IMG/VR virus record: IMGVR_UViG_3300021512_000003
Span: 1 to 64,000 of that record
DNA from: a virus
Reading direction: 5' to 3' (one strand)
Length of the DNA: 64,000 nucleotides
Positions within the stretch are counted from its first letter, which is position 1; each line of letters begins with the position of its first letter. Positions 1 to 64,000 of the stretch are shown one piece after another. Made by a program: the position numbers and the translations under genes. The notes beneath the pieces are model-generated. The model did no database searches. It had not been told where the DNA came from and was given only the letters and a program-made list of their open reading frames with translations.

Positions 1-73
1 CAAGAAAAATCAACTGCTGTAAGTAGTAATAATCTTTCACCTGTAAGCACCCCACCAATTAATATATAAACGA

Positions 74-129
74 ACATAACAAGGCCATTAAATCCGACAG
101 CGTAGCTGCGGTTTATGGCTACGTTATAA
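74..129 (+). other. attC-like recombination site
   Basis: ACATAAC-aaggccattaaatccgac...gcggtttatggctac-GTTATAA; imperfect palindrome bounded by R''/R' boxes; follows the stop of a partial + strand ORF (1-69). Confidence 0.85.
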
Positions 130-132
130 CTC

Positions 133-786
133 TCAACTCAACACATCACCAGTGTCTGTGAACTTAGTCCCAACTCTCTTATGATAGTCCCTAAGGGCAG
201 CACCCTCGTCCAACTCTATCCCCAACTTCTTAGCTAGGTTTGAATTAAAGTCAGTAACATCTTTATTTAGAGGCACGTACTTATTCTTACTTACAGAGAG
301 TTTTGATAACTGACTATAACAATAAATCCAATCCTTCATGTACTGTCTGTACGCACACTTGAACTCATTCCACTTCTTATTCCTAAATGCGGAATCAGCA
401 GTAGCCTTCCTAAGCCCCATCCCCTCAATCAAAGTAATTACAGCACCAAAAGCCTGTTTTGTGCTTTCATTTAAGCACAAGTTACTTTTATTGTAGTAGT
501 CGTCTATATCTGTAATAGGAAACGGTTTGGGGTAGGTAAAGCTAATACCCTCGTTTGGCGTAGACCCGTCACAATACATGCTCCGCACATATAAGGCTTT
601 CTCAAAATTAGTAGTAAGTACATTCACACTTTCTCTGTGTCCCTCTTTTATCCGTGAGCACAACTCAAACAGCTTCTTCCTATACCAATATCTCATACAA
701 AACCCCCACACCAAACCCGTCACAGCAGTTATTCCAGCAACAATAACTCCTGCAAGGATCCGACTATCGTATCCGTTATTACCCAT
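133..786 (-). CDS. Cassette-borne hypothetical protein with N-terminal transmembrane helix
   Basis: 217 aa ORF; hydrophobic stretch ILAGVIVAGITAVTGLVWGF; fills cassette 124-882. Confidence 0.7.
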   Translation of the reverse strand: MGNNGYDSRILAGVIVAGITAVTGLVWGFCMRYWYRKKLFELCSRIKEGHRESVNVLTTNFEKALYVRSMYCDGSTPNEGISFTYPKPFPITDIDDYYNKSNLCLNESTKQAFGAVITLIEGMGLRKATADSAFRNKKWNEFKCAYRQYMKDWIYCYSQLSKLSVSKNKYVPLNKDVTDFNSNLAKKLGIELDEGAALRDYHKRVGTKFTDTGDVLS

Positions 787-828
787 TAGTCTGCCTTAAC
801 AGTTTTAGTTAGGCATATAATAGACCAA

Positions 829-888
829 TTATAACAAGTGCATCAACTCAGACGGCGCAGAGCGCCGCTGGTTATTCAGACGTTATAA
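829..888 (+). other. attC-like recombination site (family shared with 5231 and 5776)
   Basis: TTATAACaagtgcatcaactcagacggcgcagagcgccgctggttattcagacGTTATAA. Confidence 0.9.
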
Positions 889-919
889 ATAATAACCAAG
901 AACCTAGGAGGTTCTAAGT

Positions 920-1093
920 ATGTCAACACAACAAGTGATACCTAAATGCCCAGCACAAAACTGCCAATCAACTGCTTTTGTAGTTGTACGTGATGAACAT
1001 TTAGTTGATATTTACGACAACACTATCCAGTTTGTTTGCTGCAAGGTATGTTCCACCATAGCGGGAGTTTTACCAACTCACGTGGAGCAGTAA
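920..1093 (+). CDS. Small Zn-ribbon-like protein, 57 aa (not in ORF track)
   Basis: AGGAGG RBS inside hairpin 899-915; MSTQQVIPKCPAQNC...VCCKVC; resembles 6129-6317. Confidence 0.6.
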   Translation: MSTQQVIPKCPAQNCQSTAFVVVRDEHLVDIYDNTIQFVCCKVCSTIAGVLPTHVEQ

Positions 1094-1268
1094 CGCCCTC
1101 CAGTAAACTAGCAAGTGGTAACTTTGCAACCCAAACTTGTGCAGTCTCTGCATAAGTTTGCCCCTTACTGGCAACATAGTTTGCTGCCTCATCAGGGCAA
1201 GAGAATATAGCCTCTGGGTTGCAAAGTACTTTTGTGCGCGGCACAACACCGTAGTATGTCTTATTCAT
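1023..1268 (-). CDS. Small hypothetical protein, convergent partner of 920-1093
   Basis: AGAGGA RBS; PEAIFSCPDEAANY resembles PKAIFKCYPSAVDY in 6250-6486. Confidence 0.6.
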   Translation of the reverse strand: MNKTYYGVVPRTKVLCNPEAIFSCPDEAANYVASKGQTYAETAQVWVAKLPLASLLEGVTAPRELVKLPLWWNIPCSKQTG

Positions 1269-1290
1269 AATTTCTTTCCTCTAAAATTAT

Positions 1291-1350
1291 TTCTAACAAG
1301 AAGTTTAATTGTGACGCAGACAAGCTGCGCACATTAGCCTTACGTTAGTG
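1291..1350 (+). other. attC-like recombination site (near-identical to 7731-7790)
   Basis: TTCTAACaagaagtttaattgtgacgcagacaagctgcgcacattagccttacGTTAGTG. Confidence 0.85.
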
Positions 1351-1397
1351 GGGATTACTCCCTCTCAGTGTGTCCCCACTAACCATAGTAACACAAC

Positions 1398-4300
1398 CTA
1401 CCCTAGATTACCATAATAACCTTCTTTAATTGCATCATAAAGGTTTGCTGCTGTGTGTATTTCACCATCATATTCTACCACAGTGTCTCCAGTAATGCTA
1501 TGGTTATTTCCATCTTCTGTCTTAAACTCATACAACGTCTTTTTTAAATCTTCATCTTTCACCAACACTCCTTGGAATACTTCTGGGTTAAATCTAAAGC
1601 ATGTGACCCCCTTCAAGCCAGCATCATAAGCTTTAAGGAACACATCTCTAAACTCATCAAAAGGGGCTTCTGTAGGTATTTGTATTGTTTTCGATATTGA
1701 TGAATCTATCCATGTTTGTGCAGCAGCTTGCATAGCTATATGTTGCTCTGGAGTAATATCTGTAGCGTCTTGAAAGACCACCTCTTCTTCCTTACCTAGA
1801 GACCTTGCCACAAGAAGCTCATAACTACAAACTTCAACGGCCTCTTTAGACTTCTTCCCTTGTACAATCACATTCCTTGTGTATTTGTGTGCGAAAGATT
1901 GCTCTATTCCCGCTGAACAGTTATTCCCAACACTAAGAGATAGAGTTCCAGTCGGGGCCACACTATTCGCGTGAGTGAACCTACACCCATACTTCTTCAA
2001 ATCTTCACCTAGAGAACCACCCTCTGCCTCGTCTGCTTTTATAACCCTCTGCATGAAAACACCCTTACACCACAGAGACAGGTTATCACTCTCAGCCAAT
2101 AAAGGGGCCATACCCTTCGCCTTAGCGAGTTTTACGCCTTCCCTATAGCTACCCAGTGCTAACACCTTAGTAACCTCTCCTGTGAAGGATATGGCCTCCT
2201 CAGAGCCATAGTTTATACCTAGTAGAGAGAGACAAGAGCCTAAGCCTAGATACCCCATACCATGTCTACGCTTAGATAATATCTCTGCTCTTTGTTCTTC
2301 TAGTGGAAGGCCATTAAGTTCTACCACATTATCTAGCATACGAGTAAAGATGGCTATTACTTTGTTGTATGTGTCCCAGTCAAAAGAAGCTTCTTCAGTG
2401 AAGGGGTTTAGTACAAACTTAGTCAGATTTATTGATCCAAGTAGGCAGCTCCCGTGTGGGGGGAGAATTTGTTCACCACAGTTATGTGCATGTAGTCCAT
2501 TTGCATCAAAGGTGTTTATTCCTGTTATCTGAACATCATACACAGCCTCAACACCCTCTTCTGTAACCTCTTCTACTCTGGCAAAGAAACATTCACGATT
2601 TAGTTTACGTTTATAGCTTGCCAGAGCTTGCTGTAGGCGTGTGGCTTTTCTTGTATCTATAAAACCAACCTTGTCCTTGAACTGTGTTAAATTTTCACCA
2701 CTAACAACTAGCTCGTGATTTGCTTTAGTCTTATACTCACTTACTCCACCTCTTCCGTTAGGTAACATCCTTGTACCTGCTGGACGGCGATTTTTATAGA
2801 TAGTTGATACAATGCCTAGACGTAATAACATACGTTGCACCGCTTCAAGCCTAGGTAAGTCCGATTGAGATAGACGCACACTTACGCCTTTTTCCTGTGT
2901 ACCTTGTACAGAGCCATCAGTGTCAAAAAAGCCTCGTAAAAAACCCTTATAGAATTCACTAGAGGCTTTTTCAATCTTAGGAGAGATAACTTTATCTCCA
3001 GCTTGCATACCAACTTCCCGCGCAAGTTTATAAATAGCTGAAAGACTTAAGCGATATTCATTACGTCCTGTAACCTCTGACCAACCTTTAAAGTCACTCC
3101 TGTGAGGCAGTGTCTTTGCTGCTCTCAACGCTTCAACCATCACAGCATTAACACCATCATTAGCTGTTGCAACTTGCTTCCACACAGAGAGAACAGCTGC
3201 ATCCTGCTTCAAAGTCCCGTCTCCTATCAGCAGGCCTAGTAAATAACCTTGTTCTTCAGTGTACTCACCTTGCCATTGTTCCTGCTCTTTGTGCTTATTA
3301 AGTAAAACACAATCACCAACTTTCAGATTAGAGGCCTCACACCACTCTGTTTCAGTGTCATAACGACTAGAACCCACCCTACGCCTGACACGATGGTTTG
3401 GTGTCAGGCGTAACTTATAACCTTCTTTTGTCTGTAAGTTTACAACAGCTTTTGTTGTAGTCTTAAAGAAACCTTCTTTTCCTGAAGCATAAGATACCCC
3501 ATCAACTTGTGCAATAAAAGGTTTACCAATTAAATCACTAACTTGTCTAGCTCCTTTATTTGTTTGCACCCAAGTATCTGCTGTCACACATGGATTACAC
3601 GCCCGAAGCCTTTCGCAGAAGTAATTGTTGTTCTCTCTGTTGGCTTTATCTATAAGAAGGAACCCAGGTTCTGCATAATCATATGCAGTACGCATTAATG
3701 TTTCCCAAATGTCTTTTGCTCTCACAGTCTTATAAACCTTGCAGAGGATCTTGTTATCCTTTACTGTATAACCTGCTTCCCCACAATAGGTTTCCTCCCA
3801 GAACATATCTTTCCATACAAACTCTAAACTCTTGTCGCCCTTCTCTGCTTTAGATGCAGGGAAGAACAGCTTCCAATCTTTATCCTCTTTCACTGCCTCA
3901 ATGAAGTCATCTGTAATCAAGACAGAGAGGTTGAATTGTCTAAACCTTCCAGTCTCTTTCTTAGCAGTAATGAATGCTTCGACATCAGGATGCCATATTG
4001 CAAATGTCGCAATCTGCGCACCACGTCTTCCCCCAGCAGAGCTGATAGTGAAGCACATCTTATCAAAGATGTCCATAAAAGGTAGGGGGCCTGTTGTGTA
4101 AGCACCTACTCCAGAGACTAAAGCACCACTTGGCCTAATCGTAGACATCTCATAGCCAATGCCTGCTCCAGAAGAGAGTGTTATAGCGGCTTGACTGTTT
4201 GATTGCATGATTCCTTCCACAGAATCTTCCACGATTTTTCCAGTAGTACAATTTACCAAGCTTGCAGAAGGCTTATACTCCTCTGCTCCAGCGTTCGCTA

Positions 4301-4517
4301 GTATCCTTCCCGCTGGTGTAGCCCCGCTCTTTAAAGCCCAGAGAAATTCTTTGTACCAGTGAGCAGAATCTTCTTCACAAGCAGAGAGACTTTTTGCTAC
4401 TCTTTTGAAAGAGTCTTCAACAGTTTTATCAACCTCTCCTCCTTCATTGTCATACAGTTTATATTTCTGCTCCCAGATGTTTTGAGATGTAGGCTGAAGT
4501 TCAATATTAGTTCCCAT
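1398..4517 (-). CDS. nrdJ: Class II (adenosylcobalamin-dependent) ribonucleotide reductase, intein-interrupted
   Basis: PAGRILAN, GAGIGY, RRGAQ, EPG, NP[intein]CGEQ, CLLGSINL, VAPTGTLS, DSSISKT, LKGVTCFR; NrdJa-like C-terminus; no nrdB in window. Confidence 0.9.
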   Translation of the reverse strand: MGTNIELQPTSQNIWEQKYKLYDNEGGEVDKTVEDSFKRVAKSLSACEEDSAHWYKEFLWALKSGATPAGRILANAGAEEYKPSASLVNCTTGKIVEDSVEGIMQSNSQAAITLSSGAGIGYEMSTIRPSGALVSGVGAYTTGPLPFMDIFDKMCFTISSAGGRRGAQIATFAIWHPDVEAFITAKKETGRFRQFNLSVLITDDFIEAVKEDKDWKLFFPASKAEKGDKSLEFVWKDMFWEETYCGEAGYTVKDNKILCKVYKTVRAKDIWETLMRTAYDYAEPGFLLIDKANRENNNYFCERLRACNPCVTADTWVQTNKGARQVSDLIGKPFIAQVDGVSYASGKEGFFKTTTKAVVNLQTKEGYKLRLTPNHRVRRRVGSSRYDTETEWCEASNLKVGDCVLLNKHKEQEQWQGEYTEEQGYLLGLLIGDGTLKQDAAVLSVWKQVATANDGVNAVMVEALRAAKTLPHRSDFKGWSEVTGRNEYRLSLSAIYKLAREVGMQAGDKVISPKIEKASSEFYKGFLRGFFDTDGSVQGTQEKGVSVRLSQSDLPRLEAVQRMLLRLGIVSTIYKNRRPAGTRMLPNGRGGVSEYKTKANHELVVSGENLTQFKDKVGFIDTRKATRLQQALASYKRKLNRECFFARVEEVTEEGVEAVYDVQITGINTFDANGLHAHNCGEQILPPHGSCLLGSINLTKFVLNPFTEEASFDWDTYNKVIAIFTRMLDNVVELNGLPLEEQRAEILSKRRHGMGYLGLGSCLSLLGINYGSEEAISFTGEVTKVLALGSYREGVKLAKAKGMAPLLAESDNLSLWCKGVFMQRVIKADEAEGGSLGEDLKKYGCRFTHANSVAPTGTLSLSVGNNCSAGIEQSFAHKYTRNVIVQGKKSKEAVEVCSYELLVARSLGKEEEVVFQDATDITPEQHIAMQAAAQTWIDSSISKTIQIPTEAPFDEFRDVFLKAYDAGLKGVTCFRFNPEVFQGVLVKDEDLKKTLYEFKTEDGNNHSITGDTVVEYDGEIHTAANLYDAIKEGYYGNLG
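2481..3590 (-). mobile_element. Intein (370 aa) with LAGLIDADG homing endonuclease
   Basis: Begins CVTADTWV, block B LRLTPNHR, LAGLIDADG motifs LLGLLIGDG and FLRGFFDTDG, ends NGLHAHN before +1 Cys of CGEQ. Confidence 0.95.
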
Positions 4518-4531
4518 AGTACTCCTTTAGT

Positions 4532-4825
4532 TTACGCGACACCAAAAGACGGTAGCGCCTTTCTTAGATTGTTCGTGATTGTCGTAATGCTCTGGACACC
4601 TTGATATTTGCCGTTGCAATATACGCAGTAGTTGTCAATCCTGTCGCCCTCCGAGCATTCAAAAATGGCCGTCTCTCCTGTACCGATGCGCTCAACTGTT
4701 ATTCTCAGAGATGTGTCAACTTTCCCAGATTCTAGTGCAGCCGTTTCCATTCTCAGCATCGCTTTTTTGATGTTGGCACGTTGAGACCAGATCTTCTTCC
4801 TTTTTGCTGTTACCCTATAAGCCAT
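4532..4825 (-). CDS. Hypothetical protein
   Basis: 97 aa; AGGAG RBS supplied by the array leader element. Confidence 0.65.
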   Translation of the reverse strand: MAYRVTAKRKKIWSQRANIKKAMLRMETAALESGKVDTSLRITVERIGTGETAIFECSEGDRIDNYCVYCNGKYQGVQSITTITNNLRKALPSFGVA

Positions 4826-4873
4826 TGATTTTACTCCTACGACCTTGCGTAGTCTGTATAGTCCAGTGTTATA
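4818..4873 (+). other. Array leader / candidate attI-like site, copy 1, with IHF consensus
   Basis: 49-bp element identical to 57323-57371; IHF match AATCAATGGCTTA on - strand (4818-4830); ends in G|TTATA at 4868. Confidence 0.65.
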
Positions 4874-4909
4874 TTCTTAAGTCTTGTAAGTATTTGAGGT
4901 ATTCATCTA

Positions 4910-5236
4910 ATGATAAAAACAGACGACTCTATGAACACCTACAAGGAAAATTTATCAAAGGCTTTTGATACTAATTTACCTGAAGCAGATAAAACAGAAC
5001 TCTTAACCTACTTTCTAAATTTTAAGTCTCAAACTATCAACCATGTCAACGGCTGTCCCCCTAAAGCACAAGAAGCTGTAAATCTTCTTCAAACTTCACT
5101 AAATAAAGCCAATAAGAGCAGCGATAAACAAAGTCACTGGTATCAAAAACCAATAGGTATTATCTTCCTTAGTGTTGTTGGTATCACTTTGGCTTGGCTC
5201 TTGAGACATCTGCTAACCCCTTACATACAAATATAA
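4910..5236 (+). CDS. Cassette protein with C-terminal TM helix, canonical orientation
   Basis: Stop TAA lies within R'' (ATATAAC); WYQKPIGIIFLSVVGITLAWLL. Confidence 0.75.
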   Translation: MIKTDDSMNTYKENLSKAFDTNLPEADKTELLTYFLNFKSQTINHVNGCPPKAQEAVNLLQTSLNKANKSSDKQSHWYQKPIGIIFLSVVGITLAWLLRHLLTPYIQI

Positions 5237-5290
5237 CAAGTGCATCAACTCAGACGGCGCTATGCGCCGCAGGTTATGCAGGCGTTAGGT
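5231..5290 (+). other. attC-like recombination site
   Basis: ATATAACaagtgcatcaactcagacggcgctatgcgccgcaggttatgcaggcGTTAGGT. Confidence 0.9.
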
Positions 5291-5317
5291 GCCTCAATAC
5301 TAGAGTAAGGAAACACT

Positions 5318-5755
5318 GTGGACGCTTTTGCACTAGATATACTTAGAGAATTAAAAAACATAAGCACACCCTACGTTAATATAAATAACGTAACCTCTAA
5401 CTACGACATCCGTAGTAAGTATTTTATATCCTCTTATTTGCGACTAGAGTCTGAAGATTTAATTGCATCTGCAAATACACCTGATTGCGGTTTAGAGGTA
5501 GGGGCAGATGGAATACCTTCATGGTCTGTCGTTGATGTATATGTCACCGAGAAAGGTGACTTACTTCTCCATCCTCCAAAAACACCAATAAGTAAGGTGG
5601 TATTAAAAATTACCGAACACCCTGTTGTGGCAGCACTCATTGTTGCGGGTATTTTGGGCTTAGTTGCTTCTGTACCCACTTTTCTTGGTAGCGACCAGCA
5701 GTCAGGCCAACAACAAAAACTATCCCAACCCAAAACCAATGTATCTCAACCATAA
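5318..5755 (+). CDS. Cassette protein with C-terminal TM helix, canonical orientation
   Basis: AAGGA RBS and GTG start; HPVVAALIVAGILGLVA. Confidence 0.75.
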   Translation: MDAFALDILRELKNISTPYVNINNVTSNYDIRSKYFISSYLRLESEDLIASANTPDCGLEVGADGIPSWSVVDVYVTEKGDLLLHPPKTPISKVVLKITEHPVVAALIVAGILGLVASVPTFLGSDQQSGQQQKLSQPKTNVSQP

Positions 5756-5775
5756 ATCCTCCTGTCTGAACTTGC

Positions 5776-5835
5776 ACCTAACAATTGCATTAACTCAGAC
5801 GGCGCAGAGCGCCGCTGGTTATGCAGGCGTTATAT
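5776..5835 (+). other. attC-like recombination site
   Basis: ACCTAACaattgcattaactcagacggcgcagagcgccgctggttatgcaggcGTTATAT. Confidence 0.9.
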
Positions 5836-5837
5836 TG

Positions 5838-6038
5838 CTACGCGAGATCTTTACTTTTTACGTTTCCACAAATTTCGCACTGCAGATGATATTCAATATA
5901 TTCGTTACCGTCTGAAGATTGTATAGTTACCTTGTTAATTATTATCCACTTGTGCTCATGATCTGAAAAATTCCCAACAACTATCCTATATAGCCAACCA
6001 ATCATGGTATGCACTCCGTAGTTACTGCAATCTAACAA
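5838..6038 (-). CDS. Small cassette protein (HxW...CxxCG); true start probably ATG at about 6005
   Basis: GGAG before MIGWLY; fills cassette 5830-6080. Confidence 0.6.
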   Translation of the reverse strand: MLDCSNYGVHTMIGWLYRIVVGNFSDHEHKWIIINKVTIQSSDGNEYIEYHLQCEICGNVKSKDLA

Positions 6039-6086
6039 TTAATTCCAGCGGACGCGCTGGGCGCGCAGCTGAATCCGGTGTTATAA
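6030..6086 (+). other. attC-like recombination site
   Basis: ATCTAACaattaattccagcggacgcgctgggcgcgcagctgaatccggtGTTATAA. Confidence 0.9.
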
Positions 6087-6128
6087 ATAATAACCAAACC
6101 AACCAATGCACCAATTAAGGAGTTAAAA

Positions 6129-6317
6129 ATGGAAGGCGTTCAATCTCAGATAGGATATTATCCTAAGTGTCCTCATTGTCTTGAGGCTAATGGGTTCAAT
6201 ACTACACTAGACCCTCATACAGTTGGTGCTAGTGGAATGTACGAATTAGTTAGTTGTAAGTCATGCCAGACACTGATTCACATTTCTTGTCCCCCAAATC
6301 AGATCGTTTCAAACTAA
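6129..6317 (+). CDS. Small Zn-ribbon-like protein
   Basis: AAGGAG RBS; PKCPHC...SCKSC. Confidence 0.65.
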   Translation: MEGVQSQIGYYPKCPHCLEANGFNTTLDPHTVGASGMYELVSCKSCQTLIHISCPPNQIVSN

Positions 6318-6486
6318 AGTAGTCTGTAGGCACTTCTTGTATTTCATACAATGTATGAGAAGTGCCTTTCTTGTTTCTCTGCGCATAATCTACAGCACTC
6401 GGATAACACTTAAAGATAGCTTTAGGGTATAACTTTAAGTGCTCTACATCTGGGTAAACTAAAGTAATTGTAGCCATTTTATACAT
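6250..6486 (-). CDS. Small hypothetical protein, convergent partner of 6129-6317
   Basis: RBS present; local similarity to 1023-1268. Confidence 0.6.
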   Translation of the reverse strand: MYKMATITLVYPDVEHLKLYPKAIFKCYPSAVDYAQRNKKGTSHTLYEIQEVPTDYFSLKRSDLGDKKCESVSGMTYN

Positions 6487-6538
6487 CCTTCTAATTTAAA
6501 ATTATTATAAACAGTAACCAAGAACCTAGGAGGTTCTC

Positions 6539-6763
6539 ATGTCCTCAGTAAATCTAGTCAGTAACCACTAGGATAAAGGCTTCTGCCTAACAGAAGGTTG
6601 TAAGAGTGGCGCACTGACTATATACAACTCAAACGGTCTGCGGCTCCACTTTAAATGCCCCGTCTGTAAAATCGACAAGGAACTTAGTCCCACTGAGAGT
6701 AAAGAGCAAATCGAGATGATTGCTTATGAACTCGCTGCCAGTCTTACCACAACAAGTGAGTAA
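6539..6763 (+). pseudogene. Zn-ribbon-like ORF interrupted by in-frame TAG at codon 11
   Basis: Hairpin RBS 6521-6537; MSSVNLVSNH*DKGFCLTEGC...KCPVC...; frame stays open for 63 codons after the TAG at 6569-6571. Confidence 0.55.
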
Positions 6764-6829
6764 ACTGCTGTTTAGGAACTGCTCAAGCACCTGGGCAGTT
6801 TTCTCCTGTGCCGTATCTTCTATACACAT
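6629..6829 (-). CDS. Small hypothetical protein, convergent partner
   Basis: AGGGA RBS; 66 aa. Confidence 0.55.
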   Translation of the reverse strand: MCIEDTAQEKTAQVLEQFLNSSLLTCCGKTGSEFISNHLDLLFTLSGTKFLVDFTDGAFKVEPQTV

Positions 6830-6891
6830 AAAACTATTCCCTTATAATATACGATTAACCTTAATAACTAAGAACCGAGGAGGTTCTAAAT

Positions 6892-7068
6892 ATGTCACCT
6901 AACCAACTATTTGCAGAAGGTATTAGCAAACTATCTTCCATCCAGACAGCAGCAGAAACTACTGAGTACGAGAAGAATCTAGCAGAAGGGTTAATTCGTA
7001 CTCTTTCATCTTTGCACTCTGAAATCCTTTCTTTGAAAGAGCAAGTTCAAACTCTGCAAGACAAATAA
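6892..7068 (+). CDS. Small helical/coiled-coil protein, 58 aa (not in ORF track)
   Basis: Hairpin RBS 6871-6887; MSPNQLFAEG...LKEQVQTLQDK. Confidence 0.6.
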   Translation: MSPNQLFAEGISKLSSIQTAAETTEYEKNLAEGLIRTLSSLHSEILSLKEQVQTLQDK

Positions 7069-7153
7069 TTTGTCCATAAAGCCGAGTTTTTAGGTCAGAG
7101 CTTAGATGTATGTCTATAATTTGGAGTTTTTCAAAAAGTTCGTTTATTAGCAT
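6959..7153 (-). CDS. Small hypothetical protein, convergent partner
   Basis: GGAG RBS; 64 aa. Confidence 0.55.
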   Translation of the reverse strand: MLINELFEKLQIIDIHLSSDLKTRLYGQIICLAEFELALSKKGFQSAKMKEYELTLLLDSSRTQ

Positions 7154-7217
7154 GTACTTCTCTCCGTTTACATTGAAATACTAACTTAGAAAACCAAGAA
7201 CCTAGGAGGTTCTAAAC

Positions 7218-7484
7218 ATGGCTACTGAAATCTTGTTCAAGAAAATACAAGACACATTCCACTACGAGATCGCTAGTAGTGCTTCTGCATTTTCTTGTAA
7301 AGAAGTGAACCTAGTTGATTCAAAGTGGGATCAACTAGGGAGTGCATGGCACGAAGGGTTAAACGATCATGTCAGAGATGGTTTAGCCAACTACCAAAAA
7401 ATATTTGAAGAGGTAAACCAAATACACCCTATACCAGAAACACTTAAATACTTTTACGCTTACAGGGACGCAGCCCTTGCATGA
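7218..7484 (+). CDS. Small hypothetical protein
   Basis: Hairpin RBS 7197-7213; 88 aa. Confidence 0.65.
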   Translation: MATEILFKKIQDTFHYEIASSASAFSCKEVNLVDSKWDQLGSAWHEGLNDHVRDGLANYQKIFEEVNQIHPIPETLKYFYAYRDAALA

Positions 7485-7707
7485 TGTCTTGGAATGTGTC
7501 CTTACCAATCAAAGGTATTGTCTCGTTAAGAGATGCCTTCAGTCTAATGAAAATTTCAGGGGCTGTTAGGTGTTCATACTCTAAAGCTCTCTGAATAATT
7601 GCAGGGGTGGCTAGAGGGCTGGTTCCAGCGGCCCTCTCTTGTCTCTGTTGATCAGGGACTATGTAACCTGTGTAGGGGTCGTACCAGTACATCTTTTCTT
7701 CACTCAT
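7444..7707 (-). CDS. Small hypothetical protein, convergent partner
   Basis: GGAG RBS; 87 aa. Confidence 0.6.
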   Translation of the reverse strand: MSEEKMYWYDPYTGYIVPDQQRQERAAGTSPLATPAIIQRALEYEHLTAPEIFIRLKASLNETIPLIGKDTFQDIMQGLRPCKRKSI

Positions 7708-7730
7708 AAAACTATCTCCATTAAAATTAT

Positions 7731-7790
7731 TTCTAACAAGAAGCTTAATTGTGACGCAGACAAGCTGCGCACATTAGCCTTACGTTATGT
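7731..7790 (+). other. attC-like recombination site
   Basis: One mismatch to 1291-1347 up to the GTTA. Confidence 0.85.
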
Positions 7791-7961
7791 GTCGGTATAT
7801 TCGCTATCGTTTTCAAACTTCACTATAGCCAAATATAAATATTCTGGTATTTTCTGCCAGTGCGTCCTGTCGTATGAAGGCGTGCCCAAATAGTAGGTTC
7901 CGTCTTCCTCTTTCAATTCCAAATTGTCGTAATAGTTACTTAGCTTGCTTAACTCAGTCAT
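7785..7961 (-). CDS. Small cassette protein, 58 aa (not in ORF track)
   Basis: MTELSKLSNYYDNLEL...; its stop is the TTA of the R' box. Confidence 0.55.
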   Translation of the reverse strand: MTELSKLSNYYDNLELKEEDGTYYLGTPSYDRTHWQKIPEYLYLAIVKFENDSEYTDT

Positions 7962-7993
7962 AATTTAGCCCTTCTTTATAGTTAAAAACAACG

Positions 7994-8188
7994 TTAGGTG
8001 CCTTGCTCTTTAATTGTTTTTAGTAGTTCTTGGGCAAGTTTAACCACGCCACTATCTTCGTGATGGTGTACTTTTCTACCGTCATCAACAGAGTAAACTG
8101 TGCATCCATTACCAAGTTTTTTCCCCGTGTTTACGGCGCTTCTAGCCATAATCGGTTGTCCATTTATTAAGATTGCTACGGTCAACAT
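7994..8188 (-). CDS. Small cassette protein
   Basis: GGAGGAGG RBS; stop lies within GTTAGG. Confidence 0.7.
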   Translation of the reverse strand: MLTVAILINGQPIMARSAVNTGKKLGNGCTVYSVDDGRKVHHHEDSGVVKLAQELLKTIKEQGT

Positions 8189-8206
8189 TTTTTTGCCTCC
8201 TCCGGC

Positions 8207-8267
8207 ATATAATAATCAATTTAATTCGGATTCGCTCTACGAAGCTTAAATTGCTTTTTGGTTGTCT
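8207..8267 (+). other. Degenerate terminal attC-like site
   Basis: ATATAATaatcaatttaattcggatt...gcttaaattg resembles attC 60074; TAAC changed to TAAT. Confidence 0.5.
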
Positions 8268-9254
8268 AAAATCAATACCAGTATTATAGCAAGAGAGTTT
8301 ACACATAGCAAGCTGTTTAGTGCTCTACTTTCCTTTCACCCACAGTATCAATTAAGATATAAGGTGTCCTATAGGCTCAGTGTAGGCTATAGTGCATCCC
8401 TTATCATTACTAAGTAATACATAATAAGAAGTGTATCATCAACTAACCAATAATACACAACATAAAGAAGTATGTAACACTTATTAGAATCACTTAATGT
8501 AATTCTGTATTCCCTATTGATAGTAGAGTAGTTAACTTATCGTGCTAGTTTTAGAGTTAGTCTCCGTCCTCCCCAAGGGGAACAGGCAAAGAGGATTACC
8601 CTCTTATAAGAACATGTCTTATCCAGACACATTCACACCATAGCTCACGTTTAGAAGAGCATCCATGATAGGTTCAGGACACTCTTACACCATCTCTTCT
8701 TGGCTGTCAGGGAACAGAGAGCATAACCCTCTGTCGGCACCCCCGCCTCACTCCCTCTTATCTTCTACTATAAGCTGGAGAAGTGCTTAACTACTTACTA
8801 GGCTACTTCGTATCTTAACCCACCCAAAGGGTTATCATTTTATAGAAGGATACACTTCTTACAAAGAAGAGAGTATTTCTACCCACTCAGTAATAGTTTA
8901 CACTATGTTTTTAAAAACACTAGCACCCTAAAGCCCAACTATGTTCAGTAAGTTACAAAATAATCAAGAAAGAAGCCTTTTAGAGAGTGCTAGTACCTGC
9001 TATACTCGTAGTATACTTAAACAGCTACTATGAAAACTCACTTAACTTAAAGGCAAGCTACAGTCGTTATGGACGGGTGGAGGGCATGATTGAAAAGTTA
9101 TATATATGCTATAAATGTTTAATGGTGCAAAGTAAAAACGAAATGCGCAAACCTGGGAAAGTGAAGGGTTTGAGTCTTGAGAGTAGTAGAAATATTAAAA
9201 TGTGTAAATCTTGTAGTTGTAAAGTATTTTTAACGTGAAGATGTAGGAGGTTTT

Positions 9255-9548
9255 ATGAGCTATGATATGGATATAGGAAGTGAAGATTTTAACTACACAT
9301 ATAATGTTTCTGAAATGTGGTACGACTGCTACCCAGATAAAGGAATTAGAGAGCATTACGGGTTATCTGGAGAGGAAGCAGTGCCAGTGCTTAGAGAGTT
9401 GAGGGAGCATATGGAAGATAACGCTGGAAAATTAAGAGAAATGGAGCCTGATAATGGATGGGGAAGTTTTGATGGTGCTCTTAAGTTTGTCAACAAGCTC
9501 ATAGCAGCATCCCTGTGGAACCCGAACGCGTTATGGCAAGGGGACTAA
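9255..9548 (+). CDS. Conserved phage hypothetical protein
   Basis: AGGAGG RBS; NYTYNVSEM...PDNGWGS motif common in phage proteins. Confidence 0.75.
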   Translation: MSYDMDIGSEDFNYTYNVSEMWYDCYPDKGIREHYGLSGEEAVPVLRELREHMEDNAGKLREMEPDNGWGSFDGALKFVNKLIAASLWNPNALWQGD

Positions 9549-9551
9549 TCA

Positions 9552-9613
9552 CACTAATTATTGTGCTAAACGGCAAGCGCCAGCGAAGTCAGGTTTTCAG
9601 TGCTATGTTATAT
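9552..9613 (-). other. Degenerate attC-like site in the opposite orientation
   Basis: Minus strand ATATAACatagcactgaaaacctgacttcgctggcgcttgccgtttagc; core nearly the same as attC 60982; R' GTT changed to ATT. Confidence 0.6.
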
Positions 9614-9782
9614 TTTAATTGTGAGGCTTAGTATGGTAGATGGAGAAGAACTGATTAGATTGATTTGCAAGAAATTAGCAGCGGAAGACATCCGGCTTTA
9701 TGACTCCGAGATCGTTAACGCGATAAGCGGGTTGAATGAGGTAGATTTAAAAAAAAAAAACTTCTAACTCCGGAGAAAGTAA

Positions 9783-10088
9783 ATGATAAGTTTAGACCAA
9801 ATAGCTCGAAGACTTCCCACAGAGTTAGTGCCTAAAAGGCTGACTAGCGCCTCTTTGCTTGCAGCTATTAGTCAGCTAAAGGTTGAGCGCAATAACGCTG
9901 TAGTTGAGGCTGAAGACTTTAGCAGAGGTGCTGCTGCTGAAGCATATCAAGTGATAGGGGCAATAGCGTACGATCAACAGATATTCGACAACCCAAACAT
10001 ACAAAGAGCACTAGATTACTTTAGTGATACTGCGGATGGAGAGAGGGGCAGTAGAGTGAAAGACGACATCCTGCCTTTTTCTTTATGA
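9783..10088 (+). CDS. Hypothetical protein
   Basis: GGAG RBS; 101 aa. Confidence 0.65.
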   Translation: MISLDQIARRLPTELVPKRLTSASLLAAISQLKVERNNAVVEAEDFSRGAAAEAYQVIGAIAYDQQIFDNPNIQRALDYFSDTADGERGSRVKDDILPFSL

Positions 10089-10125
10089 CTCCACTAATAA
10101 CAATAAAAATAAACAAGAGGACAAT

Positions 10126-10314
10126 ATGAGATGTAAGGCATGTAATAAACAGATAGAAGAGGCAACAGAGACAATAGACTCTTTAACAGAGGGCTTATGT
10201 TACCGTTGTTTTTTCAGAGGGTGCGAGGTTTACACATACGAAGGGGACCACCCCTTTACACTTAAAGCCGCTCTAACAGGCGTAACACCTCCATGTAGGG
10301 TTGAGTATGAGTGA
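10126..10314 (+). CDS. Small Zn-finger protein
   Basis: MRCKAC...LCYRC; GAGG RBS. Confidence 0.65.
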   Translation: MRCKACNKQIEEATETIDSLTEGLCYRCFFRGCEVYTYEGDHPFTLKAALTGVTPPCRVEYE

Positions 10315-10858
10315 ACAGAGTACGGAGTGTGGCTGGCCTAATCTGGCGTCAGCTAGGGCAATATTCGAGAGTTCAGACTCACTTCTTCTTTATGCTGCAA
10401 GGAGTGACCACAAAGCTCTTAAGAGTCTCTTTCTCTCTGCGGGTGTTGGGTTGACTTGGTGCTACTCAAGAATAAGAGAGAAAAATATAGATCTAAAACC
10501 TATTAAGGAACTCTTTATAAAAGAGGCATTCTTCGACACTGGCTGGTTTGATGATGAGTATTCTCTTGAAGACGGTGAAGATTTCAAACACTACTCAAAG
10601 AATCTATATATCACAAACTATGGGACACCACTCCTAAAATGTAAAATAACGTATAGAGGAGTAGAGTTTACTAAGTATAGGGCAGCAGTAAAAAACATCA
10701 TCAATAGGTACTACAGAATAAAGACAGACAGACTCTATGTTCACAAGATAGTGGCCTCTGTGTGGGTGGAGAACAAAAAGCCAAACACCTATAAAAAGGT
10801 TAGCCATAAGAACAAAAACACACTAGATAACCACTATTTTAACCTTTATTGGACATAA
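10301..10858 (+). CDS. HNH-family endonuclease-like protein
   Basis: C-terminal VHKIVA...VSHKNKNTLDNHYFNL (HNH_3-like). Confidence 0.6.
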   Translation: MSMSEQSTECGWPNLASARAIFESSDSLLLYAARSDHKALKSLFLSAGVGLTWCYSRIREKNIDLKPIKELFIKEAFFDTGWFDDEYSLEDGEDFKHYSKNLYITNYGTPLLKCKITYRGVEFTKYRAAVKNIINRYYRIKTDRLYVHKIVASVWVENKKPNTYKKVSHKNKNTLDNHYFNLYWT

Positions 10859-11210
10859 TTGCAGATACGGTTCTAGTAAAATTCAAAACATGCTGTAAAC
10901 TATTACTGAGTAGGGTGGTAAAACACATAGAGTGGTTTGTAAGGATGACATCTCCTAAATCAGCACAAAGAGCTACAGGCTTATATTGAAGAGGTATCCA
11001 GCCTTTGTTTGTGTTCCTACTCAACCCATCTACAGACATTCATGGAAGACCTTCCCAAGGTTGTCTCCAGTATCTCCCAACTAACAGGAGAGTTTGTAGG
11101 TGTTTCGCAGGGATACAAGAATAACAATATTCCCTGCTTTTTATAACAGACAGATCAAAGGAACCTCTCTCTGAGATGTGTTCCTTTCTTGGTTTGTGTT
11201 GGAGGTTTTT

Positions 11211-11525
11211 ATGTCGTGGGAGAAAGGTAAATCTGGTAATCCAAGAGGAAGACCAAAGGGTGCTAAAGCAGCCATACCGTCTAACAAAGCGATCAAAGAC
11301 GCATTTAAGAAGAACTCAAACGAAGCTCTAGTTAAACTTCTCTCAATACTCCGTACAAGTGAGGATGAGGGTAATCAGCTTAAGGCTGCAGTAAAGATTC
11401 TTGATGTGACGTACAATATTGTTGTTGTAGAAGAGAGAGAGGCTGCTTTAAAGAAAAACGGTGTTATGGATGAAGAGCCTTCAGAGCAAAAGCCTCCAGT
11501 AATCTCTCTTAGGGCAGTAACTTAG
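11211..11525 (+). CDS. terS: Terminase small subunit (probable)
   Basis: GKSGNPRGRPKG motif; GGAGG RBS before ATG 11211; directly upstream of terL. Confidence 0.7.
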   Translation: MSWEKGKSGNPRGRPKGAKAAIPSNKAIKDAFKKNSNEALVKLLSILRTSEDEGNQLKAAVKILDVTYNIVVVEEREAALKKNGVMDEEPSEQKPPVISLRAVT

Positions 11526-11533
11526 GAGGTTAG

Positions 11534-14027
11534 ATGGAAGAAGATGTAATACTTGCTCCTCAGAAAGGCAAGCAAGAGTTAATGTTAAATGTAGAGGCAG
11601 ACGTTATCTTTGTAGGAGGTGCCGCAGGTAGTGCAAAGAGTTACACACTCCTTATGCGACTCTTGAGATATATCTCTGATCCAAATTTCAGAGCTATCTA
11701 CTTCAGAAGAACTACAACTCAGCTAGATGGTGCTGGTGGTCTTTGGGAAGAAGGTAAGGAGATGTACTTACCGTGGCGACCTAAGGTTAGAGAGAAAGAT
11801 CACACGTTGAAGTTCCCCTCTGGCGCTCTTGCTAAGTACGGCCACCTAGAGCACGAGAAGAATAAGATAGACCACCAAGGGTTACAGTATTCCGCAATAT
11901 TCTGGGATGAGTTGACACATTTCACTAAAGGCCAATTCACCTACCTACTCTCAAGACTCCGATCTAAGGCAGAAGGTAGTTCCTTTACAATGGGCAGTAT
12001 GAACCCTGACCCCGATTAATTTTAGTCGCTTCTGTGAGAAATCATAGTCGAAAATTTACTTAATTCAGGGGAAGCCCTATCGCAATAGCGAGGGTAATCC
12101 TGAGCGATTTTATCAACGAAGAGTAGTAGTTGAGATGAAAGCAATAAAAGATTTTGAAGGTTTTTATAGTATAACAAGAGAAGGTGATGTATATAGCCAC
12201 ATGGCTGGAAGGTTTAGAAGACTTTCTGCAAACAGTTCTGGCTATAAAGTTATTTCACTACATAAAGATTCAGTGAAGACCCAGCACCTCATACACAGAC
12301 TTGTTGCTCAAACCTTCATACCAAACCTAGAAGAGAAGCCTTGCGTAAACCATCTTGACAAAGACAGGTTGAACAATGCTGTAAAAAACCTAGAATGGTG
12401 TACCTATTTAGAAAACAATCTTCACTCACTGGAAGGCAAACTTGTGGGAAGTAGGCGGGAACACTCTTGCCGAGTAGCCCACACGGTCATAGCTTACACA
12501 ATGGATGGTTGGAGAGCTAAAGATATAGCTACCTCCCTAGACATACCTTTAGGGGGTGTTAAGCAAATACTCTTTGAACCCTCTTACGAGGATGTAAGGG
12601 AAGAGTATGACTGGAGCAACAGGCCAACAAAATCAGCCTCAATACAGGGTGAAGTGGTTGTGCGGATTTGCAAGCTGCTAGAACAGAATGTTCCTTATAA
12701 AGGTATTTCTGACCTAACAGGCGTGTCAAAGAAGAAGATAGGTAATATCAAAAACAGAGTCTCTTATAAGAGACTCTCTGAAGGCTTTCATTTTTAAAGT
12801 TGTGCAACGATCAGTCCATAGGACGTAGGCCAGAAGCTAATGCTGGTCGAAACAGTAGACACCTTAGTGCTTAGGCAAAGGTGGTGATATGATCTAGTCT
12901 GCATAGAGATATGCAGCAGCCTTAGAAGGCGGGGAACAGTTTGCGTCTGTTCTTGAATATAAGCGAGTTGGGTTCTTAACTGGGTTGAGTGGTACTTGGA
13001 TGATGAGGGCTACCCAGACCCTAAGAAGTGTGGACAGATAAGGTATTTTGTTGTTATTGATGGTGATCCTGTATTCAGGAATACTCGAGAGCAGCTTATA
13101 GAGGAGTTTCCTAATAGTTGTTATGTTAACAACAGAGATGCAGGAACAAAGATATTAGTCCCACCTAAAAGTTTTACATTTATTGGTGCAACAATCTTTG
13201 ATAACCCCGCGCTAATAGAAGCTAACCCAAACTACCTTGCAGAGCTTCAGTCTCTCCCTAATATTGAGAGAGCAAGGCTGTTGGACGGTAATTGGTATGC
13301 AAGACCTAAAGGTTCCAACTACTTTGAGAGAGATTGGCTTGTAAAGGTGGATAAGGTGCCTCTTGGATGTCTAACTGTGAGAGCATGGGACAAGGCTGCA
13401 AAAGAGCCAAGTGAGAAGGACAGATACCCAGACTACACAGCCTCAACAAAGCTTAGTAAGTGTAAGGATGGGTTTTACTACATTACAGGTAACTACATTA
13501 CTGAAGGCTCAGATCTTGATAGTGAGATCATAGGTCGCTTTAGGAAAAGGTGTGGTGAGAGGGACAAGGTTATTGAGAGGCAGTCAAGATCAGATGGTTC
13601 TGATTGTATAGTTGTCCTCGCATGTGACCCTGGTAGTGCAGGTATTTCAGAATTTCAAGCCTCTTCTATGAAGCTACTAGCAGAAGGTTTTGTTGTAAAG
13701 AAAGACCCTATGGCTATCACTAAGACAAAGGTTACGAAGTATCACCCCTTTGCATCTGCTTGTGAGAATGGCTTGGTTAGGATAGTCGAAAGCAGTTTCC
13801 CAAATAAAGCTACACTAGATCAGTGGTACAAGGAGAACGAATCCTTTAGCGAGGAACGCTCTTCCACTACTAGGAAAGATGATTGGCCTGACAGCGTAGC
13901 ATCTGCATTTAACTATCTTTGCAAAGAGAAGGTTATACCTAAGTTTAATTTATCTGCTTGCACTAGAGATATTACTTCCACAAGCGGGAAACAAGCAATA
14001 CACGACATCAACCCAATAAGAAGATAG
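11534..14027 (+). CDS. terL: Terminase large subunit, spliced (exons 11534-12016 and 12966-14027)
   Basis: Walker A GGAAGSAKS, Walker B IFWDE, RAWD and DDWPD nuclease motifs; splicing restores NPDPD-SWVLNWVEWYLD in frame. Confidence 0.92.
12017..12965 (+). mobile_element. Group I intron in terL
   Basis: P1 CGAU|U pairs with AGUCG with U.G at the splice site; AATTCAGGGGAA and GGTAATCCTGAGC (P/Q); CAACGATCA and GATATGATCTA (R/S); terminal G. Confidence 0.9.
12135..12797 (+). CDS. Intron-encoded NUMOD4-HNH homing endonuclease
   Basis: KAIKDFEGFYSIT; IHRLVAQTF...VNHLDKDRLNNAVKNLEW. Confidence 0.9.
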   Translation: MKAIKDFEGFYSITREGDVYSHMAGRFRRLSANSSGYKVISLHKDSVKTQHLIHRLVAQTFIPNLEEKPCVNHLDKDRLNNAVKNLEWCTYLENNLHSLEGKLVGSRREHSCRVAHTVIAYTMDGWRAKDIATSLDIPLGGVKQILFEPSYEDVREEYDWSNRPTKSASIQGEVVVRICKLLEQNVPYKGISDLTGVSKKKIGNIKNRVSYKRLSEGFHF

Positions 14028-14035
14028 GAGGCACT

Positions 14036-15541
14036 TTGTCAAAGAAGAGAAGCAGGGTGCCTCGGACGGCTCGGGTACGCAAGCAAAAGAACACCAACAT
14101 AAGAACTACTACAAACCTCAACCCAGCAACACAGCGTATGCGGGTAGGCGCTTACTCTGCACCATCACTGTCTACAGTGCAAGGGTACATCTTAGAGGAG
14201 GCACGAACAGAGCTACGCTTCCCCCGTTCAACAGCTATATACAAGACTATGCTGCTAGATGCTAACATAGCTGCTGCATTGAACATAATAGAGGTGATGA
14301 TAAGCAGGGTTGCATGGGAGGTTGTTGTACCAAAAGATGCTTCAGAAGAGGAGCAAACTAGGGCAGAACAACTTAACTACAACATGCTTACGATGGAGAG
14401 ACCTTGGGAAGAGTATATAGGGGAGACACTCTCTTATCTTACTTATGGGTTCCATACACCTGAGAAGCTGTATGAGAAATTTGTAGGTACGCCAGTAGGT
14501 GATTTTGTTGGGTGGAAAGATTTTAGAACCATCTCTCAGGACACTGTGAGTAAGTGGATCTTTGATAAGCAGTCAGGGACACTTGCAGGCTTAAAGCAAG
14601 ACACAAATAGAATACCTTCAGACTTCAGGACAACAGTAGGTACAGGTGAGGTTCCTCGTAAGAAGTTTATGCTGTTCAGGAATGCTCCTAAGAGAGACAA
14701 CCCAGAAGGTGTAAGTCCTCTTAAGAGTTGCTATGTTTCTTGGAAGTATAGAAGTTTAATCGAAGAGTTAGAAACTATTGGTGTTTCAAAAGACTTCGGA
14801 GGAACACCTCTTATAGGAGTTGACGTAGCATATCTTGCTAAAGCCTCAGCAGACCATACAAGCCCAGAAGCCTCTGTAGTACAAGAGTTAAAAACTCAAG
14901 CTGCTAACCTCCACGTAGGAGAGCAGAGCTACGGCATCATCCCTATAGCCTATGATGACAAAGGGAAGCCTTTGTTTACTTTTGATCTTAAGGGAATCGA
15001 GGGCGGCGGTAAGCAATACGACAGTTCTGAAATTGTAAAGAGGCATGACACCAAAATATTGATGACATTCCTTGCTGACGTTCTTAAGCTGGGAAGTGAC
15101 CAGCATGGGTCATTCGCTCTTGCAGAGAATAAGAATAGCTTGTTAGCAATGGGCATTGAGCACCACCTTAAGAATATTCAACGTACACTAAACCACGACT
15201 TAATACGTCAAACTTATGAGTTGAATGGTTGGGACTTTGACCCAAGGAAGGCTTGCAGGTTTGAATTTGGGGATCTTGAAGACAGGGATATTGATACACT
15301 GTCCAAGTCACTCCAGAGGGTAGCAGCTACAAACTTATTACGCCCTACAGAGGATATAGAGGACACAATCCGATGTAAATTTTTAGACCTTCCACCACTA
15401 AAAGAGTCAGATACAACACTCCTACCTGTAGTAGCTATGGTTAGCAGGAGTGGAGACGGTATGGCCTCTGGCTTAAACGATGGTGTTGGAGAGTCTTCTT
15501 CTGAAGGCGATGATAACTCAATTAGTAATAAAGAAAACTAA
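14036..15541 (+). CDS. Portal protein
   Basis: 501 aa after terL; NPEGVSPL and GSFALAE motifs of phage portals. Confidence 0.85.
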   Translation: MSKKRSRVPRTARVRKQKNTNIRTTTNLNPATQRMRVGAYSAPSLSTVQGYILEEARTELRFPRSTAIYKTMLLDANIAAALNIIEVMISRVAWEVVVPKDASEEEQTRAEQLNYNMLTMERPWEEYIGETLSYLTYGFHTPEKLYEKFVGTPVGDFVGWKDFRTISQDTVSKWIFDKQSGTLAGLKQDTNRIPSDFRTTVGTGEVPRKKFMLFRNAPKRDNPEGVSPLKSCYVSWKYRSLIEELETIGVSKDFGGTPLIGVDVAYLAKASADHTSPEASVVQELKTQAANLHVGEQSYGIIPIAYDDKGKPLFTFDLKGIEGGGKQYDSSEIVKRHDTKILMTFLADVLKLGSDQHGSFALAENKNSLLAMGIEHHLKNIQRTLNHDLIRQTYELNGWDFDPRKACRFEFGDLEDRDIDTLSKSLQRVAATNLLRPTEDIEDTIRCKFLDLPPLKESDTTLLPVVAMVSRSGDGMASGLNDGVGESSSEGDDNSISNKEN

Positions 15542-15566
15542 CCCTACAAAATAAAGGTATAACAGC

Positions 15567-15968
15567 ATGGCTCTTGGTTTTATAGTAGCACTACGGAATA
15601 GTCGCCTAGACGAAGTTACAACACTTATTGATGGTGGTGCAGGTGCAGGTCTTTTACGTATCTATGATGGTACACGCCCAGCAACAGGTGGCACTGCAAC
15701 TACTTTGCTCGCAGAGCTTACAATGAGTGACCCATCCTTCCCAGCAGCCTCCTCTGGGGCAATGACAGCTAACGCCATCTCTGATGACACCAGTGCAGAT
15801 GCTGCTGGCACAGCTACATGGTTCCGGCTTACAGATAGTACAGGAGCTGCTGTTGTAGACGGAGATGTTGGTACATCTGGATCTGACTTAAACCTCAACA
15901 CTACAACCTTCAGTGTTGGTCTAAATGTGTCTGTTACTTCTCTTGTCCTTACAGCTGGGAATCCGTAA
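15567..15968 (+). CDS. Virion structural protein (putative)
   Basis: LRNSRLD...IYDGTRPA...GTATWFR family; Gly/Thr/Ala-rich. Confidence 0.6.
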   Translation: MALGFIVALRNSRLDEVTTLIDGGAGAGLLRIYDGTRPATGGTATTLLAELTMSDPSFPAASSGAMTANAISDDTSADAAGTATWFRLTDSTGAAVVDGDVGTSGSDLNLNTTTFSVGLNVSVTSLVLTAGNP

Positions 15969-16172
15969 GAGGTTATCCTATGCTTTCAGATGAAAGTGCC
16001 TTAGAAGATAAGGCACGAGAACTGTATGAAACACTCTACCAAGACCCTCTCAATCAGATGCAGAAATACTTCCCAAGGTGTTGGGAAGAGATGGAAGAGG
16101 TTACAAAAGATTGGTGGGTTGCTTTAGTAAGTGATGCACAGGTTGACTAACAGACTGCTACAGGGGTTATTG

Positions 16173-16595
16173 ATGAGCATATTGAGTAACGAGCTAGCAC
16201 TACCAGCGTACAGCGGGTTGAGTGACGTGGACGCAGCAACACTGCTGAATGACCCAGTGATTGCAATATTACAACCAATCCAATGCTACAGCATTCGAAG
16301 ATACATGCTGCTGGGTGGCCAGTGGCTTGATCTAAAAAGATCTACCAGTGATGCAGCAGAGATTGCTCGTGACGCGCTGGAGGAGTTTGATCAGTTTGAT
16401 ATTACTGACCCTACGGTGCTAGCTGTATTGGGTAATATTCTGGATGGGCTGGTGGATGATACCGCACTGGCTAATTTTGACGCAACAAACAAGGCAACGA
16501 TTCTGGCGCTGGGCGACACGACTGAGAGCCGCGCTCAAGAGCTAAACATTCGTGTCGAAGTTGCTGACGTTCAAAAAATTAGAGGTACTGCATAA
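16173..16595 (+). CDS. Hypothetical protein, likely virion-associated
   Basis: ORF in head operon; start placed at MSIL. Confidence 0.55.
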   Translation: MSILSNELALPAYSGLSDVDAATLLNDPVIAILQPIQCYSIRRYMLLGGQWLDLKRSTSDAAEIARDALEEFDQFDITDPTVLAVLGNILDGLVDDTALANFDATNKATILALGDTTESRAQELNIRVEVADVQKIRGTA

Positions 16596-16987
16596 TGTCC
16601 AGAGGATTCGATAGGTTTCTAACACCAGCATTTACAGCGCAAGCCAGCGCGGCTATCGCTTCTGGCGGATTTAGTGCCGGAGCACAGACGGACTACAACA
16701 CACTAGCAGGAGAAAATCTTGACGGTTGTTCTTCTGCATCAATCGAAATTGATGTAACTGTGTTTGCAGCAGCCGGAGCTTGCCAGATTTGGCACGAAGC
16801 AAAGCAGCATGACGACACAGGGTACGCTGAGCCTAGACTTGTAGGCAGGGCGACAATCGCTGGCGCAGGGAAGCACACAGAGATAATTCACGGCTTGGGG
16901 AGAAAGGGTCGCATCAAGCTGAAAGCTATTGATCAGAATATTACAGCAAGCGCGTCAATGCTCGGTATGTACACAGCAGACGTGTAA
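16595..16987 (+). CDS. Hypothetical protein, likely virion-associated
   Basis: Translationally coupled (TAATG). Confidence 0.6.
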   Translation: MSRGFDRFLTPAFTAQASAAIASGGFSAGAQTDYNTLAGENLDGCSSASIEIDVTVFAAAGACQIWHEAKQHDDTGYAEPRLVGRATIAGAGKHTEIIHGLGRKGRIKLKAIDQNITASASMLGMYTADV

Positions 16988-18192
16988 TGGCTCTCTTAAT
17001 CCCACGAGAAAAAGAGTTCTGGCAGCGTAAGCCTACATCACGTCAGACAATAGACTACAGCAATCAGTTTGCTGATAGTCTCGTTGCGTGTGTTGTTACA
17101 GACGAAGTTGATCTAGTTAGTGGTATTAAATACAGGAACCGAGTGGATTACGGGGAGTATATTCATTTTGATGATGTCGGGTATAACGCTGAGCTAGATA
17201 CGCAGGCAGGGACGATTATATTTGATGCAAGAGAAGATACGCTTACAGCTGATTGGTCTAAAATTGGATACGGGCATTCGCCGACTGTAGAAGATCGCCA
17301 GATGGTCGCATTCTGTAAAGATAAACACCCGACAAATAGGTGGATTTGGGTAGCAAATGGGAATGGGTCATACGCAATAGACGATACGATCCCCACCGTA
17401 GAAAAAGGCATAATCTGTATAAGTTACGACTCAAATAACGTGACAACTGATGCAGTTCACTACCATAGGAATTCTCAGCTAACTGCTGCAAAAGCATGGT
17501 TCGGCCCACCTTTGACAACAGACACAAGAAAGCGTATCAGCTGCGAAGGCACACACGCAGTAAAATTCTTCCACATACTCAACCGTGCGCTAGACGATGA
17601 CGAATCAGTTTGTCTGTCAGATGCACCGTACCAGGTTTTAAAGAAAAAGAAGACAATCTTTTTGCTGCCCACTGAGGTACTTGGTTCCTTAGACTCCACC
17701 ACTTCAACAACAACAAGTACAGCAAGTGGTAAATTAGGGGCCATAGCCTCTCTCTCAGAGGTCTTAGGTGGTAGTACTAATGCAGGTACTGGTAGTCTTA
17801 AGAATGTAGGGTCTCTCTCAAAAGTACTCTCTAGTACTTCACAAGACTCAGTAGGCACCCTCTCAACAGCTGGCGTAATAGCAGAGACACTCACAGGCAG
17901 TGCTAGCTCTGCTTCTGGTGTTCTAGGTACTTCTGGAAGCCTCACAGAAACTCTTGACGCAACACCACTCAGTGGTTCTGGTGTCATAAGTAACACAGGC
18001 TATATTTCAGAGGTTACAGGTAACACAAGTAGTGTGGTGTATGGTCTACTTTCCTCTGTTGGTAATGTTGGAGAGACTCTTAGTAACACTATAATCAGAT
18101 CAAGTGGTGTTGTTGGGGTGTTTGTACCTCTTATTCAGAAATCAACTTACATTATAAGTAAGCCTTTATTTACAACTGTGAAGTGCCACTAG
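16987..18192 (+). CDS. Virion fibre-like protein (lectin/LamG-like N-half, Gly/Ser/Thr repeat C-half)
   Basis: Coupled start; repeated GSLSEVL-type units. Confidence 0.55.
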   Translation: MALLIPREKEFWQRKPTSRQTIDYSNQFADSLVACVVTDEVDLVSGIKYRNRVDYGEYIHFDDVGYNAELDTQAGTIIFDAREDTLTADWSKIGYGHSPTVEDRQMVAFCKDKHPTNRWIWVANGNGSYAIDDTIPTVEKGIICISYDSNNVTTDAVHYHRNSQLTAAKAWFGPPLTTDTRKRISCEGTHAVKFFHILNRALDDDESVCLSDAPYQVLKKKKTIFLLPTEVLGSLDSTTSTTTSTASGKLGAIASLSEVLGGSTNAGTGSLKNVGSLSKVLSSTSQDSVGTLSTAGVIAETLTGSASSASGVLGTSGSLTETLDATPLSGSGVISNTGYISEVTGNTSSVVYGLLSSVGNVGETLSNTIIRSSGVVGVFVPLIQKSTYIISKPLFTTVKCH

Positions 18193-18227
18193 GGTTTAAC
18201 CTCCTTCAACCTTTATAAGGGAATAAT

Positions 18228-18596
18228 ATGAACATAGAGTTTGAAGCTGCCGAGAGCATCACTATTGATGTATCCACATTCCTCTCAGATAGAGGTGTTC
18301 TTGCAGGAGACATAACAGAAGTAGCCTACTTCATAAAAGTGGATGCAACTGATTTAGACGAAGATGCAATCGTAGAGAAGAAGCTAACTCTTGGAGAAGT
18401 GGTCTACATTGATCCAACTGTGGTAGTGAGGTTGGCTGTTACTGATTTTGGTACAACAGCTGACAAGCTACAAGTAGGGGAAATATATAAGGCAAAGCTT
18501 GGCTTTCTTGCTCCATCTAAAGGTTGGAGTAAATATCTGGAAGGCCCACTAGCTGATAACAGAGTTATAATAAAACAAGACTTTATAAGGGCATAG
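18228..18596 (+). CDS. Hypothetical protein
   Basis: 122 aa, RBS. Confidence 0.65.
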   Translation: MNIEFEAAESITIDVSTFLSDRGVLAGDITEVAYFIKVDATDLDEDAIVEKKLTLGEVVYIDPTVVVRLAVTDFGTTADKLQVGEIYKAKLGFLAPSKGWSKYLEGPLADNRVIIKQDFIRA

Positions 18597-18601
18597 AATA
18601 A

Positions 18602-19561
18602 GTGAAACATCTTAAAGTACTCTCTACACTCTTCTTCTGTTGTGTGCTGTTCTCTAAAACTGTGTCAGCTGGGTGGCAACCTATAGCCTCCCCAGGAAGC
18701 ATCACAAACATTGAACAGCAAGCTTATACACAGTTCAATGCACCAAAAGACTCGTGGAGTTTTTCAGCACGATGGATGGGGGCCAATATAATTGGCGCTC
18801 CCACAACATTCAACCCACCAACATCACTACAGATACCAAAGCCTGCTTACTGGCAGCTTGGTAGTAACTACAGTAACACCAACCAGACTGTTATTCAAGG
18901 TAAAGGTATCACTGGTGGTGCTTACATTAATGCAAATGACTCACCACACTCTCAATACAATAAACATATAGCATGGAGTATTAAATACTCTAACCCTGTT
19001 CCGCTGTGGCAAGAGCAAGGCGAAGAGCTAATGCTACAGGCTGAGGTTGCTGTCCCTACGTTCATTGCCTACAACATGATAGAGCATTGTCAGTGTGCTG
19101 GTGATGGTATAGATGTTCCTGTTGGGCAAGTCTATTTCGCGCTGAACTTGGATGACGGACAGGGTGAAGATGTACAGGTCACTGTTGTCTTGTTTGATAG
19201 TAGGCCAGGGTACTTGTATGAAGTAGCCCATACAGATAAGTTTGGTAGACCCTTTGCTATGACGTACATCGGAGGCATTAAGTACTCTACTGTCAAGGCA
19301 ACAGGTGGCTATAGCTCGAATACACTCTGGCAAGACAGAATCCCATTCCGTATTCATATCACTCAGGATGACATGCTGCAGATAATCAGGGACATAAACA
19401 TCAAACGAGGAGAGATAGGTGCATACCTCTTAACTGAAGATGTTAGTGCATACAGTCTTAGAACTTTCGGATTGTTGGTTGAGGTTAGTTACTCTGAAGG
19501 TGACAACGTAGAGCTAGGTGCTAGCTGGTACAACGTAAGCGCCTATAAATGGCTTCCATAG
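18602..19561 (+). CDS. Signal-peptide-bearing hypothetical protein
   Basis: MKHLKVLSTLFFCCVLFSKTVSA-G Sec-type leader. Confidence 0.65.
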   Translation: MKHLKVLSTLFFCCVLFSKTVSAGWQPIASPGSITNIEQQAYTQFNAPKDSWSFSARWMGANIIGAPTTFNPPTSLQIPKPAYWQLGSNYSNTNQTVIQGKGITGGAYINANDSPHSQYNKHIAWSIKYSNPVPLWQEQGEELMLQAEVAVPTFIAYNMIEHCQCAGDGIDVPVGQVYFALNLDDGQGEDVQVTVVLFDSRPGYLYEVAHTDKFGRPFAMTYIGGIKYSTVKATGGYSSNTLWQDRIPFRIHITQDDMLQIIRDINIKRGEIGAYLLTEDVSAYSLRTFGLLVEVSYSEGDNVELGASWYNVSAYKWLP

Positions 19562-19590
19562 CATACAAGGAAAACAACTGGGGAAAGGGC

Positions 19591-20049
19591 ATGACAGAAA
19601 ATGAGGTTCTTAGGAAGTGTTATGACTTCCTAGAGAAGCACTTTGCTTCAACGAAGAATATAAAAGAGAATGTTGACGTTATCAAAAGTAAAGATTCAGC
19701 CCAAAGACGCGCACTCTTTGTTGTTCTCTCTCCTGACGAAGTAGACGCTCACGGAGATGTTTATTCAGAGGCTGAAGTTGAGAAGGGATGTATCTCCTAC
19801 AACACACACTGCATGAAAGCTAGTATGTTTCATCAGGTAGATGTCTCTAAAGAGAAGGCTCTAGTTGAGCAATCTTTTGTAAACCCTACAGACTTTGCTG
19901 TAGATGACGGAAGGACAATTAAGAAAGGTGCATGGCTTCAGTGGTGGCACTTCCCAGACGAGGACATGTGGGCTCAAGTAGAGAAGGGTGTCTTCACTGG
20001 CGTCTCTGTTGAGTGTGTTGCAAGAGTAGAGGATCTATCTAATGAGTGA
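19591..20049 (+). CDS. Prohead protease (XkdF-like)
   Basis: PDEVDAHGD...KKGAW...VEKGVFTGVSVE. Confidence 0.8.
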   Translation: MTENEVLRKCYDFLEKHFASTKNIKENVDVIKSKDSAQRRALFVVLSPDEVDAHGDVYSEAEVEKGCISYNTHCMKASMFHQVDVSKEKALVEQSFVNPTDFAVDDGRTIKKGAWLQWWHFPDEDMWAQVEKGVFTGVSVECVARVEDLSNE

Positions 20050-20989
20050 TGGAGTAAAGGCTAAGCGTAGGCTTAGTAGGTTTAACTTTGAAGCAAGTGG
20101 CTCTAGGGTGAGTCTTGTAGGGCCAGATGTAGGAGGCCCAGCAAATGAGTATGAGGTCTTAGTTACTAAAGCAACTAAAGACATCTCAAAACTAGACTAC
20201 ATGGATAAAATAATTAAAGCAGCAGACGTTCAAGTGACTCTGAGCATGGAAGACTTCCTAAGCAAGTTCTTCGATATGTGGAGTAGAGATGCAGCCGCAC
20301 TAGCTAGCTTACTGGGTTATGAAGTGCAGGATGAAGAACTCTACTCTTGTTGTGAGTCCATGCAAGAAGTAATTGACAACAGGTTAGAAGGTGTTGAGTT
20401 ATTGAAGTCACTACATAAAGGTGATGACTTTTTTAATCTTAACTTAGATGATCAAAAAAGAATTCTAAAAGCTCAAGCAGCTTTTGAAAAAGGTTTATCT
20501 TCTGAAGTATCTTCAGAGGGTGAAGCAAGTAAGACCATAAAGAAAAACTCTGAAGATTCCACAGGAGACACAATGTCAGAAGAAACGAAAGAAACCTTGG
20601 AAGAGGTGTTGAAATCTGTAGCTGATTTAAAAGAAGCTCTTGAAGCAGAAACAGCTGTTCGTAAGTCACTAGAGCAGAAAGAAGATAAGCGTGTAGAGAT
20701 GGCCTTTATTGAGAAAGCCAAAGGCTACAGCTTTATTGAAGATTCAGAAGCAGAGGTTTTTGGAAAGATTCTAAAATCACTGTCTGAAGAAGATTCTTTG
20801 AAAGTGCTAACTATTATTGAGAAAGCACATAAGGCTGTTGAAGACAGTAACTCTGAAATGTTCGTACAGAAGAGTATGGGTGGAGAAGCTAAAGTAGACT
20901 TAGTAGCTATTGAAAAGTCTAAAGTAAATGTTCGGAAGGCTTTGGCTAAACTGGGCGTAAACGTAGACACACAAGAAGAAGGAGAATAA
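20042..20989 (+). CDS. Scaffold protein
   Basis: Acidic coiled coil between protease and capsid genes; repeated KS/KA sites. Confidence 0.7.
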   Translation: MSDGVKAKRRLSRFNFEASGSRVSLVGPDVGGPANEYEVLVTKATKDISKLDYMDKIIKAADVQVTLSMEDFLSKFFDMWSRDAAALASLLGYEVQDEELYSCCESMQEVIDNRLEGVELLKSLHKGDDFFNLNLDDQKRILKAQAAFEKGLSSEVSSEGEASKTIKKNSEDSTGDTMSEETKETLEEVLKSVADLKEALEAETAVRKSLEQKEDKRVEMAFIEKAKGYSFIEDSEAEVFGKILKSLSEEDSLKVLTIIEKAHKAVEDSNSEMFVQKSMGGEAKVDLVAIEKSKVNVRKALAKLGVNVDTQEEGE

Positions 20990-20992
20990 TAG

Positions 20993-21415
20993 ATGCCTGT
21001 TACTTCAAATGAACCTAAACGCCTTTCCGACCTAGTTAAGAAAGAGTTTTGGATTCCACAAGGCTGGTGCCGAAAAGAGGTCACTGTAAACCAAGCAGTC
21101 CAGACTACTTATGTCATGGGAACCACTCTAGGCAAGATCACAGCAAGTGGTAAGTATATCATAGCAAAGGAAACTGCTTCTGATGGCTCCAAGGTTGTGG
21201 ATGCTATTTTTATTGGTGGAGATGGTGCAACCATCGGAGAAGATCTGGTGATTGCCGCTGCCACTGACACCACTGTTCTTGTCTTGATTCGTGGCCCACT
21301 TATTGTTGGTGATGACGTACTGTTGTTTGATGCCACCTACAACAATGCCGCTAAGCTAGGTGTTGCTTATGCAAGCCTAGAAGCAAAAGACATCAGCATT
21401 GAAACACAATTTTAA
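20993..21415 (+). CDS. Head decoration protein
   Basis: GTTLGKITASGKY...DGS motif; precedes major capsid gene. Confidence 0.8.
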   Translation: MPVTSNEPKRLSDLVKKEFWIPQGWCRKEVTVNQAVQTTYVMGTTLGKITASGKYIIAKETASDGSKVVDAIFIGGDGATIGEDLVIAAATDTTVLVLIRGPLIVGDDVLLFDATYNNAAKLGVAYASLEAKDISIETQF

Positions 21416-21431
21416 AGGAGTTTATTAAGAA

Positions 21432-22463
21432 ATGCCTAATGCAAGATCTAATGGTAACGCCTTCGTTCTTAACGACTACACTGATGAGCTTCTGCTTATT
21501 CCAAACCAGTGGGGTCTGATTAACGAACTAGGTTTGTTTGAAGGACGGGGTGTTTCTAAACACACTGTTGAGTTTGATGAGACTTCTGGTTCTCTGGTAC
21601 TTATTGAAGATAAGCCTCGTGGAGAGCGTTCTCAGTACAACAAAGAAGATTACAGCAAGCTGCACTCTGTACCTGTACCTCACTTCCCTTTTGATGATGC
21701 TATCACCCCTGCTGACGTACAAGGTCGCAGACGTAAGGGCTCTGTCAATGAAGATGAGATGCAAGATGAGGTACGTGCTCGCAAGATGATGCGTATGCGT
21801 AAGAGTTGGGCTGCTACTATGGAGTATGCACGAGCACAAGCCCTACAAGGCATCGTGTACGCCCCTAACAGCACTGTATCCCTTAACTGGTACACTGAGA
21901 TGGGTCAGTCTCAGACTACTGTTGACTTTGTTTTAGATACAGCTGGAACTGATTTAGTTGACAAGAATGAGAGTGTTATTGCAGCTGTGCAAGACAACAT
22001 TCAGTCTGGTGAAGTTATTACTGACATTGTTGGTCTTTGTTCCCCTGAGTTCTTCTCCTCTTATGTTGGTCACGCCTCTGTAGCTGAAGCTTATAAATAT
22101 TACAGCTCAAACACAGAGCCACAACGTAACCGTCTTGGTAGTGGTAGGTTCCGTCAGTTTGAACATGCTGGCTTACGTCTTATTGAGTATCGTGGCAGCT
22201 TCCTTGATTCTGCTGGGTCTACTCAGAAGAGTATACCAGCCAACGAAGCATACTTTGTACCTATGGGTACTTCTGACATGTTCCTCACCTACTACAGTCC
22301 TGCTCACAAATTCCAATTTGTTAACACGTTGGGTGAAGAGCAGTATATGTTTGAGTATGAGAACGGTACGGACACTGAGATTACTATTGAAACAGAGTCT
22401 AACTTCTTGAATGCTGTTAAGCGTCCACAAGCAGTTATTAAAGCACTGCGAGATGCACCATAG
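21432..22463 (+). CDS. Major capsid protein (phage capsid E family)
   Basis: 343 aa; PNQWGLI, VPHFP, TMEY, IETESN...RPQA. Confidence 0.9.
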   Translation: MPNARSNGNAFVLNDYTDELLLIPNQWGLINELGLFEGRGVSKHTVEFDETSGSLVLIEDKPRGERSQYNKEDYSKLHSVPVPHFPFDDAITPADVQGRRRKGSVNEDEMQDEVRARKMMRMRKSWAATMEYARAQALQGIVYAPNSTVSLNWYTEMGQSQTTVDFVLDTAGTDLVDKNESVIAAVQDNIQSGEVITDIVGLCSPEFFSSYVGHASVAEAYKYYSSNTEPQRNRLGSGRFRQFEHAGLRLIEYRGSFLDSAGSTQKSIPANEAYFVPMGTSDMFLTYYSPAHKFQFVNTLGEEQYMFEYENGTDTEITIETESNFLNAVKRPQAVIKALRDAP

Positions 22464-22470
22464 GTAGTAC

Positions 22471-22500
22471 TGAAGGGGCCGTAACAAGCCCCTTCATTCC
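22471..22500 (+). terminator. Hairpin after major capsid gene
   Basis: TGAAGGGGC-N8-GCCCCTTCA; weak U tail. Confidence 0.55.
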
Positions 22501-22519
22501 CTGATCATAGGAGGTAGTA

Positions 22520-22858
22520 GTGGCGAGTTTTAGACTAGCAACAGAGGAAGCCCTTCTTAACGTACAAGGTGATGGAAATATATCTATACCTTTAGACAAC
22601 CAAGCAACTCACTTTCAAGTTACAATTGAACGTGTTGCTTCTGCTACAGGGACGCTAACATTCTCTGTTAAAGGACACCCTGATGCGTCCTATGAGAACT
22701 TGGTGGATGCAGCTACAGACACACAAAAAACAATACTTCTTACCAATGGTACAACTACATTTCCTATTGACAAGTTCTTCTTGAGCTTCTTGAGGGTAGA
22801 GCCTGCAACTGTTGTTGGCCAATATAGTGTATTCGTCCAACAGAGTTACAACACGTGA
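22520..22858 (+). CDS. Hypothetical virion protein
   Basis: AGGAGG RBS. Confidence 0.65.
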   Translation: MASFRLATEEALLNVQGDGNISIPLDNQATHFQVTIERVASATGTLTFSVKGHPDASYENLVDAATDTQKTILLTNGTTTFPIDKFFLSFLRVEPATVVGQYSVFVQQSYNT

Positions 22859-24069
22859 GTATTGTAACAGGTAATGCAATTACAACAGGGATAGCGGGGG
22901 GAGGCGGCGCCCATACACCCACACCTGCAAACGTAGTCATTGTTAATGCTGCTAGTGACCTTCCGGCAGCCACAGCTGGAGAGAGACAGCTTGTAGCAAA
23001 CACGGTATACGTCTTTGGCGCAAGTGTAGCCCTGACGGATAAACTAATAATTGCAGACGGAGTTTCAATAACAGGCCAAAACCCATTTGGCCCTGTACTC
23101 TCAACAACAGCCTCAAGTCTTTTTATTGGCGGTGACGCTAACTTTAACCTGTCTGAGATAAATCTTGATGTACCCTCTGGTGAAGTTTTTACAATAACTG
23201 ATACAGTTCCAGGGACATCCTTTGTAAACATAAGCACAGTGCAGACAATAAGTTGTCTAAGTTACGGCACGTTTACAGACATAAGTACACTCATAATAAA
23301 CAACTCAAACTCCCTAGATGGATACACAGGTGTAACTGTTAGTGGGTCTTCTTATACAACCATATCTCTAGTTAAGTTTGTGATGGTCTCTTCTTCAGCT
23401 TCGTTCATAGGTGTTGATTTTGGGACAGCAGTCAGTGCTAATATAGAGCTTGATAACTTAGTTACCTCCTCTCCAGCAGGAGGTATTGGTGTAAAGGTTG
23501 CAGCAGCTTCTGCAAATCTACCAGCAGGTGCTATTGGTACAATTACTAACTCAACACTGAACTTGGGTGGCATGACAGTCCCTGTCTCTGGCTACACAGC
23601 TTCTGACGTAAGATGGGCTTTCAGGGATAATAGTGGTGTCTCTAATACAGTACCAGATGCCATGTTGAGCTTAAATAGTAATGCCACAGAGACAGTTATT
23701 TCAGTAGTAAATACCCCTGTAAAGGTGGCTGGGACTTGGGTTGTAGAGCGGGTAGCTCTTTTCTCAGGAGATACGTCAGGGAGGGTAACATCCCTCTCAG
23801 AGAGAGGTGTAACTTCACCTATTGACATTACTGCAACAATATCCGCAGCAAGTGGTTCAAATAAAGACATAACGATATACCTCGCCCTAAACGGCAGCAT
23901 CATTTCCAACTCAGGGGAGACTAATAAAGTTTCAGCAGGTGATCCTAAAAACACCACAGTCTTTTGGCAAGCGGTGTTGCAGGAAAATGATTATCTTGAG
24001 GTGTGGGTAGAGAATAACACAGATACACAAAACCTAGTTGCCGAATCAGCAATTCTTCGTGTGAGGTGA
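22855..24069 (+). CDS. Virion fibre/beta-helix-like protein
   Basis: 404 aa Ser/Thr/Val-rich; C-terminal LQENDYLEVWVEN (C1q/TNF-like). Confidence 0.6.
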   Translation: MSIVTGNAITTGIAGGGGAHTPTPANVVIVNAASDLPAATAGERQLVANTVYVFGASVALTDKLIIADGVSITGQNPFGPVLSTTASSLFIGGDANFNLSEINLDVPSGEVFTITDTVPGTSFVNISTVQTISCLSYGTFTDISTLIINNSNSLDGYTGVTVSGSSYTTISLVKFVMVSSSASFIGVDFGTAVSANIELDNLVTSSPAGGIGVKVAAASANLPAGAIGTITNSTLNLGGMTVPVSGYTASDVRWAFRDNSGVSNTVPDAMLSLNSNATETVISVVNTPVKVAGTWVVERVALFSGDTSGRVTSLSERGVTSPIDITATISAASGSNKDITIYLALNGSIISNSGETNKVSAGDPKNTTVFWQAVLQENDYLEVWVENNTDTQNLVAESAILRVR

Positions 24070-24070
24070 T

Positions 24071-24517
24071 ATGACAGTAACAATTGATCCTGCAGATGAC
24101 CCTATTGCTCAGGTTAGGCTAACTATAGGTGATGCAGAAACAACGTATATTCTGGATGATGTGGTCATCCAATACATCCTAGACAAACATAGTAATGATA
24201 TAACAGCATCTTCTTTAGAGGCTCTTCGTTATATTGTCTCTACGTTAGGCAAGAAGGTAGACGAAGAGGTGGGGGATGTTAAGGTTAAGTGGAGTCAACT
24301 AAGGGCACACTATAAGCAACTCCTTAGTGACCTACTAAGAGACCCATCTATCACACTAACCCCTGTCCTTCATTTCTTTGGAGGTACAAGCAAAACTGAG
24401 ATAAACAGGGTTAGGAATAATTCAGACTCTAACCTACCTCCACTACAAGAAGGGGAGTTTACCACTGTGCCAAAGTCATCTACAAGAGATGATGACAATG
24501 GCTTTCTCTTAAACTAA
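24071..24517 (+). CDS. Head-tail adaptor
   Basis: VRLTIGD motif; position. Confidence 0.65.
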   Translation: MTVTIDPADDPIAQVRLTIGDAETTYILDDVVIQYILDKHSNDITASSLEALRYIVSTLGKKVDEEVGDVKVKWSQLRAHYKQLLSDLLRDPSITLTPVLHFFGGTSKTEINRVRNNSDSNLPPLQEGEFTTVPKSSTRDDDNGFLLN

Positions 24518-24638
24518 GAGGTGTACATGGGAAGAATTATTACTGAAGAAGAGCTTAAGGCTATTGCAGAAGCAGATGAAGAAGCTCTATCTGCAAAACC
24601 TACTCTCAAAAGAAAGAGTACAAAGAGGAGCACCAGTG

Positions 24639-25160
24639 ATGCCACAGTTGACAGCGAAGTTGGTGAAGAAGGGAAGGGGTCTTGAGAACCTATTAAAACA
24701 ACTTAAAGATTTAGAGAAAGAGTCTGTAGAGATAGGGCACTTCCAAGAGCAAGGCCAGCACACTGGTTCTAAGATGAGTTATCCGGGCATAATGAGACTA
24801 CACCACACAGGTGCAACCATTAAGACAACAGGTGTAGTTATACCTCCTAGACCAATCCTCTCCATACTAGAATTTAGACTTCAAGGTAGTGGCCCACAGC
24901 TCAAGCAGGCTGTGAAGGACTGGGCTAAGAAAAGTCTCTCTAGGGAGAGTAGTCTGAATCTCCTAGAAGACATAGGGAAGTCTGTTGTTGTGATGGAGAA
25001 AGACATCTTTGGAGACCCATCCTTACTAACACCAAACAGTGAAAACACAAGAAAGCGTGTTGGTGTAGATGGCCCTGATGCCCCTCTTGTTGATACAGGT
25101 AGTTTGAGAGATAAGGTGGCTTACAGGACAACAATAGATAATACGGTTAAAGGAGGATAG
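24639..25160 (+). CDS. Neck/tail-completion protein
   Basis: IPPRP...PLVDTGSL motif; start placed at MPQL. Confidence 0.7.
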   Translation: MPQLTAKLVKKGRGLENLLKQLKDLEKESVEIGHFQEQGQHTGSKMSYPGIMRLHHTGATIKTTGVVIPPRPILSILEFRLQGSGPQLKQAVKDWAKKSLSRESSLNLLEDIGKSVVVMEKDIFGDPSLLTPNSENTRKRVGVDGPDAPLVDTGSLRDKVAYRTTIDNTVKGG

Positions 25161-25163
25161 GGA

Positions 25164-25541
25164 TTGATAACACTATTAAAGACTTCTACCCTCTCCTTTA
25201 CACAACAAGCCTCTGCTGGCTATTATGTCGGTGGAGAGTGGGTAGATCCTCCTAACAGCCCTGCAATATCCGTTGAGGGGAGTCTACAGCCCTATAAGTC
25301 AAAAGGCTCTCTAAGGCAGAGTATTCTTCCAGAAGGGAAGAGTTCTGGTGATGCAAGGATCTTCTACACAAGTGCAGTCCTAAAAACTGCAACACAGTTT
25401 GGAGATACAGAGGCTGACGAGACAACAATAGATGGCAACAGGTATTACGTCTGGTTAGAGCAAGACTGGTCTCTCTACGGATTAACCTCAGATCATCATA
25501 CATACGTCTTAATTAGAGAAGACCAGCAGGCAACCTTATGA
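25164..25541 (+). CDS. Head closure protein
   Basis: GYYVGGEW...SLQP...LPEG motif. Confidence 0.65.
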   Translation: MITLLKTSTLSFTQQASAGYYVGGEWVDPPNSPAISVEGSLQPYKSKGSLRQSILPEGKSSGDARIFYTSAVLKTATQFGDTEADETTIDGNRYYVWLEQDWSLYGLTSDHHTYVLIREDQQATL

Positions 25542-26113
25542 TAGACGAACCAGCAATATATGCTAAGTTTGTCTCTGTTGCTCAAGTAGCAGTAGGTGCT
25601 CTCTTATCACAGACTGGGCCTACAGGTAGTCCAGAAGCCGCTGTCATCAGGTTAAGAACAAACGGTGTAAAGCCAGCCTACCCCTATATAACTGTAGGTA
25701 TCCTTGACACAAGAGATGAAAGTGGTTGGCTAACTGGTGAGTATGTAGACACAAACACAGATAACCCAGTGTATGAAACAAACAAACAACTCCTGATTAA
25801 CTTCAGATGTTATGGTGGTGATGCTCTTAGTATTATAAATGAGTTACACGGTAATCTAAGACTCCCCTCTGTAAGAGACAGCGTAAGATCCACACTAGGT
25901 GGTAGCGTAGTCTCTTTAACTGATCCAGATAATTTGCCAGTGTTACTTGCTGACAAGTATCTTGAGTCTGCTTCTTTTAATCTGGTGTTCAATATAACAG
26001 ATTCACTGACAGACAGCAACACAGGCATTATTGATAATGTGCATCTTAATGGTGAACTACACAGGTTTGATGATGACCCTGCTCCCCTCGATATGACTAT
26101 TATCGAACCTTAA
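25538..26113 (+). CDS. Tail terminator / neck protein
   Basis: KPAYPYI motif; precedes sheath. Confidence 0.65.
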   Translation: MIDEPAIYAKFVSVAQVAVGALLSQTGPTGSPEAAVIRLRTNGVKPAYPYITVGILDTRDESGWLTGEYVDTNTDNPVYETNKQLLINFRCYGGDALSIINELHGNLRLPSVRDSVRSTLGGSVVSLTDPDNLPVLLADKYLESASFNLVFNITDSLTDSNTGIIDNVHLNGELHRFDDDPAPLDMTIIEP

Positions 26114-26146
26114 TAAAAAATAAATTAAACCTTTCAAGGAGATTAT

Positions 26147-27502
26147 ATGGCTCTTGAAGATATTGTACAGGTATCTATAAGCCTAGAGACAAGTGCTGTG
26201 AGCAGGGCTGGATTTGGGATTCCCATTTTTATCAGTGCGCACAATTGGTTCACAGAACGAGTTAGAACATACACAAACTTAGTAGGACTAGAGGCAGACA
26301 TCCCTGCTGGCTCTGAAGAGCATACAGCAGCTAGTGCTTTCTTCTCTCAGTCACCAGCTCCTTCTCAGATCAAAGTAGGGCGAAGAGAGGTAGACTTAAT
26401 AACCTTCACACCTTCTGCTGCTACGGCTACAGGGCAAGTTTATACTATCACTGTTGTGGGTACAGATGATGTAGCTGTTGTTGCTACCTTCACAACATCT
26501 ACAGGATCTGAGACAGCCGCAGACATTGTAACAGACCTTAAGGCAGATTTGAGTGGTATCGTTGGTGTCACTGTTGCAGGTACTACAACTCTAACACTTT
26601 CTAAGTCAGGTTCCACTGCATTCAGTGTTAACACTTTGAAGCGTCTTGCAGACGCATACACTGTTACAGAGACTGCTGCTGCAGGACTCTCTGCGATTGA
26701 AGCTGTAGATTCCGACTTCTACTTCATCACAGCACACGACCACACAGAGGCCTACATCCTAAGTATGGCAGCTGCAGTAGAGGCAAAAGAGAAGCTATAC
26801 TTTGTCTCTAGTCAAGATGTGAATGGGTTGGCTACCTTGGCCGTTCCTGCTACAGATACACTGGGCAAACTCACTGATCTTAACTACTTCCGAACAGCAA
26901 GTATGTTCCACCAGACAGCAGACACTACCTTCCCTGAGTGTGCTTTTGTGGGTAAGGGTGGGCCTTATGAACCAGGAACTATCACTTGGGCTAATAAGCA
27001 ATTAGCTGGTGTAGCCTTTGGAATTAACCCAACTTCTCTCAATGTACTCTCAGCAACAGAGCTAAACAACCTTCAAGCAAGGAATGCTAATGTTGTTATT
27101 AGGACAGGCGGCATACCCATTACAAGGGAAGGTCGTGTTGTAGGTGGTGGTAGTGGTCTTGGTGAGTGGATTGATGTTATTCGTAGTAGGGATTTACTTA
27201 TTGCAAGGATCAGAGAGGCATACCAGAACAAACTAATCAACGCTCCTAAAGTGTCTTACACGGATAACGGGATAGCGGAGATGCGAGGGGTTCTAACCAC
27301 CACTCTTAACCGCTACGTATCTACAGAAGCTTCGCCAAACATCCTGAGAGAGAATGATCCCTACACCACTAATTTCCCACGAGCAGCTGATGTATCACTT
27401 GCTGAGAAAAGTGCTAGTAAGCTTACAGGCTCATTCACAGCTATCTTAGCTGGTGCCATCCACGTTGTTGTCGTCACTGGCACACTTGCACTTGTAGATT
27501 AA
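26147..27502 (+). CDS. Tail sheath protein (DUF3383 type)
   Basis: AGFGIP, FFSQSPAP, TWANKQL, EWID, YTDNG, LAGAIH. Confidence 0.9.
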   Translation: MALEDIVQVSISLETSAVSRAGFGIPIFISAHNWFTERVRTYTNLVGLEADIPAGSEEHTAASAFFSQSPAPSQIKVGRREVDLITFTPSAATATGQVYTITVVGTDDVAVVATFTTSTGSETAADIVTDLKADLSGIVGVTVAGTTTLTLSKSGSTAFSVNTLKRLADAYTVTETAAAGLSAIEAVDSDFYFITAHDHTEAYILSMAAAVEAKEKLYFVSSQDVNGLATLAVPATDTLGKLTDLNYFRTASMFHQTADTTFPECAFVGKGGPYEPGTITWANKQLAGVAFGINPTSLNVLSATELNNLQARNANVVIRTGGIPITREGRVVGGGSGLGEWIDVIRSRDLLIARIREAYQNKLINAPKVSYTDNGIAEMRGVLTTTLNRYVSTEASPNILRENDPYTTNFPRAADVSLAEKSASKLTGSFTAILAGAIHVVVVTGTLALVD

Positions 27503-27515
27503 TAGGAGATATTTA

Positions 27516-28016
27516 ATGGCTTTACCAGTTTATTCATCAAAAGACGTTAAGGTGATTTGGTCGGGGGCACCTATTGACGGTCTTGCCCCTGACTCCTTTA
27601 TCACCTTCTCTCGTAACTCAGACATTACGGACGAAGAGGTAGGTGCAGATGGTCAACTAGCCATCTCTCGCCTTCCTGACAAGACAGGCACCTGTACCAT
27701 CTCCTTACAACAGGGAAGCAGGGGTAATTTTATCCTCTCTGGTGTCATGGTAAGTCAAGAGTCAGGTCTAGGCTTCCCTAGAGGGAGTATCACTATCACA
27801 GACCCGTCAGGGAGTGTTCTAGCACTTCTTAAGAACTGTCACTTGAAGACAGCCCCAGAGATTACTCTTGGGAGCAGTGCAACAGGGCAGACACGGGACT
27901 GGGTGTTCTACTGTGAGGAATTGCAATTCACTTCTTCTCCAGAGGGTGTTGATCCATCTATGGTGGATGCGGCTATCATCGCTGCTCACACTGCGACAAT
28001 TATGACTAACATTTAG
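27516..28016 (+). CDS. Tail tube protein
   Basis: YSSKDV...GADG...GTCTISLQQGS; follows sheath. Confidence 0.8.
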   Translation: MALPVYSSKDVKVIWSGAPIDGLAPDSFITFSRNSDITDEEVGADGQLAISRLPDKTGTCTISLQQGSRGNFILSGVMVSQESGLGFPRGSITITDPSGSVLALLKNCHLKTAPEITLGSSATGQTRDWVFYCEELQFTSSPEGVDPSMVDAAIIAAHTATIMTNI

Positions 28017-28070
28017 ATAAAGAAAGACTGGGGGGGTCACTACAGACCCCTTAGTTCTCTGGGAGGGGAA

Positions 28071-28568
28071 ATGGTAGAACAGAGTGAGATACAGAAGATT
28101 GCAGAAGAGGTGTCCTTACAACAAGGTATCCTTGACAAGAAGATTGGAGAGGATGTTTATTCAGTTAAGCTATTACCAGCTACAGTGGGTGCTTCTGTTG
28201 GTTTAAAACTAATCAACTTAGCTCTCCCTATTATAGGTGTAATAGTAGATAAGAGTGGAGAGCAAGAATATGTTCTTCCAGAAGATAAGAGTATGTGGAC
28301 AGAAGCCTCTATTCTCTTGGTCAGACAAATGGATCAAGTGGATGTGGTAGACACAATGAAACTCTTACTAAACCAGTCCACCTGTAACGGTGTTACGATA
28401 GACTTTGATCAGCACTTCGCTGCTAAGTATAGCAGGTTGATCTCTCTTGTAGAGTTTGCTTTGGAGGCCAACTTTAAAGATTTTTTTACAGAGTATCTCA
28501 AGGGAAAAGGCTTAGATTTGAGTTCCTTGAGAGAGAAGATGACGCTGGGCCAAGCACAACAAGGGTAA
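28071..28568 (+). CDS. Tail assembly chaperone (with probable -1 frameshift extension to 28774)
   Basis: Between tube and tape measure; slippery heptamers at 28481 and 28502. Confidence 0.75.
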   Translation: MVEQSEIQKIAEEVSLQQGILDKKIGEDVYSVKLLPATVGASVGLKLINLALPIIGVIVDKSGEQEYVLPEDKSMWTEASILLVRQMDQVDVVDTMKLLLNQSTCNGVTIDFDQHFAAKYSRLISLVEFALEANFKDFFTEYLKGKGLDLSSLREKMTLGQAQQG

Positions 28569-28784
28569 TACAAGAGACTAAAAAGACTATTATTGAAGAG
28601 GTTGAGTGGTTGTTCTTCAACACAGTGGCCTCTAAGCATTGCCCTGTTAAAGACCCAAACACACTTAAATGGCAGTACACACTCCCTGACTTCCTAAGAC
28701 TACAGGAGTATGTAGAGATAATGAATGCTCTTGACACAGCCTCATACAAAGACTTAGACCTTAAGAATAAATAACAGGAGATTT

Positions 28785-30836
28785 ATGCCAAACGAGATTA
28801 AAGACTGGACTATTAAGCTTGGCATGGATCTTTCTGATGTTGAGAAAGGTCTTAAGAGAATAGACGGCCTATTGGACAAACTCAATAGGAAGTCAGCCAA
28901 GATTGCAGGTGGCTCTGTAAGGGGTTCTGGAGCAAGAGCTACTACAAGTGGTGGGGGTTCTGGCACTGTACACAGGGGCTTAGAGGGTAGACAGTTTAGG
29001 GCTGAGACTAGGATAATGTCTACTGAAGAACGGGGTCAAAACATCTTAAGAAGGATTGACCCAAACACAACAGACGCTCGACTGAAAGCTATCCGTGAAG
29101 AAGTAGGTAAGACTGTCTCTGAGCTAGGCTCTCTTAGGGTTGCTGCCAAGAAAGCTACAACAGGTTTACAGTTTGATAAGATCAGTAGAAGTGTTGGGCA
29201 ATTAAACAGGGACTTGGGCGGGATAACACAGAGCTTTAATAGAACTACGAGAGCTATGGAGAGGCAGAAAATAGCTGCCAACGGCCTAAGAGACAGTATG
29301 AGAAACCTTGTTAGGACTTATGCCTCTGTATTTGCAATAGTAGGTGTAGGACGCTCTTTCTTTAGGGTAGGGAAGCAATTAGAGTCGTTAGACGCAACTT
29401 TGTTAGCAGCGTCAGGCTCTACTAAGCAAGCAGCAATCGACTTTGAGTTTATAAGAAGAACCTCCCTTGGCTTAGGTATTGAGTTAAGAGAAGTGGCTGG
29501 AGGTTACGCCAAGATAGGCGCTGCATCAAGAGCCGCTAATTTTAGCACAGCACAAACAAGAGAAATCTTCTTGGCAGCTTCTGAGTCTGCAAGGTCTTTT
29601 GGTCTAAATGCCCAGAGAACTAATTTGGTGTTCTTGGCCTTTGGTCAAATCTTATCGAAAGGTAAGGTTAGTATGGAAGAGCTGCGTAGGCAGTTGGGTG
29701 AGCAGATTCCAGGTGCTTTCCAGATAGCAGCTAGATCCATGAACATGACTACCAAAGAACTGGATAAGATGGTCAGTAGTGGTAAGCTTTCCTCAGAAGA
29801 GTTTCTTCCTAAGTTTGCTGCTGAGTTAAGAAAGACTGTGAGAGAGACTGGTGCACTTGCCGCAAGTTTGAAGAAGGTTGAAGCAGAGCAACAACGTTTC
29901 ACTTCTCAAATGCAGTTAAATGTTAAGGCTGGGTTTGAAGCAGGTAAGGGTGGATTCGCAAGCTTCTTTCAAGACCTCTCTGGCGTACTACACACCCTCA
30001 CCCCAGCTTTTAAAGCCTTTGGTAGAGTGTTTGGTGGTACTGTAGCAGTAATAGGTACAGCAGTTAGGCTGCTTATGCCCCTTATCAACTTTGTTATAAC
30101 ACCGTTTACAAACTTAATCAATCTCATGGGTGCAGGTTTTAGTGCAGAGAAGTCTATTAAAGACTTAACCCTCCTAGACCGCTCTCTCAGGGTCATAGGG
30201 AATACACTTAAGAGTGTTGTTGGTTTGTTCTTTATTGCATTTGGTCTTGTAGAAGAGTTCAATAAGCTAGTAAGTATAGACGGCTCTGAGATATTTGCAG
30301 AGCAAATAAAGAAGATACATGTAACAATACAAGCTTTTGTAGGCTTCTTAAAAATAGTACCTAATACTATAAAGACTCTTTTAGGTAAGACTTTTTTAGG
30401 CAAGGCTATTTCAGCACTTGGTGGCGCCTTTTCAGGAATAGGTAAGTTTATAGTTACTAAGTTACCGCAAGTATTAGGTAAGGCTTTTAATGCAGTTTTT
30501 CAGGTAGTAAATAAATTACCCCTCTTTGGACTCTTATTTAGGATACCTGCACTAATAAGCAGGATGTCCAGTGGAGACTATGTAGGTGCAGCTATAGAGG
30601 TAGGTGCAGGGGTTGCCTCTTTTGTGCCAGGGACAGGAACTGCTGCTGCTGTCACTGCTGATATAGCACTCTTATTGCGGGACAGGGAGAGAAGAGCTGC
30701 CTCTACAAAAGGCACAGCCCCAGTCTCTGTAACTAGCGTAGTAAACGTAGAAGGCTTAACTGTAGAAGGTGCTGCTGATGTAATTTCAGAGGAAGTTGTT
30801 AACAAGATGCTATCAGGTGTAGCTAGAAATAACTAG
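28785..30836 (+). CDS. Tape measure protein
   Basis: QILSKGKVSMEELRRQLGEQIPGA tape-measure domain. Confidence 0.9.
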   Translation: MPNEIKDWTIKLGMDLSDVEKGLKRIDGLLDKLNRKSAKIAGGSVRGSGARATTSGGGSGTVHRGLEGRQFRAETRIMSTEERGQNILRRIDPNTTDARLKAIREEVGKTVSELGSLRVAAKKATTGLQFDKISRSVGQLNRDLGGITQSFNRTTRAMERQKIAANGLRDSMRNLVRTYASVFAIVGVGRSFFRVGKQLESLDATLLAASGSTKQAAIDFEFIRRTSLGLGIELREVAGGYAKIGAASRAANFSTAQTREIFLAASESARSFGLNAQRTNLVFLAFGQILSKGKVSMEELRRQLGEQIPGAFQIAARSMNMTTKELDKMVSSGKLSSEEFLPKFAAELRKTVRETGALAASLKKVEAEQQRFTSQMQLNVKAGFEAGKGGFASFFQDLSGVLHTLTPAFKAFGRVFGGTVAVIGTAVRLLMPLINFVITPFTNLINLMGAGFSAEKSIKDLTLLDRSLRVIGNTLKSVVGLFFIAFGLVEEFNKLVSIDGSEIFAEQIKKIHVTIQAFVGFLKIVPNTIKTLLGKTFLGKAISALGGAFSGIGKFIVTKLPQVLGKAFNAVFQVVNKLPLFGLLFRIPALISRMSSGDYVGAAIEVGAGVASFVPGTGTAAAVTADIALLLRDRERRAASTKGTAPVSVTSVVNVEGLTVEGAADVISEEVVNKMLSGVARNN

Positions 30837-30844
30837 GAGGTCTG

Positions 30845-31471
30845 GTGGGGTTATACTATATAAAAACAAAAGAGGGTACTGTATATGAGCTTGATTCAAC
30901 AAACTCTATACAAATATCTCTCCCATCACAAGCAACAAGGTTCCCTGTAGAGAGTGGGTCAGTTGTGTCAGATCATTATGTTAATAAGAACATAACAGCC
31001 CAGTTCAGTGGAACTGTCTCCTCTATCAAGAGTGTCAGGTTACAGCCACAGAGAGATAAAACACACAAATTAGTTCATAAATCTCCACAAGACTATATTA
31101 AAGGTTTGTATGAGATAAGAGACTCTAAGGAGAGTTTTACACTCTACTACAGTAATGATCTCAACCCAATCCTTAATTGTGTTTTTGAAGTGTTGTCTAT
31201 TAGCCAAAACCAGAACAGAGGCTCTGTTGGCAAGGACTCTAGCTACACTGTCTCTTTTACGGCAATACAGATAAGGTTTGCTTCTCCTTCACAGGTTATG
31301 TCTGAACCTAGGACTGAGTTTGTAGATCTGTTTTCAAAACAACAGTCAGGGGCAGGAGCAACTGACGAACCAACGGCAGACAAGGAAGGCACCCTTGATA
31401 AGGGTGTTAGGTTGTTCAAAGATCCATTTTTAGACAGTGCAAGAGTAACAGGCTTAGTAGGAGGAAGTTGA
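30845..31471 (+). CDS. Baseplate/tail-tip protein (Dit-like)
   Basis: TRFPVESGSVVSDH motif. Confidence 0.7.
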   Translation: MGLYYIKTKEGTVYELDSTNSIQISLPSQATRFPVESGSVVSDHYVNKNITAQFSGTVSSIKSVRLQPQRDKTHKLVHKSPQDYIKGLYEIRDSKESFTLYYSNDLNPILNCVFEVLSISQNQNRGSVGKDSSYTVSFTAIQIRFASPSQVMSEPRTEFVDLFSKQQSGAGATDEPTADKEGTLDKGVRLFKDPFLDSARVTGLVGGS

Positions 31472-31803
31472 TGCCATTAACTCTAAACGTACCTAACACA
31501 GCACACTCCTTACAGACTGTATCTCTTGGTGGTATAGATTATGACATCACTTACACCTACAACACAAGAGATTCTCGTTGGAGGATGGACATAAGTAAGC
31601 AAGGTGTTGTTGTTAAGTCAGGGATAAAGATTATGGAGAATCAGTCACTCCTAGGGAGATACCTCCTCAGTAATTTCGAGCATGGGGATATATTCTGTGT
31701 AAGGGTGGAGAAAGACAGTTCTAATGTAGGACGAGACAACTTAGGTTTAGATAAAGCCTATGAGTTGGTGTATTACACAAACGAAGAACTAAGTCAACTC
31801 TAG
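31468..31803 (+). CDS. Baseplate protein
   Basis: YNTRDSRWRMDI motif; position. Confidence 0.65.
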   Translation: MMPLTLNVPNTAHSLQTVSLGGIDYDITYTYNTRDSRWRMDISKQGVVVKSGIKIMENQSLLGRYLLSNFEHGDIFCVRVEKDSSNVGRDNLGLDKAYELVYYTNEELSQL

Positions 31804-31814
31804 GGGAGAGGGAG

Positions 31815-32900
31815 ATGTCTGATGTTTTCATTAGAAGCTATGAGCTAAGTATTGGTAGTAAGCAAAAGATGTTAGAGCTTGCAGTTTCTCCTTTGCTAAT
31901 AAGACCCTCTTTACGATCAGGTTTAAGTAAGGGGCGATTAAGCCCAGACAAACCCTCACTCGGTAAGTATAGGGACTACTTAACAGTCCAGCCTGGGGAA
32001 ACAACACTAAAGATAAAAGACTTACAGATAACAGCAGACATAAAGTACCTAGGCAGTATGTCTACTAATAATGATCAAACCTCCACTATCAAGATATACA
32101 ACATAGCCCCATCAAGGCTAAAGTATATTGAGGATAACGGAATTGTATTACTGAAGGCTGGCTATGTACAAAATGCTGAACTCCCCCTTGTCTTCACGGG
32201 ACAGATTGAAACACACCACACAAGAAAACAAGGGCAAGATCAAGTTACCACTCTTTTCTGTAAAGACCACCACATCACTCTAGGAAACTCCCGGGTGAGC
32301 CTTCATTGGGGGAAGCCCTCTAAAGGGAAGACGTTGACATACAGAGATGTGTTGGAGGACTTGATAGAGGAAGCTAAGGTTAGAGGAGTACCTCTAGGAG
32401 GATTCTACCCCCATTCAAAACCACTCCAACCAACCCAAGAAGCTCTGGCTTTAAACCTAGATGGCTTCACTGGTGCTGCTCTAACCGTACACAAGATAGA
32501 TGCACCCCTCCCTAATGGATACAATGCCGAAGGAAAGCTCTTAGATGAGATACAAGAGCTTTGTAACGACATTGACTACAGGATGTACCTTTCTCTTGGA
32601 AGTCTCTATGTAGAGCCTAAAACAGCCCCAGAAAGGGTAGAGGTTATCACCTTAGATAACTCACAGATAAAGAGCATTAAACCCCAGAATGATTCTTCTA
32701 CTAAGAGCCTTTCCTCAAAAGATAAGAAGAAGGGTGTTGTTGTTGACATGCTGTTGAATGGAAGTGTTAGCTTAAAAACTGTTGTGAAGATAAAAGAAGG
32801 TGAGTACAAGGGGAGTTACAAAGTAGACACTGTTACTCACAAGCTGGACTACGAGGGTGGAAGCTGGGATACCAGCATCAAGACCACTCAGGGAGGTTGA
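31815..32900 (+). CDS. Baseplate hub protein
   Basis: IKIYN...LKAGY...FTGQI; C-terminal YKVDTVTHKLD. Confidence 0.75.
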   Translation: MSDVFIRSYELSIGSKQKMLELAVSPLLIRPSLRSGLSKGRLSPDKPSLGKYRDYLTVQPGETTLKIKDLQITADIKYLGSMSTNNDQTSTIKIYNIAPSRLKYIEDNGIVLLKAGYVQNAELPLVFTGQIETHHTRKQGQDQVTTLFCKDHHITLGNSRVSLHWGKPSKGKTLTYRDVLEDLIEEAKVRGVPLGGFYPHSKPLQPTQEALALNLDGFTGAALTVHKIDAPLPNGYNAEGKLLDEIQELCNDIDYRMYLSLGSLYVEPKTAPERVEVITLDNSQIKSIKPQNDSSTKSLSSKDKKKGVVVDMLLNGSVSLKTVVKIKEGEYKGSYKVDTVTHKLDYEGGSWDTSIKTTQGG

Positions 32901-32903
32901 GAA

Positions 32904-33575
32904 GTGATTAATCCAAGCGAAGCTTTTGGAACGTTGCTTAAAGACTTTGCAAGACAAAGACTATACACAGCTATCCCTGCTGTAGTAGAGGCAGTGAATG
33001 ATTTTGGTAAAGATCAAACAGTAGATGTTAGACCTGTTATTACGAGAGTCTACGATGATGGTGTGATTCAACAGCCTGGTATTGTTGCAGGTGTCCCTGT
33101 TGTATATCCCTCTGGTGGTGGTGGGATGTTGTCCTTCCCTATAGAGAGGGGTGATACAGTATTAGTTGTTTACTCTATGAGGAGTATTGATGATTGGTTA
33201 GAGAGTAGTGGTGGAGCGATAACTCAAATCCCTACAACCAACAGGCATCATAACCCCACAGACGCAATAGCAATACCTGGCCTGTACACTAAGAAGAGTA
33301 ACCTTTCTCCTAACACAAAAGATGTCGAGCTTAAGTTCAATAACCTGTCTTTCAGGTTAGAGAAGAGTAGTGGTGATATGGTGTTAGAGAATCCAAGTCA
33401 TTCACTGAAGCTTAAAGCAGATGGCAGTGTGTTGCACTCCTCTGGTGCTCAGATAACAGCAGAAGGTGACTTCATCACTGCTACAGGGGTGTCTTTAAAC
33501 TTACACGTACATGCACAAGCAAATGATTCAGATAACAACGTACAAGTGCCTACATTCCCACCTACCGTGATATAG
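32904..33575 (+). CDS. Baseplate central spike (gp138-like)
   Basis: VPVVYP...FPIERGD...DAIAIPG; C-terminal HVH iron-binding motif. Confidence 0.85.
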   Translation: MINPSEAFGTLLKDFARQRLYTAIPAVVEAVNDFGKDQTVDVRPVITRVYDDGVIQQPGIVAGVPVVYPSGGGGMLSFPIERGDTVLVVYSMRSIDDWLESSGGAITQIPTTNRHHNPTDAIAIPGLYTKKSNLSPNTKDVELKFNNLSFRLEKSSGDMVLENPSHSLKLKADGSVLHSSGAQITAEGDFITATGVSLNLHVHAQANDSDNNVQVPTFPPTVI

Positions 33576-33591
33576 AGGTGCAGAGAAGCTT

Positions 33592-34041
33592 ATGGTAGAT
33601 ATATTTATAGACCCTCTTACACACGACATAAGTCTAGAAGATAATCAGATGAGGCTTACAGCGTCTGTTGAAGAGCTTACGAGACAGAAGGTAGCTGTAA
33701 CACTTCTTGCCTTTAGGGGAGAGTGGTTTGCTAATCAAACATATGGAGTACCTTACCTACAACAAGGAACTAACACACTCCAACTTCTTGGGAAGACTAA
33801 TAAGAATATTGCAGACACAGAGATAAAGGATGCAATCCTTACAAGAGATGGCGTAGTTAGTATTACTAAATATGAATCTTCTTTAGACAGTCAAAGAAAT
33901 CTTATAGTCTCAGCTGAAGTATTAACTGAAACAGGGGAGACAGTGACTATAGTGTTTGACATTACAGAAGGTATTCCAGCATACACAGGCGCTATTGCTG
34001 GTATTGCTATAGCAGGTGTAGCCATTGCAGGGACAATTTGA
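33592..34041 (+). CDS. Baseplate wedge, gp25-like
   Basis: FRGEWF...GVPY. Confidence 0.75.
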   Translation: MVDIFIDPLTHDISLEDNQMRLTASVEELTRQKVAVTLLAFRGEWFANQTYGVPYLQQGTNTLQLLGKTNKNIADTEIKDAILTRDGVVSITKYESSLDSQRNLIVSAEVLTETGETVTIVFDITEGIPAYTGAIAGIAIAGVAIAGTI

Positions 34042-34059
34042 TGAAGAGGTACAATAGTT

Positions 34060-34440
34060 GTGATTAGTTATTCCTCTGAACTAGCCCTTAAAAAGGAGAA
34101 GTTAGGGTTGTGGTCTTTAAAACAAGACTTCACATTCTCTTATAACAACAAACAGTACGTTATTAAAAATAATTTTTTAACTGATCTTGCTAGTGTACCT
34201 TTTCCGCTATCGTTGTGGCTGAAGCCTGATGGAGTATATAAAGAGTCTGCTGTTATACATGATTGGTTCTTAAAGGAGATGTACAACGGTAACTTAAACA
34301 TCTCTCGTAAGTATGCTTCTAACGCCTTCCTCGCTAGTCTCCGGTATCAAAATATACCAATGTATAAAATAATCATCCTTTACTCTGGTGTCCGGTTGTA
34401 CGACTTCTGTAAATATCTACAAAAGGATTTATTAAAATGA
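34060..34440 (+). CDS. DUF1353-family protein
   Basis: FLTDLASVP...AVIHDW. Confidence 0.75.
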   Translation: MISYSSELALKKEKLGLWSLKQDFTFSYNNKQYVIKNNFLTDLASVPFPLSLWLKPDGVYKESAVIHDWFLKEMYNGNLNISRKYASNAFLASLRYQNIPMYKIIILYSGVRLYDFCKYLQKDLLK

Positions 34441-34472
34441 AGGGAAAGACAATGTTATTTAGGGGGCAGTAA

Positions 34473-35366
34473 GTGACAGATACAGTATTCCAGAACGGCG
34501 TAACAATAGTTGAGGCTGATTGGCTCAATGATGTAAATAGAGTCCAGTATACAATAGCTGGTAATCCAGTAGATTTAGCAGAGATGCAGGTAAACCTAGG
34601 TATTTCTTCTAAAGCTAATATCTCTGGTGACGTGGCGCAGGATTTTGCAGCAAAAGATTTAGTAGCTACTGGAGACATCACGTTAGGCACAAATAATACC
34701 AGCGCCTTACGGGTGACCGACACCGCGGGGGAACGGATCGATGCTATCCGGATGGACTCGTTCGACAATTTGCGGATTGGCGATTCTTCTGGCGTCGATT
34801 TTCTTCAGATCGACTCACTGTTTGACCAAAAATTTAATATTGCGGGGTCAGAGGGGTTTAGGGTAACCGGCACGGGGTCAAAAACCACCGGGGTGCATGA
34901 GGTCACTTCCGGTGTTAAGTTCCCCTCAACACAAGTGCCAAGTGCAGACCCTAACACGCTGGATGATTACGAGGAAGGGACATGGACGCCTTCTTTAAGT
35001 GGCTCCGTGACCGCAGGGGACACCACATATATTACTCAAAATGGATGGTACACAAAAAATGGGAATGTCGTAACCGTACAGGGTCGAATAACGGTAGACC
35101 TAAAAGGCACCTTAGATGGTCTTGTGCAGATAGACAGCCTTCCCTTTACATCATCCAGTATAAGTAACTCTTACGGAACATGCACAATCAGCTTTGCGGA
35201 GGGTTTGGCTATTACTGCCGGGGAGAGTATAACGGGATTTGTTCAGCAGGGTGCTACTTTTATTCGCTTGCGGATTTGGAACGCTGCTACAGGGAGTGTG
35301 TACTACGATGACGCTGGGCTAACAGACGGCGCGGACTTTATGTTTGTTGCGGTATACAAGGTATAA
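34473..35366 (+). CDS. Tail fibre-like protein
   Basis: ADWLNDVN N-terminus; NTLDDYEEGTWTP...YTKNGNVV. Confidence 0.7.
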   Translation: MTDTVFQNGVTIVEADWLNDVNRVQYTIAGNPVDLAEMQVNLGISSKANISGDVAQDFAAKDLVATGDITLGTNNTSALRVTDTAGERIDAIRMDSFDNLRIGDSSGVDFLQIDSLFDQKFNIAGSEGFRVTGTGSKTTGVHEVTSGVKFPSTQVPSADPNTLDDYEEGTWTPSLSGSVTAGDTTYITQNGWYTKNGNVVTVQGRITVDLKGTLDGLVQIDSLPFTSSSISNSYGTCTISFAEGLAITAGESITGFVQQGATFIRLRIWNAATGSVYYDDAGLTDGADFMFVAVYKV

Positions 35367-35369
35367 AAT

Positions 35370-35966
35370 ATGATCACTAAACGGTATGAACAGAAGCTAG
35401 AAATTATGGACGATGGCCGGATTCAATGTTTGTTATCTACAATCGTAATCATGGATGGAGTAGAGATGGCTCCGAAGTTCCATCGTCATGTTGTTGATGT
35501 TGATGATGACCTGACCAATCAATCAGAGCGGGTTAAAGCTATCGCCCCTTTGATCTGGACGCAAGAAGTAAAAGCCGCGAGGTCAACATTCAAAGCCAAT
35601 CCAGAAGCCACAACAGCTATAACCCAAGGCATTGTAGAGAAAACTAAGGCAATCAATCACGTCCTACCAAGCGGGGCAATCGTCCAGCAAGTGTTCGATA
35701 TTGTAGAAGAGGACGGGGTAGAGGTTGGGATAGCCGCGCGGCCTAACAAATTGATTGACGTAGAAGCAGACACTACAAACGAATCTGAGCAAGTTAAAGG
35801 TTTGGCGCTTGGCACATGGAATCAAGAAGTAAAGGCCGCAGCTAATGCACGAAGGATCGCCACTATTGCAGAAAAAGGTAAGGCACTTCCTGAAGTGGTA
35901 GCGACAGCGAAAGCCAAGGCTAAGGAAGACACTGATTCTGTAGCAGGGAAAGCAGCAAGGACATAA
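35370..35966 (+). CDS. Fibre-associated protein with two tandem homologous domains
   Basis: DGVE...W(T/N)QEVKAA occurs twice. Confidence 0.6.
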   Translation: MITKRYEQKLEIMDDGRIQCLLSTIVIMDGVEMAPKFHRHVVDVDDDLTNQSERVKAIAPLIWTQEVKAARSTFKANPEATTAITQGIVEKTKAINHVLPSGAIVQQVFDIVEEDGVEVGIAARPNKLIDVEADTTNESEQVKGLALGTWNQEVKAAANARRIATIAEKGKALPEVVATAKAKAKEDTDSVAGKAART

Positions 35967-35994
35967 CAGAGTACAACTACTTTAGGGGGAGAGG

Positions 35995-37446
35995 ATGGCT
36001 GGACTGAGTAGTGACGGTTTAACTATAAAAAGATTACCAGAGATTATTGATGAAATAACTACCTCCGAAAGGAATAACATTTCTTCTAACATCTCAACAG
36101 AAGATGATGAAGTCTTAGGACAACTAAACAACATTATTGGAACGTCTCTTGCAGAGCTTTGGGAGCTAGTTGAGTCAGTTAATGACAACTTTAATGTAGA
36201 TAAGGCAGAAGGTAGAAACTTAGACGACCTTGCAGCCTTAGTAGGTATTTCTCGGATTGCTGCCTTAAAGACAACAGGCTCTGCAAGATTTACCGGAGTT
36301 GACGGCTCTGTAGTCCCTCTTGGAGCTTTAGCACAGAACCCTGTGAGTCTTGATAGGTTTCTAACAACAGAGGTGGTGAACATACAAGCAACTGCTTGCT
36401 ATGCTGCAACTATAACACCAGCACAAGTGTTAGACTCTACCTTGTATCGACTCACTATCAACACAACAGATTACGATTTCACCACCACTGGCTCTGCAAC
36501 GGATGTTCAGATCATACAAGGACTACAGGGGCTTATTGCTGTAGATACAGCAGCAACATGGATAGCAACACTAAACACAGAGAGTACACTCCTAACAATA
36601 ACAACAGATGATCCTAATGACATCTCTATTATAACCACCACGCTATTGACAGCAGATAGCGTTACGGTAGACGGTAGTATAGAGGCAGAGATTGCAGGGG
36701 CTGTTATTGCTCCTCCCAACTCAGTGATCTCTGTAGTGAGTAGTGTTGCTGGATGGGATGAAGTTACTAACCCAGAAGCCTTGACTGCAGGCAGAGCAGA
36801 AGAGTTAGACGAAGAGCTTAGGCTCCGTATAAGGGTGAGTCAGCAGATCAATGGTCTCTCTACAGTAGATGCTATTGAAGATGTAGTGTCCACTGTAGCA
36901 GGGGTGTCTAGTGTTCAGGTGATTGAGAATGTCACTCTCGTAACAGACGCTTTCGGAAGACCCGCTAAGAGCTTTGAGACGCTTGTAGACGGCGGTACAG
37001 ACTTAGACGTAGCTCAGGCTATATGGGTCTCAAAAGCAGCAGGAATAGCCACGTATGGAGGCTTAAGCGTAAGTGTTATTGATAGTAAGGGAAGACAGCG
37101 TGATGTTAACTTCTCAAGACCAGAAGACATCTACCTTGCCTTTAGGATAACCTATAGTTTGTATGATGAGGAAACCTTTCCAACAGAGGGTGAGCAGGCT
37201 ATAAAAGATGCTGTTGTTGCTACAACCTCCCTACTACAACTAGACGAGGATGTAATCCCCTCTAGGTATTACGGCCCAATCTACAATGCTGTATCTGGTA
37301 TTGATTCCTTAACTGTAGAAGTGCAAGCACTGGTTAACCAAGGTGACACCCCTTCAGGTGGTTCTTGGCAAACTACAAAACTTGCTATATCGTTTAACGG
37401 TAGAGGGACTACAGTAGACACAGATATAACAATAGTAGCGGTGTAG
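35995..37446 (+). CDS. Baseplate J-like protein
   Basis: AEGRNLDD, ELDEELR, KAAGIATYG, FSRP. Confidence 0.9.
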   Translation: MAGLSSDGLTIKRLPEIIDEITTSERNNISSNISTEDDEVLGQLNNIIGTSLAELWELVESVNDNFNVDKAEGRNLDDLAALVGISRIAALKTTGSARFTGVDGSVVPLGALAQNPVSLDRFLTTEVVNIQATACYAATITPAQVLDSTLYRLTINTTDYDFTTTGSATDVQIIQGLQGLIAVDTAATWIATLNTESTLLTITTDDPNDISIITTTLLTADSVTVDGSIEAEIAGAVIAPPNSVISVVSSVAGWDEVTNPEALTAGRAEELDEELRLRIRVSQQINGLSTVDAIEDVVSTVAGVSSVQVIENVTLVTDAFGRPAKSFETLVDGGTDLDVAQAIWVSKAAGIATYGGLSVSVIDSKGRQRDVNFSRPEDIYLAFRITYSLYDEETFPTEGEQAIKDAVVATTSLLQLDEDVIPSRYYGPIYNAVSGIDSLTVEVQALVNQGDTPSGGSWQTTKLAISFNGRGTTVDTDITIVAV

Positions 37447-37449
37447 CTT

Positions 37450-38220
37450 ATGGCCTTACCTAGAGTTTTTAATCACTTAGAGCAAGGGTCAGAAAGGCTG
37501 CTTTGGCAGTGGAGAAACTCTCCTAATCTAAAGGGACTCCTTCAAAGCTACATGGAGAGTGTACAGGAAGTAGAGACCACACTCTTTCAAATGCTAAACG
37601 CAAGGGGCTTAGATACAGCAACAGGAGAACAGCTAGACATCCTTGGGAAGATTATTGGAGAGCCTAGGACAGGAAGAAGTGATGAAGTCTACAGAGAAGC
37701 CCTTAAGCAGAGGGTGGTGGTTAATAATGCTGATGGGTCTACTGAGGTTGTATTAGAACTTATTCAGCTTGTTACAGGTGCTTCAAGAGTTACCTTCTTT
37801 GAGCACTACCCCGCATCACTAATACCTTTTGCAACAAGTGAACCTTCACTAGAAACCCTCTTACTGATGGTTAAGGCTAAGTCGGCAGGGGTCAGATTAA
37901 CACAGATGTTGTTTGACCCAACAGATGCTACAGTGATACCTCAAGAAGTAGGGGATGTCTCCGGAGGCAACCTTGTAACAGATGTAGGTGACCTTATTGT
38001 TGATGACAATGGAAATAATATCTCTGTAACTGTATATGGCACAGTAAGCCCTGGCTTATCCCCACTAGCTTCGACTAATGACCCACCAGGAACCAGTGCG
38101 CTCGCTTCTGTTGTATCTTTTGAGATACCAATTTCTGAGGCTACCATCTTAGTAGATAACAACGGTAATGAGATAGTAGATGATAACAGCAACCAAATAC
38201 AAATAGTAATCCCAGACTAA
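37450..38220 (+). CDS. Baseplate wedge protein (DUF2612-like)
   Basis: LDTATGEQLDILGKIIG...DEVYR. Confidence 0.8.
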   Translation: MALPRVFNHLEQGSERLLWQWRNSPNLKGLLQSYMESVQEVETTLFQMLNARGLDTATGEQLDILGKIIGEPRTGRSDEVYREALKQRVVVNNADGSTEVVLELIQLVTGASRVTFFEHYPASLIPFATSEPSLETLLLMVKAKSAGVRLTQMLFDPTDATVIPQEVGDVSGGNLVTDVGDLIVDDNGNNISVTVYGTVSPGLSPLASTNDPPGTSALASVVSFEIPISEATILVDNNGNEIVDDNSNQIQIVIPD

Positions 38221-38223
38221 GGA

Positions 38224-38568
38224 GTGGATATGGCTACTAGACCAACTGATGATTTTGTGTGGGCCACTGACAGTATCACTGAGCCTGTCTCAGGCTTACC
38301 TAACAAGACGGCCCCAACACCAGAGCTTGCTGCTTCTGGTCTCATAGGTAATGAGAATCTAGGCAGACAACACTACAACTACTTATTGAATAACCTCGCT
38401 GGGTGGGTTGCTCACTTAGACGAGAGGCACTCTACGGGGGACTTTGTGTTGGCAGATAGTAGTGAGACAGCTACAACAATTAATGCAAGATTAGGCGGTA
38501 CTTGGAGTGATAAAGGGACGGACACCATAGCAGGTGAGGCAGTCCGTCTATTTAAGAAAACAGCATAA
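38224..38568 (+). CDS. Tail fibre attachment protein (putative)
   Basis: RQHYNYLLN motif. Confidence 0.6.
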   Translation: MDMATRPTDDFVWATDSITEPVSGLPNKTAPTPELAASGLIGNENLGRQHYNYLLNNLAGWVAHLDERHSTGDFVLADSSETATTINARLGGTWSDKGTDTIAGEAVRLFKKTA

Positions 38569-38584
38569 GAGAGGGTAAATAAGA

Positions 38585-39760
38585 ATGACAACAATACAAA
38601 TATCAGGGTTCCCTTCTGCCACTACATTGGCTGATGCTGACATTACACATATTAAGCAAGGGACTACAGACAAGAAGGCTACAATGGCACAGATTAAGAC
38701 TGCTGCTGCTGTTGCTGTAAAGGAAGAAGGCTCTACTGTTGTAGCACAGCCAAAAGCTATTAACTTTTCTGGTGAAGGTGTGTCTGTAACAGACGATAGT
38801 GGGGTAGCTGATGTTGCTATTATAGCAGGGTCTAGTGAAGACAACCTCATTATTAATGGGAACTTTGATATATGGCAGAGAGGTACTTCGTTTACTTATA
38901 CCAACAGCTTCGCTCCTTCTTATGCAGATAGATGGAGAGTGCAAGGTACAGGGGGAGGAACAGTATCTCGTCAAAATCATGTACTCGGTCAAACAGATGT
39001 CCCAGGAGAGCCTGCTCACTTCCTCAGAACAACAGGGGGGAGTGGCGCTATTAGTGTGATACAGCTTGTAGAGGGCGCCCGGTCTCTGGCAGGTCGGACA
39101 ATAACAGTAAGCTTTTACTTAAGGACGGCATCTGCGACTTCGGTAAGAACACAAGTCATTCAGAGGTTTGGAATTGGTGGAAGTGGTGATGTCACACAAG
39201 CTGCCAGTTTTGAATCTGCAACCGTAGGGGCTTTCGCTAAACACTCATTCACATATACCACGGCAGGACTCTCAGGAAAAACGATAGGTACAGGTAGCCA
39301 CACGTATATAAGCATAGAGAGTAACAGCACTCCAAACAACTTTGACATATCTCAAGTAAAAGTAGAGATAGGCGACACAGCCACTCCATTCAAACGCAGA
39401 CACCCCTCAGAAGAGTTAGCCCTTTGCCAGAGGTACTACCAGAAAACATACGAGCTTGATGTCTTCCCAGGAGACACTTCTGAAAACAAAGAGGGGGCTT
39501 TCTTTGGTGTAGTTGTTGGTGGGGCTTCCACTATTGGTTCTTATCATGGCCCAGTTAGGATGAGGGACACACCATCTGTCACTTTCTACTCTGCAAGGAC
39601 AGGAGGGGCTTCTGGGACATTCTGGGACGTCCTTTCTAATACTGACAAGGCTGTTACAGCTGTTGCTTCAGGGGAGACTGGTACAGGTGTTAATCTGAAT
39701 GTTGCTGCTAGCACTACAACCACAATGGGCGGTCACATTGTCTTAGACGCAGAGCTATAA
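38585..39760 (+). CDS. Tail fibre protein
   Basis: NLIINGNFDIWQRG...ADRW...ELALCQRYY. Confidence 0.8.
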   Translation: MTTIQISGFPSATTLADADITHIKQGTTDKKATMAQIKTAAAVAVKEEGSTVVAQPKAINFSGEGVSVTDDSGVADVAIIAGSSEDNLIINGNFDIWQRGTSFTYTNSFAPSYADRWRVQGTGGGTVSRQNHVLGQTDVPGEPAHFLRTTGGSGAISVIQLVEGARSLAGRTITVSFYLRTASATSVRTQVIQRFGIGGSGDVTQAASFESATVGAFAKHSFTYTTAGLSGKTIGTGSHTYISIESNSTPNNFDISQVKVEIGDTATPFKRRHPSEELALCQRYYQKTYELDVFPGDTSENKEGAFFGVVVGGASTIGSYHGPVRMRDTPSVTFYSARTGGASGTFWDVLSNTDKAVTAVASGETGTGVNLNVAASTTTTMGGHIVLDAEL

Positions 39761-39774
39761 GGAGCAATAGACTA

Positions 39775-40113
39775 ATGCCAGCAGCAGAGACTGGAGCTAT
39801 AACCCTGTCTTGGTCTTTACTTCTCAAATATGTATGGGCACCTTTTATTGGACTTCTGATATGGTTTGGTAAAAGCTTATATGTAAGTGATAAAGAAAAG
39901 ACTACTGAGATAATAGAACTACAGGGGAAGGTTAAAGCCTTAGAGGAACACTCTATTAGTGAAGAGCGGATCAGGGTCTTAATAAAAGAAGCTATGACCC
40001 CTTTGTACGAGGATATGTCAGAAGTCAGTTCCAGCATAAAGGCACTGGCAGAGACAGTGGTTCAGCTACGGATAGATCTTGCTAGGGCAAATGCCTTAAA
40101 GGACGGTGTGTAG
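39775..40113 (+). CDS. Membrane-anchored coiled-coil protein (holin/antiholin-like)
   Basis: One N-terminal TM helix plus coiled coil at start of lysis region. Confidence 0.55.
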   Translation: MPAAETGAITLSWSLLLKYVWAPFIGLLIWFGKSLYVSDKEKTTEIIELQGKVKALEEHSISEERIRVLIKEAMTPLYEDMSEVSSSIKALAETVVQLRIDLARANALKDGV

Positions 40114-40583
40114 TGGAGGTAATTAGGAGGTCTTTGAAAGAGGCGTGTTCTAGTAAGGTGGTGTTAGTTAATGATGACGAGGGGGTGCTAACTAAAACCC
40201 TCTCGGCAGAGGGGATTAATACAGTGTTAGTGGGAGGAACACCGAAGTCTATTAGGGGTGTTCTTGGAAAGGTGAAGCCTAACCTAGTTATCGTAAATGT
40301 GGATGGTTGTATAGAGTATGGGAAACACATCTGTAAGGACATAAAAGAAGACAAGACGTTTAGGAATATCCCTGTAATCTTTGTCTCATCTAATGAGAAA
40401 CCAGAGGACAGAAGAGATGCATTCCTCTTTGGCTGTTTAGATTACATAGAGAAGCCCTACGAGGACGATAGGCTCTTAGCTAAGGTTAGGTCTTACATTA
40501 GCTTAGGAAGTGTTGAGCGAAGTATTAAGAGCCTTCTCGTCCACCTAGAGAGTAGGTGCTATTGTAGTGAGAAGGTGGCATGA
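40113..40583 (+). CDS. CheY-like receiver-domain protein lacking the phosphoacceptor Asp
   Basis: IPVIFVSS...GCLDYIEKP...LLAKVR; PNLVIVN instead of PDLILLD. Confidence 0.75.
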   Translation: MEVIRRSLKEACSSKVVLVNDDEGVLTKTLSAEGINTVLVGGTPKSIRGVLGKVKPNLVIVNVDGCIEYGKHICKDIKEDKTFRNIPVIFVSSNEKPEDRRDAFLFGCLDYIEKPYEDDRLLAKVRSYISLGSVERSIKSLLVHLESRCYCSEKVA

Positions 40584-40831
40584 TGGTGAAGCCAGATGAG
40601 AAGGATGCAATGAAGATTAGAAGACATATTGCACTAACTTCTTTTTATAGTTTGCTAGCAACATTATTCATTTGCCTGCTTACTGCACTGTACGGGGATG
40701 AAACTTCAGCAAAGAACATAGCAACAATGGCTATAGTACTCAGCCCTATAATTATCAGCCTCACAGGATTAATCGCTGGGTATAAGTGGCAGTGTGTTCA
40801 AGGGGGGAAGAAGGATGTTGGGACTCAGTAA
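40580..40831 (+). CDS. Holin-like protein, 2 TM helices
   Basis: Two hydrophobic helices, basic termini, Met-Met start. Confidence 0.55.
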   Translation: MMVKPDEKDAMKIRRHIALTSFYSLLATLFICLLTALYGDETSAKNIATMAIVLSPIIISLTGLIAGYKWQCVQGGKKDVGTQ

Positions 40832-41240
40832 GCTGAAAATGATGGTGGTAGGTGTCTTTGTATTTGCCTTGTTGAGCTTGCTTGTAACAACTAAAGTGGT
40901 CTGGAGTAAGTATCAGAAGCAGGTTGGTATATCTAACAACCTTAGATCACAAGTAGAGCAAACTGTCTCCATCAACCAGACACTTGCAAACACAATAGCT
41001 GAATTAAAAAGACAACAGATTAAGACAGAGGGGATTCTTGCACTAAGAGAGAGAAGAAAGGAAAAAGTAGAGGAAGAACTTCTAAGAAAGGTAGTAAAAA
41101 TAAAGGAGGAGAGGGATGCGTGTCTTGATATGCCTGTTCCTGTTAGCATTCTTAACAGCTTGTACACCAACACAGATAGTGAGGGAGGTAGATATAGTAG
41201 AGAGGAAACCCCCAGCACAACTACTGGAGGCTTGCCCTGA
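40815..41240 (+). CDS. i-spanin (Rz-like)
   Basis: N-terminal TM, coiled coil, C-terminal CLDMPVP. Confidence 0.8.
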   Translation: MLGLSKLKMMVVGVFVFALLSLLVTTKVVWSKYQKQVGISNNLRSQVEQTVSINQTLANTIAELKRQQIKTEGILALRERRKEKVEEELLRKVVKIKEERDACLDMPVPVSILNSLYTNTDSEGGRYSREETPSTTTGGLP

Positions 41241-41367
41241 GCCTTCTTTTAGTGGGAGCACTTACAGAGATGTCCTCGTACTGACAGCTGAGCTACAAGC
41301 TGCACTAGAAGACTGTGACTCTAAGCTTTTCTCTATAAGAGAGTTTTACGGAAAAACTCTGAAGTAA
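41116..41367 (+). CDS. o-spanin (Rz1-like lipoprotein)
   Basis: Lipobox LTAC; PPAQLLEAC; overlaps Rz in another frame. Confidence 0.85.
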   Translation: MRVLICLFLLAFLTACTPTQIVREVDIVERKPPAQLLEACPEPSFSGSTYRDVLVLTAELQAALEDCDSKLFSIREFYGKTLK

Positions 41368-41371
41368 ACCC

Positions 41372-41857
41372 TTAACAGAAAACCCCTCCTTGGAGCTTTC
41401 TTAGCTCCCGCTCGAATGATGGGTCACTCCTGTTTCGTAGTTGAGCTTCTTCTGAGGCTACCCTCCTCCCCTCTACGACTTTAGTGACCCATCCCTTATC
41501 TACTCGCTCTTGCCCATACAAATAAGCCCCGAATACAATATCCCCACCAGCACCCCTATGTAAACCTATGTCAAGTCTCCAAGGATACACCTTGGTATCC
41601 AGACCCATATCCCAGAGTAAGGCTCGCCTCTTCTCTTCGGGCATACTGCCCCACCCACCCTCAACTACTACTCTGTCCAACTCCTCAACACCTTTTAGTG
41701 GGTAGTTCAGTCTTAGTGTGATAGGGTCTTCCTCCTTTCTGTACTCTCTGTCTGCTTCCATCTTCTGTATTACAAGGTCTTGGGCTTCTTTCTTTGAATA
41801 CCCTGAATCCAAAAGATTATAGAAAACCTCTTCAAAGTTTACCTGCCAATCCTCCAT
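41372..41857 (-). CDS. Hypothetical protein
   Basis: 161 aa, RBS. Confidence 0.65.
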   Translation of the reverse strand: MEDWQVNFEEVFYNLLDSGYSKKEAQDLVIQKMEADREYRKEEDPITLRLNYPLKGVEELDRVVVEGGWGSMPEEKRRALLWDMGLDTKVYPWRLDIGLHRGAGGDIVFGAYLYGQERVDKGWVTKVVEGRRVASEEAQLRNRSDPSFERELRKLQGGVFC

Positions 41858-41964
41858 TACCCAACCCCTCTTTGCTTATGAAGAATGCTCATCATCGTCC
41901 CCTGTTGGCATAAACTTGTATACAAGGACACAGATGATAAGTGTTACAACACCAATTATAAAAT

Positions 41965-42552
41965 TCACTCAAACCCCTCTTTACATATCTTCTCATCTAT
42001 GTACTCTGGATACTCCACATTACACAGCAACCACTCAACAAAATCCTGCCACTCAGTAAGCCTGTGATCTTGTCTTTGACTCACTATGTTCTGAAGAGCT
42101 TTGTAGTTTGTACAGACCAACCTCTCCTGTAGCCACCCCTCTGGTAAGTTTTTCTTGATTCGGTTAATATCCTTTTTATCTTTCCTGATCACCTCGTTCA
42201 GATTATCAATAGCAGCTAGTGTTGTACCTTTATCGAAGTCAAGACAGGTAGTAAGCCTTTTGTTCAATGTGTGGAGGGTGCTGGAGCTTTGCTTAGTCAC
42301 CCCTGCACGATAGGTGTCAAACTCTGACCAGAAGTCTCTTGAGCTTTGTATGAAGATCCACACCTGTATAGACTCAAGAAACTTATTATGACCACCTCCC
42401 TTATGTGCTAGCTTAGAGGCTCTCTTTTTAGCCCTGCTGTACCTCTCTTCAGTCCAGAAGTCTGTTAGTAGGATGTTGTGGTCATAGTATGACAAACTCA
42501 TACCAAGTAATGCCTGCTCATGGCCAGCTTCTTTTAACATAGAACAAATCAA
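41965..42552 (-). CDS. thyX: Flavin-dependent thymidylate synthase-like protein
   Basis: GGHNKFLE...FDTYR...SSSTLH...NYKAL...QRQDHRLTEW; variant of the ThyX motif. Confidence 0.65.
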   Translation of the reverse strand: MICSMLKEAGHEQALLGMSLSYYDHNILLTDFWTEERYSRAKKRASKLAHKGGGHNKFLESIQVWIFIQSSRDFWSEFDTYRAGVTKQSSSTLHTLNKRLTTCLDFDKGTTLAAIDNLNEVIRKDKKDINRIKKNLPEGWLQERLVCTNYKALQNIVSQRQDHRLTEWQDFVEWLLCNVEYPEYIDEKICKEGFE

Positions 42553-43109
42553 GATTTAACCTCTGTCTCAAGAGCTTTAATAATCTGTGGTAGGGAACAC
42601 CACTCCCTGAAAGAATGGACTACACAGGACAAAGGGACATCTTGCCTAAACCCAGTCTCGAATCTGAGCTTAGGGGTTTCTGCTGGAAGGGAGTTTAGGA
42701 ATACGTTCCTATCGTCTATTGCTATATCACAAGAAACAGCATACTTCTCCTTTGTAGCTGCAAACCCCTCCATGAAAGGAAAATACCTGTCAAGAAACCT
42801 GTACTTGCTCCTGAAGTGATTGCCTTTACAGTGAGATGCAAAGAATATGTTATACTCTTCACTTAAATCTCTCAGAGCTTCAACAGAGCCTTTTATAGGC
42901 ACACCCATGTCATACAATCCCTCATTCCTCCAGAAGTCCATAGGGTCTGTTGTTTGTGGGAAGTAGGTAGATAAGTCGTAGTCTACAAGACCTCGTTCTG
43001 GGTACTCCTTTTCTACCTTTGTCTGAAGCTCAAGCCACCTCCACCAAGTTCGAGATAAATCTACAACAGTGAGGTCAACGTCTACAAGTATTCTCTTCTT
43101 AACTGACAT
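42549..43109 (-). CDS. 5'(3')-deoxyribonucleotidase, HAD family
   Basis: DVDLT motif I; IDD motif. Confidence 0.8.
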   Translation of the reverse strand: MSVKKRILVDVDLTVVDLSRTWWRWLELQTKVEKEYPERGLVDYDLSTYFPQTTDPMDFWRNEGLYDMGVPIKGSVEALRDLSEEYNIFFASHCKGNHFRSKYRFLDRYFPFMEGFAATKEKYAVSCDIAIDDRNVFLNSLPAETPKLRFETGFRQDVPLSCVVHSFREWCSLPQIIKALETEVKS

Positions 43110-43770
43110 AGAAATCCTCCGCTAAGTCCATCATCTTCTGTAAGTACTCTTTCTCTGTCCCTGTATTATACACGTCTACTGTGTTCTTTACAACACCTTC
43201 CCTAATATACCCCCTACTGTCTCCTGTAAACTCACCTCTACCTCTTACACGGACTAGGAGAATATCTTCATGCCTCAGTCTCTTGAGTAATGGGTATATC
43301 TCTTCCTCAAAACCTGTAGAGTCATCTATATACCAGTGCTTACTTTGAAGGCTGTTCGCTCTTGTGTCCCCAAAATAAGCTTTACCGAAAGAAGGCTTTA
43401 CAATAATCTCAGAAACGTATATCAAAGCTTCTCTAACAGAGAGGTGGATAAAGTCTCTGTCTTGTTTATCAGCTAACCTCTCTCCAGAATCCTTTCCTAA
43501 GAACGCCATTAGTTTCTTAAAAGCTTGTGTGGTTATGGTAAACTCAGGAACTGGTGTCTCCTTCGTATCCCTCTCATTATACAACGTGTCAAACTCTTTC
43601 TTAGAGAGGCAGAATAACTCTCGTGTAAGAACTATAAGCTTGTCCTTACAACGACAGTCTCTTATGTTGTACCACCTCTGAAGGAAGTCTACGAAGAAGG
43701 TCTTCCCACAGAGACGTGGCCCATTCAGTAAGAGTATCTTACTTGTTAAGAAGCCACTCTGCTCACTCAC
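43099..43770 (-). CDS. Deoxynucleoside monophosphate kinase
   Basis: NGPRLCGKT P-loop; REALIYVSE...KP.FG; DSR. Confidence 0.75.
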   Translation of the reverse strand: MSEQSGFLTSKILLLNGPRLCGKTFFVDFLQRWYNIRDCRCKDKLIVLTRELFCLSKKEFDTLYNERDTKETPVPEFTITTQAFKKLMAFLGKDSGERLADKQDRDFIHLSVREALIYVSEIIVKPSFGKAYFGDTRANSLQSKHWYIDDSTGFEEEIYPLLKRLRHEDILLVRVRGRGEFTGDSRGYIREGVVKNTVDVYNTGTEKEYLQKMMDLAEDFYVS

Positions 43771-43981
43771 TCGCTACACCGAAGTCCTTAGACCTTGTGA
43801 AAGAGCCTTTATACTCGAACAACACATAAGCAAGGAGACCCTGCTTAAGAACCCAAGGAGCCACCTCTTCCTCTGTAAGCTCAGGGGAATAGCCCCTTAG
43901 CTCTGAACCTCCTAGAGAATACTTCATCTCGTACCTCACAACATAAGTACGTTCTTTTGGCTGCTGTACTTTCTCACTCAT
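43763..43981 (-). CDS. Hypothetical protein
   Basis: 72 aa in operon. Confidence 0.6.
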   Translation of the reverse strand: MSEKVQQPKERTYVVRYEMKYSLGGSELRGYSPELTEEEVAPWVLKQGLLAYVLFEYKGSFTRSKDFGVASE

Positions 43982-43985
43982 TTTA

Positions 43986-45056
43986 CTACTCCTTGTTGTA
44001 TTTTCTTCTCAGATAGTCGATGTCAACAAACATTGGATTGTAGCTTCCGTCTCTTACGTTGTGCTTTACGATGACACCTCGCCAGTGGTGGTTTCCTTGG
44101 TGCCCTTTGTAGTCCTCTGAGTGTGCGTAGTAGGCCCCTGCTATGACGGCCCACTGTTGCCTACCAGAAGCAGGTAAGAACCTTGTAGCTACGTCTAATG
44201 TTTGCTTGTGCCCCATTGTAAAGGATTCTCCTACGTTTTTCAAGACATTCATAGCAGTTCCTCCGTAGGGTCTTCCTGTCATTGGGTTAGCCATGTAGTG
44301 TACATAGCTGACACCATCTACTATAACAGGTTTTAGGAAATCATGCACCTCCCATCCGAACTCTTTATATTTGAGGTTGTCATAAGAGAGGAGTCCAGAG
44401 AGTTCTGGATTGGCCTCTACGTGACGCTCAATACGAGACTCATGGTTGCCCATGACAAGTATCATTGTGGGTTTATATGGCGCCCCTCCTGACGTTTTTA
44501 GAGCTTCTTGGTACTTGTGTAAGGGTTTTAAGAGAAAGCGCATACCTTCTATTGCTGCCTCTATATCCTTATTCACCCTCTTCCCTTCTGCTCTTTTCTT
44601 ACCTTTGTCATAAGAGGATAGTGAGGGCATATCAGCATGATCTCCCAGGTTCACTATAACATCAGGCTTCCTCTCAACAATGTACTCTCCTAACCAAGAG
44701 AGGTATGCCATGTCTATGTCTGGTTTGCATTGAGTGTCTGGGATGACTAAGTGTGTTTTCTCTCTGGTGTCTGTAGGGTTGTGTGGTGTTGTCTCTATCC
44801 TAAAAACACCTTCTTCACTAACCACCTTCTCTTGTTTGTTCTCCGTTGTACCTACCTTCTTTGCATCATTCTCCAAATGCCACAACTGGTAAGTCTCCTT
44901 TCGGAGGAAATCTGTTACAGTACTCTTCCCTATCCCGTATGTTTGGGCAATCTCTCTTGCAAGAAGGCCACTACCATCCAACTCAAGAACACCTAGCTTT
45001 ACTGCCTCTTCTTGTAGACTACCCATCAGCACCCCCTCTGGATTTCTCTTGAACAA
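43986..45056 (-). CDS. Calcineurin-like metallophosphoesterase with N-terminal HTH
   Basis: IPDTQ, GDHAD, GNHE, GHKQ. Confidence 0.85.
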   Translation of the reverse strand: MFKRNPEGVLMGSLQEEAVKLGVLELDGSGLLAREIAQTYGIGKSTVTDFLRKETYQLWHLENDAKKVGTTENKQEKVVSEEGVFRIETTPHNPTDTREKTHLVIPDTQCKPDIDMAYLSWLGEYIVERKPDVIVNLGDHADMPSLSSYDKGKKRAEGKRVNKDIEAAIEGMRFLLKPLHKYQEALKTSGGAPYKPTMILVMGNHESRIERHVEANPELSGLLSYDNLKYKEFGWEVHDFLKPVIVDGVSYVHYMANPMTGRPYGGTAMNVLKNVGESFTMGHKQTLDVATRFLPASGRQQWAVIAGAYYAHSEDYKGHQGNHHWRGVIVKHNVRDGSYNPMFVDIDYLRRKYNKE

Positions 45057-45582
45057 CCTTCCTCATAATATCTTTCCTCTTCTTTGCATTAGAAGTGTCT
45101 TCACTGGAGAAGCCTTTCATCCTCAAGTATCGTTTTACAACCTCTTCCCTCTTCATAACAAGGATAACACGTTTTTCTAATCTTGCCTCTTCAAAAGATA
45201 TTGTGTGCTTTTCTGAATAAGTTTTGATGTCGTGACAAGGTTTACACAAGAAGGCCAGATCGTCCTCTGTTATAAAGACTAATCCTTCAATAAAAGCTTG
45301 AAGGTCTTTGCTTGACCTTAGAGAGTGTCCTCCCTTTTTATGATCAACTTGTAAGTGTTTCGTTGCCAACTCTAGGTTACAACAAGAGCAGACACCCCCC
45401 CAAACCGTTGGGAACCTCTCACTAGGTTTTGGGTTGGTTATACGCCCTCTGTTCTTCTTAATAAATGTGAGCTTAACAGGGTGCTTCTCCCACAGCCCCC
45501 GCCTTATACCTCCTCTTAAGAAAGAGAAGAACCTACTCTCTGTAGGCCATATCTTCGGGTAATCCTCCCAAGGTTTCTTCAT
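45019..45582 (-). CDS. HNH endonuclease (conserved phage type)
   Basis: CSCC...VDH...LCKPCHDIKT. Confidence 0.8.
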   Translation of the reverse strand: MKKPWEDYPKIWPTESRFFSFLRGGIRRGLWEKHPVKLTFIKKNRGRITNPKPSERFPTVWGGVCSCCNLELATKHLQVDHKKGGHSLRSSKDLQAFIEGLVFITEDDLAFLCKPCHDIKTYSEKHTISFEEARLEKRVILVMKREEVVKRYLRMKGFSSEDTSNAKKRKDIMRKVVQEKSRGGADG

Positions 45583-46056
45583 ATCTCTCCTACCAGCACC
45601 TTACAATGAAGCTTCTTACCTCTTTAAAAAATAACACTGCTGCAGTACACACACTACTAATAAGTACTAAAGGCACAACAAGTTGTAAGAGGATGAGTAC
45701 AGCAGGTCTTCTTATTCACTTTCTCTCTACTAGGTCTAATGGTGTGGTAAATTCTTCTCTTAGTGGCCTCATATACTCTCCACAAATCTTTTTATGTGTA
45801 CTTAGGTAGAAAACTGCTTAACTCAATCCACCGCTATATTGATATTATGGCTTGGTTGCGAGCATGAGTGCTCCCACACAGATAGCCCAAACAACAAGTG
45901 GGTTACTTAAAGTTAAATCCACTCCAACCACTGCGCCTATCGGTAGGAGTATTGTGCAGCCGGTAAAAGCCCCCGTACAAAAAGGGTAAATCTTGTCCAT
46001 AATACATCTCCTGACTCTAGGTTACTGTCTCGCCCTATAACACCTCGTGTGTTTAT

Positions 46057-47097
46057 TCACTTCCTACCTCCGGTAGTCTCAACACCATGCTTAATGTAAA
46101 ACTCTTCTACATCTAAAATATCTCCATCCCACCTACGCATTCTTGCTAGGTCGAAATATTCCTGGCTCAAGCTTATCCAGTCTCCTTCTATTTCTAAATT
46201 GTCCCATGTAGTGTAGGCTAGAGGTTCAGGATACCACTCTTTAAACTTAGCAGCAACGGCCTGTATGCACTCCCTGTCCGTCTTTAAGTCTTTTAGGTAG
46301 TGGTAGGCAGCCTTCTTCCCAAAACGCACACCAGCGAGCTTATTGGCCTTATAGTTATCCGCTGTGTCTTCACAAAGCCATTGGAAATAAAAGAACTTCC
46401 TCCCTACTCCTTTTATGTCTTTATTTGCATTCTCTTTAAGGCCACCTAAGCCATGTACATAGAGAGGTCTTGCCATAAGAGGCACACCACTAGAGTCCTT
46501 TCTGAAGTCAAATACCCACCCCTCATTACCAAAAGCATCCTTATCGAAAGTGGCAGCTATATACTTCTTATCTTTACTACCCTCACCTACCCTCCGTCCC
46601 TTCCACTGCCAGTAATTTAGAACATCGTCTGCTTCTACGTCTGTAATCACCTTTGCTTTGTGGTATAACACCATATAATCTTTTACAGCTTGCAAGTTGA
46701 GAGGTTTCTGCTTTCCTAGCCTGTTCCCCTTATACTGCTGTACCGTAGCAAGGTGGTGCCGGAATGTCAACCCCTCATCTAAGTACACCTCATATGCAGA
46801 AGCATCACAAGCTTTAAGAATGTAGCTTAATATGCTCTTAACATTCTTATATGCCTGTTCTACAGGGGGAGCTTCTATCTTATCCTCTATCTCGAAATCT
46901 GTGATATGGAAAGGAAGTAGCCTAGCCTCTGTTCTTGTCACGTTTGTCTCTGTAATAAACTCCTTAAAGGCTGTCCTGTGAGCAAAGGGTTTAGCCTTCC
47001 CTGTCTTCCTGTGTGTTACAACTATGGTTCTCTTTTCTCCAGCAGCAGAAGCTCTGAAGGCAAGAAGACTACCATCTATTGCTACGAAGTTACCCAT
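46057..47097 (-). CDS. 5'-3' exonuclease (T7 gp6/RNase H-like)
   Basis: IDGSLL, YKGNR, EADD, DKD, DTADN. Confidence 0.85.
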   Translation of the reverse strand: MGNFVAIDGSLLAFRASAAGEKRTIVVTHRKTGKAKPFAHRTAFKEFITETNVTRTEARLLPFHITDFEIEDKIEAPPVEQAYKNVKSILSYILKACDASAYEVYLDEGLTFRHHLATVQQYKGNRLGKQKPLNLQAVKDYMVLYHKAKVITDVEADDVLNYWQWKGRRVGEGSKDKKYIAATFDKDAFGNEGWVFDFRKDSSGVPLMARPLYVHGLGGLKENANKDIKGVGRKFFYFQWLCEDTADNYKANKLAGVRFGKKAAYHYLKDLKTDRECIQAVAAKFKEWYPEPLAYTTWDNLEIEGDWISLSQEYFDLARMRRWDGDILDVEEFYIKHGVETTGGRK

Positions 47098-47398
47098 CAG
47101 TGTCACCACCTATGAACTTGTCAACCATAATCTCATCAAACAAGTCATTGAAAGACTCTTCCCCGTGATCTCCAGAATAAAGCCACTCAACTTCTTTTGC
47201 TAGTCTCCCTGCTAAACCAATGATCTGAAGAGATGTCTTTAACCTAGAGATTGTAGGTTCTTCGAACCTATTTCCCAGTGTATCTCCCCAATCATCTACT
47301 GTTGTGTCATCGTTTGCTTGGATCTCCCGGTCTAACTCCTCAGCAAACAAAACAATCTCAAAGCACTTATATTCAAAATGTCCACCGCTCATACACAC
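47090..47398 (-). CDS. Conserved phage hypothetical protein
   Basis: MSGGHFEY...EWLYSGD motif. Confidence 0.7.
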   Translation of the reverse strand: MCMSGGHFEYKCFEIVLFAEELDREIQANDDTTVDDWGDTLGNRFEEPTISRLKTSLQIIGLAGRLAKEVEWLYSGDHGEESFNDLFDEIMVDKFIGGDTDG

Positions 47399-47447
47399 CT
47401 CGTCTCTTGTTAAGGAGGGAGAGGGAAAACCCCCTCCCTAGACACAA

Positions 47448-48296
47448 CTACCAAGGGGTGTCGGACTCTGAGTCATCTGTTGGAGGAGCTTCCTGTAGTG
47501 TTCCTGAAGAACCTTCCTCCTCTAGGACATCTTGCACCACTACCTCTTCTTTAGGTGTTGCCTTTTCCTCTAACTCTTCCCCTTTAATGAAGGCTGAGAG
47601 AGGGACAGTGAGGGCCAACACATCTTGGACGTAAGTTTTAATTTGATCTGTGGTTAAGTCTGGATCAGCTTTCTTGGTCTTTAGTGCCATATTAGCCTTA
47701 CAAGCATTCCTTACAGCATGACCTACAGAGGCACCTACATCCCGCTTGCTCATGCCTGGATTCTTCCCCTGACACCACGCTTCGGCAGCAATACCTAGTG
47801 TGTGAAGCTCTTTAGCCAACTCTTCTACTTTAGGGTTGTCTGGTTTAAACTTATGCCCATAATACTCCAAAGCAGCATTAATTGCATGACCAACCTTAAT
47901 ACCTGTTAGATCAAAAGGTGTAGCTGGAGTGTTACCTTGGCCTCCTCCTGTAGCCTCTTTTGATTCGTAAGCCTTCCCTTCTACAAGGTTCATAATAGTT
48001 AGGCCAGACTTCTTGGCGTTCTTGAAGTCTCCGTTTTGTATGTATTGGAGAAGCACCTTACTACCTGCACCAAGAATAGCATACCCCTCACCATCTAATC
48101 GCTTTACAAAGAAGTTATCTTTGTCCGTACTCCCTAAGCCATACCATGCCTCCACTCCATCAGTATCATTCTTTATTAGCATAGAGAGTCGGTGTGTGTT
48201 TGTTATGCTCTTTCCTTCCCACACAAATGTGTCAGGCTCTTTAAGTTGGTAAGCACCGCACTTCATAACTGTTCCAATTACATTCTGTAAACTCAT
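47448..48296 (-). CDS. Putative ssDNA-binding protein
   Basis: Acidic C-terminal tail ending DTPW; replication context. Confidence 0.5.
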   Translation of the reverse strand: MSLQNVIGTVMKCGAYQLKEPDTFVWEGKSITNTHRLSMLIKNDTDGVEAWYGLGSTDKDNFFVKRLDGEGYAILGAGSKVLLQYIQNGDFKNAKKSGLTIMNLVEGKAYESKEATGGGQGNTPATPFDLTGIKVGHAINAALEYYGHKFKPDNPKVEELAKELHTLGIAAEAWCQGKNPGMSKRDVGASVGHAVRNACKANMALKTKKADPDLTTDQIKTYVQDVLALTVPLSAFIKGEELEEKATPKEEVVVQDVLEEEGSSGTLQEAPPTDDSESDTPW

Positions 48297-48356
48297 AACC
48301 TTGCTCTCTCTTATGTTAGGTTTCTAAATATTTCGCTTGAATATCTCTGAGACACT

Positions 48357-48791
48357 CTATACTGCACCTTGTTTTTGCATCCACTTCTTTATTGCAGCTG
48401 GTTGTTTGATGTGTTCTGGTACTTCAAAGTTATGCGCCTTTGCATACTCCAGAAGCTCTACTTTCTTAGTAAGGGTTTCTAAAGTGGCCATGGTATCAGA
48501 ACTCTCCTCTACCTGTAAAGGAGTTTCTTCCACAATAACTGCATCTTCCCCTAAAGGAGCTTCCTCTTCAGAAGCATCTACCTCGATACCTTGTGAAACA
48601 CCTTCTTCACCTTTTACAAGAGTAATACTGTAGTAGCCAGCACCATACCGCTTACCACAGAACTCATTCTTCCCACCCCTGTCTACAAAGAATCCCTCTT
48701 TGTTGGCGTCCTCTAAGGCAGTGAGGAAGTTAGTTATACCAAGGTGGTCATACCCAGCTTGTGCAGTTATCGTTTTCTTTTCAATAGTCAT
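48357..48791 (-). CDS. Hypothetical protein
   Basis: 144 aa. Confidence 0.65.
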   Translation of the reverse strand: MTIEKKTITAQAGYDHLGITNFLTALEDANKEGFFVDRGGKNEFCGKRYGAGYYSITLVKGEEGVSQGIEVDASEEEAPLGEDAVIVEETPLQVEESSDTMATLETLTKKVELLEYAKAHNFEVPEHIKQPAAIKKWMQKQGAV

Positions 48792-48849
48792 ATATATTCT
48801 CTTTTTGTTAAAATTTGTTTGTGTGGAGATAAACTTCTATCGTAATGCC

Positions 48850-48905
48850 TAACCTTTTGATTTCATCAGTATGACTTTGTGTAGTCTGTATAGTCCAGTG
48901 TTATA
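48850..48905 (+). other. Array leader / candidate attI-like site, copy 2, with IHF consensus
   Basis: 41/49 identical to the other copies, last 25 nt identical; IHF match AATCAAAAGGTTA on - strand (48850-48862); G|TT at 48900. Confidence 0.65.
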
Positions 48906-48937
48906 AATAATAACCAAGAACCTAGGAGGTTCTAAAT

Positions 48938-49183
48938 ACGAAACCAATAAACCACCTAAACTATAAAACGATTGAGAAAGACCTCAACCAAGCACTACAA
49001 TCCCACATCTCTTACGAAGATTGGATGGAGTTTATTGTAAGACTTGTAGGCGGCTCGGAAGACATCTACCAGATCAACTACATACTTCCAACCAGTGCTG
49101 GTATTACTACAGAAGTTCCGCTTGCAGAAGCAACTTCTTTATACGTGGGTATAATTCGTCTTGTTGCTCCTCCGCAAGTGTGA
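48938..49183 (+). pseudogene. 81-codon ORF whose start position reads ACG instead of ATG
   Basis: Hairpin RBS 48917-48933 then AAATACG, where the sister copy at 6888 has AAATATG; frame open to TGA 49183. Confidence 0.55.
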
Positions 49184-49319
49184 GTACATCCCTGAAAACT
49201 TGCTTATCCTCACTACCGTCTGCAAGGAGGATTTTGGGGACGAGGAGGTAATCTACCTCTCCATTGATATGCCTCTTTATGTTGTCCAGAACTCCTTGAA
49301 GTAAAAGTGTATCTATCAT
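49107..49319 (-). CDS. Small hypothetical protein, convergent partner
   Basis: GAGG RBS; 70 aa. Confidence 0.65.
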   Translation of the reverse strand: MIDTLLLQGVLDNIKRHINGEVDYLLVPKILLADGSEDKQVFRDVLTLAEEQQDELYPRIKKLLLQAELL

Positions 49320-49345
49320 ATCTCTGTCCTCTTATCTAAAATTAT

Positions 49346-49403
49346 TTCTAACAAGTTAATGTTGTCGGAATTGCTACGCAATCCGCAAATTAAGACGTTA
49401 TGT
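49346..49403 (+). other. attC-like recombination site
   Basis: TTCTAACaagttaatgttgtcggaattgctacgcaatccgcaaattaagacGTTATGT. Confidence 0.85.
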
Positions 49404-49404
49404 G

Positions 49405-49779
49405 TCAGTACTGCTCTCTCATTTGCTGTCGAAGTTGCACAATTTCATTCTTCAGCTTCTCATTTTCCTCCACCAAATCTTGATTCAAGTCTTTAACTAC
49501 CTCATCCTTATGGTTGGAGTAAATAGCTTGGCGCAACTCCTTGTAATCATACGTGTGGTTAGCCCTCCCCCCACGGTATCCTTTAAATCCATCCATCAAG
49601 GCGTTTCGGTAATTTGTCCAGTGATCAGAGTCAACGTAATAACTGACATCAGTATATAAATCGCCCAATACCTCATTCATCAAAGCTACAAGTTTGGGTT
49701 TAAAGCTGTCCATTATTTTCTGTGCTTCTTCTTTCCCTTGCTCTGTAAGTTCTGGGTATAAAGGATAATCTTCACTCAT
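49405..49779 (-). CDS. Cassette-borne phage hypothetical protein
   Basis: GGGAG RBS; 124 aa; fills cassette. Confidence 0.75.
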   Translation of the reverse strand: MSEDYPLYPELTEQGKEEAQKIMDSFKPKLVALMNEVLGDLYTDVSYYVDSDHWTNYRNALMDGFKGYRGGRANHTYDYKELRQAIYSNHKDEVVKDLNQDLVEENEKLKNEIVQLRQQMREQY

Positions 49780-49802
49780 TTTAATCTCTCCCGTTTAATC
49801 GC

Positions 49803-49866
49803 ACATAACAAAGCACTGAAAAATCGGACTGGCAGAAGAGCCAGCCACTTACAATAGGCGCTATAC
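49803..49866 (+). other. Degenerate terminal attC-like site
   Basis: ACATAACaaagcactg...ctggc-agaaga-gccag...ggcGCTATAC; R' GTT changed to GCT. Confidence 0.65.
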
Positions 49867-50657
49867 AGCCGCCTGTTACTAACACTTATGTATTTGACGG
49901 TTCAACTTCTTCGCTAAACTGTAACCCGTATGTAGCACATTCTGTGCAAATTTCAGTTTGAATGTACTCACCTTCTCGGTCGTTAGTTGTGTTCAGCCCA
50001 TATCTGCTTACCCTAAAAACTGAGTCGCAGTTGATGCACTTTGCTATATAAGCTCTTTTGTGCTTATTACTATGCCTAATTAACTCCACTATCAAAACCT
50101 CTACTGGTAATATAACAACGGGCTGTTTTGTCTCTCACTTCATACCCCTCACATAACAAAGCGGCTCTTAGCATCTTGATAGTGTCTTTAATCCTCCTGA
50201 TAGAGGGGAGCTTCCTGTATTGTGTAAATTTGTGAACCTCTCCAACAGACTCGTATATCCAACCATCACATCTAATTTTAAAACAATCACCAACCTTTAT
50301 ACATTGTACCACAAGGTCTGGCTTTTGTGTTATGTGTTTTCTTGCTTTCTTCTTCAGAGTCACCACCGTCAAGAAACATGTTATCGTAGTGTTGATGAGG
50401 TAAAACAACCACAGAATCACAGGCATTACAGACACCAACCAGTCTTACAAGTCCAGAGCCATCACTAAAAGGTGTATTTCTTAATTGAAATGTTACATTT
50501 TGAAATGACTTGCAAGGACTACAAGCTGCTCTTTTAGTGTCTCCAACCTTCAATGTTTGCTGCATATCTTTGTTGTTAAAACTCAAACCCACCCCTCTAC
50601 TTGTACCATTGTTGTTTGACGTATCTTCATAAAACAAGAGTATAGCACACTTAAAAA

Positions 50658-53168
50658 TTAATGACAATCCTTCCAGCTTCCTCCAATAACGTATCCTGCT
50701 GTTAGTGGTACGTTTAGATTAAAATGCTTCCCAGCCTCATTTACAGATTGTGCTGCAAGCTCTCCTGTTGGAGAATAAGCAATATAGTAATCATCTTTCT
50801 TCCCTTTTTTTATGTCACTCCACATAATACCACCTTTCTCCTCTATTGTCTTGAAATTAATTGCTTCTTTTTCTGTAGGAAATGTCCTTATGTCTACTAA
50901 TTCTTTACTTACACTATTCTGCCCTTCATCGTGATAAGCAATAGACTGCATGGAACACTTCTTCTTTGTTACATCCTCTTTAAATGGATTACCAGAGTAG
51001 CCTAGTGCTTTATATTTCCTGTCTAGCCACACCATAGCCCACTTCATGCAGATAACACCTGCTGACTGGAACTTCACATTCAAAAGTGAGTGTTGACTCC
51101 TCGTAGGTAGTTGTCTACCATCTATTGCTGTAAGGAATTTCTTATTATTTGTACTCCACTCTGATTCAACTTGTTGTTTGTATATCGCAAGAGGTAGTGC
51201 ATCTTCCCAGAAACTCTCGACCTCTTTCTTCCCTTTTGCCAAGCTCCAGTTCATTTGCTTTGCAGCCCCTGCTGCTGAAGAGCCGTAAGTTAGTGAGTAT
51301 TTTAATGTCTTACTGTCATCTCTACTAATACCTTTACTCTCTGCTCTTCTCGAATGAAGGTCCTGTGGCTTCTTAGCTATGAGGGATGTACAATATGGGT
51401 GGCCTTCTGTATCACAGTTCCAAACGTAGTGCCCCTCTATCCTAGCCTCTAGACCATCAGCATCGTACCCCTCTAAGAAAGCGTACCTTGGGTCTGCCAT
51501 GAAGAGTGCTCTCATGTGTTCTCCGTACAGACTACTGCTTCGAGGTACGTTAGCTACCCCCTTATGCTGGAATCTTGAGGTAGCACAACCACAGGGGTCT
51601 GCTGGGGTGGGTATGCGTCCGTCTATGGCTAACCTGCCATGTGAGAGCCACCCTGTAATCCTCTTCTTCTTTTCACTGGCAGGGGAGTAGATAGAGTTCT
51701 TCCTGTGTCTGTATGTAAGCCACTCTACGATGTGCTTTACATACCACACTTTCCTACCTAGCCTTACGAGGTTATCACACAACTCTTTGTCTGCATTCTT
51801 AGTGAAGACAGGGAGGCCAACAACCTTTAATGGTTTGTTGAGTTTATGCTTCAGAAGCTTCTCTCTAAGGCCACTAGGTCTCACTCTCAAATTAGCACAC
51901 CTCTCTTTCTCGAAAGGTGTACCTATTGTGGCCTCAATATACCTATCTACAGCAGCTTCAAACTTCTCTTGTGTCAGCTTCTTCTTCTTACTATCCAGTG
52001 TTAGGTCTTTGTCTTTCCAGTTCAGAGGGTTCCACCCCAGTGTTATTAGGTATGCCTTAATGTCTTCTTGGTGAGACAGTAGCATTGGCTCTGTAGTAAC
52101 AAGAGACTCTCCCTCTGGTAAGGGGAGATCCCACATCTTATTAAAGATCTCAACCTTTCTTGGAAGGATAAGGGTTTTCTTTACTCTCTTGCCTACCTCT
52201 CTTTCTTCGTGAGCTACAACCCTACCTCCGTGCTTTTCTAAGAATTTAGCTAGATTAGCAGACATAGTACCGTCCCCAACAAATTGTCCTTTTGGAGGTA
52301 TGAACTTTTTAGCTTCTGTCTTCCCTATCTTTTTTGGTGGTAGGAGGTGTTCTACATCTTGCTCTATCTTATCCATTTTCTGTGTAAGATCTTTTACGCA
52401 CCACTCAGCAAGCTTAATATTGAACTTAAAGCCGAAGTGTTCTTGTCTTGTTATAACCTCTGCTACAGCCTTCTCTAACTTGTAAGCCTCACCCCAAGAC
52501 CACGTACCCCACTCCTTCTGGAGCATCTTGTACACTGCTAGGTTAGCTATACAGTCTTGGATGTTGTAGTAGAGCATGTCTGCACCAAACCACGTAAACC
52601 TGTCCTCGTCCCACTCTTTTCCATGTCTGAACTCAACCTTAAAAGAGCCTGCTGCTTGAGACATCTTTGCAAGGGAATGTCCACACCACCTATCTGGGTT
52701 TAACACTTTAGACATAACAAGTGTGTCGTGAATGTATACGTCTTTACCACCTACCGTGTCAGACTCTTCTTTATTGAAGCCAACAGTGTATGGTTGGTCA
52801 TAAAGTAGGTCCATTAAGAGAAGGTCGTAGTTAATAATGTTATGACCTATAAGCATCTTTGCCTCGTCTTTGATGAAGGCAGGCACCTCGCTTAGTGGGT
52901 AGTGTGTGTATTCATACTGTGTGTAGTGCTCTAGTGGCACAGTGAGTCCATTCGGGTATGTTGTGGTGTGAGATCTACCGTCAAACAGTATCTTGTCACC
53001 ATCACAAAATGCAAACAACTCAGAAGTGGTTGTGTCAAGAAATACAAAGCAATGTGCCTTAAAAGAGGGAAGAAGCTTATATGGCATTTTGCTGTAGTCA
53101 ATAGACTCATAATTGAGTAGGTTATTAGCTTCTGCATCAAATATTAACTTCCTTCCTGACATATTCAT
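50658..53168 (-). CDS. polA: Family A DNA polymerase with 3'-5' exonuclease (T7-like)
   Basis: DAE exo I, GHNIINYD, DADGLEAR motif A, RDDSKTLKYSLTYG motif B (Tyr at the 762 position), YHDE motif C. Confidence 0.93.
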   Translation of the reverse strand: MNMSGRKLIFDAEANNLLNYESIDYSKMPYKLLPSFKAHCFVFLDTTTSELFAFCDGDKILFDGRSHTTTYPNGLTVPLEHYTQYEYTHYPLSEVPAFIKDEAKMLIGHNIINYDLLLMDLLYDQPYTVGFNKEESDTVGGKDVYIHDTLVMSKVLNPDRWCGHSLAKMSQAAGSFKVEFRHGKEWDEDRFTWFGADMLYYNIQDCIANLAVYKMLQKEWGTWSWGEAYKLEKAVAEVITRQEHFGFKFNIKLAEWCVKDLTQKMDKIEQDVEHLLPPKKIGKTEAKKFIPPKGQFVGDGTMSANLAKFLEKHGGRVVAHEEREVGKRVKKTLILPRKVEIFNKMWDLPLPEGESLVTTEPMLLSHQEDIKAYLITLGWNPLNWKDKDLTLDSKKKKLTQEKFEAAVDRYIEATIGTPFEKERCANLRVRPSGLREKLLKHKLNKPLKVVGLPVFTKNADKELCDNLVRLGRKVWYVKHIVEWLTYRHRKNSIYSPASEKKKRITGWLSHGRLAIDGRIPTPADPCGCATSRFQHKGVANVPRSSSLYGEHMRALFMADPRYAFLEGYDADGLEARIEGHYVWNCDTEGHPYCTSLIAKKPQDLHSRRAESKGISRDDSKTLKYSLTYGSSAAGAAKQMNWSLAKGKKEVESFWEDALPLAIYKQQVESEWSTNNKKFLTAIDGRQLPTRSQHSLLNVKFQSAGVICMKWAMVWLDRKYKALGYSGNPFKEDVTKKKCSMQSIAYHDEGQNSVSKELVDIRTFPTEKEAINFKTIEEKGGIMWSDIKKGKKDDYYIAYSPTGELAAQSVNEAGKHFNLNVPLTAGYVIGGSWKDCH

Positions 53169-53218
53169 AACCTATAGTTAAAGTAACAAGCTCCTGCACT
53201 GTTTTGCAACTTGTGCAT

Positions 53219-53560
53219 TTAGTCGTGCTTTGCCTCTTCCAAGTTAGCCAAGGCTGCTGCCAACTCATCTTCAAAGTAATGCTTACCTCCAATCAACACT
53301 GTACTTCGCAAGTCTTCTCCACACAACCACCCTATGTCAATGTCTGCACCAATGTCTTCACTAAAGACAACTCCACTGTTACTAGAAAGGATTTTTCCAG
53401 TAACACCTGTAAATAAAAAACATTTATCCGTATGACGGAAACGCTTACCACCCATAGACCACCTATACCCAAGGACAAATAAGCGCTCTTGTATAACCTT
53501 ACTCACTTCCTTGTCGTAACCAATGTTAAACTTCATATTTTTAAATTCAAACATATACAC
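53219..53560 (-). CDS. Conserved phage hypothetical protein
   Basis: FKNMKF...IQERLFVLGYRW motif. Confidence 0.7.
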   Translation of the reverse strand: MYMFEFKNMKFNIGYDKEVSKVIQERLFVLGYRWSMGGKRFRHTDKCFLFTGVTGKILSSNSGVVFSEDIGADIDIGWLCGEDLRSTVLIGGKHYFEDELAAALANLEEAKHD

Positions 53561-53861
53561 CTCTTATTTTATGTGATCTGTTGTACTGTGGGTACAAGCA
53601 TAGCATACAGTACTGTGCGACACAAGTACGTTCCTTTTTCCTTACCTTTGGTAACCCGTTGTGCCATCTCTTAACTCTCTTATTAACCTGATAGCTTTAT
53701 TTAACTTTAGGAAGACATCGGCAGCTACCTCTACATCGCACAACAAGTAGATAGATTGCTGCGTCTCCCTTAGCTCTGCAATAAAATCATCTATCTCATT
53801 TTGTTGTTTTGTCATCACACTGCCTCTTGTTAAGTGTTAGTTGGTTTCACTCTAACCGGTG

Positions 53862-54623
53862 TTAAGCATACTGACTAATTCCCTCTTCACACCACACATC
53901 ACTCGACCCATCAAGACTAGCATGAGCAACCTTGTCAATAAAACTGTACTCCTCCTCACCCTGAAACTCTGAGACAAACTTGTACTTTCTTATAGCCATA
54001 TACTTTGCTTCGTTCTTCATCATTGTAAAAAGTAGACCTTCCGATGTGTCTTCATTCTCAATGAAGCCTAAAGGTACTCTCTGAATAAACTTTGTGGCAG
54101 CAAGCCAGTACGCTTCACTTACCTCTACCTCAGACAGATTAAACCTTCTAGTAACCATGTGCGGCATAGACAGTGCCCATCTTCCAATTTCTTTTTCTAA
54201 AGGGGTTTTATTTAATAGACAATGCTGGTAACAGGCTTTCCCTAGAACACTCTTGAACTTACTGTAGTGCTGTAATGTCCTGTGATCAGCTACAGTGTTA
54301 AAATCATACAGCCCCGCCAAATTCTCAGCCCGACAGTTCAGCGTATCCTTATCTCTAAAAACTATCTTACTGCAATCTGAGTCAGGTAGGAAGTGTTTTG
54401 CAACAAGAGTGTGTACGAACACATTAAACACTCTCCCTTGTGTTGTTTTGCGGCTTAAAAACACCCTAAGCCTTGGGCTAGAGTTCTTGCGCCTTTTGCT
54501 TATATAAGGTTTCAACACCTTCTCTCCAAACTTCTTTGTCCAACTCATAACTCTACCAAGACTGCTGATATAGGCGTTATCTATTCCGTTAATAGCTTTC
54601 CACTCTTCACTACTCATAGTCAC
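53862..54623 (-). CDS. Free-standing NUMOD4-HNH homing endonuclease (HNH degenerate)
   Basis: EEWKAI...YISSLGRV; VHTLVAKHF...FRDKDTLNCRAENL. Confidence 0.7.
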   Translation of the reverse strand: MTMSSEEWKAINGIDNAYISSLGRVMSWTKKFGEKVLKPYISKRRKNSSPRLRVFLSRKTTQGRVFNVFVHTLVAKHFLPDSDCSKIVFRDKDTLNCRAENLAGLYDFNTVADHRTLQHYSKFKSVLGKACYQHCLLNKTPLEKEIGRWALSMPHMVTRRFNLSEVEVSEAYWLAATKFIQRVPLGFIENEDTSEGLLFTMMKNEAKYMAIRKYKFVSEFQGEEEYSFIDKVAHASLDGSSDVWCEEGISQYA

Positions 54624-54632
54624 CTCTTACAA

Positions 54633-57143
54633 TTAAAACTCTGGTCTACACCCTTCACCATCACTCTCTTGTGCAGATGTATGCTTGTTCCTTGCTTCCC
54701 ACTCTTGTATTGTATCACAATGTACGTCCTCAAGGAAGCCCTCTGGTGGTTCTATAAAGTCTCCTGTTGAGTTATCGTAGAACAAAGGAACCTTCCCAGT
54801 ACGCCCATACTTCCTGTCGTCAAGGACTACCAAAGAACGTGTGTTCTTTTCTTTAGTGGTTTGGTCTGGGTCTTTATTCCCCTCTAAGCCAATCATGTAG
54901 TGACAACACAAATATGTTCAAGGAGGTTCGCTACTACCTCCCCCGCACCACCTCTTAGGTGCTGCTGCTCTAGCTTTCACTAGAAGTTCAGACTATATCA
55001 CCATCTCCTTATAAGAGATGCCTTCCATTTCCACCACCAATAGCTTGTGGTGTACGAGCTTACGCTCTAGTCGTTGAGGTTTACTAACTTCTTTGTAGTA
55101 CCCCTAGCCTTGTACCAAGCATCACCTGAGCAATACAGTGAGTTGGTTACAGCATGTTGTACGTTTTCTTGTTGGGATACTACCTCAAGATTACTTAAAG
55201 AGTTATTTACTGTGTTACCATCTATATGGTTTACAACTTCATTTTTATTAAGTTGTCTACCTATATGTACTGAAGCAATTAACCTATGTAGCATATAAAG
55301 CTTATCTTTTAGCCTTACACGCATATAGGGGTTTTTACTTCTTCCCCAGTGCTTGTAAGGTTTTAACCTCTTAATTTGAGGTTTTCTTGCTATACTATAT
55401 ATGTTACCTTTTAAGTCTACAAAGTATTTATCCATTTCTGGTACTTGCAGTAAATCTTGTTTTGTTAGTCTTACCTGCTGATTGCCCATTGTAACATCCT
55501 TTTATTGTTCATCATTGTATCACACATAACTACCAAGCTCTACAACTATAAAAAGGCTTTAGGGGTTTCCAGCAATTAAAAAGGTTTGCAAAGAGAGTCA
55601 CCTCTCTAGGGCGCTATTGTTAACGCATCATAGACCTACTACCAGTGAACTGAGAACTATAAACCTTCCCTCCAAACTCATGTGGCTGGCCTTTATCTGG
55701 TGCTTTAAGATGACAGAAGCAATAATAAGTAAAACCTAAATCTATACTCATCTTACTAATCTCATCAGCAAACCTATCAAGCTCCGTGTTTGCCTCGGAG
55801 GGAGTCATCCCTGTTGTAAGCCTGGTTATCGGGTCAATAATGATGTCTTCGCAATGCTCAATAAGAACTGCATGACGTATAGCCCCTTTCAGCTCATCCC
55901 AACTACACCTACCATAGTTATTATACAGGCAAAGACGTGGGCCTGTCTTGTCCGAGGCTGCTATTAAGTCTTCTTGAGTGAAGTAGTTTGACCTGTCAAC
56001 AGGAGGGGCTTTCTCTTGGAACTCACCACAATCATCAACATAGAGGACAACCTCCTCTCCTTTCTCATTAAAGAAGATAGCCTTCTCTGGATTAGTGAAG
56101 TCCTTCTTAGACTCCTTACCAGCTACACGGTGAATCGTCTCCGTTGTCGGTTCCTCGAATTTAAACACAGCAACCTTCTGAGGCTTACCTAGTGAGTTCT
56201 TATCTCGCGCCAATATGTGACTAATTAGTTTATCTGCTAGACAACTCTTGCCCTGCTTCACACCTGCCCCAAAGTAATACCCCTCCCCCAACCTACGTCC
56301 TAATGTAAGTCTTGTTAAAGACCTCCAAGGCCACGTCTTACCTACCACAGGTAACTTATGTGTCTCCTCTCTAATCTCCTCGTAGAGAGTAAAACCTTCT
56401 GGTGTGTACTGGGAAGGCTTCATCAGCATCCAGTAAAGAGCTGTACTCCCCTCTTTCAAGTAGACATCACAAGGGTCACTATCTTCTGGTAGTTTTGCCA
56501 CAAGCATATCTGGGAATAGTCCATATACGTCAGCAGTGGCCTCATTGCCTCTCTTTATCTTCTTTAGTCTCTCTTGTGGTGTTGCACTATCGTTATCAAA
56601 AGCAAACACCTTCTCACTAAATTTATTCAGGTAACGTGTATTTGCTTTCTGTCCTAAGTTCTGAACAGCGTTAGCTGTCCCACAACCAATACTTAGTGTG
56701 GTGGGATTACCTTTACCTTTGTAACCTTCCTTTAGGCATTGCCACATAAGCATACAATCTATCTCACCCTCACTAACAAATACTTTCTTCCCCCCAGTCT
56801 TATTACCAGATACCAGCCCAAACAAATCGCACTTAACACCGTGATACCCTATAGAGGTGAAGTGGAAGTTACCTTGCTTTGGCTTAGTCAAGTCTCGCTT
56901 CTTATAACCTACAATCCTATCTTCTATTGTGTAGGGGAAGTAGTGAGCTATAGGTGTACGGCCATCACTACTGCTAAGCTCAGTTCTAACACCAAAATGC
57001 TCTGCTGTCTTTTGTGTGATCTTCCTTTCTTCTATAGGAAGGATAGGAAAGGTGAGTACGTCTGCTAACGTCTGCTCCTTCACTCTCCCATAGCTTACTC
57101 CTGCTGTAGCTTTATTCATCTTCTCTCCTGTTTGGTATGTCAT
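54633..57143 (-). CDS. DNA primase-helicase (T7 gp4-like), spliced (exons 57143-55623 and 54908-54633)
   Basis: TOPRIM EGEID and FDND; Walker A GAGVKQGKS; IIIDP; splicing gives GSRSMMR-CCHYMIGLEGNKD. Confidence 0.9.
54909..55622 (-). mobile_element. Group I intron in primase-helicase
   Basis: P1 GCGU|U pairs with AGCGC; AATTGCTGGAAAC (P), GGCAATCAGCAG (Q), CAACGACTA (R), GATATAGTCT (S); terminal G. Confidence 0.92.
55067..55489 (-). CDS. Intron-encoded HNH homing endonuclease
   Basis: LHRLIA...VNHIDGNTVNNSLSNLE...ENVQHA. Confidence 0.9.
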   Translation of the reverse strand: MGNQQVRLTKQDLLQVPEMDKYFVDLKGNIYSIARKPQIKRLKPYKHWGRSKNPYMRVRLKDKLYMLHRLIASVHIGRQLNKNEVVNHIDGNTVNNSLSNLEVVSQQENVQHAVTNSLYCSGDAWYKARGTTKKLVNLND

Positions 57144-57315
57144 AGTCTCACCTATCCATTAAAGCCTTTTAATTATCTGGTGTGTGTATACATAGTTAAT
57201 ACCTTATCGTTAATACCTCATCTTTTTATAATGTACATACTAAGACGTTCTCTAAAACCGTACAGTATTCTTGTTCCTCTGTTAGCCTTACCACAGGCTT
57301 ACTACTACTGGTTTG

Positions 57316-57371
57316 TAAGTGCTTGATTTTACTCCTACGACCTTGCGTAGTCTGTATAGTCCAGTGTTATA
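57316..57371 (+). other. Array leader / candidate attI-like site, copy 3, with IHF consensus
   Basis: 57323-57371 identical to 4825-4873; IHF match AATCAAGCACTTA on - strand (57316-57328); G|TT at 57366. Confidence 0.65.
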
Positions 57372-57374
57372 AAC

Positions 57375-57575
57375 CTAATCATTGTTAGGTTTTGGCTTAA
57401 AGTCACCATCAGCATCGCAATGCTCAGGTGGCCACCCATGCTTTCTAATATTCATCGCTCTAAGCGGATACTTTATTAAATACCTATAGAGCGTCTCAAG
57501 CATTAACCCAATACCCACAATAATAAAAAATGTAAGAACTGGACTGTCGCTCATAAATTCATAAATTGTTGTCAT
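57375..57575 (-). CDS. Small membrane protein (cassette)
   Basis: TM helix; RKHGWPPEHCDADGD. Confidence 0.7.
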   Translation of the reverse strand: MTTIYEFMSDSPVLTFFIIVGIGLMLETLYRYLIKYPLRAMNIRKHGWPPEHCDADGDFKPKPNND

Positions 57576-57597
57576 ATCTATGGCCTGTTAAGTCGGT

Positions 57598-57669
57598 TTA
57601 TAACAAAGCAGTCAAGCTGACAGTCTCTACGCTGCGCTTCGTTCCTGCCGCTTACTTATTGCGTTATGT
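57598..57669 (+). other. attC-like recombination site
   Basis: TTATAACaaagcagtcaagctgac...gccgcttacttattgcGTTATGT. Confidence 0.85.
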
Positions 57670-58356
57670 TGCACTAATTCTATCTTGTGCAATCTTAAAG
57701 TATTCTTCATCTAGCTCAATGCCAATAAACTTACGACCAAGGTTTTTACAAGCTACGCCTGTGCTACCGCTACCTAAAAACGGGTCGAGTATTGTTGCAC
57801 CTTTATCACTAAACTTTATCAATAGGTATTCCAATAAATCAACTGGCTTTTGTGTTGGGTGTAATTTATTGCCAGTTCTATTGAACTTTAAAATATTAGG
57901 ATCACGCTTACCGTTTATAAGTCTACGTCCTTTCTGTATAAAAATAATCATTTCATACTTTGGTGCAAAGTCGGCTTTTAAATCACCCATACTAGTGTTG
58001 TTCTTTTCCCATATAAGTATATTCTTTATTTTAAATTTTTGCTCTAGTGCTTGCTTGAATTTATCAATATTATGAAAGCTACAAAAAACATAATGCGCCG
58101 TATTGTCCGCAGCAACTCTAAATAATTCATCAATCCAAACATCAAGCCATCTTAAGTCTTTATCGTTTTTTATCTTACTGTATTTCTCAATCCTATAGTT
58201 ACTCTGAAACTCCATACCATATGGCGGGTCGGTCAATATCATATCAACTGAACCATCAGGTATTTCTTTCATTCTTTCTAAGCAGTCTCCTTGCATCAAC
58301 CAAGGATTTAGATCTTCTTTTTCTATATCTGCTAGTCGTTCATTTTTGTAGTGCAT
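57664..58356 (-). CDS. Orphan N6-adenine/N4-cytosine DNA methyltransferase, beta class (cassette)
   Basis: TDPPY, HPTQKP, DPFLGSGST, GIELD; stop lies in R'. Confidence 0.92.
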   Translation of the reverse strand: MHYKNERLADIEKEDLNPWLMQGDCLERMKEIPDGSVDMILTDPPYGMEFQSNYRIEKYSKIKNDKDLRWLDVWIDELFRVAADNTAHYVFCSFHNIDKFKQALEQKFKIKNILIWEKNNTSMGDLKADFAPKYEMIIFIQKGRRLINGKRDPNILKFNRTGNKLHPTQKPVDLLEYLLIKFSDKGATILDPFLGSGSTGVACKNLGRKFIGIELDEEYFKIAQDRISAT

Positions 58357-58381
58357 TTTAATCTTTCCTTTAGTTCGTGCA

Positions 58382-58457
58382 ATATAACAACAATTTCAAA
58401 AAGACACGTACAGTTTGTTCCAAACGTGCCCTTAGCATTTTAAATTAAGGGTTATGT
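58382..58457 (+). other. attC-like recombination site
   Basis: ATATAACaacaatttcaaaaagac...ttttaaattaaggGTTATGT. Confidence 0.8.
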
Positions 58458-58472
58458 TACTAAACCAAGCGT

Positions 58473-58862
58473 TTACCAACTACATAAATCATGCTGTTTA
58501 TTTAGAGAGTGCATCTCTACATCTTCGCACGTCTCAATATCAAACATTCCAATATGGCAATCACTTGGCTCAATATTTAAAGTCTCAGCTAGCCATTTGT
58601 ATGCTTCTTTTCTTTTCATATCTCCAAATTTCCATAATGGATCAAAGGCTCTATGCGCTGCGCTTTTTGCTTTTCTTAGCTCTTTATTTGCCAACCTACC
58701 TAATGGCTTTGTTGTTCCTTTGTGTGTACCAACGTAGGCATCACAACCAACACAAGAGTAAAAACTCAAGCTAAATAAATCCTTTCGGTGTGGGTAAACT
58801 TCCTTTCCTGTAACTGCCTTTGAGAATTGTTTGCAGTATGGGCATGTTGGTGTCAAATTCAT
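58473..58862 (-). CDS. Zn-finger protein (DUF3268-like; cassette)
   Basis: CPYC...CVGCDAYVGTH...PLGRLA...AHRAFDPLW...CHIGMFD. Confidence 0.8.
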   Translation of the reverse strand: MNLTPTCPYCKQFSKAVTGKEVYPHRKDLFSLSFYSCVGCDAYVGTHKGTTKPLGRLANKELRKAKSAAHRAFDPLWKFGDMKRKEAYKWLAETLNIEPSDCHIGMFDIETCEDVEMHSLNKQHDLCSW

Positions 58863-58888
58863 TCTATCAATCCTTTTTAGTGGTGGTA

Positions 58889-58961
58889 ACATAACAAGGT
58901 TTTCAAAGCGGACACATTACAGCGTACCGCTTTCATTTAGCCGTTTAAAACGAGGTTAGGT
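58889..58961 (+). other. attC-like recombination site
   Basis: ACATAACaaggttttcaaagcggac...gccgtttaaaacgagGTTAGGT. Confidence 0.85.
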
Positions 58962-58987
58962 TGCAAAAACAACATTTAAGTTGTCCA

Positions 58988-59185
58988 TTAAGTGACTGAA
59001 CGAATATCCAGACTTTTCATGCTTTTTATGTAAAGAACTCTCATACCAGTCGCCATCTCCATTGCAACCTTTAATTCTGCATTATTAGGCTCGAATCTTG
59101 AGTATAAGATAGTATAATCACCATTCAATTCAGGAGAACTCTTACTATTGAGTATAACTTTCTCGCCTGCTTTAAATTTAGCCAT
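58988..59185 (-). CDS. Small phage hypothetical protein (cassette)
   Basis: MAKFKAGEKVIL motif; RBS. Confidence 0.6.
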   Translation of the reverse strand: MAKFKAGEKVILNSKSSPELNGDYTILYSRFEPNNAELKVAMEMATGMRVLYIKSMKSLDIRSVT

Positions 59186-59211
59186 AGAATAACCCCTTTA
59201 ATTTAACAGCA

Positions 59212-59270
59212 GCCTAACAAGGCTGCTGTTTTGGAAGCGCTGAAGCGCTCCACAAAGCTTTACGTTATAT
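59212..59270 (+). other. attC-like recombination site
   Basis: GCCTAACaaggctgctgttttggaagcgctgaagcgctccacaaagctttacGTTATAT. Confidence 0.85.
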
Positions 59271-59497
59271 GTAATAAGTGTCCACACAAACTTCAGCATG
59301 AATGTGTATCTGGTCTTTTCCACATCTCTATCTAAACCATCTTAAACAGTCGTATACTTAAACCCCCTCACAACAAACCGGACACCCTTGTGAGGTTAAG
59401 CGGTAGCCCACCAAGGAGGAGGGCAAGCACTCAAACTTTACTTACGATTAACACTCAGTTCTGTGGTGGCAATAACTGACCAACCACAGGAAAGCAT

Positions 59498-59596
59498 ATG
59501 GACCCAATTAGCATCATCCTCACCCTTAAAGTCGCAACCCTATCCGTTGCGCTAGTTACTGAACTCGTCAAGCTGTATAAAGAACTTAGTAAGTAA
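59498..59596 (+). CDS. 32-aa hydrophobic peptide, candidate type I toxin (TisB/DinQ-like pattern)
   Basis: MDPISIILTLKVATLSVALVTELVKLYKELSK; RBS partly inside a hairpin; the only ORF I found with a clear RBS in this 533-bp cassette. Confidence 0.55.
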   Translation: MDPISIILTLKVATLSVALVTELVKLYKELSK

Positions 59597-59731
59597 CTAA
59601 CAATTAGAGTGCAGTACCAAAGATAATCTATAAAACGGTTTCAGAATCCAACTGAATAAAATGGAGTTTAAAATAAATCTTAAATCAGTAGCGTCTTATC
59701 CTCCTTGAGTTTGGCGCTCATTAAATATTAC

Positions 59732-59803
59732 ATCTAACAATCACATTAAGTCACTTCGTTCGGACTGTCGCTGACGCGTCAGCCGCTTATGTGGGCGTTA
59801 TAT
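59732..59803 (+). other. attC-like recombination site
   Basis: ATCTAACaatcacattaag...cggactgtcgctgacgcgtcagccgcttatgtgggcGTTATAT. Confidence 0.85.
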
Positions 59804-60060
59804 CACTCATCCACCCATAAAAGCTTTTTAGTTATTCTGGTTTCAGTCACTTCTTTAGAGGTCTCAATGATCTCTGATTTTGTTTTGAACATCACGAACA
59901 GCCTCTCAAGCTCTGCGTCGAGTGCTGCATCAAAAATATCACTCATCCCATGATCGGTGGCGTAGTCGCGCATACAAAGGAGTTCTATGGTGTAATCTCC
60001 CAGCTCACACCCGTCAAGGTGCGCGTATTCGGTCAGAATGTTGTATCTATCTTCGTTCAA
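59803..60060 (-). CDS. Hypothetical protein (cassette)
   Basis: GGAGG RBS and TTG start. Confidence 0.7.
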   Translation of the reverse strand: MNEDRYNILTEYAHLDGCELGDYTIELLCMRDYATDHGMSDIFDAALDAELERLFVMFKTKSEIIETSKEVTETRITKKLLWVDE

Positions 60061-60073
60061 AATAACCTCCGTA

Positions 60074-60129
60074 ATCTAACAATCAATTTAAACCGGATTG
60101 CTACGCAACCGCTTAATTGAGCGTTATAA
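60074..60129 (+). other. attC-like recombination site
   Basis: ATCTAACaatcaatttaaaccggattgctacgcaaccgcttaattgagcGTTATAA. Confidence 0.9.
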
Positions 60130-60138
60130 GGCTTAGCC

Positions 60139-60390
60139 CTAATTCTCTTTCTCCCAATTCCTTTCGCCTTTTTCAAAGGCAACAGCGATGTCCAGCACCT
60201 CTCTCACGGTTTTTCCGTACTGGTGCTGCGAAGGAAGGCTGAATATCTCAACAGGTACTTTTTCCATACCTGGTTGGCTTCCAATCAAAGAGTTTTGTTG
60301 TATTTTAACGCCACATCCCTCACCTGTGCCGTCTTCCACTAGCATACGCTCTATAAAGTCGATGCGGTCTTTGTCTGTAATTTCGCTCAT
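60139..60390 (-). CDS. Phage hypothetical protein (cassette)
   Basis: TDKDRIDF...TVREVLDIA motif. Confidence 0.7.
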   Translation of the reverse strand: MSEITDKDRIDFIERMLVEDGTGEGCGVKIQQNSLIGSQPGMEKVPVEIFSLPSQHQYGKTVREVLDIAVAFEKGERNWEKEN

Positions 60391-60417
60391 GTTTATATCC
60401 TTGGTAGGTAAATCGCC

Positions 60418-60474
60418 TTATAACAAGGCATTGCAGCGGACGCGCTCTGCGCGCCGCATAGTTTTGCGTTAGCT
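60418..60474 (+). other. attC-like recombination site
   Basis: TTATAACaaggcattgcagcggacgcgctctgcgcgccgcatagttttgcGTTAGCT. Confidence 0.88.
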
Positions 60475-60668
60475 ATCATTAATTACTCTACGCACTGCAC
60501 ACAATTTATCCCCGACAACGATGTAGCCCGCTTTTATCCGTTGTGTAAACTGGGCGCGTTGCACTCCGATTGCTCGCGCAAATGCGCTTTGATTCCTTTG
60601 AAAGTTTCGGCTATAAAGTCGGCCAGCCTTTTCAGCCCGTCCGCTTTGCATTTTTCGCTAGGTTTCAT
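60469..60668 (-). pseudogene. Cro-like HTH gene, apparently frameshifted
   Basis: ATG 60668 gives ...LADFIAETFKG; the HTH NQSAFARAIGVQRAQFTQRI continues in another frame. Confidence 0.5.
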
Positions 60669-60874
60669 AGTAGATTAGAGTCGATATATTCCTGCGCTTC
60701 ATCCTTGGAAGCGAAGGTGAGCGCACCTTTTTCATCGCTCACATCAGCTCGCGCAATCGAATCATATATTAAAAACGGCCCTGCAAAATCAAACCGCCAA
60801 AGCCGAGTTGGGTGAAACCTGCATTCCATAACCCAACCCCCTATGTTGTCTGCGTTGCAAATTTCGTGACTCAT
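60665..60874 (-). CDS. Small hypothetical protein (cassette)
   Basis: GAGGAG RBS; downstream of own promoter. Confidence 0.7.
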   Translation of the reverse strand: MSHEICNADNIGGWVMECRFHPTRLWRFDFAGPFLIYDSIARADVSDEKGALTFASKDEAQEYIDSNLL

Positions 60875-60922
60875 GTTGTTTCTCCTCAGCGCCTTCGGGT
60901 CACTCCCTTAGCTCATGTATGT

Positions 60923-60951
60923 ATAGTAATATACACCCCACACACTGTCAA
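60923..60951 (-). promoter_or_regulatory. Sigma70 promoter inside cassette 60469-61037
   Basis: TTGACA-17 nt-TACTAT; palindrome GTATA-GTAA-TATAC overlaps the -10. Confidence 0.75.
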
Positions 60952-60981
60952 CGAAATGCTATACAAATAATCAAATAAAAT

Positions 60982-61043
60982 AGCTAACAAAGCAACTCAA
61001 ATCCGACTCCGCTGGCGCTTGCGGTTTAGCTGAGGCGTTATGT
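60982..61043 (+). other. attC-like recombination site
   Basis: AGCTAACaaagcaactcaaatccgactccgctggcgcttgcggtttagctgaggcGTTATGT. Confidence 0.9.
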
Positions 61044-61238
61044 GGAAAAACAGGCCTCAAGGGCATCTAAATACTGTGGTAAATTCTCATAGTTTCCCGT
61101 AAGCTCAGCCGTCTTCCTTTCACTAGCGACTGCTCTTGCTGATGAGAGAACGCGGAGCACTTGATGGCTGGTTCCGCCCTGCCAGCTTAGTGCTTTTATA
61201 GCCTCTTCCAAAAACGGATCTTGTTTATTATTTGTCAT
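61038..61238 (-). CDS. Small phage hypothetical protein (cassette)
   Basis: ALSWQGGTSHQV motif; stop in R'. Confidence 0.7.
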   Translation of the reverse strand: MTNNKQDPFLEEAIKALSWQGGTSHQVLRVLSSARAVASERKTAELTGNYENLPQYLDALEACFST

Positions 61239-61275
61239 ATAGATATACCTATAGTTTATTTGTGGTTATAAATTC

Positions 61276-61320
61276 ACATAACAAGGCAGTCAAGCAGACT
61301 GCTGAAAGCGTTGCTTTTTT
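61276..61320 (+). other. Truncated terminal attC (left arm only)
   Basis: ACATAACaaggcagtcaagcagactg; no matching right arm or GTTA. Confidence 0.65.
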
Positions 61321-61376
61321 CAAGTTCTTTGGGGATTTCATGTTTCATTCCTCTTAGTGTAAAGATGTATTTTACC

Positions 61377-61814
61377 TTATGACCAAAGCCCTGTAAAGTA
61401 TTTAGCAAACAATCGTAAACCCTCTTTACACTTCTCTTCGTAGACAGACACATCTTCTTTGTATCTTGTATATTCTTGTGGGTTGTCGGGAGCTAAGCTC
61501 AGGACTCCGTTGCCTACAAGATCAGGGAAGGTGAAATTATAATCTTCCATACAAGGCTCACCATAGGGGTCAAAAGCTTCCACCATACGATCAAGCACGT
61601 ACAGCCAAGCCTCCAGCCCACCTAACCCACTCAAAGCATCTCCCTCTTCCACCTCACAATAAGAGGATAGCTCTTTCTTGAATAGAATAAGAAGTGGGTG
61701 GATGATTAGTTTTAATGTTTCATCTACACTCCATATGTCCCACTCATCAACCTTTATCTTAACCTCTCTCTCTCCACCACAAGTTCTTGGGTAGTTCCCT
61801 ATCTGTACTTCCAT
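61377..61814 (-). CDS. Conserved phage hypothetical protein
   Basis: DIWSVDETL..IIHPLL...EGLRLFAKYFTGLW. Confidence 0.75.
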   Translation of the reverse strand: MEVQIGNYPRTCGGEREVKIKVDEWDIWSVDETLKLIIHPLLILFKKELSSYCEVEEGDALSGLGGLEAWLYVLDRMVEAFDPYGEPCMEDYNFTFPDLVGNGVLSLAPDNPQEYTRYKEDVSVYEEKCKEGLRLFAKYFTGLWS

Positions 61815-61961
61815 ATTAAACCTCTAGTATGTTGGTGTTCAGTTAAATACTAAACAGCCTCTCTACGTGTAAAAAACATGTATCTGGTAGGGTAGCCTAC
61901 CTTTTCACAGAAAACCCCCTACACAGGGGCTTAGGAGGCTTCTCGCTTACAATACACTCCC

Positions 61962-62270
61962 CTAATAGGTGCACTTCTGAGAAAAGGAGGGCACACCTTG
62001 AAGTGTATCCGCATCCTTAGCAGTTTTCCCACAACTAACCGTACATTGTGTGCCGTTATTCTCTACTTCCAGTTTAGCCTTTGCAAAGAGTCCTTTTGTA
62101 ACCCCATACTCCCAAGCATAGTTTTGATATGTTTGAGCCTTGAAGGGACTTTCATTCTCTGTTGAGGTGTACCCTCTTTCGTAAGCATCGCAAACACTTC
62201 TTACAAGGTTGTCCAAAGCTTTATCCTTTTGTGTGGTTGAAGTTGGGAGGTTATAGGAAAATATATCCAT
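61962..62270 (-). CDS. Hypothetical protein
   Basis: ORF of about 100 aa. Confidence 0.5.
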   Translation of the reverse strand: MDIFSYNLPTSTTQKDKALDNLVRSVCDAYERGYTSTENESPFKAQTYQNYAWEYGVTKGLFAKAKLEVENNGTQCTVSCGKTAKDADTLQGVPSFSQKCTY

Positions 62271-62339
62271 TGTCAAATAAAATAATATTGACTTGGAGTA
62301 GTTGCAAGCGAGTCTTTGGTAGTACTGTACAGTATTACA

Positions 62340-62460
62340 GTGTAGTACTACACTAACTAACTATATTACTTATAACACTACTTATTATATTACTTATAAT
62401 ACTTCTCTTATATTACTTACTATATTAATTCAGTATTACTATATAGTATTACTTCTTTAG
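62340..62460. repeat. AT-rich tract of TATTACT(TA) iterations at a strand switch
   Basis: At least 5 TATTACT copies in about 100 bp of non-coding DNA. Confidence 0.6.
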
Positions 62461-62649
62461 GGTATCACACCTTTTTCAGAAACACAACACTACAGCTCGA
62501 TTTTGTTCACTAAGCAAATAAAAGAGGTGTAGAAAATAGAGTAAAGAGTGCTTAAAGAGAGAGAAAAATGGTGTTTTATTACACTTCTCTTGCTATTTAT
62601 TTCTCTCTCCACTATACTCCTTATCTCATTATTTCGGAGAGGTAATACA

Positions 62650-63702
62650 GTGAAACTAAGTGAATGTAGTGTAGGTAGAGTGGTGCTAATACAAGAGGAT
62701 GGTCGCCCAACAGAGGTTGGTCATGTTGTAGGGTTTTCTCGACTGTATCAGACAGCTCCACTAGAGAGCACGAAAGTAGAAGTTATGATCCCTAGTGGGA
62801 AGACTATTGTTACTTCAGTTGGTGATTTGGAGGTGTATTGTGGGTGATCCTAGAAAGTGTATTTCTGCTATGGGTGGGCACATTAAATGGCAACTAATAA
62901 CAAAACCCAACAACTCTACCTTTTTATGTGTTATCTTCACAGGGGAGGATTATGAGTTTGGATATTGGGATGAATCTGTGTGTTGCTGGGATTGTCCAGA
63001 GAAGGGGTGGGTAGAGGATTCTGAGGTGTTAGGGTGGTTTGAGCTACCCCTACCACCAGAACCTAATCAAGAGGCACTAAAAGGTGTGTAGTGTTAGAGC
63101 TAATGTAGTGTTCTCTGCCTACATCGCTGTAGGGGATTATGACTCTCTTGCAGTGTGGGGCTTAGAAGAGTCTGGTGCGGGTGGTTACGAGTCACTGGAT
63201 GGACTCCCTACAGTGTGTGTTGAGACAGAGTTAGAGAACCTTGGGGCACAAGACTGGTATGACTGTCTACCAAAAAAGGCTACAGAGCAAGGCGTGTACT
63301 TCTTAACAGGGTCTGCTTCTTTTGAGGAAGACGATGTTGAATACTTGACAGCAGATTACCAAAGTATTAAGGTGTGTTAATGGGGTAGCTATTGCTAGCC
63401 ACACAACTCAAGAGACTTTTCATTCACTATTTCAATTTCACTAATAAGCACAAGAGGGTAAAACAATGAAAGAAGTTATCTTAGTAGAAGAAAATAAGAA
63501 CACTATTGACTTATGGAGAGTGGACACCTCCAGACCCATCTTTGCCAAGAAAGGTGGTAAGCTTGTTGGTATGCTTTTGAGAGAGTCTGATGGGTGGGTC
63601 GTAAGGTATGGTGACGGGAGGGGTGTAACAGGGCACTACAGTACAAAAAAAGAGTGCCTCGCATCGACTACAGATTTTAGCTACACCTTCCGCACAAAAT
63701 AG
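62650..63702 (+). CDS. Run of four small hypothetical genes (62650-62847, about 62822-63091, 63084-63380, 63466-63702)
   Basis: Overlapping starts/stops and RBSs; starts uncertain. Confidence 0.55.
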
Positions 63703-63932
63703 TAACAAACAAGGCTGTCCTTTGTTCCAGTACTTAGGACAGCCCCTCTAATCACTCTGCCAGTAGTAACCCACTCAAGCGACTTCTCACCTCACCTTTC
63801 AATTTTCCCGCAGTAAACTTATCCACTCAAGCAATTCCTCATTCAGCTGTTCAGTTTCACTAGCACAGGTTGATCCACTCGAGCGATTTCTCGTTCCACT
63901 CAAGAGAGTTTTCATCTCAGGTTTCAATTTCG
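63406..63932 (+). repeat. Degenerate direct-repeat family (CC)ACTCAAG...TTCA(A/G)TTT
   Basis: Copies at 63406, 63771, 63823, 63875 (partial) and 63896. Confidence 0.6.
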
Positions 63933-64000
63933 CCAGAGAATTTTTATTCAGGCGTATTAGGAAAAACTAATATAAAGATTTTATTATATAAGGGAACACT

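Follow-up and report, generated by a model that had tools for sequence, protein, structure and literature searches.

Does a virulent-type phage carry genuine integron-type cassettes and, if it does, what would move them? The question is raised by phage record IMGVR_UViG_3300021512_000003, an 81,888-bp genome from a hydrothermal vent that is complete, with direct terminal repeats of 127 bp and a CheckV completeness of 100%. The window that we analyzed is the first 64 kb of this record; the remainder amounts to 17.9 kb. A first-pass annotation of the window had described about 20 attC-like sites in four arrays and had read the accessory genome of the phage as built from integron-type gene cassettes.

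Over the complete genome, we counted 21 model-supported sites and 4 degenerate sites, in five arrays. Within the window, 16 of the sites originally described are solid; the rest are three degenerate sites and three leaders, the elements at 8205 and 49806 having been re-sorted as degenerate array ends and those at 4818, 48850, and 57316 as leaders. The arrays are real and, as had been annotated, are flanked by core genes (ribonucleotide reductase, DNA polymerase, and primase/helicase), but their share of the accessory genome was overstated: by our own coordinates they occupy together ~13 kb, or ~16% of the genome, and many of its other small genes stand outside cassettes. The motif TAACAA..GTTA was counted 28 times in the window, where 8.9 would be expected, and none of 100 shuffles reached that number. 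Contigs of the source run span 55600 to 61900 at a depth of 29 to 34, even over core gene and cassettes alike, so the arrays are not a chimeric assembly. Near-identical copies of sites are common to different arrays.

When folded with the TAAC and GTTA boxes paired, all 21 sites formed a stem. The first internal loop was short and nearly symmetric, with 1 to 6 nt on both arms in most sites by our own counts. Counting one-sided bulges on the bottom strand of the 21 sites ourselves, we found 44 on the 3′ arm and 5 on the 5′ arm, the innermost being a T in 14 of 21; the canonical bulge arm was assigned from the orientation of sites beside intI. In a 25-row alignment (A6), 91.2% of cells were paired, 16 of 18 stem pairs changed on both sides, and the covariation score was 0.50, compared with 0.114 for shuffles (0 of 500 reached 0.50) and 0.036 to 0.094 for slid partners. 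Mean column identity in a plain alignment of the sites was 44%; it is the structure rather than the sequence that is conserved. The box pairs U-A, A-U, A-U, and C-G were present in 24 or 25 of the 25 rows of A6, giving the inverse AAC/GTT core boxes. The attC consensus is worded GTTRRRY where it is quoted by Qi, Rajabal, Ghaly, Tetu, and Gillings (2023, Front Microbiol, PMC9892861), and only 2 of the 21 phage R′ boxes fit this half of the strict RYYYAAC/GTTRRRY heptamer, position 5 being T in 15 of 21. Among the 19 distinct bacterial control sites, GTTRRRY is matched by only 4, by our own count; in these controls the strict heptamer therefore does not separate attC members from nonmembers. R′ boxes of attested Shewanella sites beside intI likewise read GTTATAA, GTTATAT, and GTTATAC.

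We then compared the phage sites with bacterial ones through two covariance models. One (R1) was built from six phage sites. The other (R2), a surrogate built in this analysis to stand in for the attC model of IntegronFinder, was made from bacterial attC sites only (25 rows, from Luteimonas, Shewanella, and Desulfosarcina); its training sites were selected by R1, so some dependence between the two models remains. R2 recovered 21 distinct sites in the phage genome, scoring 19.8 to 65.5 bits, with 20 of the 21 at 20 bits or more; 16 of them lay in the window (E ≤ 0.011). Every site was on the + strand, even where genes run both ways. No match to R2 was found in 376 kb of related phage DNA plus locus L149, nor any to R1 in 372 kb of related phage DNA. 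Run with default filters on bacterial loci that had been preselected by a pattern, R1 found same-strand arrays in Luteimonas (9 matches), Shewanella (5), Desulfosarcina (5), and Vibrio mimicus (4), of which those in V. mimicus vanished with the filters off; it scored Shewanellaceae sites at up to 61.5 bits. IntI was present above the curated cutoff in four of the five bacterial genomes tested. Eight of eight R1 matches beside intI genes were located upstream of intI, on the strand opposite to it, an orientation that makes the + strand of the window the attC top strand and puts the leaders at the attI position. Fold, covariation, and the two reciprocal models thus support assignment of the phage sites to the attC type. 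The attC architecture that had been read from the letters was borne out both by the surrogate model, with its 21 sites and empty control, and by the extrahelical bases.

In array 1, the site at 77..126 (R2 match 74-129; 42.2 bits), which also falls in the 127-bp terminal repeat, has three one-sided bulges. A 217-aa cassette ORF (133..786, − strand) follows, inverted with respect to the site top strand, with no family match and no relative in viral_contigs. Beyond the site at 832..885 (829-888; 54.3 bits), the cassette at 886..1293 holds a convergent pair of small ORFs (920-1093 on the + strand and 1023-1268 on the − strand) that belongs to repeat family D1, is preceded by a conserved hairpin-embedded ribosome-binding site, and gave no Pfam match. 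The site at the right end, 1294..1347 (1291-1350; 46.7 bits), adjoins the ribonucleotide reductase gene and is 96% alike, over 71 nt, to the site at 7734 in array 2.

Array 2 is headed by leader copy 1 (4818..4871), which ceases to match the other copies just after GTTAT. Two cassettes in canonical orientation come next, 4872..5233 (ORF 4910-5236, 108 aa) with the site at 5234..5287 (5231-5290; 62.0 bits) and 5288..5778 (ORF 5318-5755, 145 aa) with the site at 5779..5832 (5776-5835), which has the top score in the genome (65.5 bits) and a fold of −15.5 kcal/mol. After the site at 6033..6083 (6030-6086; 45.8 bits) lies a long unit, 6084..7733, of four tandem convergent-pair modules with no sites between them (D1 at 6504, 6854, and 7180); its ends are complementary at 5 of 6 bases, and it looks like a set of fused cassettes, to judge from its sequence. 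The site at 7734..7787 (7731-7790; 50.0 bits) and a degenerate site at 8205..8267 complete the array. The latter has a fold z score of −2.4, was found by neither model, and resembles the sites at 60077 and 76678 with its TAAC and GTTA boxes lost. Array 3 consists of leader copy 2 (48850..48903), the site at 49349..49400 (49346-49403; 38.5 bits), an inverted 124-aa ORF (49405..49779, − strand), and a degenerate terminal site (49806..49878) found by neither model, whose left half aligned nearly identically with the terminal site of array 5.

Array 4 starts at leader copy 3 (57316..57369), upstream of the primase/helicase gene. Its first ORF (57375..57575, − strand) encodes a 66-aa protein, small and membrane-anchored, from a family widespread in phages and is followed by the site at 57601..57666 (57598-57669; 33.9 bits). 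An inverted N6/N4 DNA methyltransferase ORF (57664..58356, − strand; Pfam N6_N4_Mtase, E = 8e-42) has its stop codon inside the GTTA box. Next come a long-loop site at 58385..58454 (58382-58457; 23.4 bits), an inverted ORF for a DUF3268 zinc-finger protein (58473..58892, − strand; Pfam E = 7e-38), and the sites at 58892..58958 (58889-58961; 30.4 bits), 59215..59267 (59212-59270; 21.9 bits; a paralogue of the 75580 site), 59735..59800 (59732-59803; 32.4 bits), 60077..60126 (60074-60129; 46.9 bits; a paralogue of the 76678 site), and 60421..60471 (60418-60474; 34.6 bits). A two-gene cassette on the − strand (60472..60984; genes 60469-60651 and 60665-60874) has a promoter-like site of its own at 60951-60923 and precedes the site at 60985..61040 (60982-61043; 24.6 bits). 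The degenerate terminal site at 61279..61316 (61276-61330) was matched weakly by R2 (14.5 bits, E = 0.77); its left half is intact, its right half is noncanonical, and its flank is complementary at 5 of 6 bases. Array 5, outside the window, has a leader ending at 75336 and sites at 75580, 76004, 76294, 76678, and 80148. Degenerate sites stand at four array ends (8205, 49806, 61279, and 77164).

The leader is a 55-nt sequence that occurs four times and no more, always on the + strand and each time at the left edge of an array (2, 3, 4, and, for the copy ending at 75336, 5). Each copy ends in GTTA, and the sequence that the copies share breaks off right after GTTAT. It is neither attC-like nor a hairpin (z score, −0.4), and its 23-nt core had no exact match in viral_contigs or in genome_contigs (185,579 species genomes). 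Judged by sequence and position, the leader most likely serves as a docking site in the role of attI.

If the units had been inserted as circles at G|TT, the bases at the two ends of a cassette should be complementary. In 23 adjacent units, we set the hexamer that follows GTTA against the hexamer that precedes the next TAAC, and in 21 of them 4 to 6 of the 6 bases were complementary. The mean was 4.65, compared with 2.24 for 627 nonadjacent pairs and 1.73 inside a single site, and none of 100,000 permutations reached it. Outside each hairpin, the flanking bases are complementary to the far end of the neighboring unit and not to the other side of their own site. Two units failed, 76727 to 77164 (1 of 6) and 80200 to 81838 (3 of 6). 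The circular-cassette footprint recognized in the first-pass annotation therefore stands, and the five complementarities that it quoted are all present (5287/5779, 57369/57601, 58454/58892, 60126/60421, and 60471/60985).

Gene orientation within the units departs from the usual layout. According to mechanical ORF lists, with ribosome-binding sites judged by eye, a + strand ORF stands alone only in the units 4872-5233 and 5288-5778; three units hold convergent ORF pairs, and about 16 have − strand ORFs only, so most units lack a top-strand ORF lying upstream of the attC. That layout is usual rather than defining, and inverted cassettes are known in chromosomal integrons. Most of the cassette genes are of phage gene families and run in the direction of phage transcription; for most cassette and flanking proteins, no family match was obtained. 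Since most cassette genes run leftward, like the phage transcription units, they would be expressed by read-through from phage promoters. In the two regions scanned for transcription signals (4400-8600 and 57000-62100), 2 of 14 sites were terminator-like on the − strand, and no promoter-like site lay inside any site or leader.

An IntI encoded elsewhere in the genome had been one proposed source of the activity. A six-frame search of the complete genome with TIGR02249 and PF00589 gave no candidate tyrosine recombinase, in the window, as had been noted, or in the remaining 17.9 kb, and the positive controls were recovered in 14 of 14 genomes. The complete genome also held no serine recombinase or resolvase and no match to the Y1 (HUH) transposase family PF01797 at E ≤ 1, and PHROGs profiles run on 30 further ORFs revealed no recombinase. 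Because the genome is complete, the absence of an integrase is definite, and that proposal is not supported. With no intI beside the arrays, the element is classed as a CALIN and not as a complete integron, and a phage lacking a recombinase of its own would have to receive the enzyme in trans. We rejected REP or IS200-IS605-type hairpins, there being no Y1 transposase in the genome. The nucleases that are encoded, namely HNH homing-type enzymes, a weak endonuclease VII match, and an intein LAGLIDADG, were rejected as the cause, none of them explaining the complementary cassette ends.

Contigs from other vent samples place these cassettes and sites in different surroundings, with breaks at or near GTT; for all runs the data were assembled contigs and not reads. 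In run X2, the cassette that starts at 57366 and carries the 66-aa ORF is preceded not by the leader but by the 3′ half of a different attC-type site, and in run X3 it is joined behind 61287; only 2 or 3 bases differ. The depth of cassettes in X2 and X3 was 8 to 14, against 0.3 to 2.8 for the phage backbone, and in the source run the 59735 site reached a word depth of ~214, as opposed to 33 for the phage, and was flanked differently on both sides. Loose contig ends were found at 59735, 59800, 60077, and 61034. One break in X2 and X3, at 57672, lies six bases to the right of GTTA and not at G|TT; the three joints listed leave the stretch between their two sides unspecified, and one of the three, which links 57370 to 59224 in the source run, probably reflects cross-matching with the paralogous array 5. 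Among other phages, viral record L271 has a homologue, 61% identical, to the first cassette gene (the 66-aa family) between two sites, in the same inverted orientation. Three of 68 viral loci of this family had any R2 match, and the gene is directly flanked in L271 only. The DUF3268 gene recurs in L336, which has no site, with 79% DNA identity limited to the ORF.

We consider it probable that this virulent-type phage holds true integron-type cassette arrays (CALINs) and that a host integron integrase moves the cassettes in trans. Each cassette would comprise a small gene or gene pair followed by an attC-type imperfect palindrome on the + strand, and cassettes would be inserted and reordered as circles by crossover at G|TT. 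The enzyme would most likely be an integron integrase supplied by the host or by a co-resident element, and we infer both this catalysis by host IntI and the present activity of the system. Four arrays start at leader copies, which would serve as docking sites, and phage-promoter read-through would express the leftward genes. Against this reading count the lack of an integrase partner, the mostly inverted genes and their resemblance to ordinary phage genes, a leader core with no exact match in the two collections, the small number of R′ boxes that fit the strict consensus, the ambiguities of the contig joints, the dependence of R2 on R1, and the two units that fail the footprint. A bolder version, which we hold only tentatively, is that the phage runs a multi-platform integron without an integrase, the leader being a phage attI that recruits host integrase during infection, so that accessory or counter-defense genes, the methyltransferase among them, are picked up, lost, and transferred between platforms and co-infecting phages. 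If so, the cassettes would form a phage-side pool, of phage-type and mostly inverted genes common to vent replicons, mirroring the anti-phage defense cassettes recently described in bacterial integrons, and the presence of one gene with a site in some phages and without it in others could show how cassettes are born.

The arrays might instead be passive cargo, fossil pieces of bacterial arrays acquired by illegitimate or homologous recombination and kept for useful genes but no longer mobile. The complete genome without an integrase, the degenerate sites at four array ends, and the 1.65-kb unit of four modules whose intervening sites are lost would all fit, and such capture routes have been proposed for phage CALINs (PMC9892861). 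We think this unlikely, given five separate loci, four of them with the same leader in the same orientation, flank complementarity nearly intact in 21 of 23 units, near-identical site copies shared by arrays, genes that mostly follow phage transcription and belong to phage families, and one cassette standing behind different sites in X2 and X3 with 2 or 3 base differences.

More doubtful still is a system of the phage's own, with an unrecognized phage recombinase acting on hairpins and leader and the likeness to attC due to convergence or distant common descent. The mostly inverted, phage-type genes, the many cassette and flanking proteins without a family, and a leader with no exact counterpart in 185,579 species genomes would suit it. 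Against it, a model trained on sites of IntI-bearing bacteria scores phage sites at up to 65.5 bits, the phage model scores Shewanellaceae sites at up to 61.5 bits, no tyrosine, serine, or Y1 recombinase was found by searches whose positive controls were recovered, and the nucleases present leave the complementary cassette ends unexplained. Least of all do we favor the view that there are no cassettes and that the hairpins are the phage's transcription terminators or regulatory stem-loops, with the repeats distributed by ordinary homologous recombination. The sites are indeed intergenic and hairpin-forming, and two look terminator-like on the − strand, but these are only 2 of the 14 scanned, no site or leader contains a promoter-like site, all sites keep to one strand though genes run both ways, and Rfam gave no match. 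The pairing of hairpin-flanking bases across the neighboring unit brings this alternative close to refutation. Cassette arrays served in trans remain the reading that we prefer; the first-pass observation is confirmed and its interpretation partly supported.

Among known systems, the promoter-early stem-loop (PeSL) modules of T4-type phages are promoter-plus-terminator units exchanged by homologous recombination, which shuffles genes. Like the phage sites, they are short repeated stem-loops between small accessory genes and are linked to modular exchange; unlike them, the elements described here contain no promoter-like site, separate units with complementary ends, and match a bacterial attC model. 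Closer are the sedentary chromosomal integrons of marine gammaproteobacteria (Shewanella and Vibrio, beside intI), which share the site architecture, arrays kept to one strand, complementary flanks, and small genes that mostly cannot be annotated; Shewanella sites also resemble the phage sites in length (50 to 72 nt) and in their TAACAAG and GTTAT box variants. The phage differs in having no intI and no recognizable attI or Pc promoter; its arrays are several and short where those integrons have a single long one, its sites vary instead of repeating one species-typical sequence, and its genes are mostly antisense to the site top strand, all on a phage replicon.

Integron-type cassettes in phages are not new, and the novelty suggested in the first-pass annotation was too strong: Qi et al. 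reported 17 CALINs in phages, including three virulent isolates, under a definition by which 2 sites sufficed, and IntI1 recombined five of six sites tested, from other phages (PMC9892861). In common with the arrays described here, those CALINs include a DNA methyltransferase among the cassettes, some divergent sites, some units with several ORFs, and marine hosts (Pseudoalteromonas phage PH101 as well as Polaribacter phage P12002L). The cases in the figure legends of that paper have ~3 sites per array (TJE1 has 4 ORFs and 3 sites), compared with 21 sites plus 4 degenerate ones in five arrays here, with a four-copy leader at array heads, mostly inverted genes, and a complete genome without an integrase. 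Set against those cases, what is new is the scale, the five arrays, the common leader, and the mostly inverted genes, which make this an unusually large and orderly example of a phage CALIN.

The motif pair TAACAA...GTTA occurs 28 times in the window, against 8.9 occurrences expected, and none of 100 shuffled sequences attained 28. We searched the whole genome with two covariance models. The first was built from six of the phage sites, with the structure supplied by hand. Run with filters off, this phage model returned 21 + strand rows representing 20 distinct sites (one site lies within the terminal repeat), and otherwise only weak minus-strand echoes and four scattered matches of at most 15.7 bits. 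The second was built solely from bacterial attC sites (25 rows), chosen by the phage model so that the two models are not fully independent; it returned 22 rows, or 21 distinct sites, scoring 19.8 to 65.5 bits, 16 of them inside the window. Outside those 21 falls the element at 61276-61330, which scored 14.5 bits with the bacterial model. The sites cluster at the places named in the first-pass annotation, on the + strand throughout. Its list of sites stands for the 16 window sites scored by the bacterial model. The list also included 8205-8267 and 49806-49878, which are degenerate array ends that, like the one at genome position 77164, neither model scored. Three more of its elements, at 4818, 48850, and 57316, lack attC character and proved to be copies of a separate leader. 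The bacterial model found no match in the vent contig L149 or in 376 kb of loci from related phages, and the phage model found none in 372 kb of relatives. No Rfam family reached its gathering score in the window, a result that says little since, to our knowledge, Rfam has no attC family.

When the TAAC and GTTA boxes are paired, the sites fold on their bottom strands into a single stem, in which the first internal loop is short and near-symmetric and the terminal loop mostly measures 3 to 8 nt. The first-pass annotation had named a lack of extrahelical bases on folding among the grounds for rejecting its reading, and the folded bottom strands do carry one-sided bulges, of which we counted 44 on the 3′ arm versus 5 on the other arm; by our own counts, the bulge nearest the loop is a T in 14 of the 21 sites. 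RNAalifold found no structure in a plain MAFFT alignment of the sites because the arms were out of register, and the six-site alignment with the hand-given structure was used instead. When the sites were aligned to the bacterial model, 91.2% of cells were paired and 16 of the 18 stem pairs showed two-sided changes. The covariation score was 0.50 versus 0.114 for shuffles, none of 500 of which reached 0.50; fitting to the model favors the structure, and control partners slid along the same alignment gave 0.036 to 0.094.

We then looked for bacterial counterparts with a degenerate site pattern in one genome per species, which gave at least 120 stretches. Among the 80 loci listed, the phage model gave 68 matches, often several per locus on one strand, as in Luteimonas (9), Shewanella sp. 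OPT22 (5), Desulfosarcina (5), and Vibrio mimicus (4). An integron integrase scored above the curated TIGR02249 cutoff in four of the five genomes tested, and the Desulfosarcina locus lies 10 to 13 kb upstream of that genome's intI. All eight matches beside an intI gene were on its upstream side and on the opposite strand, which identifies the + strand of the window as the attC top strand. Only 2 of the 21 phage sites conform to the strict GTTRRRY heptamer; bacterial controls deviate from it equally often, and the Shewanella sites beside intI have the same GTTAT variants as the phage sites. At an E value of ≤1e-6, the phage model matched Shewanellaceae 35 times in 17 of 61 genomes (our own count; best score, 61.5 bits) and Vibrionaceae 13 times in 11 of 61 genomes (best score, 50.9 bits), a comparison skewed by the penalty that the model places on long Vibrio sites. 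The phage sites therefore seem somewhat nearer to the short Shewanellaceae sites than to those of Vibrionaceae, which is only a hint of a host with Alteromonadales-like integrons.

If cassettes enter as circles by crossover at G|TT, the bases after each GTT belong to the next cassette and should pair with the bases preceding that cassette's own AAC. For each unit, the six bases past GTTA were scored for complementarity to the six that precede the following TAAC. The 23 adjacent units had a mean score of 4.65, with 21 of them scoring 4 to 6, versus means of 2.24 for 627 nonadjacent combinations and 1.73 for the two flanks of a single site; none of 100,000 permutations reached the mean of the adjacent units. 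The two failures were the unit from 76727 to 77164 (1/6), which ends at a degenerate site, and the 1.6-kb stretch from 80200 to 81838 (3/6). The five complementary pairs quoted in the first-pass annotation were all correct. Terminators or regulatory hairpins are hard to reconcile with this footprint. At genome position 76727, the flank that follows array 5's last good site can pair at five of six bases with the flank preceding the site at 80148, 3.4 kb away (positions 12727 and 16148 of L001, the part of the record beyond the window). Scores of 5 or 6 occurred in 18 of the 627 null pairs, and this complementarity may be due to chance. Ligase-like and reductase-like fragments lie between the two positions.

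The 55-nt leader is present in exactly four copies, ending at 4871, 48903, 57369, and genome position 75336; all four are + strand copies, and each marks the left edge of an array. Proteins without an assigned family are encoded beside leader copies at 4532-4825 and 48357-48791. Identity among the copies ends directly after GTTAT. The leader has no fold of its own (z of about −0.4), is scored by neither attC model, and shows no exact match to its core in viral contigs or genome contigs; no sigma-70-like site was predicted in the two copies within the scanned regions. Given the orientation of the sites beside intI, the leader occupies the position of attI, and we regard it as a candidate attI on the basis of its sequence and placement. 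Alignment showed that the left part of each copy (4818-4831, 48850-48863, 57316-57329, and genome positions 75283-75296) fits the IHF consensus WATCAANNNNTTR on the minus strand, with variation confined to the four N positions; since the copies are related, this fit in all four counts as a single observation. The remaining array, which has no leader, spans the ends of the record (80148, 77/81838, 832, and 1294). By our own coordinates, the arrays together occupy about 13 kb (16% of the genome). The right flanks of arrays 2 and 4 have a 9-base word in common after the last crossover point; with two cases it is a lead, and the word might be the former right half of an empty leader. A duplicated platform giving rise to arrays 3 and 5 was rejected, as the genes flanking them are not paralogues.

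The window makes up bases 1-64000 of a single virus record. The record is 81,888 bp long, with direct terminal repeats of 127 bp that we checked ourselves and a completeness rating of 100%. Terminase, portal, and tail functions are recognizable in a + strand module, and a minus-strand replication/nucleotide module encodes a family A DNA polymerase, a primase/helicase, an exonuclease, the large subunit of ribonucleotide reductase with an intein, and three HNH endonucleases. The ribonucleotide reductase gene (1398-4517, minus strand) has cassette arrays on either side, and its intein contains a LAGLIDADG endonuclease domain (Pfam Intein_splicing and LAGLIDADG_3). By primase/helicase, the closest isolate is Vibrio phage 11895-B1 (61% amino acid identity) and the closest IMG/VR contigs show 64% identity. 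In a synteny comparison with the loci of eight relatives, which have the primase, a small gene, and the polymerase in common and a primase identity of only 52 to 64%, all 11 cassette genes of arrays 3 and 4 were missing from every locus.

The integrase might have been encoded in the phage's own genome beyond the window, as the first-pass annotation had allowed, but when the entire record was searched in six frames, nothing matched the integron integrase family, the tyrosine recombinase family at large, resolvases, or Y1 transposases, and the same searches were positive in 10 to 14 of 14 control genomes. A PHROGs search of 30 further open reading frames (ORFs) found no integration or excision function; it returned HNH endonucleases, a weak endonuclease VII match, a ClpP-like protease, a methyltransferase, and a radical SAM protein. 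The integrase is certainly absent from this complete genome. Nor are the arrays an assembly chimera. All of the runs compared consist of contigs, and those of the source run, the probable origin of the record, cover 55600-61900 at an even word depth of 29 to 34, so the arrays belong to the phage. A hydrothermal-vent metagenome is the best holder among public runs and is probably this source; two runs with small shares (X4 and X5) did not enter the habitat inference.

The same cassettes occur in different contexts in other samples. In vent run X2, from another sample and another study, the cassette starting at 57366 (2 differences over 127 bases) has in front of it, where the leader would be, the 3′ half of some other attC-type site that looks like the one at 6033, and the break falls at the G of GTTA. 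In vent run X3, one contig continues from 61287, a position within the final site of array 4, to 57366, and there are more loose ends at 60077 and 61034. Cassette depth in these two runs was 8 to 14, versus 0.3 to 2.8 for pieces of the phage backbone, so the cassettes are also present in other, more abundant replicons. Within the source run, the site at 59735 had a depth of about 214 versus 33 for the phage, with unlike flanks beginning at 59732/59735 and after 59768/59800. One metagenome contig matched the left half of this site: L149 (Ga0190303_1000068; 41,695 nt), which has a 693-amino-acid (aa) polymerase-like gene and an attC-type array at its end. The last site of that array (in 3480-3782) is a truncated copy of the 59735 site, and its unlike flank is one of the loose ends in the source run. 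Neither model scored anything in L149, even with filters off for the phage model, and the attC-like site is legible by eye. One break, at 57672, is off G|TT, six bases past GTTA. The joints from 57369 to 59735 and from 57370 to 59224 are ambiguous in that unknown letters may lie between their sides, and the latter probably reflects the paralogous array 5.

Only two named families, an N6/N4 DNA methyltransferase and a DUF3268 zinc finger protein, were recognized among the cassette genes; 20 other cassette ORFs had no Pfam match above the threshold. From mechanical ORF lists and ribosome-binding sites judged by eye, two units, both adjoining the first leader, have a + strand ORF in the canonical orientation, three have convergent ORF pairs, and about sixteen have minus-strand ORFs only, inverted with respect to the site and pointing the same way as the phage genes around them. 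The first cassette of array 4 encodes a 66-aa product (57375-57575, minus strand) from a family of 95 proteins, mostly on short contigs, that is represented at 68 IMG/VR loci in phages differing widely in size. These proteins are small and membrane anchored, with an invariant C-terminal motif, R..NIR.HGWPP..CDADGD. Only 3 of the 68 loci had a bacterial-model match of any sort, and at one of these (L271) the gene is directly flanked by two sites and inverted, as in the window phage. The 66-aa protein was not found in a sample of 400 scored genomes of the class of genome G003, a search made without a positive control, and a 217-aa cassette protein had no relative in viral contigs. The DUF3268 gene has 79% DNA identity to a gene at another locus (L336), where the likeness is confined to the ORF and there is no site. 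The cassettes thus carry phage-type genes that elsewhere are not cassettes.

Several further features of the cassette genes were seen. A homologue of the cassette methyltransferase in L171 (IMGVR_UViG_3300036765_000016, about 11790-12600) lies directly upstream of an attC-type match on the same strand, the canonical orientation and the opposite of that in the window phage. A second methyltransferase of the phage, with 37% identity to the cassette-borne one, lies in a noncassette region (genome positions 70279-71001; L001 6279-7001, + strand). A conserved 39-nt cassette head occurs five times (882-920, 6504-6542, 6854-6892, 7180-7218, and 48900-48938), and places its ribosome-binding site within a small, perfect hairpin, after which comes a short + strand ORF. 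Cys pairs abound in two of these ORFs, each ORF overlaps at its 3′ end with a convergent minus-strand ORF, and four of the modules lie one after another, uninterrupted by sites. Chromosomal integron cassettes with their own promoter are often toxin-antitoxin pairs. The two-gene cassette at 60469-60984 (minus strand; 60 and 69 aa) has a promoter-like TTGACA-17-TACTAT at 60951-60923, and neither gene had a family match. The unit at 59268-59734 (468 nt) is of cassette size with complementary ends, but its ORFs all fall short of 50 aa; the sole one that we saw by eye is hydrophobic, spans 32 codons, and lies on the + strand at about 59499-59597.

We infer that a host integrase acts on the sites and the leader during infection. 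Once a host with an integron is infected, its integrase would act on the folded bottom strands of the phage sites and on the leader, and would insert, excise, and reorder the phage cassettes. Genes facing the phage's own promoters would be retained, which would explain the inverted orientation, and the occasional loss of a site would leave fused cassettes (6084-7733) and degenerate array ends. The 21 sites and one candidate docking site are concrete material for recombination assays, as are the complete genome, from which the integrase is certainly absent, and the vent samples with the same cassettes in different contexts for other tests. The case also bears on the origin of cassettes and on whether phages carry them between bacteria.

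Other phages have such sites. A pattern scan of IMG/VR followed by the phage model found further viral contigs with 2 to 7 sites, and five whole viral records of 31 to 40 kb each had 3 to 5 bacterial-model matches and no integrase. In openly accessible articles and supplements, we found no phage described as having more than one array or a leader repeated at array heads. A 2026 survey of Acinetobacter phages, in the portion of its text consulted, reports integron elements in none of 71 dfrA-positive genomes screened. According to the consulted portion of Qi et al. 2023 (PMC9892861), a screen of 10,705 phage genomes yielded 3 complete integrons, one In0, and 17 CALINs (attC arrays without an integrase), and IntI1 mediated recombination for five of six sites from three virulent phages. 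A virulent-type phage with about 16% of its genome as attC cassettes, dependent as it is on someone else's integrase, would be the other side of the integron arms race.

Follow-up and report, generated by a model that had tools for sequence, protein, structure and literature searches.

The genome of a tailed phage from a vent metagenome (81,888 nt; the window, i.e., the whole stretch of DNA presented here, is 64,000 nt long) contains a large cluster of attC sites without an integrase, which is of the CALIN type, and three of its cassettes carry six units in which two small genes, one on each strand, are arranged tail to tail with overlapping 3' ends. We put a probability of about 0.55 on the explanation that these are CALIN-type integron cassettes in which a forward gene of integron style and a reverse gene of phage style have context-dependent, mutually exclusive expression. 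The phage looks lytic; it encodes a portal and a tape-measure protein, and a tyrosine recombinase (PF00589) was not found in the phage genome.

Cassette ends and attC-like sites

Cassettes 1, 2 and 3 occupy positions 883–1344, 6081–7784 and 48901–49397 of the + strand, respectively. That they have common ends, as the sequence-only reading had claimed, was confirmed by locating GTTATAAATAAT at 882, 6080 and 48900 (+ strand) and GTTAGAAATAAT at 1286, 7726 and 49341 (− strand); with up to one mismatch the end motifs give 8 matches in total versus 0.90 expected, two of which (24410 and 62365) are unrelated one-mismatch matches. Together these ends make up a single attC R box, with R' (GTTATAAATAAT) at the start of the cassette and R'' (ATTATTTCTAAC) at its end, and the two halves are complementary at 11 of 12 positions. 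Cassette 1 is flanked on its left by an attC-like site (832–885; 80.3 bits, as a training sequence of the model described below) whose GTTA at 882–885 contains the cassette boundary G|TT, and its own site lies at 1294–1347 (76.5 bits; R'' ...TTTCTAAC, R' GTTA). Cassette 2 has a site to its left at 6033–6083 (30.5 bits, E 2.7e-5) and its own at 7734–7787, which is 96% identical to that of cassette 1. The site of cassette 3 is at 49349–49400 (37.8 bits, E 2.4e-7), and this cassette is directly preceded by a copy of a repeat, D2, at 48850–48903 that ends in GTGTTA and has further copies at 4818 and 57316. All of these sites are on the + strand.

A simple TAACAA...GTTA rule finds 18 attC-like hairpins on the + strand of the 81.9-kb genome, none on the − strand and none in 20 shuffled sequences, and the same rule returns exactly one site from 50 kb of plasmid R100, the genuine aadA1 attC. 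A covariance model (R1) made from five of the phage sites likewise matches the aadA1 attC over its full length (45.7 bits, E 1.4e-9), and this is its sole R100 match. Of the 22 base pairs of the phage sites, 13 show changes in both partners, and base pairing holds in 93% of cells versus 23–37% when the sequences are slid. The R'' arm has three single-base bulges with 4-nt spacing, which match the two to three extrahelical bases (EHBs) near L'' that are described for attC sites in the excerpt of PMC5027507. In having an unpaired spacer and in lying in one orientation without exception, the sites likewise match attC; their R boxes (GTTATAA, TTCTAAC) fit RYYYAAC/GTTRRRY only partially.

These properties bear on two other explanations of the ends. 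The first, which we find distinctly improbable, is that the repeats are PeSL-type phage modules (terminator hairpin plus promoter) with ORFans shuffled by homologous recombination, so that the ends would be inward promoters and not integron sites. In T4-like phages such composite terminator/promoter motifs bring about indels (PMC4122927, in the excerpt available), the end motifs here resemble −10 boxes (TATAAAT, TAGAAAT), CTTGTTATAAT at 828–838 is an extended −10 before a minus-strand gene, and one unit indel has homeologous flanks (below). Against this stand the retrieval of a true class 1 attC by the phage-site model, the attC-like bulges, spacer and orientation, the homology with another contig that breaks exactly at G|TTA beside a different, longer attC (below), and the starts of the minus-strand ORFs 20–35 nt after TTGTTA, which is therefore too close to be their −35. 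The second takes TATAAATA, which all three cassettes have at their start, for a T4-type late promoter through which a co-infecting T4-like phage would activate the forward genes. This idea of the sequence-only reading was not borne out, and we regard it as barely credible: the motif belongs to the R' box, it has 8 matches versus 3.0 expected (3/8 being the cassette starts), it is not enriched before + strand structural genes, with only one match within the + strand structural block, and the searches made showed no T4-like kinship.

The convergent gene pairs

Cassette 1 is one unit (leader, forward gene c1+ and reverse gene c1−), cassette 3 is also one unit (c3), and cassette 2 consists of four units, c2a to c2d, without internal attC, whose junctions keep remnants of both end motifs. 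The six ORF pairs proposed earlier stood as to their coordinates and their overlaps of 41–135 nt, which computed from the ORF coordinates are 71 (c1), 68 (c2a), 135 (c2b), 110 (c2c), 41 (c2d) and 77 nt (c3), except that two of the forward ORFs are broken in this genome (below). When a convergent partner was defined as an ATG plus SD ORF of at least 60 aa with an overlap of 20–150 nt, 0/65 other small genes of the phage had one, so the convergent arrangement is not a background property of the sequence.

The reverse genes are c1− (1023–1268; 81 aa, SD AGGAAAG, codon score (LLR) 0.20), c2a− (6250–6486; 78 aa), c2b− (6629–6829; 66 aa, LLR 0.14), c2c− (6959–7153; 64 aa), c2d− (7444–7707; 87 aa) and c3− (49107–49319; 70 aa), all on the − strand. 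Every one of them had been said to have its own ribosome binding site, and five of the six do pass the SD rule at their first ATG; the SD of c2a− fits only the second ATG, at 6477, and c2a− is more likely a 75-aa protein that begins there. Their codon scores (0.14–0.24) exceed the 95th percentile of shadow ORFs (0.124). Variants change c1− (G81E) and c2c− (7119 A>G, I>T); c2d− gives a weak HTH lead only, and its Atlas model is poor (pLDDT 0.46). The 70-aa length of c3− is kept in an 89% variant (P0012), where eight amino acid changes fall in the first 33 residues, so constraint may be weak there. The phage's other cassettes have single minus-strand genes that start 20–35 nt after TTGTTA, and the majority of its cassette genes read opposite to the canonical cassette orientation. 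From their ATG and SD, codon scores, the kept length of c3−, the control genes and these other minus-strand genes, the reverse genes look coding.

The forward genes, on the + strand, are more varied. The first, c1+ (920–1093), is in canonical cassette orientation and encodes 57 aa with a four-Cys zinc-ribbon pattern; it is similar (E 6e-5) to the 62-aa zinc ribbon of c2a+ (6129–6317; RBS AAGGAG), which has a weak MJ0042 CXXC match (E 0.0086). The codon scores of these two (0.044 and 0.055) are within the shadow-ORF range. A third zinc-ribbon gene, c2b+ (6539–6763), is broken: a TAG at 6569–6571 closes it after 10 codons, so that its frame is not open here; runs X3 and X4 have TAT at this codon (6571 G>T). 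The paired-Cys patterns noted earlier in these three products can be read directly from the translations. Unit c has a helical 58-aa product (c2c+, 6892–7068, LLR 0.20), and the 88-aa c2d+ (7218–7484; predicted fold pLDDT 84) is a member of a metagenomic family of helical proteins 85–112 aa long, with 8 homologues (E 1.7e-19 to 1.8e-4) that it matches up to its last residue. In the other broken gene, c3+ (48938–49183), the start codon is ACG; its 81 codons are open from this ACG at 48938, which is ATG (M) in the relatives L021 and P0011, and its 10 sites that differ from L021 are one start codon, six synonymous and three non-synonymous. Considering the c2d+ family and fold, the c3+ substitutions, the TAT in X3 and X4 and the c1+/c2a+ similarity, the forward genes look coding as well. 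Residue changes in the two c3 genes number 15 in 100 non-overlap positions versus 0 in 50 overlap positions (Fisher p 0.0026, a test weakened if P0011 and P0012 are from different strains, as they may be), the overlap segments of both genes being invariant.

With two of six broken in this genome, the forward genes may be decaying passengers, and an unlikely alternative is that only the reverse genes work for the phage, the forward genes and their leader having come from a bacterial array and now decaying, in which case there would be no regulatory interplay. Both inactivated genes are intact in relatives, the codon scores of c1+ and c2a+ are low and all other cassettes of the phage have minus-strand genes only, as decay would have it; but the other four forward genes are intact and their leader is perfectly conserved (a 17-mer in five copies), c2d+ follows its family to the end, both c3 genes are invariant where they overlap, and c1 and c2a were apparently duplicated as whole pairs.

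The hairpin leader

All five copies of AGAACC(T/G)AGGAGGTTCT reported by the sequence-only reading are present on the + strand, at 899–915 (c1+), 6521–6537 (c2b+), 6871–6887 (c2c+; a T>G variant with a 6-bp stem), 7197–7213 (c2d+) and 48917–48933 (c3+); c2a+ is without the hairpin, as had been implied, and has AAGGAG instead. Five copies of this 17-nt palindrome compare with 0.02 expected, 0/100 shuffles reach five, and no further copy with up to one mismatch is present in the whole 81,888-nt genome. In the forward leader a TATAAAT resembling a −10 box lies within R', a hairpin of 7 bp takes in half of a perfect AGGAGG, and the start codon follows after 5–8 nt. The first copy (AGAACCTAGGAGGTTCT; −7.9 kcal/mol) contains the AGGAGG of c1+ and on the minus strand has a terminator-like score. 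The forward promoter motif is a −10-like hexamer only, and a consensus scan listed no + strand promoter at the cassette starts. Hairpin energies are unremarkable (z −0.6 to −2.4), and there is no compensatory change, the sole variant being at the loop-closing position; the hairpin would be explained equally well as a DNA operator or as a minus-strand terminator.

Mobility of cassettes and units

Both cassettes and units have moved. Positions 48900–49163 of cassette 3 are 96.2% identical to positions 1021–1284 of L021, a 1,284-nt contig from another metagenome, and the homology begins exactly at GTTA (break at G|TTA); upstream in L021 a forward DUF2971 gene is flanked by a different attC of ~115 nt. 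The source of L021 could be another phage rather than a bacterium. Unit d (7171–7718) is an indel, since a 239-nt X4 contig joins 7170 to 7719; the joint has a 4-nt repeat, CATT, and its flanks are homeologous. The cargo proteins are mutually unrelated except for the weakly similar pairs c1 and c2a (on both strands), apparently the result of a whole-pair duplication. The earlier picture of a fixed scaffold with exchangeable cargo is thus supported by the R-box ends, the unrelated cargo, the absence of unit d from the X4 contig and the different attC before cassette 3 in L021.

Possible function of the pairs

The sequence-only reading had taken the module for a toxin–antidote, antisense control or conditional switch; a toxin–antidote role is unsupported, and antisense control or a switch is at most plausible. 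Were each pair a toxin–antidote module, one product or its antisense RNA would neutralise the partner and so stabilise the cassette; we judge this improbable. In its favour, some type I systems are laid out with such a convergent 3' overlap, toxicity could explain why two forward genes were lost, and c1 and c2a were apparently inherited as pairs. The part of PMC11014356 at hand reports toxin–antitoxin (TA) cassettes from chromosomal integrons that have promoters of their own and, in some cases, the opposite orientation. However, none of the 10 ORF products scanned (the six reverse ones, c1+, c2a+, c2c+ and c2d+) matched a TA or defence family, or reached threshold at all (curated cut-off or E <0.001), in Pfam, PHROGs, NCBIfam or PADLOC; the single AbiEii match concerns one of nine family members; no product has a membrane-like segment of the kind expected of a membrane toxin (maximum KD(19) 1.33); both partners are protein-coding; 5/6 units are mutually without similarity; and the pairs are convergent, not operons.

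In the integron-cassette explanation that we favour, cassette 2 would be four units that have lost the attC sites between them, and each unit would have a forward gene in canonical orientation behind a portable leader and a reverse gene with an ordinary phage-style SD that reads with the replication and early genes of the phage. The two transcripts would be convergent and fully overlapping, and expression would therefore be mutually exclusive and context-dependent. In the phage, minus-strand read-through would make the reverse proteins and keep the forward genes silent; within a bacterial array, a cassette would yield its forward proteins by transcription that runs with Pc (the integron cassette promoter) or starts at its own −10. 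The hairpin on the + RNA may be a modest translational brake or 5' stabiliser, and the palindrome with a U-rich tract on the − RNA may stop read-through at the cassette edge. The sequences themselves show how the cassettes are built, that their ends are attC, that cassettes and units move and that both strands code; promoters, interference, what the hairpin does and every protein function we infer, and antisense or convergent interference appears to be the most plausible regulatory reading.

Comparison with known systems

Fused integron cassettes that have lost internal attC sites are known; cassette 2 likewise has end-motif remnants at its inner junctions, and differs in being four consecutive fusions, each unit a convergent pair. 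Convergent-promoter interference switches and 3'-overlapping type I TA loci have face-to-face transcription units with overlapping RNAs; the units here, known from sequence alone, are also face-to-face, and differ in that both of their partners are proteins. CALINs occur in both virulent and temperate phages (Qi, Rajabal, Ghaly, Tetu and Gillings 2023, PMC9892861), and in the portion of that paper available they resemble the present array in that attC-type hairpins bound small cassettes without intI and with cargo whose function is not known. There the minimum is two sites per CALIN, whereas here about 18 are in one genome and, unlike in those CALINs, most genes oppose the canonical orientation; convergent 3'-overlapping pairs behind a conserved hairpin/SD leader, found in a subfamily of the cassettes here, are absent from its section 3.4. 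T4-type PeSLs, as the excerpt of PMC4122927 has them, are similar in that short conserved hairpin–promoter joints flank swappable ORFans in early regions; unlike those, the joints here match true attC in sequence and structure and break at G|TT, and the phage is not T4-like. In Vibrionaceae superintegrons (NAR 2024, PMC11014356, in the same part), integron cassettes have promoters on either strand and an antisense one silences the neighbouring gene, which is a precedent for the explanation favoured here; those cassettes are gene-less and were tested experimentally, whereas the present ones, read from their nucleotides only, have protein-coding genes on both strands.

Genome Context and Organization of the Cassettes

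The virus record is 81,888 nt long with a 127-nt terminal repeat (the window is its first 64 kb), and the genome codes for portal and tape-measure proteins, DNA polymerase, primase/helicase and exonuclease. Structural genes occupy about 10–41 kb on the + strand, and replication genes and small early-type genes lie on the − strand at 1–8 kb and 41–62 kb. A portal-based search for phage relatives returned a single locus with 32% portal identity, blastn of positions 5900–7900 against phages gave no match, and the window has no match in Rfam. A long − strand ORF at 1398–4517 (1039 aa), read by eye, is ribonucleotide-reductase-like and has an apparent intein-like insert with Cys ... His-Asn-Cys boundaries; contigs of sequencing runs X2 and X4 skip 1129–1379 nt inside this ORF (2474 joined to 3604, and 2264 to 3644). 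At 11534–14027 (+) a terminase-like region is divided among three ORFs of 161, 220 and 343 aa, a split that may reflect an intron, intein or homing element.

The repeated end motifs are present at cassette 1 (883–1344), cassette 2 (6081–7784, units a–d) and cassette 3 (48901–49397). The leader, a 17-nt palindrome AGAACC(T/G)AGGAGGTTCT that precedes five forward ORFs, occurs at 899, 6521, 6871, 7197 and 48917, always on the + strand (0.02 copies expected) and nowhere else in the genome. All twelve ORFs that the sequence-only reading had arranged into six convergent, 3′-overlapping pairs are in place (one forward and one reverse gene per unit, c1+/c1−, c2a+/c2a− through c2d+/c2d− and c3+/c3−), with overlaps of 71, 68, 135, 110, 41 and 77 nt, but two of the forward ORFs are not intact: that at 6539 is interrupted by a TAG at 6569–6571, and that at 48938 begins with ACG. 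The former codon is TAT in contigs of runs X3 and X4, which repairs the ORF, and the latter ORF has an ATG (methionine) start in L021, a metagenome contig with a relative of cassette 3, and in P0011, a protein variant of c3+. No tRNA was found, hence no suppressor for the TAG.

The Cassette Ends as attC Sites

We scanned for attC sites with a rule that demands TAACAA, 34–70 nt and then GTTA, paired ends and a DNA folding energy of at most −7 kcal/mol. The array is uniformly oriented by this rule, with 18 sites on the + strand and none on the − strand; 20 shuffles gave none, and in 50 kb of plasmid R100 the single site found was the genuine aadA1 attC, which lies on the top strand of its cassette. 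RNAalifold returned no structure for a MAFFT alignment of 11 sites, whose rows were out of register; the covariance model R1 was built from five in-register phage sites with the structure assigned by hand. R1 matched the aadA1 attC over its full length (45.7 bits, E = 1.4e-9) as its sole R100 match, and in the window it found 14 sites on the + strand and one weak match on the − strand (E = 0.032). Both sides are changed in 13 of 22 base pairs, a covariation count that rests on an alignment fitted to R1 itself; in that alignment 93% of cells are paired, against 23–37% when the partner is slid.

Predicted DNA folds pair TAAC with GTTA, leave a spacer of 2–3 nt unpaired after TAAC, and show, on the TAAC (5′) arm, three bulges of a single base spaced at 4 nt. 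In the accessible part of PMC5027507, attC has a central spacer that stays unpaired, a terminal loop that varies, and two or three bases left extrahelical on the R″/L″ arm; to the extent of that description the bulge and spacer layout of the phage sites is alike. Every site has TAAC...GTTA, and some also have the full 7-nt consensus RYYYAAC/GTTRRRY. The two cassette "ends", R′ (GTTATAAATAAT) and R″ (ATTATTTCTAAC), are complementary at 11 of 12 positions, as expected for the ends of an excised cassette. The rule, the R1 match to the aadA1 attC, the covariation and the folds thus identify the cassette ends as R′ and R″ of one site family, and in sequence and structure the elements belong to the integron cassette/attC class. 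A reading of the ends as promoter plus terminator was given up in favor of attC after the rule, R100 and R1 results.

A complete integron would have intI beside the array. The tyrosine recombinase domain (PF00589) was not found in the 81,888-nt genome by a search whose control matched 14 of 14 genomes, so the array is of the CALIN type (a cluster of attC sites lacking the integron integrase). Most small genes of the early region are bounded by attC sites.

Several further sites were seen. An attC-like site lies within the terminal repeat (77–126 in the window, 81838–81887 in the genome). The forward genes at 4910–5236 and 5318–5755 (+) are each followed by such a site (5234 and 5779) and have neither the hairpin leader nor a convergent partner. 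At 828–838 (−), immediately before the minus-strand gene 133–786, the R″ box of the site at 832–885 forms CTTGTTATAAT, which matches an extended −10 (TGnTATAAT) perfectly; certain attC sites may also serve the phage as promoters. Repeat D2, whose three copies (4818–4896, 48850–48928 and 57316–57394) end in CCAGTGTTATA, has one copy directly before cassette 3, and R1 gave no match to it.

Evidence for Coding on Both Strands

A canonical cassette holds one promoterless sense ORF; every unit here has a sense and an antisense ORF, and a convergent partner of this kind accompanies none of the 65 other small genes of the genome. Among the forward products, c2d+ has eight full-length homologues of 85–112 aa among 1.84 billion representatives, their conserved C-terminus extends through the overlap, and its predicted fold is a helical bundle (pLDDT 84). 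The ten sites at which c3+ differs from its L021 relative comprise the start codon, six synonymous changes and three non-synonymous ones, and weak similarity (E = 6e-5) links the zinc ribbons c1+ and c2a+. The reverse ORFs have codon scores of 0.14–0.24, above the 95th percentile of shadow ORFs (0.124; the mean for long genes is 0.32), c1− and c2a− have a short motif in common (E = 0.003), and the 70-aa length of c3− is kept in its 89% variant. Public gene calls hold products of both strands for nine of ten ORFs.

The alternative is that only one strand of a unit codes for protein, and three observations count against dual coding: the codon scores of the forward ORFs c1+ and c2a+ are only 0.044 and 0.055, the 89% variant of c3− is changed at 8 of its first 33 residues, and the Atlas models c2d− poorly. 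When the c3 pair is compared with its variants, amino-acid differences affect 15 of 100 residues outside the overlap and 0 of 50 inside it (p = 0.0026), and this invariant overlap fits a double constraint. Terminator-like hairpins lie just downstream of c2d+ (7613–7637, +), c2b− (6580–6596, −) and c3− (48969–48990, −), in each case within the partner's coding region; their positions could be due to chance.

The Hairpin Leader and Transcription of the Reverse Genes

Folded as RNA, the leader forms a 7-bp stem with a 3-nt loop (−7.3 to −8.6 kcal/mol; z-scores −0.6 to −2.4) that partly buries the SD as the sequence-only reading had it: AGGAGG is divided, its first AGG lying in the loop and its second in the stem. 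The start codon lies 5–8 nt past the leader in all five copies, one of them altered to ACG. Pairing is the left arm's sole role, which argues that the palindrome is selected; the five copies are near-identical and show no compensatory change, and so do not distinguish an RNA hairpin from a DNA operator. Read on the minus strand, all five are terminator-like, a stem followed by TGGTTATTAT.

In nearly all cassettes the minus-strand ORF begins 20–35 nt past TTGTTA. Transcription of these ORFs therefore probably runs in from farther upstream, rather than starting at a promoter within the right end. Five of the six reverse ORFs do have their own ribosome binding site, as had been claimed for all, with the SD at the first ATG; in the sixth it is found only at the second ATG. 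Activation by a T4-like phage through a late promoter had also been proposed, and is not supported: in this phage TATAAATA does not behave as a general late motif.

Mobility of Cassettes and Units

The search proposed for the hairpin motif gave 13 single matches in viral contigs, 14 in genome contigs and 14 in metagenome contigs, and its yield was one true relative, L021, from among the 14 metagenome stretches; scans with the left and right end motifs gave three and five matches. Flanks of the genome, metagenome, left-end and right-end loci were compared by script and blastn and only L021 was related, and the flank check of the 13 viral loci covered one, L012, whose flank is unrelated. Positions 1021–1284 of L021 are 96.2% identical to 48900–49163 of the window, and the homology begins exactly at the GTTA at 48900, the G|TT boundary of a discrete mobile cassette. 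Cassette 3 is preceded by a different attC in L021 and by a copy of repeat D2 in the phage. Upstream in L021 (1–1020), a forward ORF of the DUF2971 family, 33–36% identical to copies on plasmids of Bacillus and haloarchaea, has on either side an attC-like repeat of ~115 nt, the two repeats being near-identical. From its sequence L021 looks like a canonical cassette array, unlike that of the phage. We regard the sharing of a cassette at 96% identity as direct sequence evidence for a pool of cassettes common to a lytic-type phage and another replicon.

In a 239-nt contig of run X4, position 7170 is followed directly by 7719, with a 4-nt repeat at the joint, so unit d is missing there as a block. 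The inner junctions of cassette 2 have degenerate copies of both end motifs, for example TAAAATTATT|ATAAACAGTAACCAAG and ACTAAC|TTAGAAAACCAAG, from which we infer attC sites lost from four once-separate cassettes.

Function of the Products

The suggestion that the pairs are toxin–antidote modules found no support in comparisons with known families. Type II genes would be co-directional and these are convergent, with no Pfam, NCBIfam or PADLOC family match; no toxin–antitoxin or defense family was hit. Type I systems pair a small hydrophobic membrane toxin with an antisense RNA; no segment like those of membrane toxins is present, as KD(19) peaks at 1.33 among the 12 products. Ten ORF products gave no match above noise in PHROGs, Pfam, PADLOC and NCBIfam. 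A match of c2d+ to AbiEii (E = 0.0018) was rejected, as it is present in one of nine family members. No match was obtained by tblastn of c1− and c2d+ against phages or of c2d+ against plasmids, the c2d+ family was not found among viral contigs in a related-locus search, c1− found itself only among 5.8 billion proteins, and Foldseek of the c2d+ model against PDB and BFVD gave nothing at E ≤ 0.001. The Atlas gave nothing for c3− and a weak helix-turn-helix lead for c2d− (0.88–0.90, 131–132 shared features), which we treat as a lead only.

A Proposed Role and Comparison with Known Systems

The convergent two-gene layout and the portable hairpin/SD leader suggest that these cassettes can inform two carriers at once. 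The forward and reverse transcripts of a unit would converge and overlap over its full length. In the phage, early minus-strand transcription would work in favor of the reverse genes and hold the forward ones down, in keeping with the finding that two forward genes are broken here yet intact in relatives; an array driven by Pc would favor the forward genes. In Vibrio superintegrons, according to the accessible part of PMC11014356, cassette promoters on either strand have been measured, as has silencing by an antisense one.

We put at roughly three in ten the chance that these are "double-agent" cassettes, traded by phage and host through attC recombination, with the forward protein serving a bacterial integron and the reverse protein the phage. 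The forward gene would then be read from Pc or its own −10 by way of the hairpin leader and the reverse gene with the early genes, and convergent transcription would let only the face that fits the current carrier be expressed. If this is true, the forward genes broken in the phage would be faces that harm it. A real expression switch would be a compact case in which a gene is regulated by how it is oriented to the transcription of its carrier, and would offer a way to find phage–host conflict genes among ORFans.

The literature searched holds no account of two-gene cassettes of this convergent, overlapping kind that share a hairpin leader. A phage module used for comparison, the PeSL, combines an early promoter with a terminator stem-loop in T4-type phages and is exchanged by homologous recombination; promoter-like boxes and hairpins are present in this phage as well, but its hairpins match attC, and the searches made showed no T4 kinship. 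CALIN elements have already been reported in phages (PMC9892861); in the accessible part of that report they are short arrays, whereas here most of the small genes of the early region are bounded by attC sites.

Follow-up and report, generated by a model that had tools for sequence, protein, structure and literature searches.

A conserved leader stands at the head of each of four arrays of attC-like hairpins, every array in a single orientation, in the phage genome given by IMG/VR record IMGVR_UViG_3300021512_000003 (81,888 bp; the window analysed here comprises its positions 1-64,000). We favour the reading, at a probability of roughly 0.6, that this leader is a double-stranded, attI-like cassette junction site whose recombinase is supplied in trans or has yet to be recognised. 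The evidence consists of the anatomy of the site, its exact junction, the pairing of cassette ends across that junction, the polarity of the arrays, the recurrence of the site across phages and the turnover of the first cassette. That lytic phages can carry attC clusters has already been published; the platform formed by the conserved leader and a small adjoining gene, here called MAY, was not found in the literature searched. The conserved site, usually beside the small gene, may be a phage counterpart of the entry site of integrons; in the relatives it occurs mostly without an integrase.

The 20-nt core of the leader, GTAGTCTGTATAGTCCAGTG, is present in three exact copies in the window (4849, 48881 and 57347) and in a fourth at position 75314 of the record, beyond the window, all on the plus strand. 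A control pattern gave no exact copy in the whole record, versus these four on one strand, and none of 100 shuffles of the window contained a match even at up to three mismatches, with 0 expected by chance. The first-pass annotation had seen the leader at all three array starts visible in the window and had proposed a search of the full genome and of related phages; this search added the fourth copy and revealed the same core in other viral loci. Its alignments hold as well: 4825-4873 and 57323-57371 agree at 49/49 positions, 48857-48905 agrees with this pair at 41/49, and copy 4 matches 48857-48905 at 48/49. Each of the four copies precedes the start of a minus-strand gene by 0-180 nt. The gene at 48357-48791 begins 59 nt to the left of copy 2, and a helicase gene (55620-57143, minus strand) is the left neighbour of copy 3, in which TGTAAG remains of the first MAY codons but the ATG is gone. 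That the leader is not an attC-type palindrome, as had also been claimed, is borne out by folding: 12/12 leaders folded no better than their shuffles (z -1.16 to +1.09), whereas 4/4 attC-like elements reached z -2.5 to -4.3.

Table 1. Positions of the MAY gene, the leader copies and the cassette arrays (window coordinates unless marked as record)
Feature	Position	Strand	Remarks
MAY gene	4532..4825	-	97 aa; ATG 4825-4823 and ribosome-site region inside leader copy 1
WATCAANNNNTTR match (AATCAATGGCTTA)	4818..4830	-	AATCA + ATG GCT TA of MAY start
Leader copy 1 (type A)	4818..4871	+	TAAG to GTTA; junction G 4868; left end overlaps MAY start codon
Leader copy 2 (type B)	48850..48903	+	junction G 48900; without MAY gene
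Leader copy 3 (type A)	57316..57369	+	junction G 57366
Leader copy 4	record 75283-75336, beyond window	+	heads array D
Array A, first cassette	4869..5287	+	ORF 4910-5236 (+); attC-like site 5234-5287
Array A, attC-like sites	5231..7790	+	model-match ranges 5231-5290, 5776-5835, 6030-6086, 7731-7790
Array B, first cassette	48901..49403	+	attC-like site 49346-49403
Array C	57367..61043	+	headed by leader copy 3
Array C, weaker attC-like sites	57598-57669, 58382-58457, 58889-58961	+	E 0.13, 0.76 and 0.049, respectively
Array C, remaining attC-like sites	59212-59270, 59732-59803, 60074-60129, 60418-60474, 60982-61043	+	
Array D, distal part	74..1350	+	attC-like sites 74-129, 829-888, 1291-1350

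Together the four arrays hold at least 21 attC-like sites and make up ~19% of the genome. The covariance-model hits at E <= 0.13 in this genome are all on the plus strand (21/21) and all inside the arrays; a weaker, longer element that follows in array B at ~49805-49878 was missed by the model. Array D begins at leader copy 4 and crosses the 127-bp terminal repeat into the start of the window. A textbook attC site is an imperfect hairpin with a conserved R''(..AAC)/R'(GTT..) pair, unpaired spacers, bulges on one arm and a variable tip, its structure being kept while the sequence varies. The phage elements fold into hairpins closed by TAAC/GTTA, with spacers of 2-3 nt and with the bulges located on the 5' arm. 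Their pairing occupies 79.5% of cells versus 62.8 +/- 2.0 in shuffles (reached in 0/500) and no more than 39.6% with slid partners, and compensatory changes are seen in 14/22 pairs of the hairpin. The repeats downstream of the leader have the properties by which attC sites are recognised. With at least two attC-like sites and no intI nearby, the arrays are CALINs, defined as clusters of two or more attC sites without intI in the available part of Cury et al. (2016; PMC4889954). Most cassette ORFs face the leader site, opposite to the arrangement in a classical integron. In array C the cassette ORFs run on the minus strand; among their products are an N6/N4 DNA methyltransferase (57664-58356) and a protein with DUF3268 (58473-58892).

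MAY is a working name, taken from its first residues, for a conserved gene of ~100 aa. It was found in 46 uncultivated viral loci that form two clades (clade 2 comprises 34 loci), directly downstream of the core on the minus strand. The gene reads away from the array, at the position that intI holds in an integron, and the left ~20 bp of the leader are mainly its ribosome-site region and start codon. Only one of the four sites of this phage has MAY; the other three keep its first codons and have lost the ATG. A tblastn search with MAY against 50,697 GenBank phage records gave no match; this platform is therefore absent from those published CALIN phages that the collection contains. The tie between the leader and a conserved gene at the intI position is an observation beyond those of the first-pass annotation.

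The portable part of the leader is its right ~30 bp, which read CyTTGc, ~10 nt, TATA(t/g)T, ~5 nt, TGTT. In an alignment of 18 leaders (the copies of this phage, three metagenome contigs, ten IMG/VR loci and one MAY-less copy), TGTTA, CA, ATA and C.TT are invariant. Information content falls to about zero directly after GTTA, and conservation ends exactly at G/TT, the stroke marking the junction, in 18/18 leaders. The clade 2 loci have the same core, ending in GTT followed by A, G or C, and in copies without MAY the core is 100% identical between unrelated flanks. Inspected by eye, the leader alignments show only one weak inverted repeat, TATA(t/g) - 7 nt - TTAT, that might represent L and R integrase-binding boxes, and no second GTTA-type repeat. 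Alternatively, the leader could act as promoter or operator in leftward transcription, serving MAY, the ribonucleotide reductase operon, replication genes and a ClpP-like gene, perhaps bound by MAY as an autoregulator, with the arrays filling gaps upstream of promoters. The leader is indeed always found immediately 5' of minus-strand genes, a trans-acting binder would fit genomes with a single MAY gene and several cores, and TATAGT/TATATT is a conserved -10-like element. However, a scan of both strands for promoters of the sigma-70 type, the only type covered (-35 and -10 hexamers 16-18 nt apart), found no match overlapping any of the three window leaders over their tabulated ranges, and TTGC.. 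and TATA.. are 6 nt apart, not 16-18. In L047, the MAY-less aligned copy, and in several clade 2 loci the ATG abuts the core and leaves no room for a transcript start and a ribosome site. A promoter would also leave the exact G/TT boundary, the cassette-end pairing and the fixed attC polarity unexplained, and we consider this explanation quite improbable.

The bases 3' of G/TT are part of the first cassette and pair with that cassette's own attC, the variable fourth base included. For each junction, the 9 nt after GTT were compared with the 9 nt before AAC of the nearest attC detected by the model, which yielded 28 true and 756 mismatched pairs. The mean match was 5.71/9 in true pairs versus 3.19 +/- 1.42 in mismatched pairs, 0/20,000 permutations attained the mean of the true pairs, and matches of at least 7/9 occurred in 12/28 true pairs versus 5/756 mismatched pairs. 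The fourth base covaries, GTTG and GTTC junctions matching CAAC and GAAC. Within this phage, array A's first cassette begins with TTATATTC.., which pairs with the R'' region of the same cassette, and the four arrays match at 7/9, 8/9, 8/9 and 5/9 positions, which confirms the earlier statement that the far end of the first cassette complements the bases after the G.

Array polarity is preserved among the relatives. In MAY loci, every attC-like match is found to the leader side of the gene, 39/39 with covariance model R1 and 87/87 with model R2, and 86/87 of the latter have the leader's orientation; in 380,220 bases of control phage loci the covariance models found none. The attC sites of these phages range in G+C from ~0.3 to 0.7. 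In blastn comparisons of different phages, only MAY and the leader (~345 bp) are similar, and the similarity ends at the junction. Loci L037 and L039 share 82.7% identity along 1,854 nt up to positions 6331/6331, beyond which their right flanks are unrelated, and together with L040 they display three different first cassettes behind the same leader. L034, L035 and L036 make up the one near-identical set; the single difference observed among them lies a long way from the leader. Contigs from vent metagenomes have other attC ends in front of array C's first cassette, the break falling at 57366 (one joint, 61287>57366, in X3 and a loose end before 57366 in X2); these contigs represent differing cassette orders rather than events, and some joints probably result from cross-mapping of paralogous cassettes. 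L047, a second copy in another complete phage, consists of the ~28-nt core alone and heads an array of at least four attC-like sites.

Promoter/stem-loop linkers of T4-type phages have been proposed to serve homologous exchange, and the leader could likewise be a ~50-bp block for swaps between co-infecting phages that involves no site-specific enzyme. Such a linker would account for interphage similarity limited to MAY and the leader amid unrelated DNA on both sides and for identical leader copies within one genome. Homologous breakpoints should scatter inside the block and past it, however, whereas all comparisons made here have similarity ending at a single base. This base is the canonical crossover of integrons, and what follows it pairs with R'' of the cassette itself. 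A homologous linker is very improbable.

A site-specific enzyme could also act on a leader that did not evolve for it. In this explanation the leader would be a boundary with a passive part only, or a hotspot of the attG type, conserved for the expression signals of MAY and of other leftward core genes (a ribosome site, a 5' UTR, perhaps an operator), and the GTT at its edge is a tolerated secondary insertion site. According to the available part of a bioRxiv report (10.1101/2022.09.11.507474), the integrase inserts cassettes at double-stranded sites in the genome whose consensus is no more than 5'-GWT-3', and there are hotspots. MAY indeed has its translation start in the left part of the leader, and the four copies of this phage all precede a minus-strand gene. 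In many clade 2 loci CAAGG stands 5-7 nt before the ATG of MAY, so that part of the core doubles as an expression signal and some of its conservation has another cause. Against a passive boundary, the same GTT forms the junction in all leaders observed, in the 18 aligned as in clade 2, and first cassettes that differ even behind identical leaders require repeated recombination at that one site. Also against it, MAY-less copies keep an unchanged core amid unrelated flanks, and L047 retains 28 nt alone. A recurrent hotspot conserved in two clades is, moreover, in effect an attI, and we regard a merely tolerated boundary as unlikely.

The first-pass annotation had proposed a dispersed primary integration site assisted by IHF. 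Its observation is correct: WATCAANNNNTTR occurs on the minus strand at 4818-4830, 48850-48862 and 57316-57328, each time starting 50 nt before the junction G, and also in copy 4, hence in 4/4 copies of this phage. IHF acts at the leaders of CRISPR types I-E and I-F and at lambda attP, and an IHF site of the host, 50 bp from the crossover, might bend the leader and direct polarised integration in the same manner. As in those systems, a conserved leader at a polarised array carries, in this phage, a consensus IHF motif at a fixed distance. The motif is present in 14/18 aligned leaders, and copies 2-4 have changed only at N4 positions, retaining WATCAA and TTR while the ATG was lost. Unlike in those systems, however, it is not conserved family-wide and in most members is the start of MAY: AATCA, ATG, codon 2 and the TA of codon 3 make up the motif in copy 1 and in 10 of the 14 other loci or contigs, which explains 11 of the 14 carriers. 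It is missing in 4/18 leaders, and L031, L038 and the MAY-less L047, which keeps only the right ~28 nt, have arrays without it. In clade 2 the start codon of MAY lies 0-20 nt from the core and leaves no room for the motif at that offset. Nor is WATCAANNNNTTR enriched in the window (4 matches versus 3.59 +/- 1.82 expected; 46/100 shuffles gave at least 4), where the three leaders carry it as copies of one repeat. An IHF-bent entry site is distinctly unlikely. Of the earlier proposal, the dispersed primary junction for integron-type cassettes is supported, on the grounds of the non-hairpin leader, the G/TT boundary, the pairing, the polarity and the turnover; IHF assistance is not supported.

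The tyrosine recombinase domain PF00589 is absent from the whole 81.9-kb record and from 4/5 other near-complete MAY-bearing records. In 9 loci, 4 of 10 ORFs tested near MAY encode tyrosine recombinases; these scored below every integrase-model cut-off, the best being generic Xer-type proteins with 40-52 bits against cut-offs of at least 220. With no tyrosine recombinase, the phage does not contain a complete integron of intI, attI and attC cassettes, and since no integron integrase lies beside the site or elsewhere in the phage, a defining neighbour of an attI is missing. In the attI-like reading, the leader would be the fixed double-stranded partner at which integron-type cassettes join the phage genome, the functional equivalent of attI. 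The crossover would fall at G/TT, and everything to the right of it, including the fourth base of GTTA, would come from the incoming cassette. Because the phage lacks a tyrosine recombinase, we infer that an integron integrase of the host acts in trans; MAY may help or target it. Integron attI sites are integrase-specific, and it is odd that many host integrases should recognise a core that is kept across phages whose attC sites differ so widely in G+C.

As far as integron attI sites (attI1 and others) are described in the available parts of Cury et al. (2016; PMC4889954) and Qi et al. (2023; PMC9892861), the leader resembles them in being double-stranded and non-hairpin, in its position at the head of the array, in the G/TT crossover and in being chimeric with the first cassette; the downstream attC sites share one orientation, and the gene on the other side reads away from the array. 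Unlike attI, it has no intI beside it or in the genome and a ~100-aa MAY gene instead, occurs in four copies per genome and is faced by most cassette genes. By eye, no clear L box was seen in it, nor direct-repeat binding sites such as attI1 has. A search of 185,579 species genomes with its core gave a single chance 19-mer and no other match.

Qi et al. reported 17 CALINs in 21 virulent phages, each containing a minimum of two attC sites, and for some of their boundaries inverted GTTRRRY motifs and a terminator (Front Microbiol; PMC9892861, available part). The present phage shares with them a lytic-type genome, two or more attC sites without intI, DNA methyltransferases among the cassettes and some atypical cassette orientation; it differs in its four arrays, the number of attC-like sites and the share of the genome they occupy. 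The same part of that paper does not describe a conserved non-attC boundary site or a partner gene. The attG sites of the bioRxiv report, in its available part, are scattered and have only GWT in common, and its authors suggest that attI may derive from a GWT insertion hotspot (10.1101/2022.09.11.507474). Like attG, the leader is a double-stranded target outside a classical integron, with a G-W-T cleavage point and a cassette beside DNA unrelated to it by host; unlike attG, it has ~30 conserved bp, recurs in 46 viral loci at one place with respect to a conserved gene, and shows repeated exchange of its first cassette.

The first-pass annotation had noted that the cassette arrays in the window begin with one conserved leader. 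This observation was borne out by a search of the whole record, which adds a fourth copy of the leader core at record position 75314, by the failure of the leader to fold and by the pairing between the ends of the first cassettes. Within the window, where no copy is expected by chance, the 20-nt core is present three times, and all four copies lie on the plus strand. Leader copies 1 and 3 are identical at 49/49 positions, copy 2 agrees with both at 41/49, and copy 4 agrees with copy 2 at 48/49, the sole mismatch being the last base, which lies past the junction. The leader folds no better than shuffled sequence (12/12); the downstream repeats fold better. A reading of the 54-nt leader as a decayed attC site, to which its equal length and a TAAC in copy 2 had pointed, was ruled out by the lack of a fold in 12/12; it is also opposed by the left half of the leader, which is coding or ribosome-site sequence.

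The IMG/VR virus record of 81,888 bp, of which the window is the first 64 kb, carries recognisable phage genes (see the table). The ribonucleotide reductase intein has a LAGLIDADG homing-endonuclease domain at about residues 349-679. The probable source run of the record is a hydrothermal-vent metagenome, which points to a vent origin of the phage. No close relatives were found among GenBank phages by megablast with 1-12000 and 47000-64000, and 20 loci retrieved via the helicase (43-64% identity) contain neither the leader nor attC-like sites. The record ends in a 127-bp terminal repeat (1-127 and record 81762-81888) that includes a complete attC-like site, present at 74-129 and again in the record's final 54 bases, and array D, headed by leader copy 4, therefore spans the ends of the record. 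Instead of a physical end, the repeat may reflect an overlap left by the assembly of a genome that is circular or permuted.

Features of the phage record; positions are those of the window unless marked as record
Feature	Position	Strand	Remark
Ribonucleotide reductase large subunit with intein	1398-4517	-	recognisable gene
MAY gene, 97 aa	4532-4825	-	start codon overlapped by leader copy 1; named from its first residues
Leader copy 1, head of array A	4818-4871	+	
Leader copy 2, head of array B	48850-48903	+	
Helicase	55620-57143	-	recognisable gene
Leader copy 3, head of array C	57316-57369	+	
Leader copy 4, head of array D	record 75283-75336	+	
ORF in array D, not delimited as a cassette	record 78082-78408 (L028 14082-14408)	-	stand-alone DNA-ligase-like N-terminal NAD+-binding domain, Nlig-Ia, E 1.9e-27
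Mu-type portal	window		recognisable gene
Tape measure protein	window		recognisable gene
Family A DNA polymerase	window		recognisable gene
DNA methyltransferase	window		recognisable gene

Downstream of each leader lie imperfect hairpins of 50-73 nt with the form TAAC-AAg ... GTTA, in which 2-3 unpaired bases follow the terminal TAAC/GTTA pair and single bases bulge on the 5' arm. Covariation was examined in 14 hairpins with structures taken from single-sequence folds, RNAalifold on the MAFFT alignments A1 and A4 having yielded no consensus. Pairing was possible in 79.5% of cells, compared with 62.8 +/- 2.0 in shuffles (0/500 as high) and at most 39.6% when the 3' partner was slid, and 14/22 base pairs display changes on both sides. 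When the whole record was scanned unfiltered with a covariance model built from the 14 hairpins, 21 sites were obtained at E <= 0.13, all on the plus strand and all within the four arrays; 14 of them are the training sequences and one is the terminal-repeat duplicate. The repeats have the architecture of integron attC sites and resemble the textbook examples. The arrays total about 15.6 kb of the 81.9 kb, so that cassettes headed by four copies of a conserved site account for about a fifth of one phage genome.

Leader copy 1 overlaps the start of a small gene, MAY, and this gene provided access to related leaders. A search of IMG/VR for the exact core, the window's own record excluded, retrieved none, and blastn of the leader against GenBank phages gave chance-level matches only (E >= 0.5). 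Among 185,579 species genomes an exact 19-mer matched once, in a Crocinitomix MAG, in a word search that sees identical sites only; the match is judged to be due to chance, the upstream consensus and a nearby attC both being absent. The exact core was found in three metagenome contigs, and the two readable ones carry MAY in the same position with 32% identity. An alignment-based search revealed a first clade of 12 IMG/VR loci (51-79% identity) in which a homologous leader lies directly upstream of MAY in 12/12, and a profile search of 1.84 billion representatives added 34 loci of a second, more distant clade. The core of most clade-2 loci reads CCTTGCAcGG, about 10 nt, ATAt, about 5 nt, TGTT, and lies 0-20 nt from the start codon. 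MAY is strictly linked to the leader core and the attC arrays in the window and in loci L030-L081. In the closest relative (L032 6001-6216, 79% identity) MAY stops early at 71 aa, and the leader and array are intact.

The MAY family comprises 565 clusters in a large protein collection, all of about 100 aa, all annotated 'hypothetical' and none with a Pfam domain. MAY itself belongs to no Pfam or PHROG family, and tblastn against 50,697 GenBank phage records gave no match. Searches with its AlphaFold model, which is of moderate confidence (pLDDT 71), yielded nothing at E < 0.5 with Foldseek in the PDB, and a best Z of 5.1 with VIA-align, under the tool's stated noise level. The ESM Atlas gave no usable match.

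In 336 kb of MAY-bearing loci, covariance model R1 for attC-like sites gave 39 hits at E <= 0.1, 39/39 on the leader side of MAY and in the leader's orientation. With a second model, for which 49 hits served as the training set, 87 hits were obtained at E <= 0.05, of which 87/87 lie on the leader side and 86/87 in the leader's orientation. Control loci amounting to 380 kb (the helicase relatives and one bacterial contig) contained 0 hits with either model. Hits occur in 29/46 MAY loci as well as in L026 and L047; several of the hitless MAY loci have less than 400 nt of flank, and several pairs of loci are near-duplicates and hence not independent.

The leader has a sharp right-hand boundary. 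In 18 aligned leaders TGTTA, CA, ATA and C.TT are invariant, and after GTTA conservation drops to nothing. Similarity between phages is restricted to MAY and the leader, about 345 bp, and in one comparison after another it stops at the junction base; three loci (L037, L039, L040) share one common leader followed by three unrelated first cassettes. The sequence that follows GTT is the reverse complement of that preceding AAC in the first cassette's own attC, a GTTG or GTTC junction corresponding to a cassette R'' arm that reads CAAC or GAAC. The mean match is 5.71/9 compared with 3.19 in mismatched pairs, and 0/20,000 permutations reach the observed mean; a match of at least 7/9 is found in 12/28 true pairs versus 5/756 mismatched ones, L055 (no core found) and L063 (no AAC found) having been left out. 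To judge from these bases, the end pairing is probably the signature of a cassette that had been circular, closed via its attC, before it opened at G|TT against the leader.

Some genomes have more than one core. Copies 2-4 of the phage retain the leader with a remnant of the first MAY codons and have lost the ATG. A second complete phage (39.8 kb, IMG/VR, with terminal repeats; L030 and L047) contains two cores in opposite orientation, both heading attC arrays. One is accompanied by MAY; the other (L047) is reduced to the right-hand ~28 nt, abuts the ATG of an unrelated ORF and is followed by 4 attC-like sites. As the reduced copy still heads an array, the right-hand core constitutes the portable unit. 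Four further complete clade-2 genomes have one core apiece.

Boundary, end pairing and attC polarity support the interpretation of the leader as attI-like that the first-pass annotation had advanced. The leader resembles attI in five tested respects but lacks an adjacent intI, and is therefore filed as working like attI, outside the known attI classes. The same annotation had placed an IHF consensus at each leader copy in the window, and it is indeed located there; the mechanism derived from it, in which IHF assists integration, was not supported. The window contains 4 matches to the consensus compared with 3.59 +/- 1.82 in shuffles, no enrichment. Of 14 consensus-bearing leaders, 11 read AATCA-ATG-(G/A)(C/G)T-TA, which corresponds to the spacer, the ATG, codon 2 and the two initial bases of the Tyr codon of MAY. 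The consensus is missing from L031, L038 and L041, which have TTGTTTT instead, and from L047, yet L031, L038 and L047 have arrays (L041, with 373 nt of flank only, had no hit with the model). The coding sequence of the clade-2 genes begins at the place that the IHF motif would occupy. In favor of IHF, the changes in the phage's own copies 2-4 are confined to the four N positions, so that the ATG is removed and both halves of the motif are kept, but selection against a spurious ATG downstream of a strong ribosome site could account for this loss equally well. Participation of IHF in integration at the leader is improbable. A scan for sigma-70-type consensus sequences found no site over any leader in the window on either strand, and TTGC.. 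and TATA.. are spaced by 6 nt only. The leader may be a non-canonical promoter or operator for MAY, a function that could coexist with a role in recombination.

The whole record encodes no tyrosine recombinase recognized by a search that scored in 14/14 control genomes, and none is present in 4/5 other near-complete MAY-bearing records. In some relatives a tyrosine recombinase does lie just downstream of MAY (4/10 larger ORFs tested, from 9 loci); these are generic tyrosine integrases about 0.2-0.7 kb away in L031, L041, L066 and L073. All score far from the integron-integrase models, an arm-binding domain of the lambda type is present in one, and they are read as ordinary lysogeny integrases. 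Their proximity raised the possibility that the leader is a phage attP. This was rejected because 5/6 near-complete genomes, including the present phage, lack an integrase; moreover, the arrays are situated inside a terminally redundant complete genome and are flanked by phage core genes.

Since the phage has no recombinase, we infer that a host integrase would join cassettes at the leader in trans. A role of MAY in the joining is a speculation prompted by where the gene lies and by how strictly it is linked to the core. In a bolder reading, given a probability of roughly one in five, MAY and the ~30-bp core would form a self-contained platform for cassette capture, in which the protein binds the core and either brings a host integron integrase to it or itself joins cassettes or licenses their joining. 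Integrase-less lytic phages could then draw accessory genes from the pool of bacterial cassettes, multiply them and reshuffle them, and the system would represent a new class of integron, defined by a non-integrase platform gene and by cassettes that are read toward the entry site.

Integron cassettes are known mainly from bacteria, as a gene-sharing system that is driven by an integrase encoded beside its attI. To our knowledge, attC clusters in lytic phages have been reported as small clusters and their entry site has not been reported. The phage arrays are filed as CALINs, clusters of attC sites without an integrase, as these and the other integron components are defined in Cury et al. 2016 (PMC4889954). 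According to Qi et al. 2023 (PMC9892861), IntI1 recombines attC sites from three virulent phages with attI1, and phage CALINs include methyltransferase cassettes; the text on these CALINs in that paper mentions no conserved boundary site or partner gene, and its supplementary Table S2 lists CALIN boundaries. Integrases are described to insert cassettes at double-stranded GWT sites in genomes (attG), and it is suggested there that attI sites may derive from such hotspots (10.1101/2022.09.11.507474). Full-text literature searches found no description of a platform consisting of the core and MAY. New in the present analysis are a conserved core that dozens of uncultivated phages have in common, the strict pairing of this core with a small gene in the position of intI, its multiplication, which has given one lytic-type genome four array heads, and cassette genes that are read toward it. 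The phages in which this site and gene head cassette arrays are unrelated and mostly devoid of a recombinase. If the leader is a true entry site, phages would possess a dedicated route into the bacterial cassette pool, which includes methyltransferases and probably anti-defence genes; attI-type sites could evolve and spread without a linked integrase; and a defined 30-bp site together with a 100-aa protein would make the origin of integrase-less cassette arrays testable.

Low-depth assembled contigs from other vent metagenomes were compared with 46000-64000. One contig of run X3 joins 61242-61287 to 57366 and onward, with about 114 unplaced letters between them by arithmetic, and in run X2 57366 is preceded by the end of an attC resembling 6030-6086. 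Both breaks fall on the junction G of leader 3, so that the cassette next to this leader here stands behind other attC sites elsewhere. The contigs show alternative cassette orders, not events. The joints 49396>48900, 48904>59224 and 48905>49349 were set aside, as they are indistinguishable from cross-mapping of paralogous cassettes. In run X1, the probable source sample, minor variants of the phage are present within 46000-64000, for example a leader-A copy whose left flank differs slightly from that of copy 1, and these suggest co-existing strains.

Nearly every cassette ORF of arrays C and D (57367-61320 and record 75337-81888) runs antisense to the top strand of the attC sites; lying mostly on the minus strand, these ORFs point toward the leader, the reverse of the cassette orientation in classical integrons. 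Several of them terminate in a TAA supplied by the complement of GTTA. Of 15 array ORFs put to Pfam (7 also to PHROGs), three have a Pfam family: the Nlig-Ia ORF, a methyltransferase and a DUF3268 protein. Near-identical attC sites recur in different arrays (1277-1347 and 7717-7787; 59212-59270 and record 75577-75635; 60074-60129 and record 76675-76730), and this likeness suggests that cassettes may have been copied or moved between arrays of one genome. A cassette 5' region, AACCAAGAACCTAGGAGGTTCTAA, is repeated at 882-920, 6504-6542, 6854-6892, 7180-7218 and 48900-48938. Within it an AGGAGG ribosome site falls in the loop or the 3' arm of a small hairpin (GAACC/GGTTC), immediately ahead of cassette ORFs on the plus strand, and the region may be a translational control element common to one cassette family.
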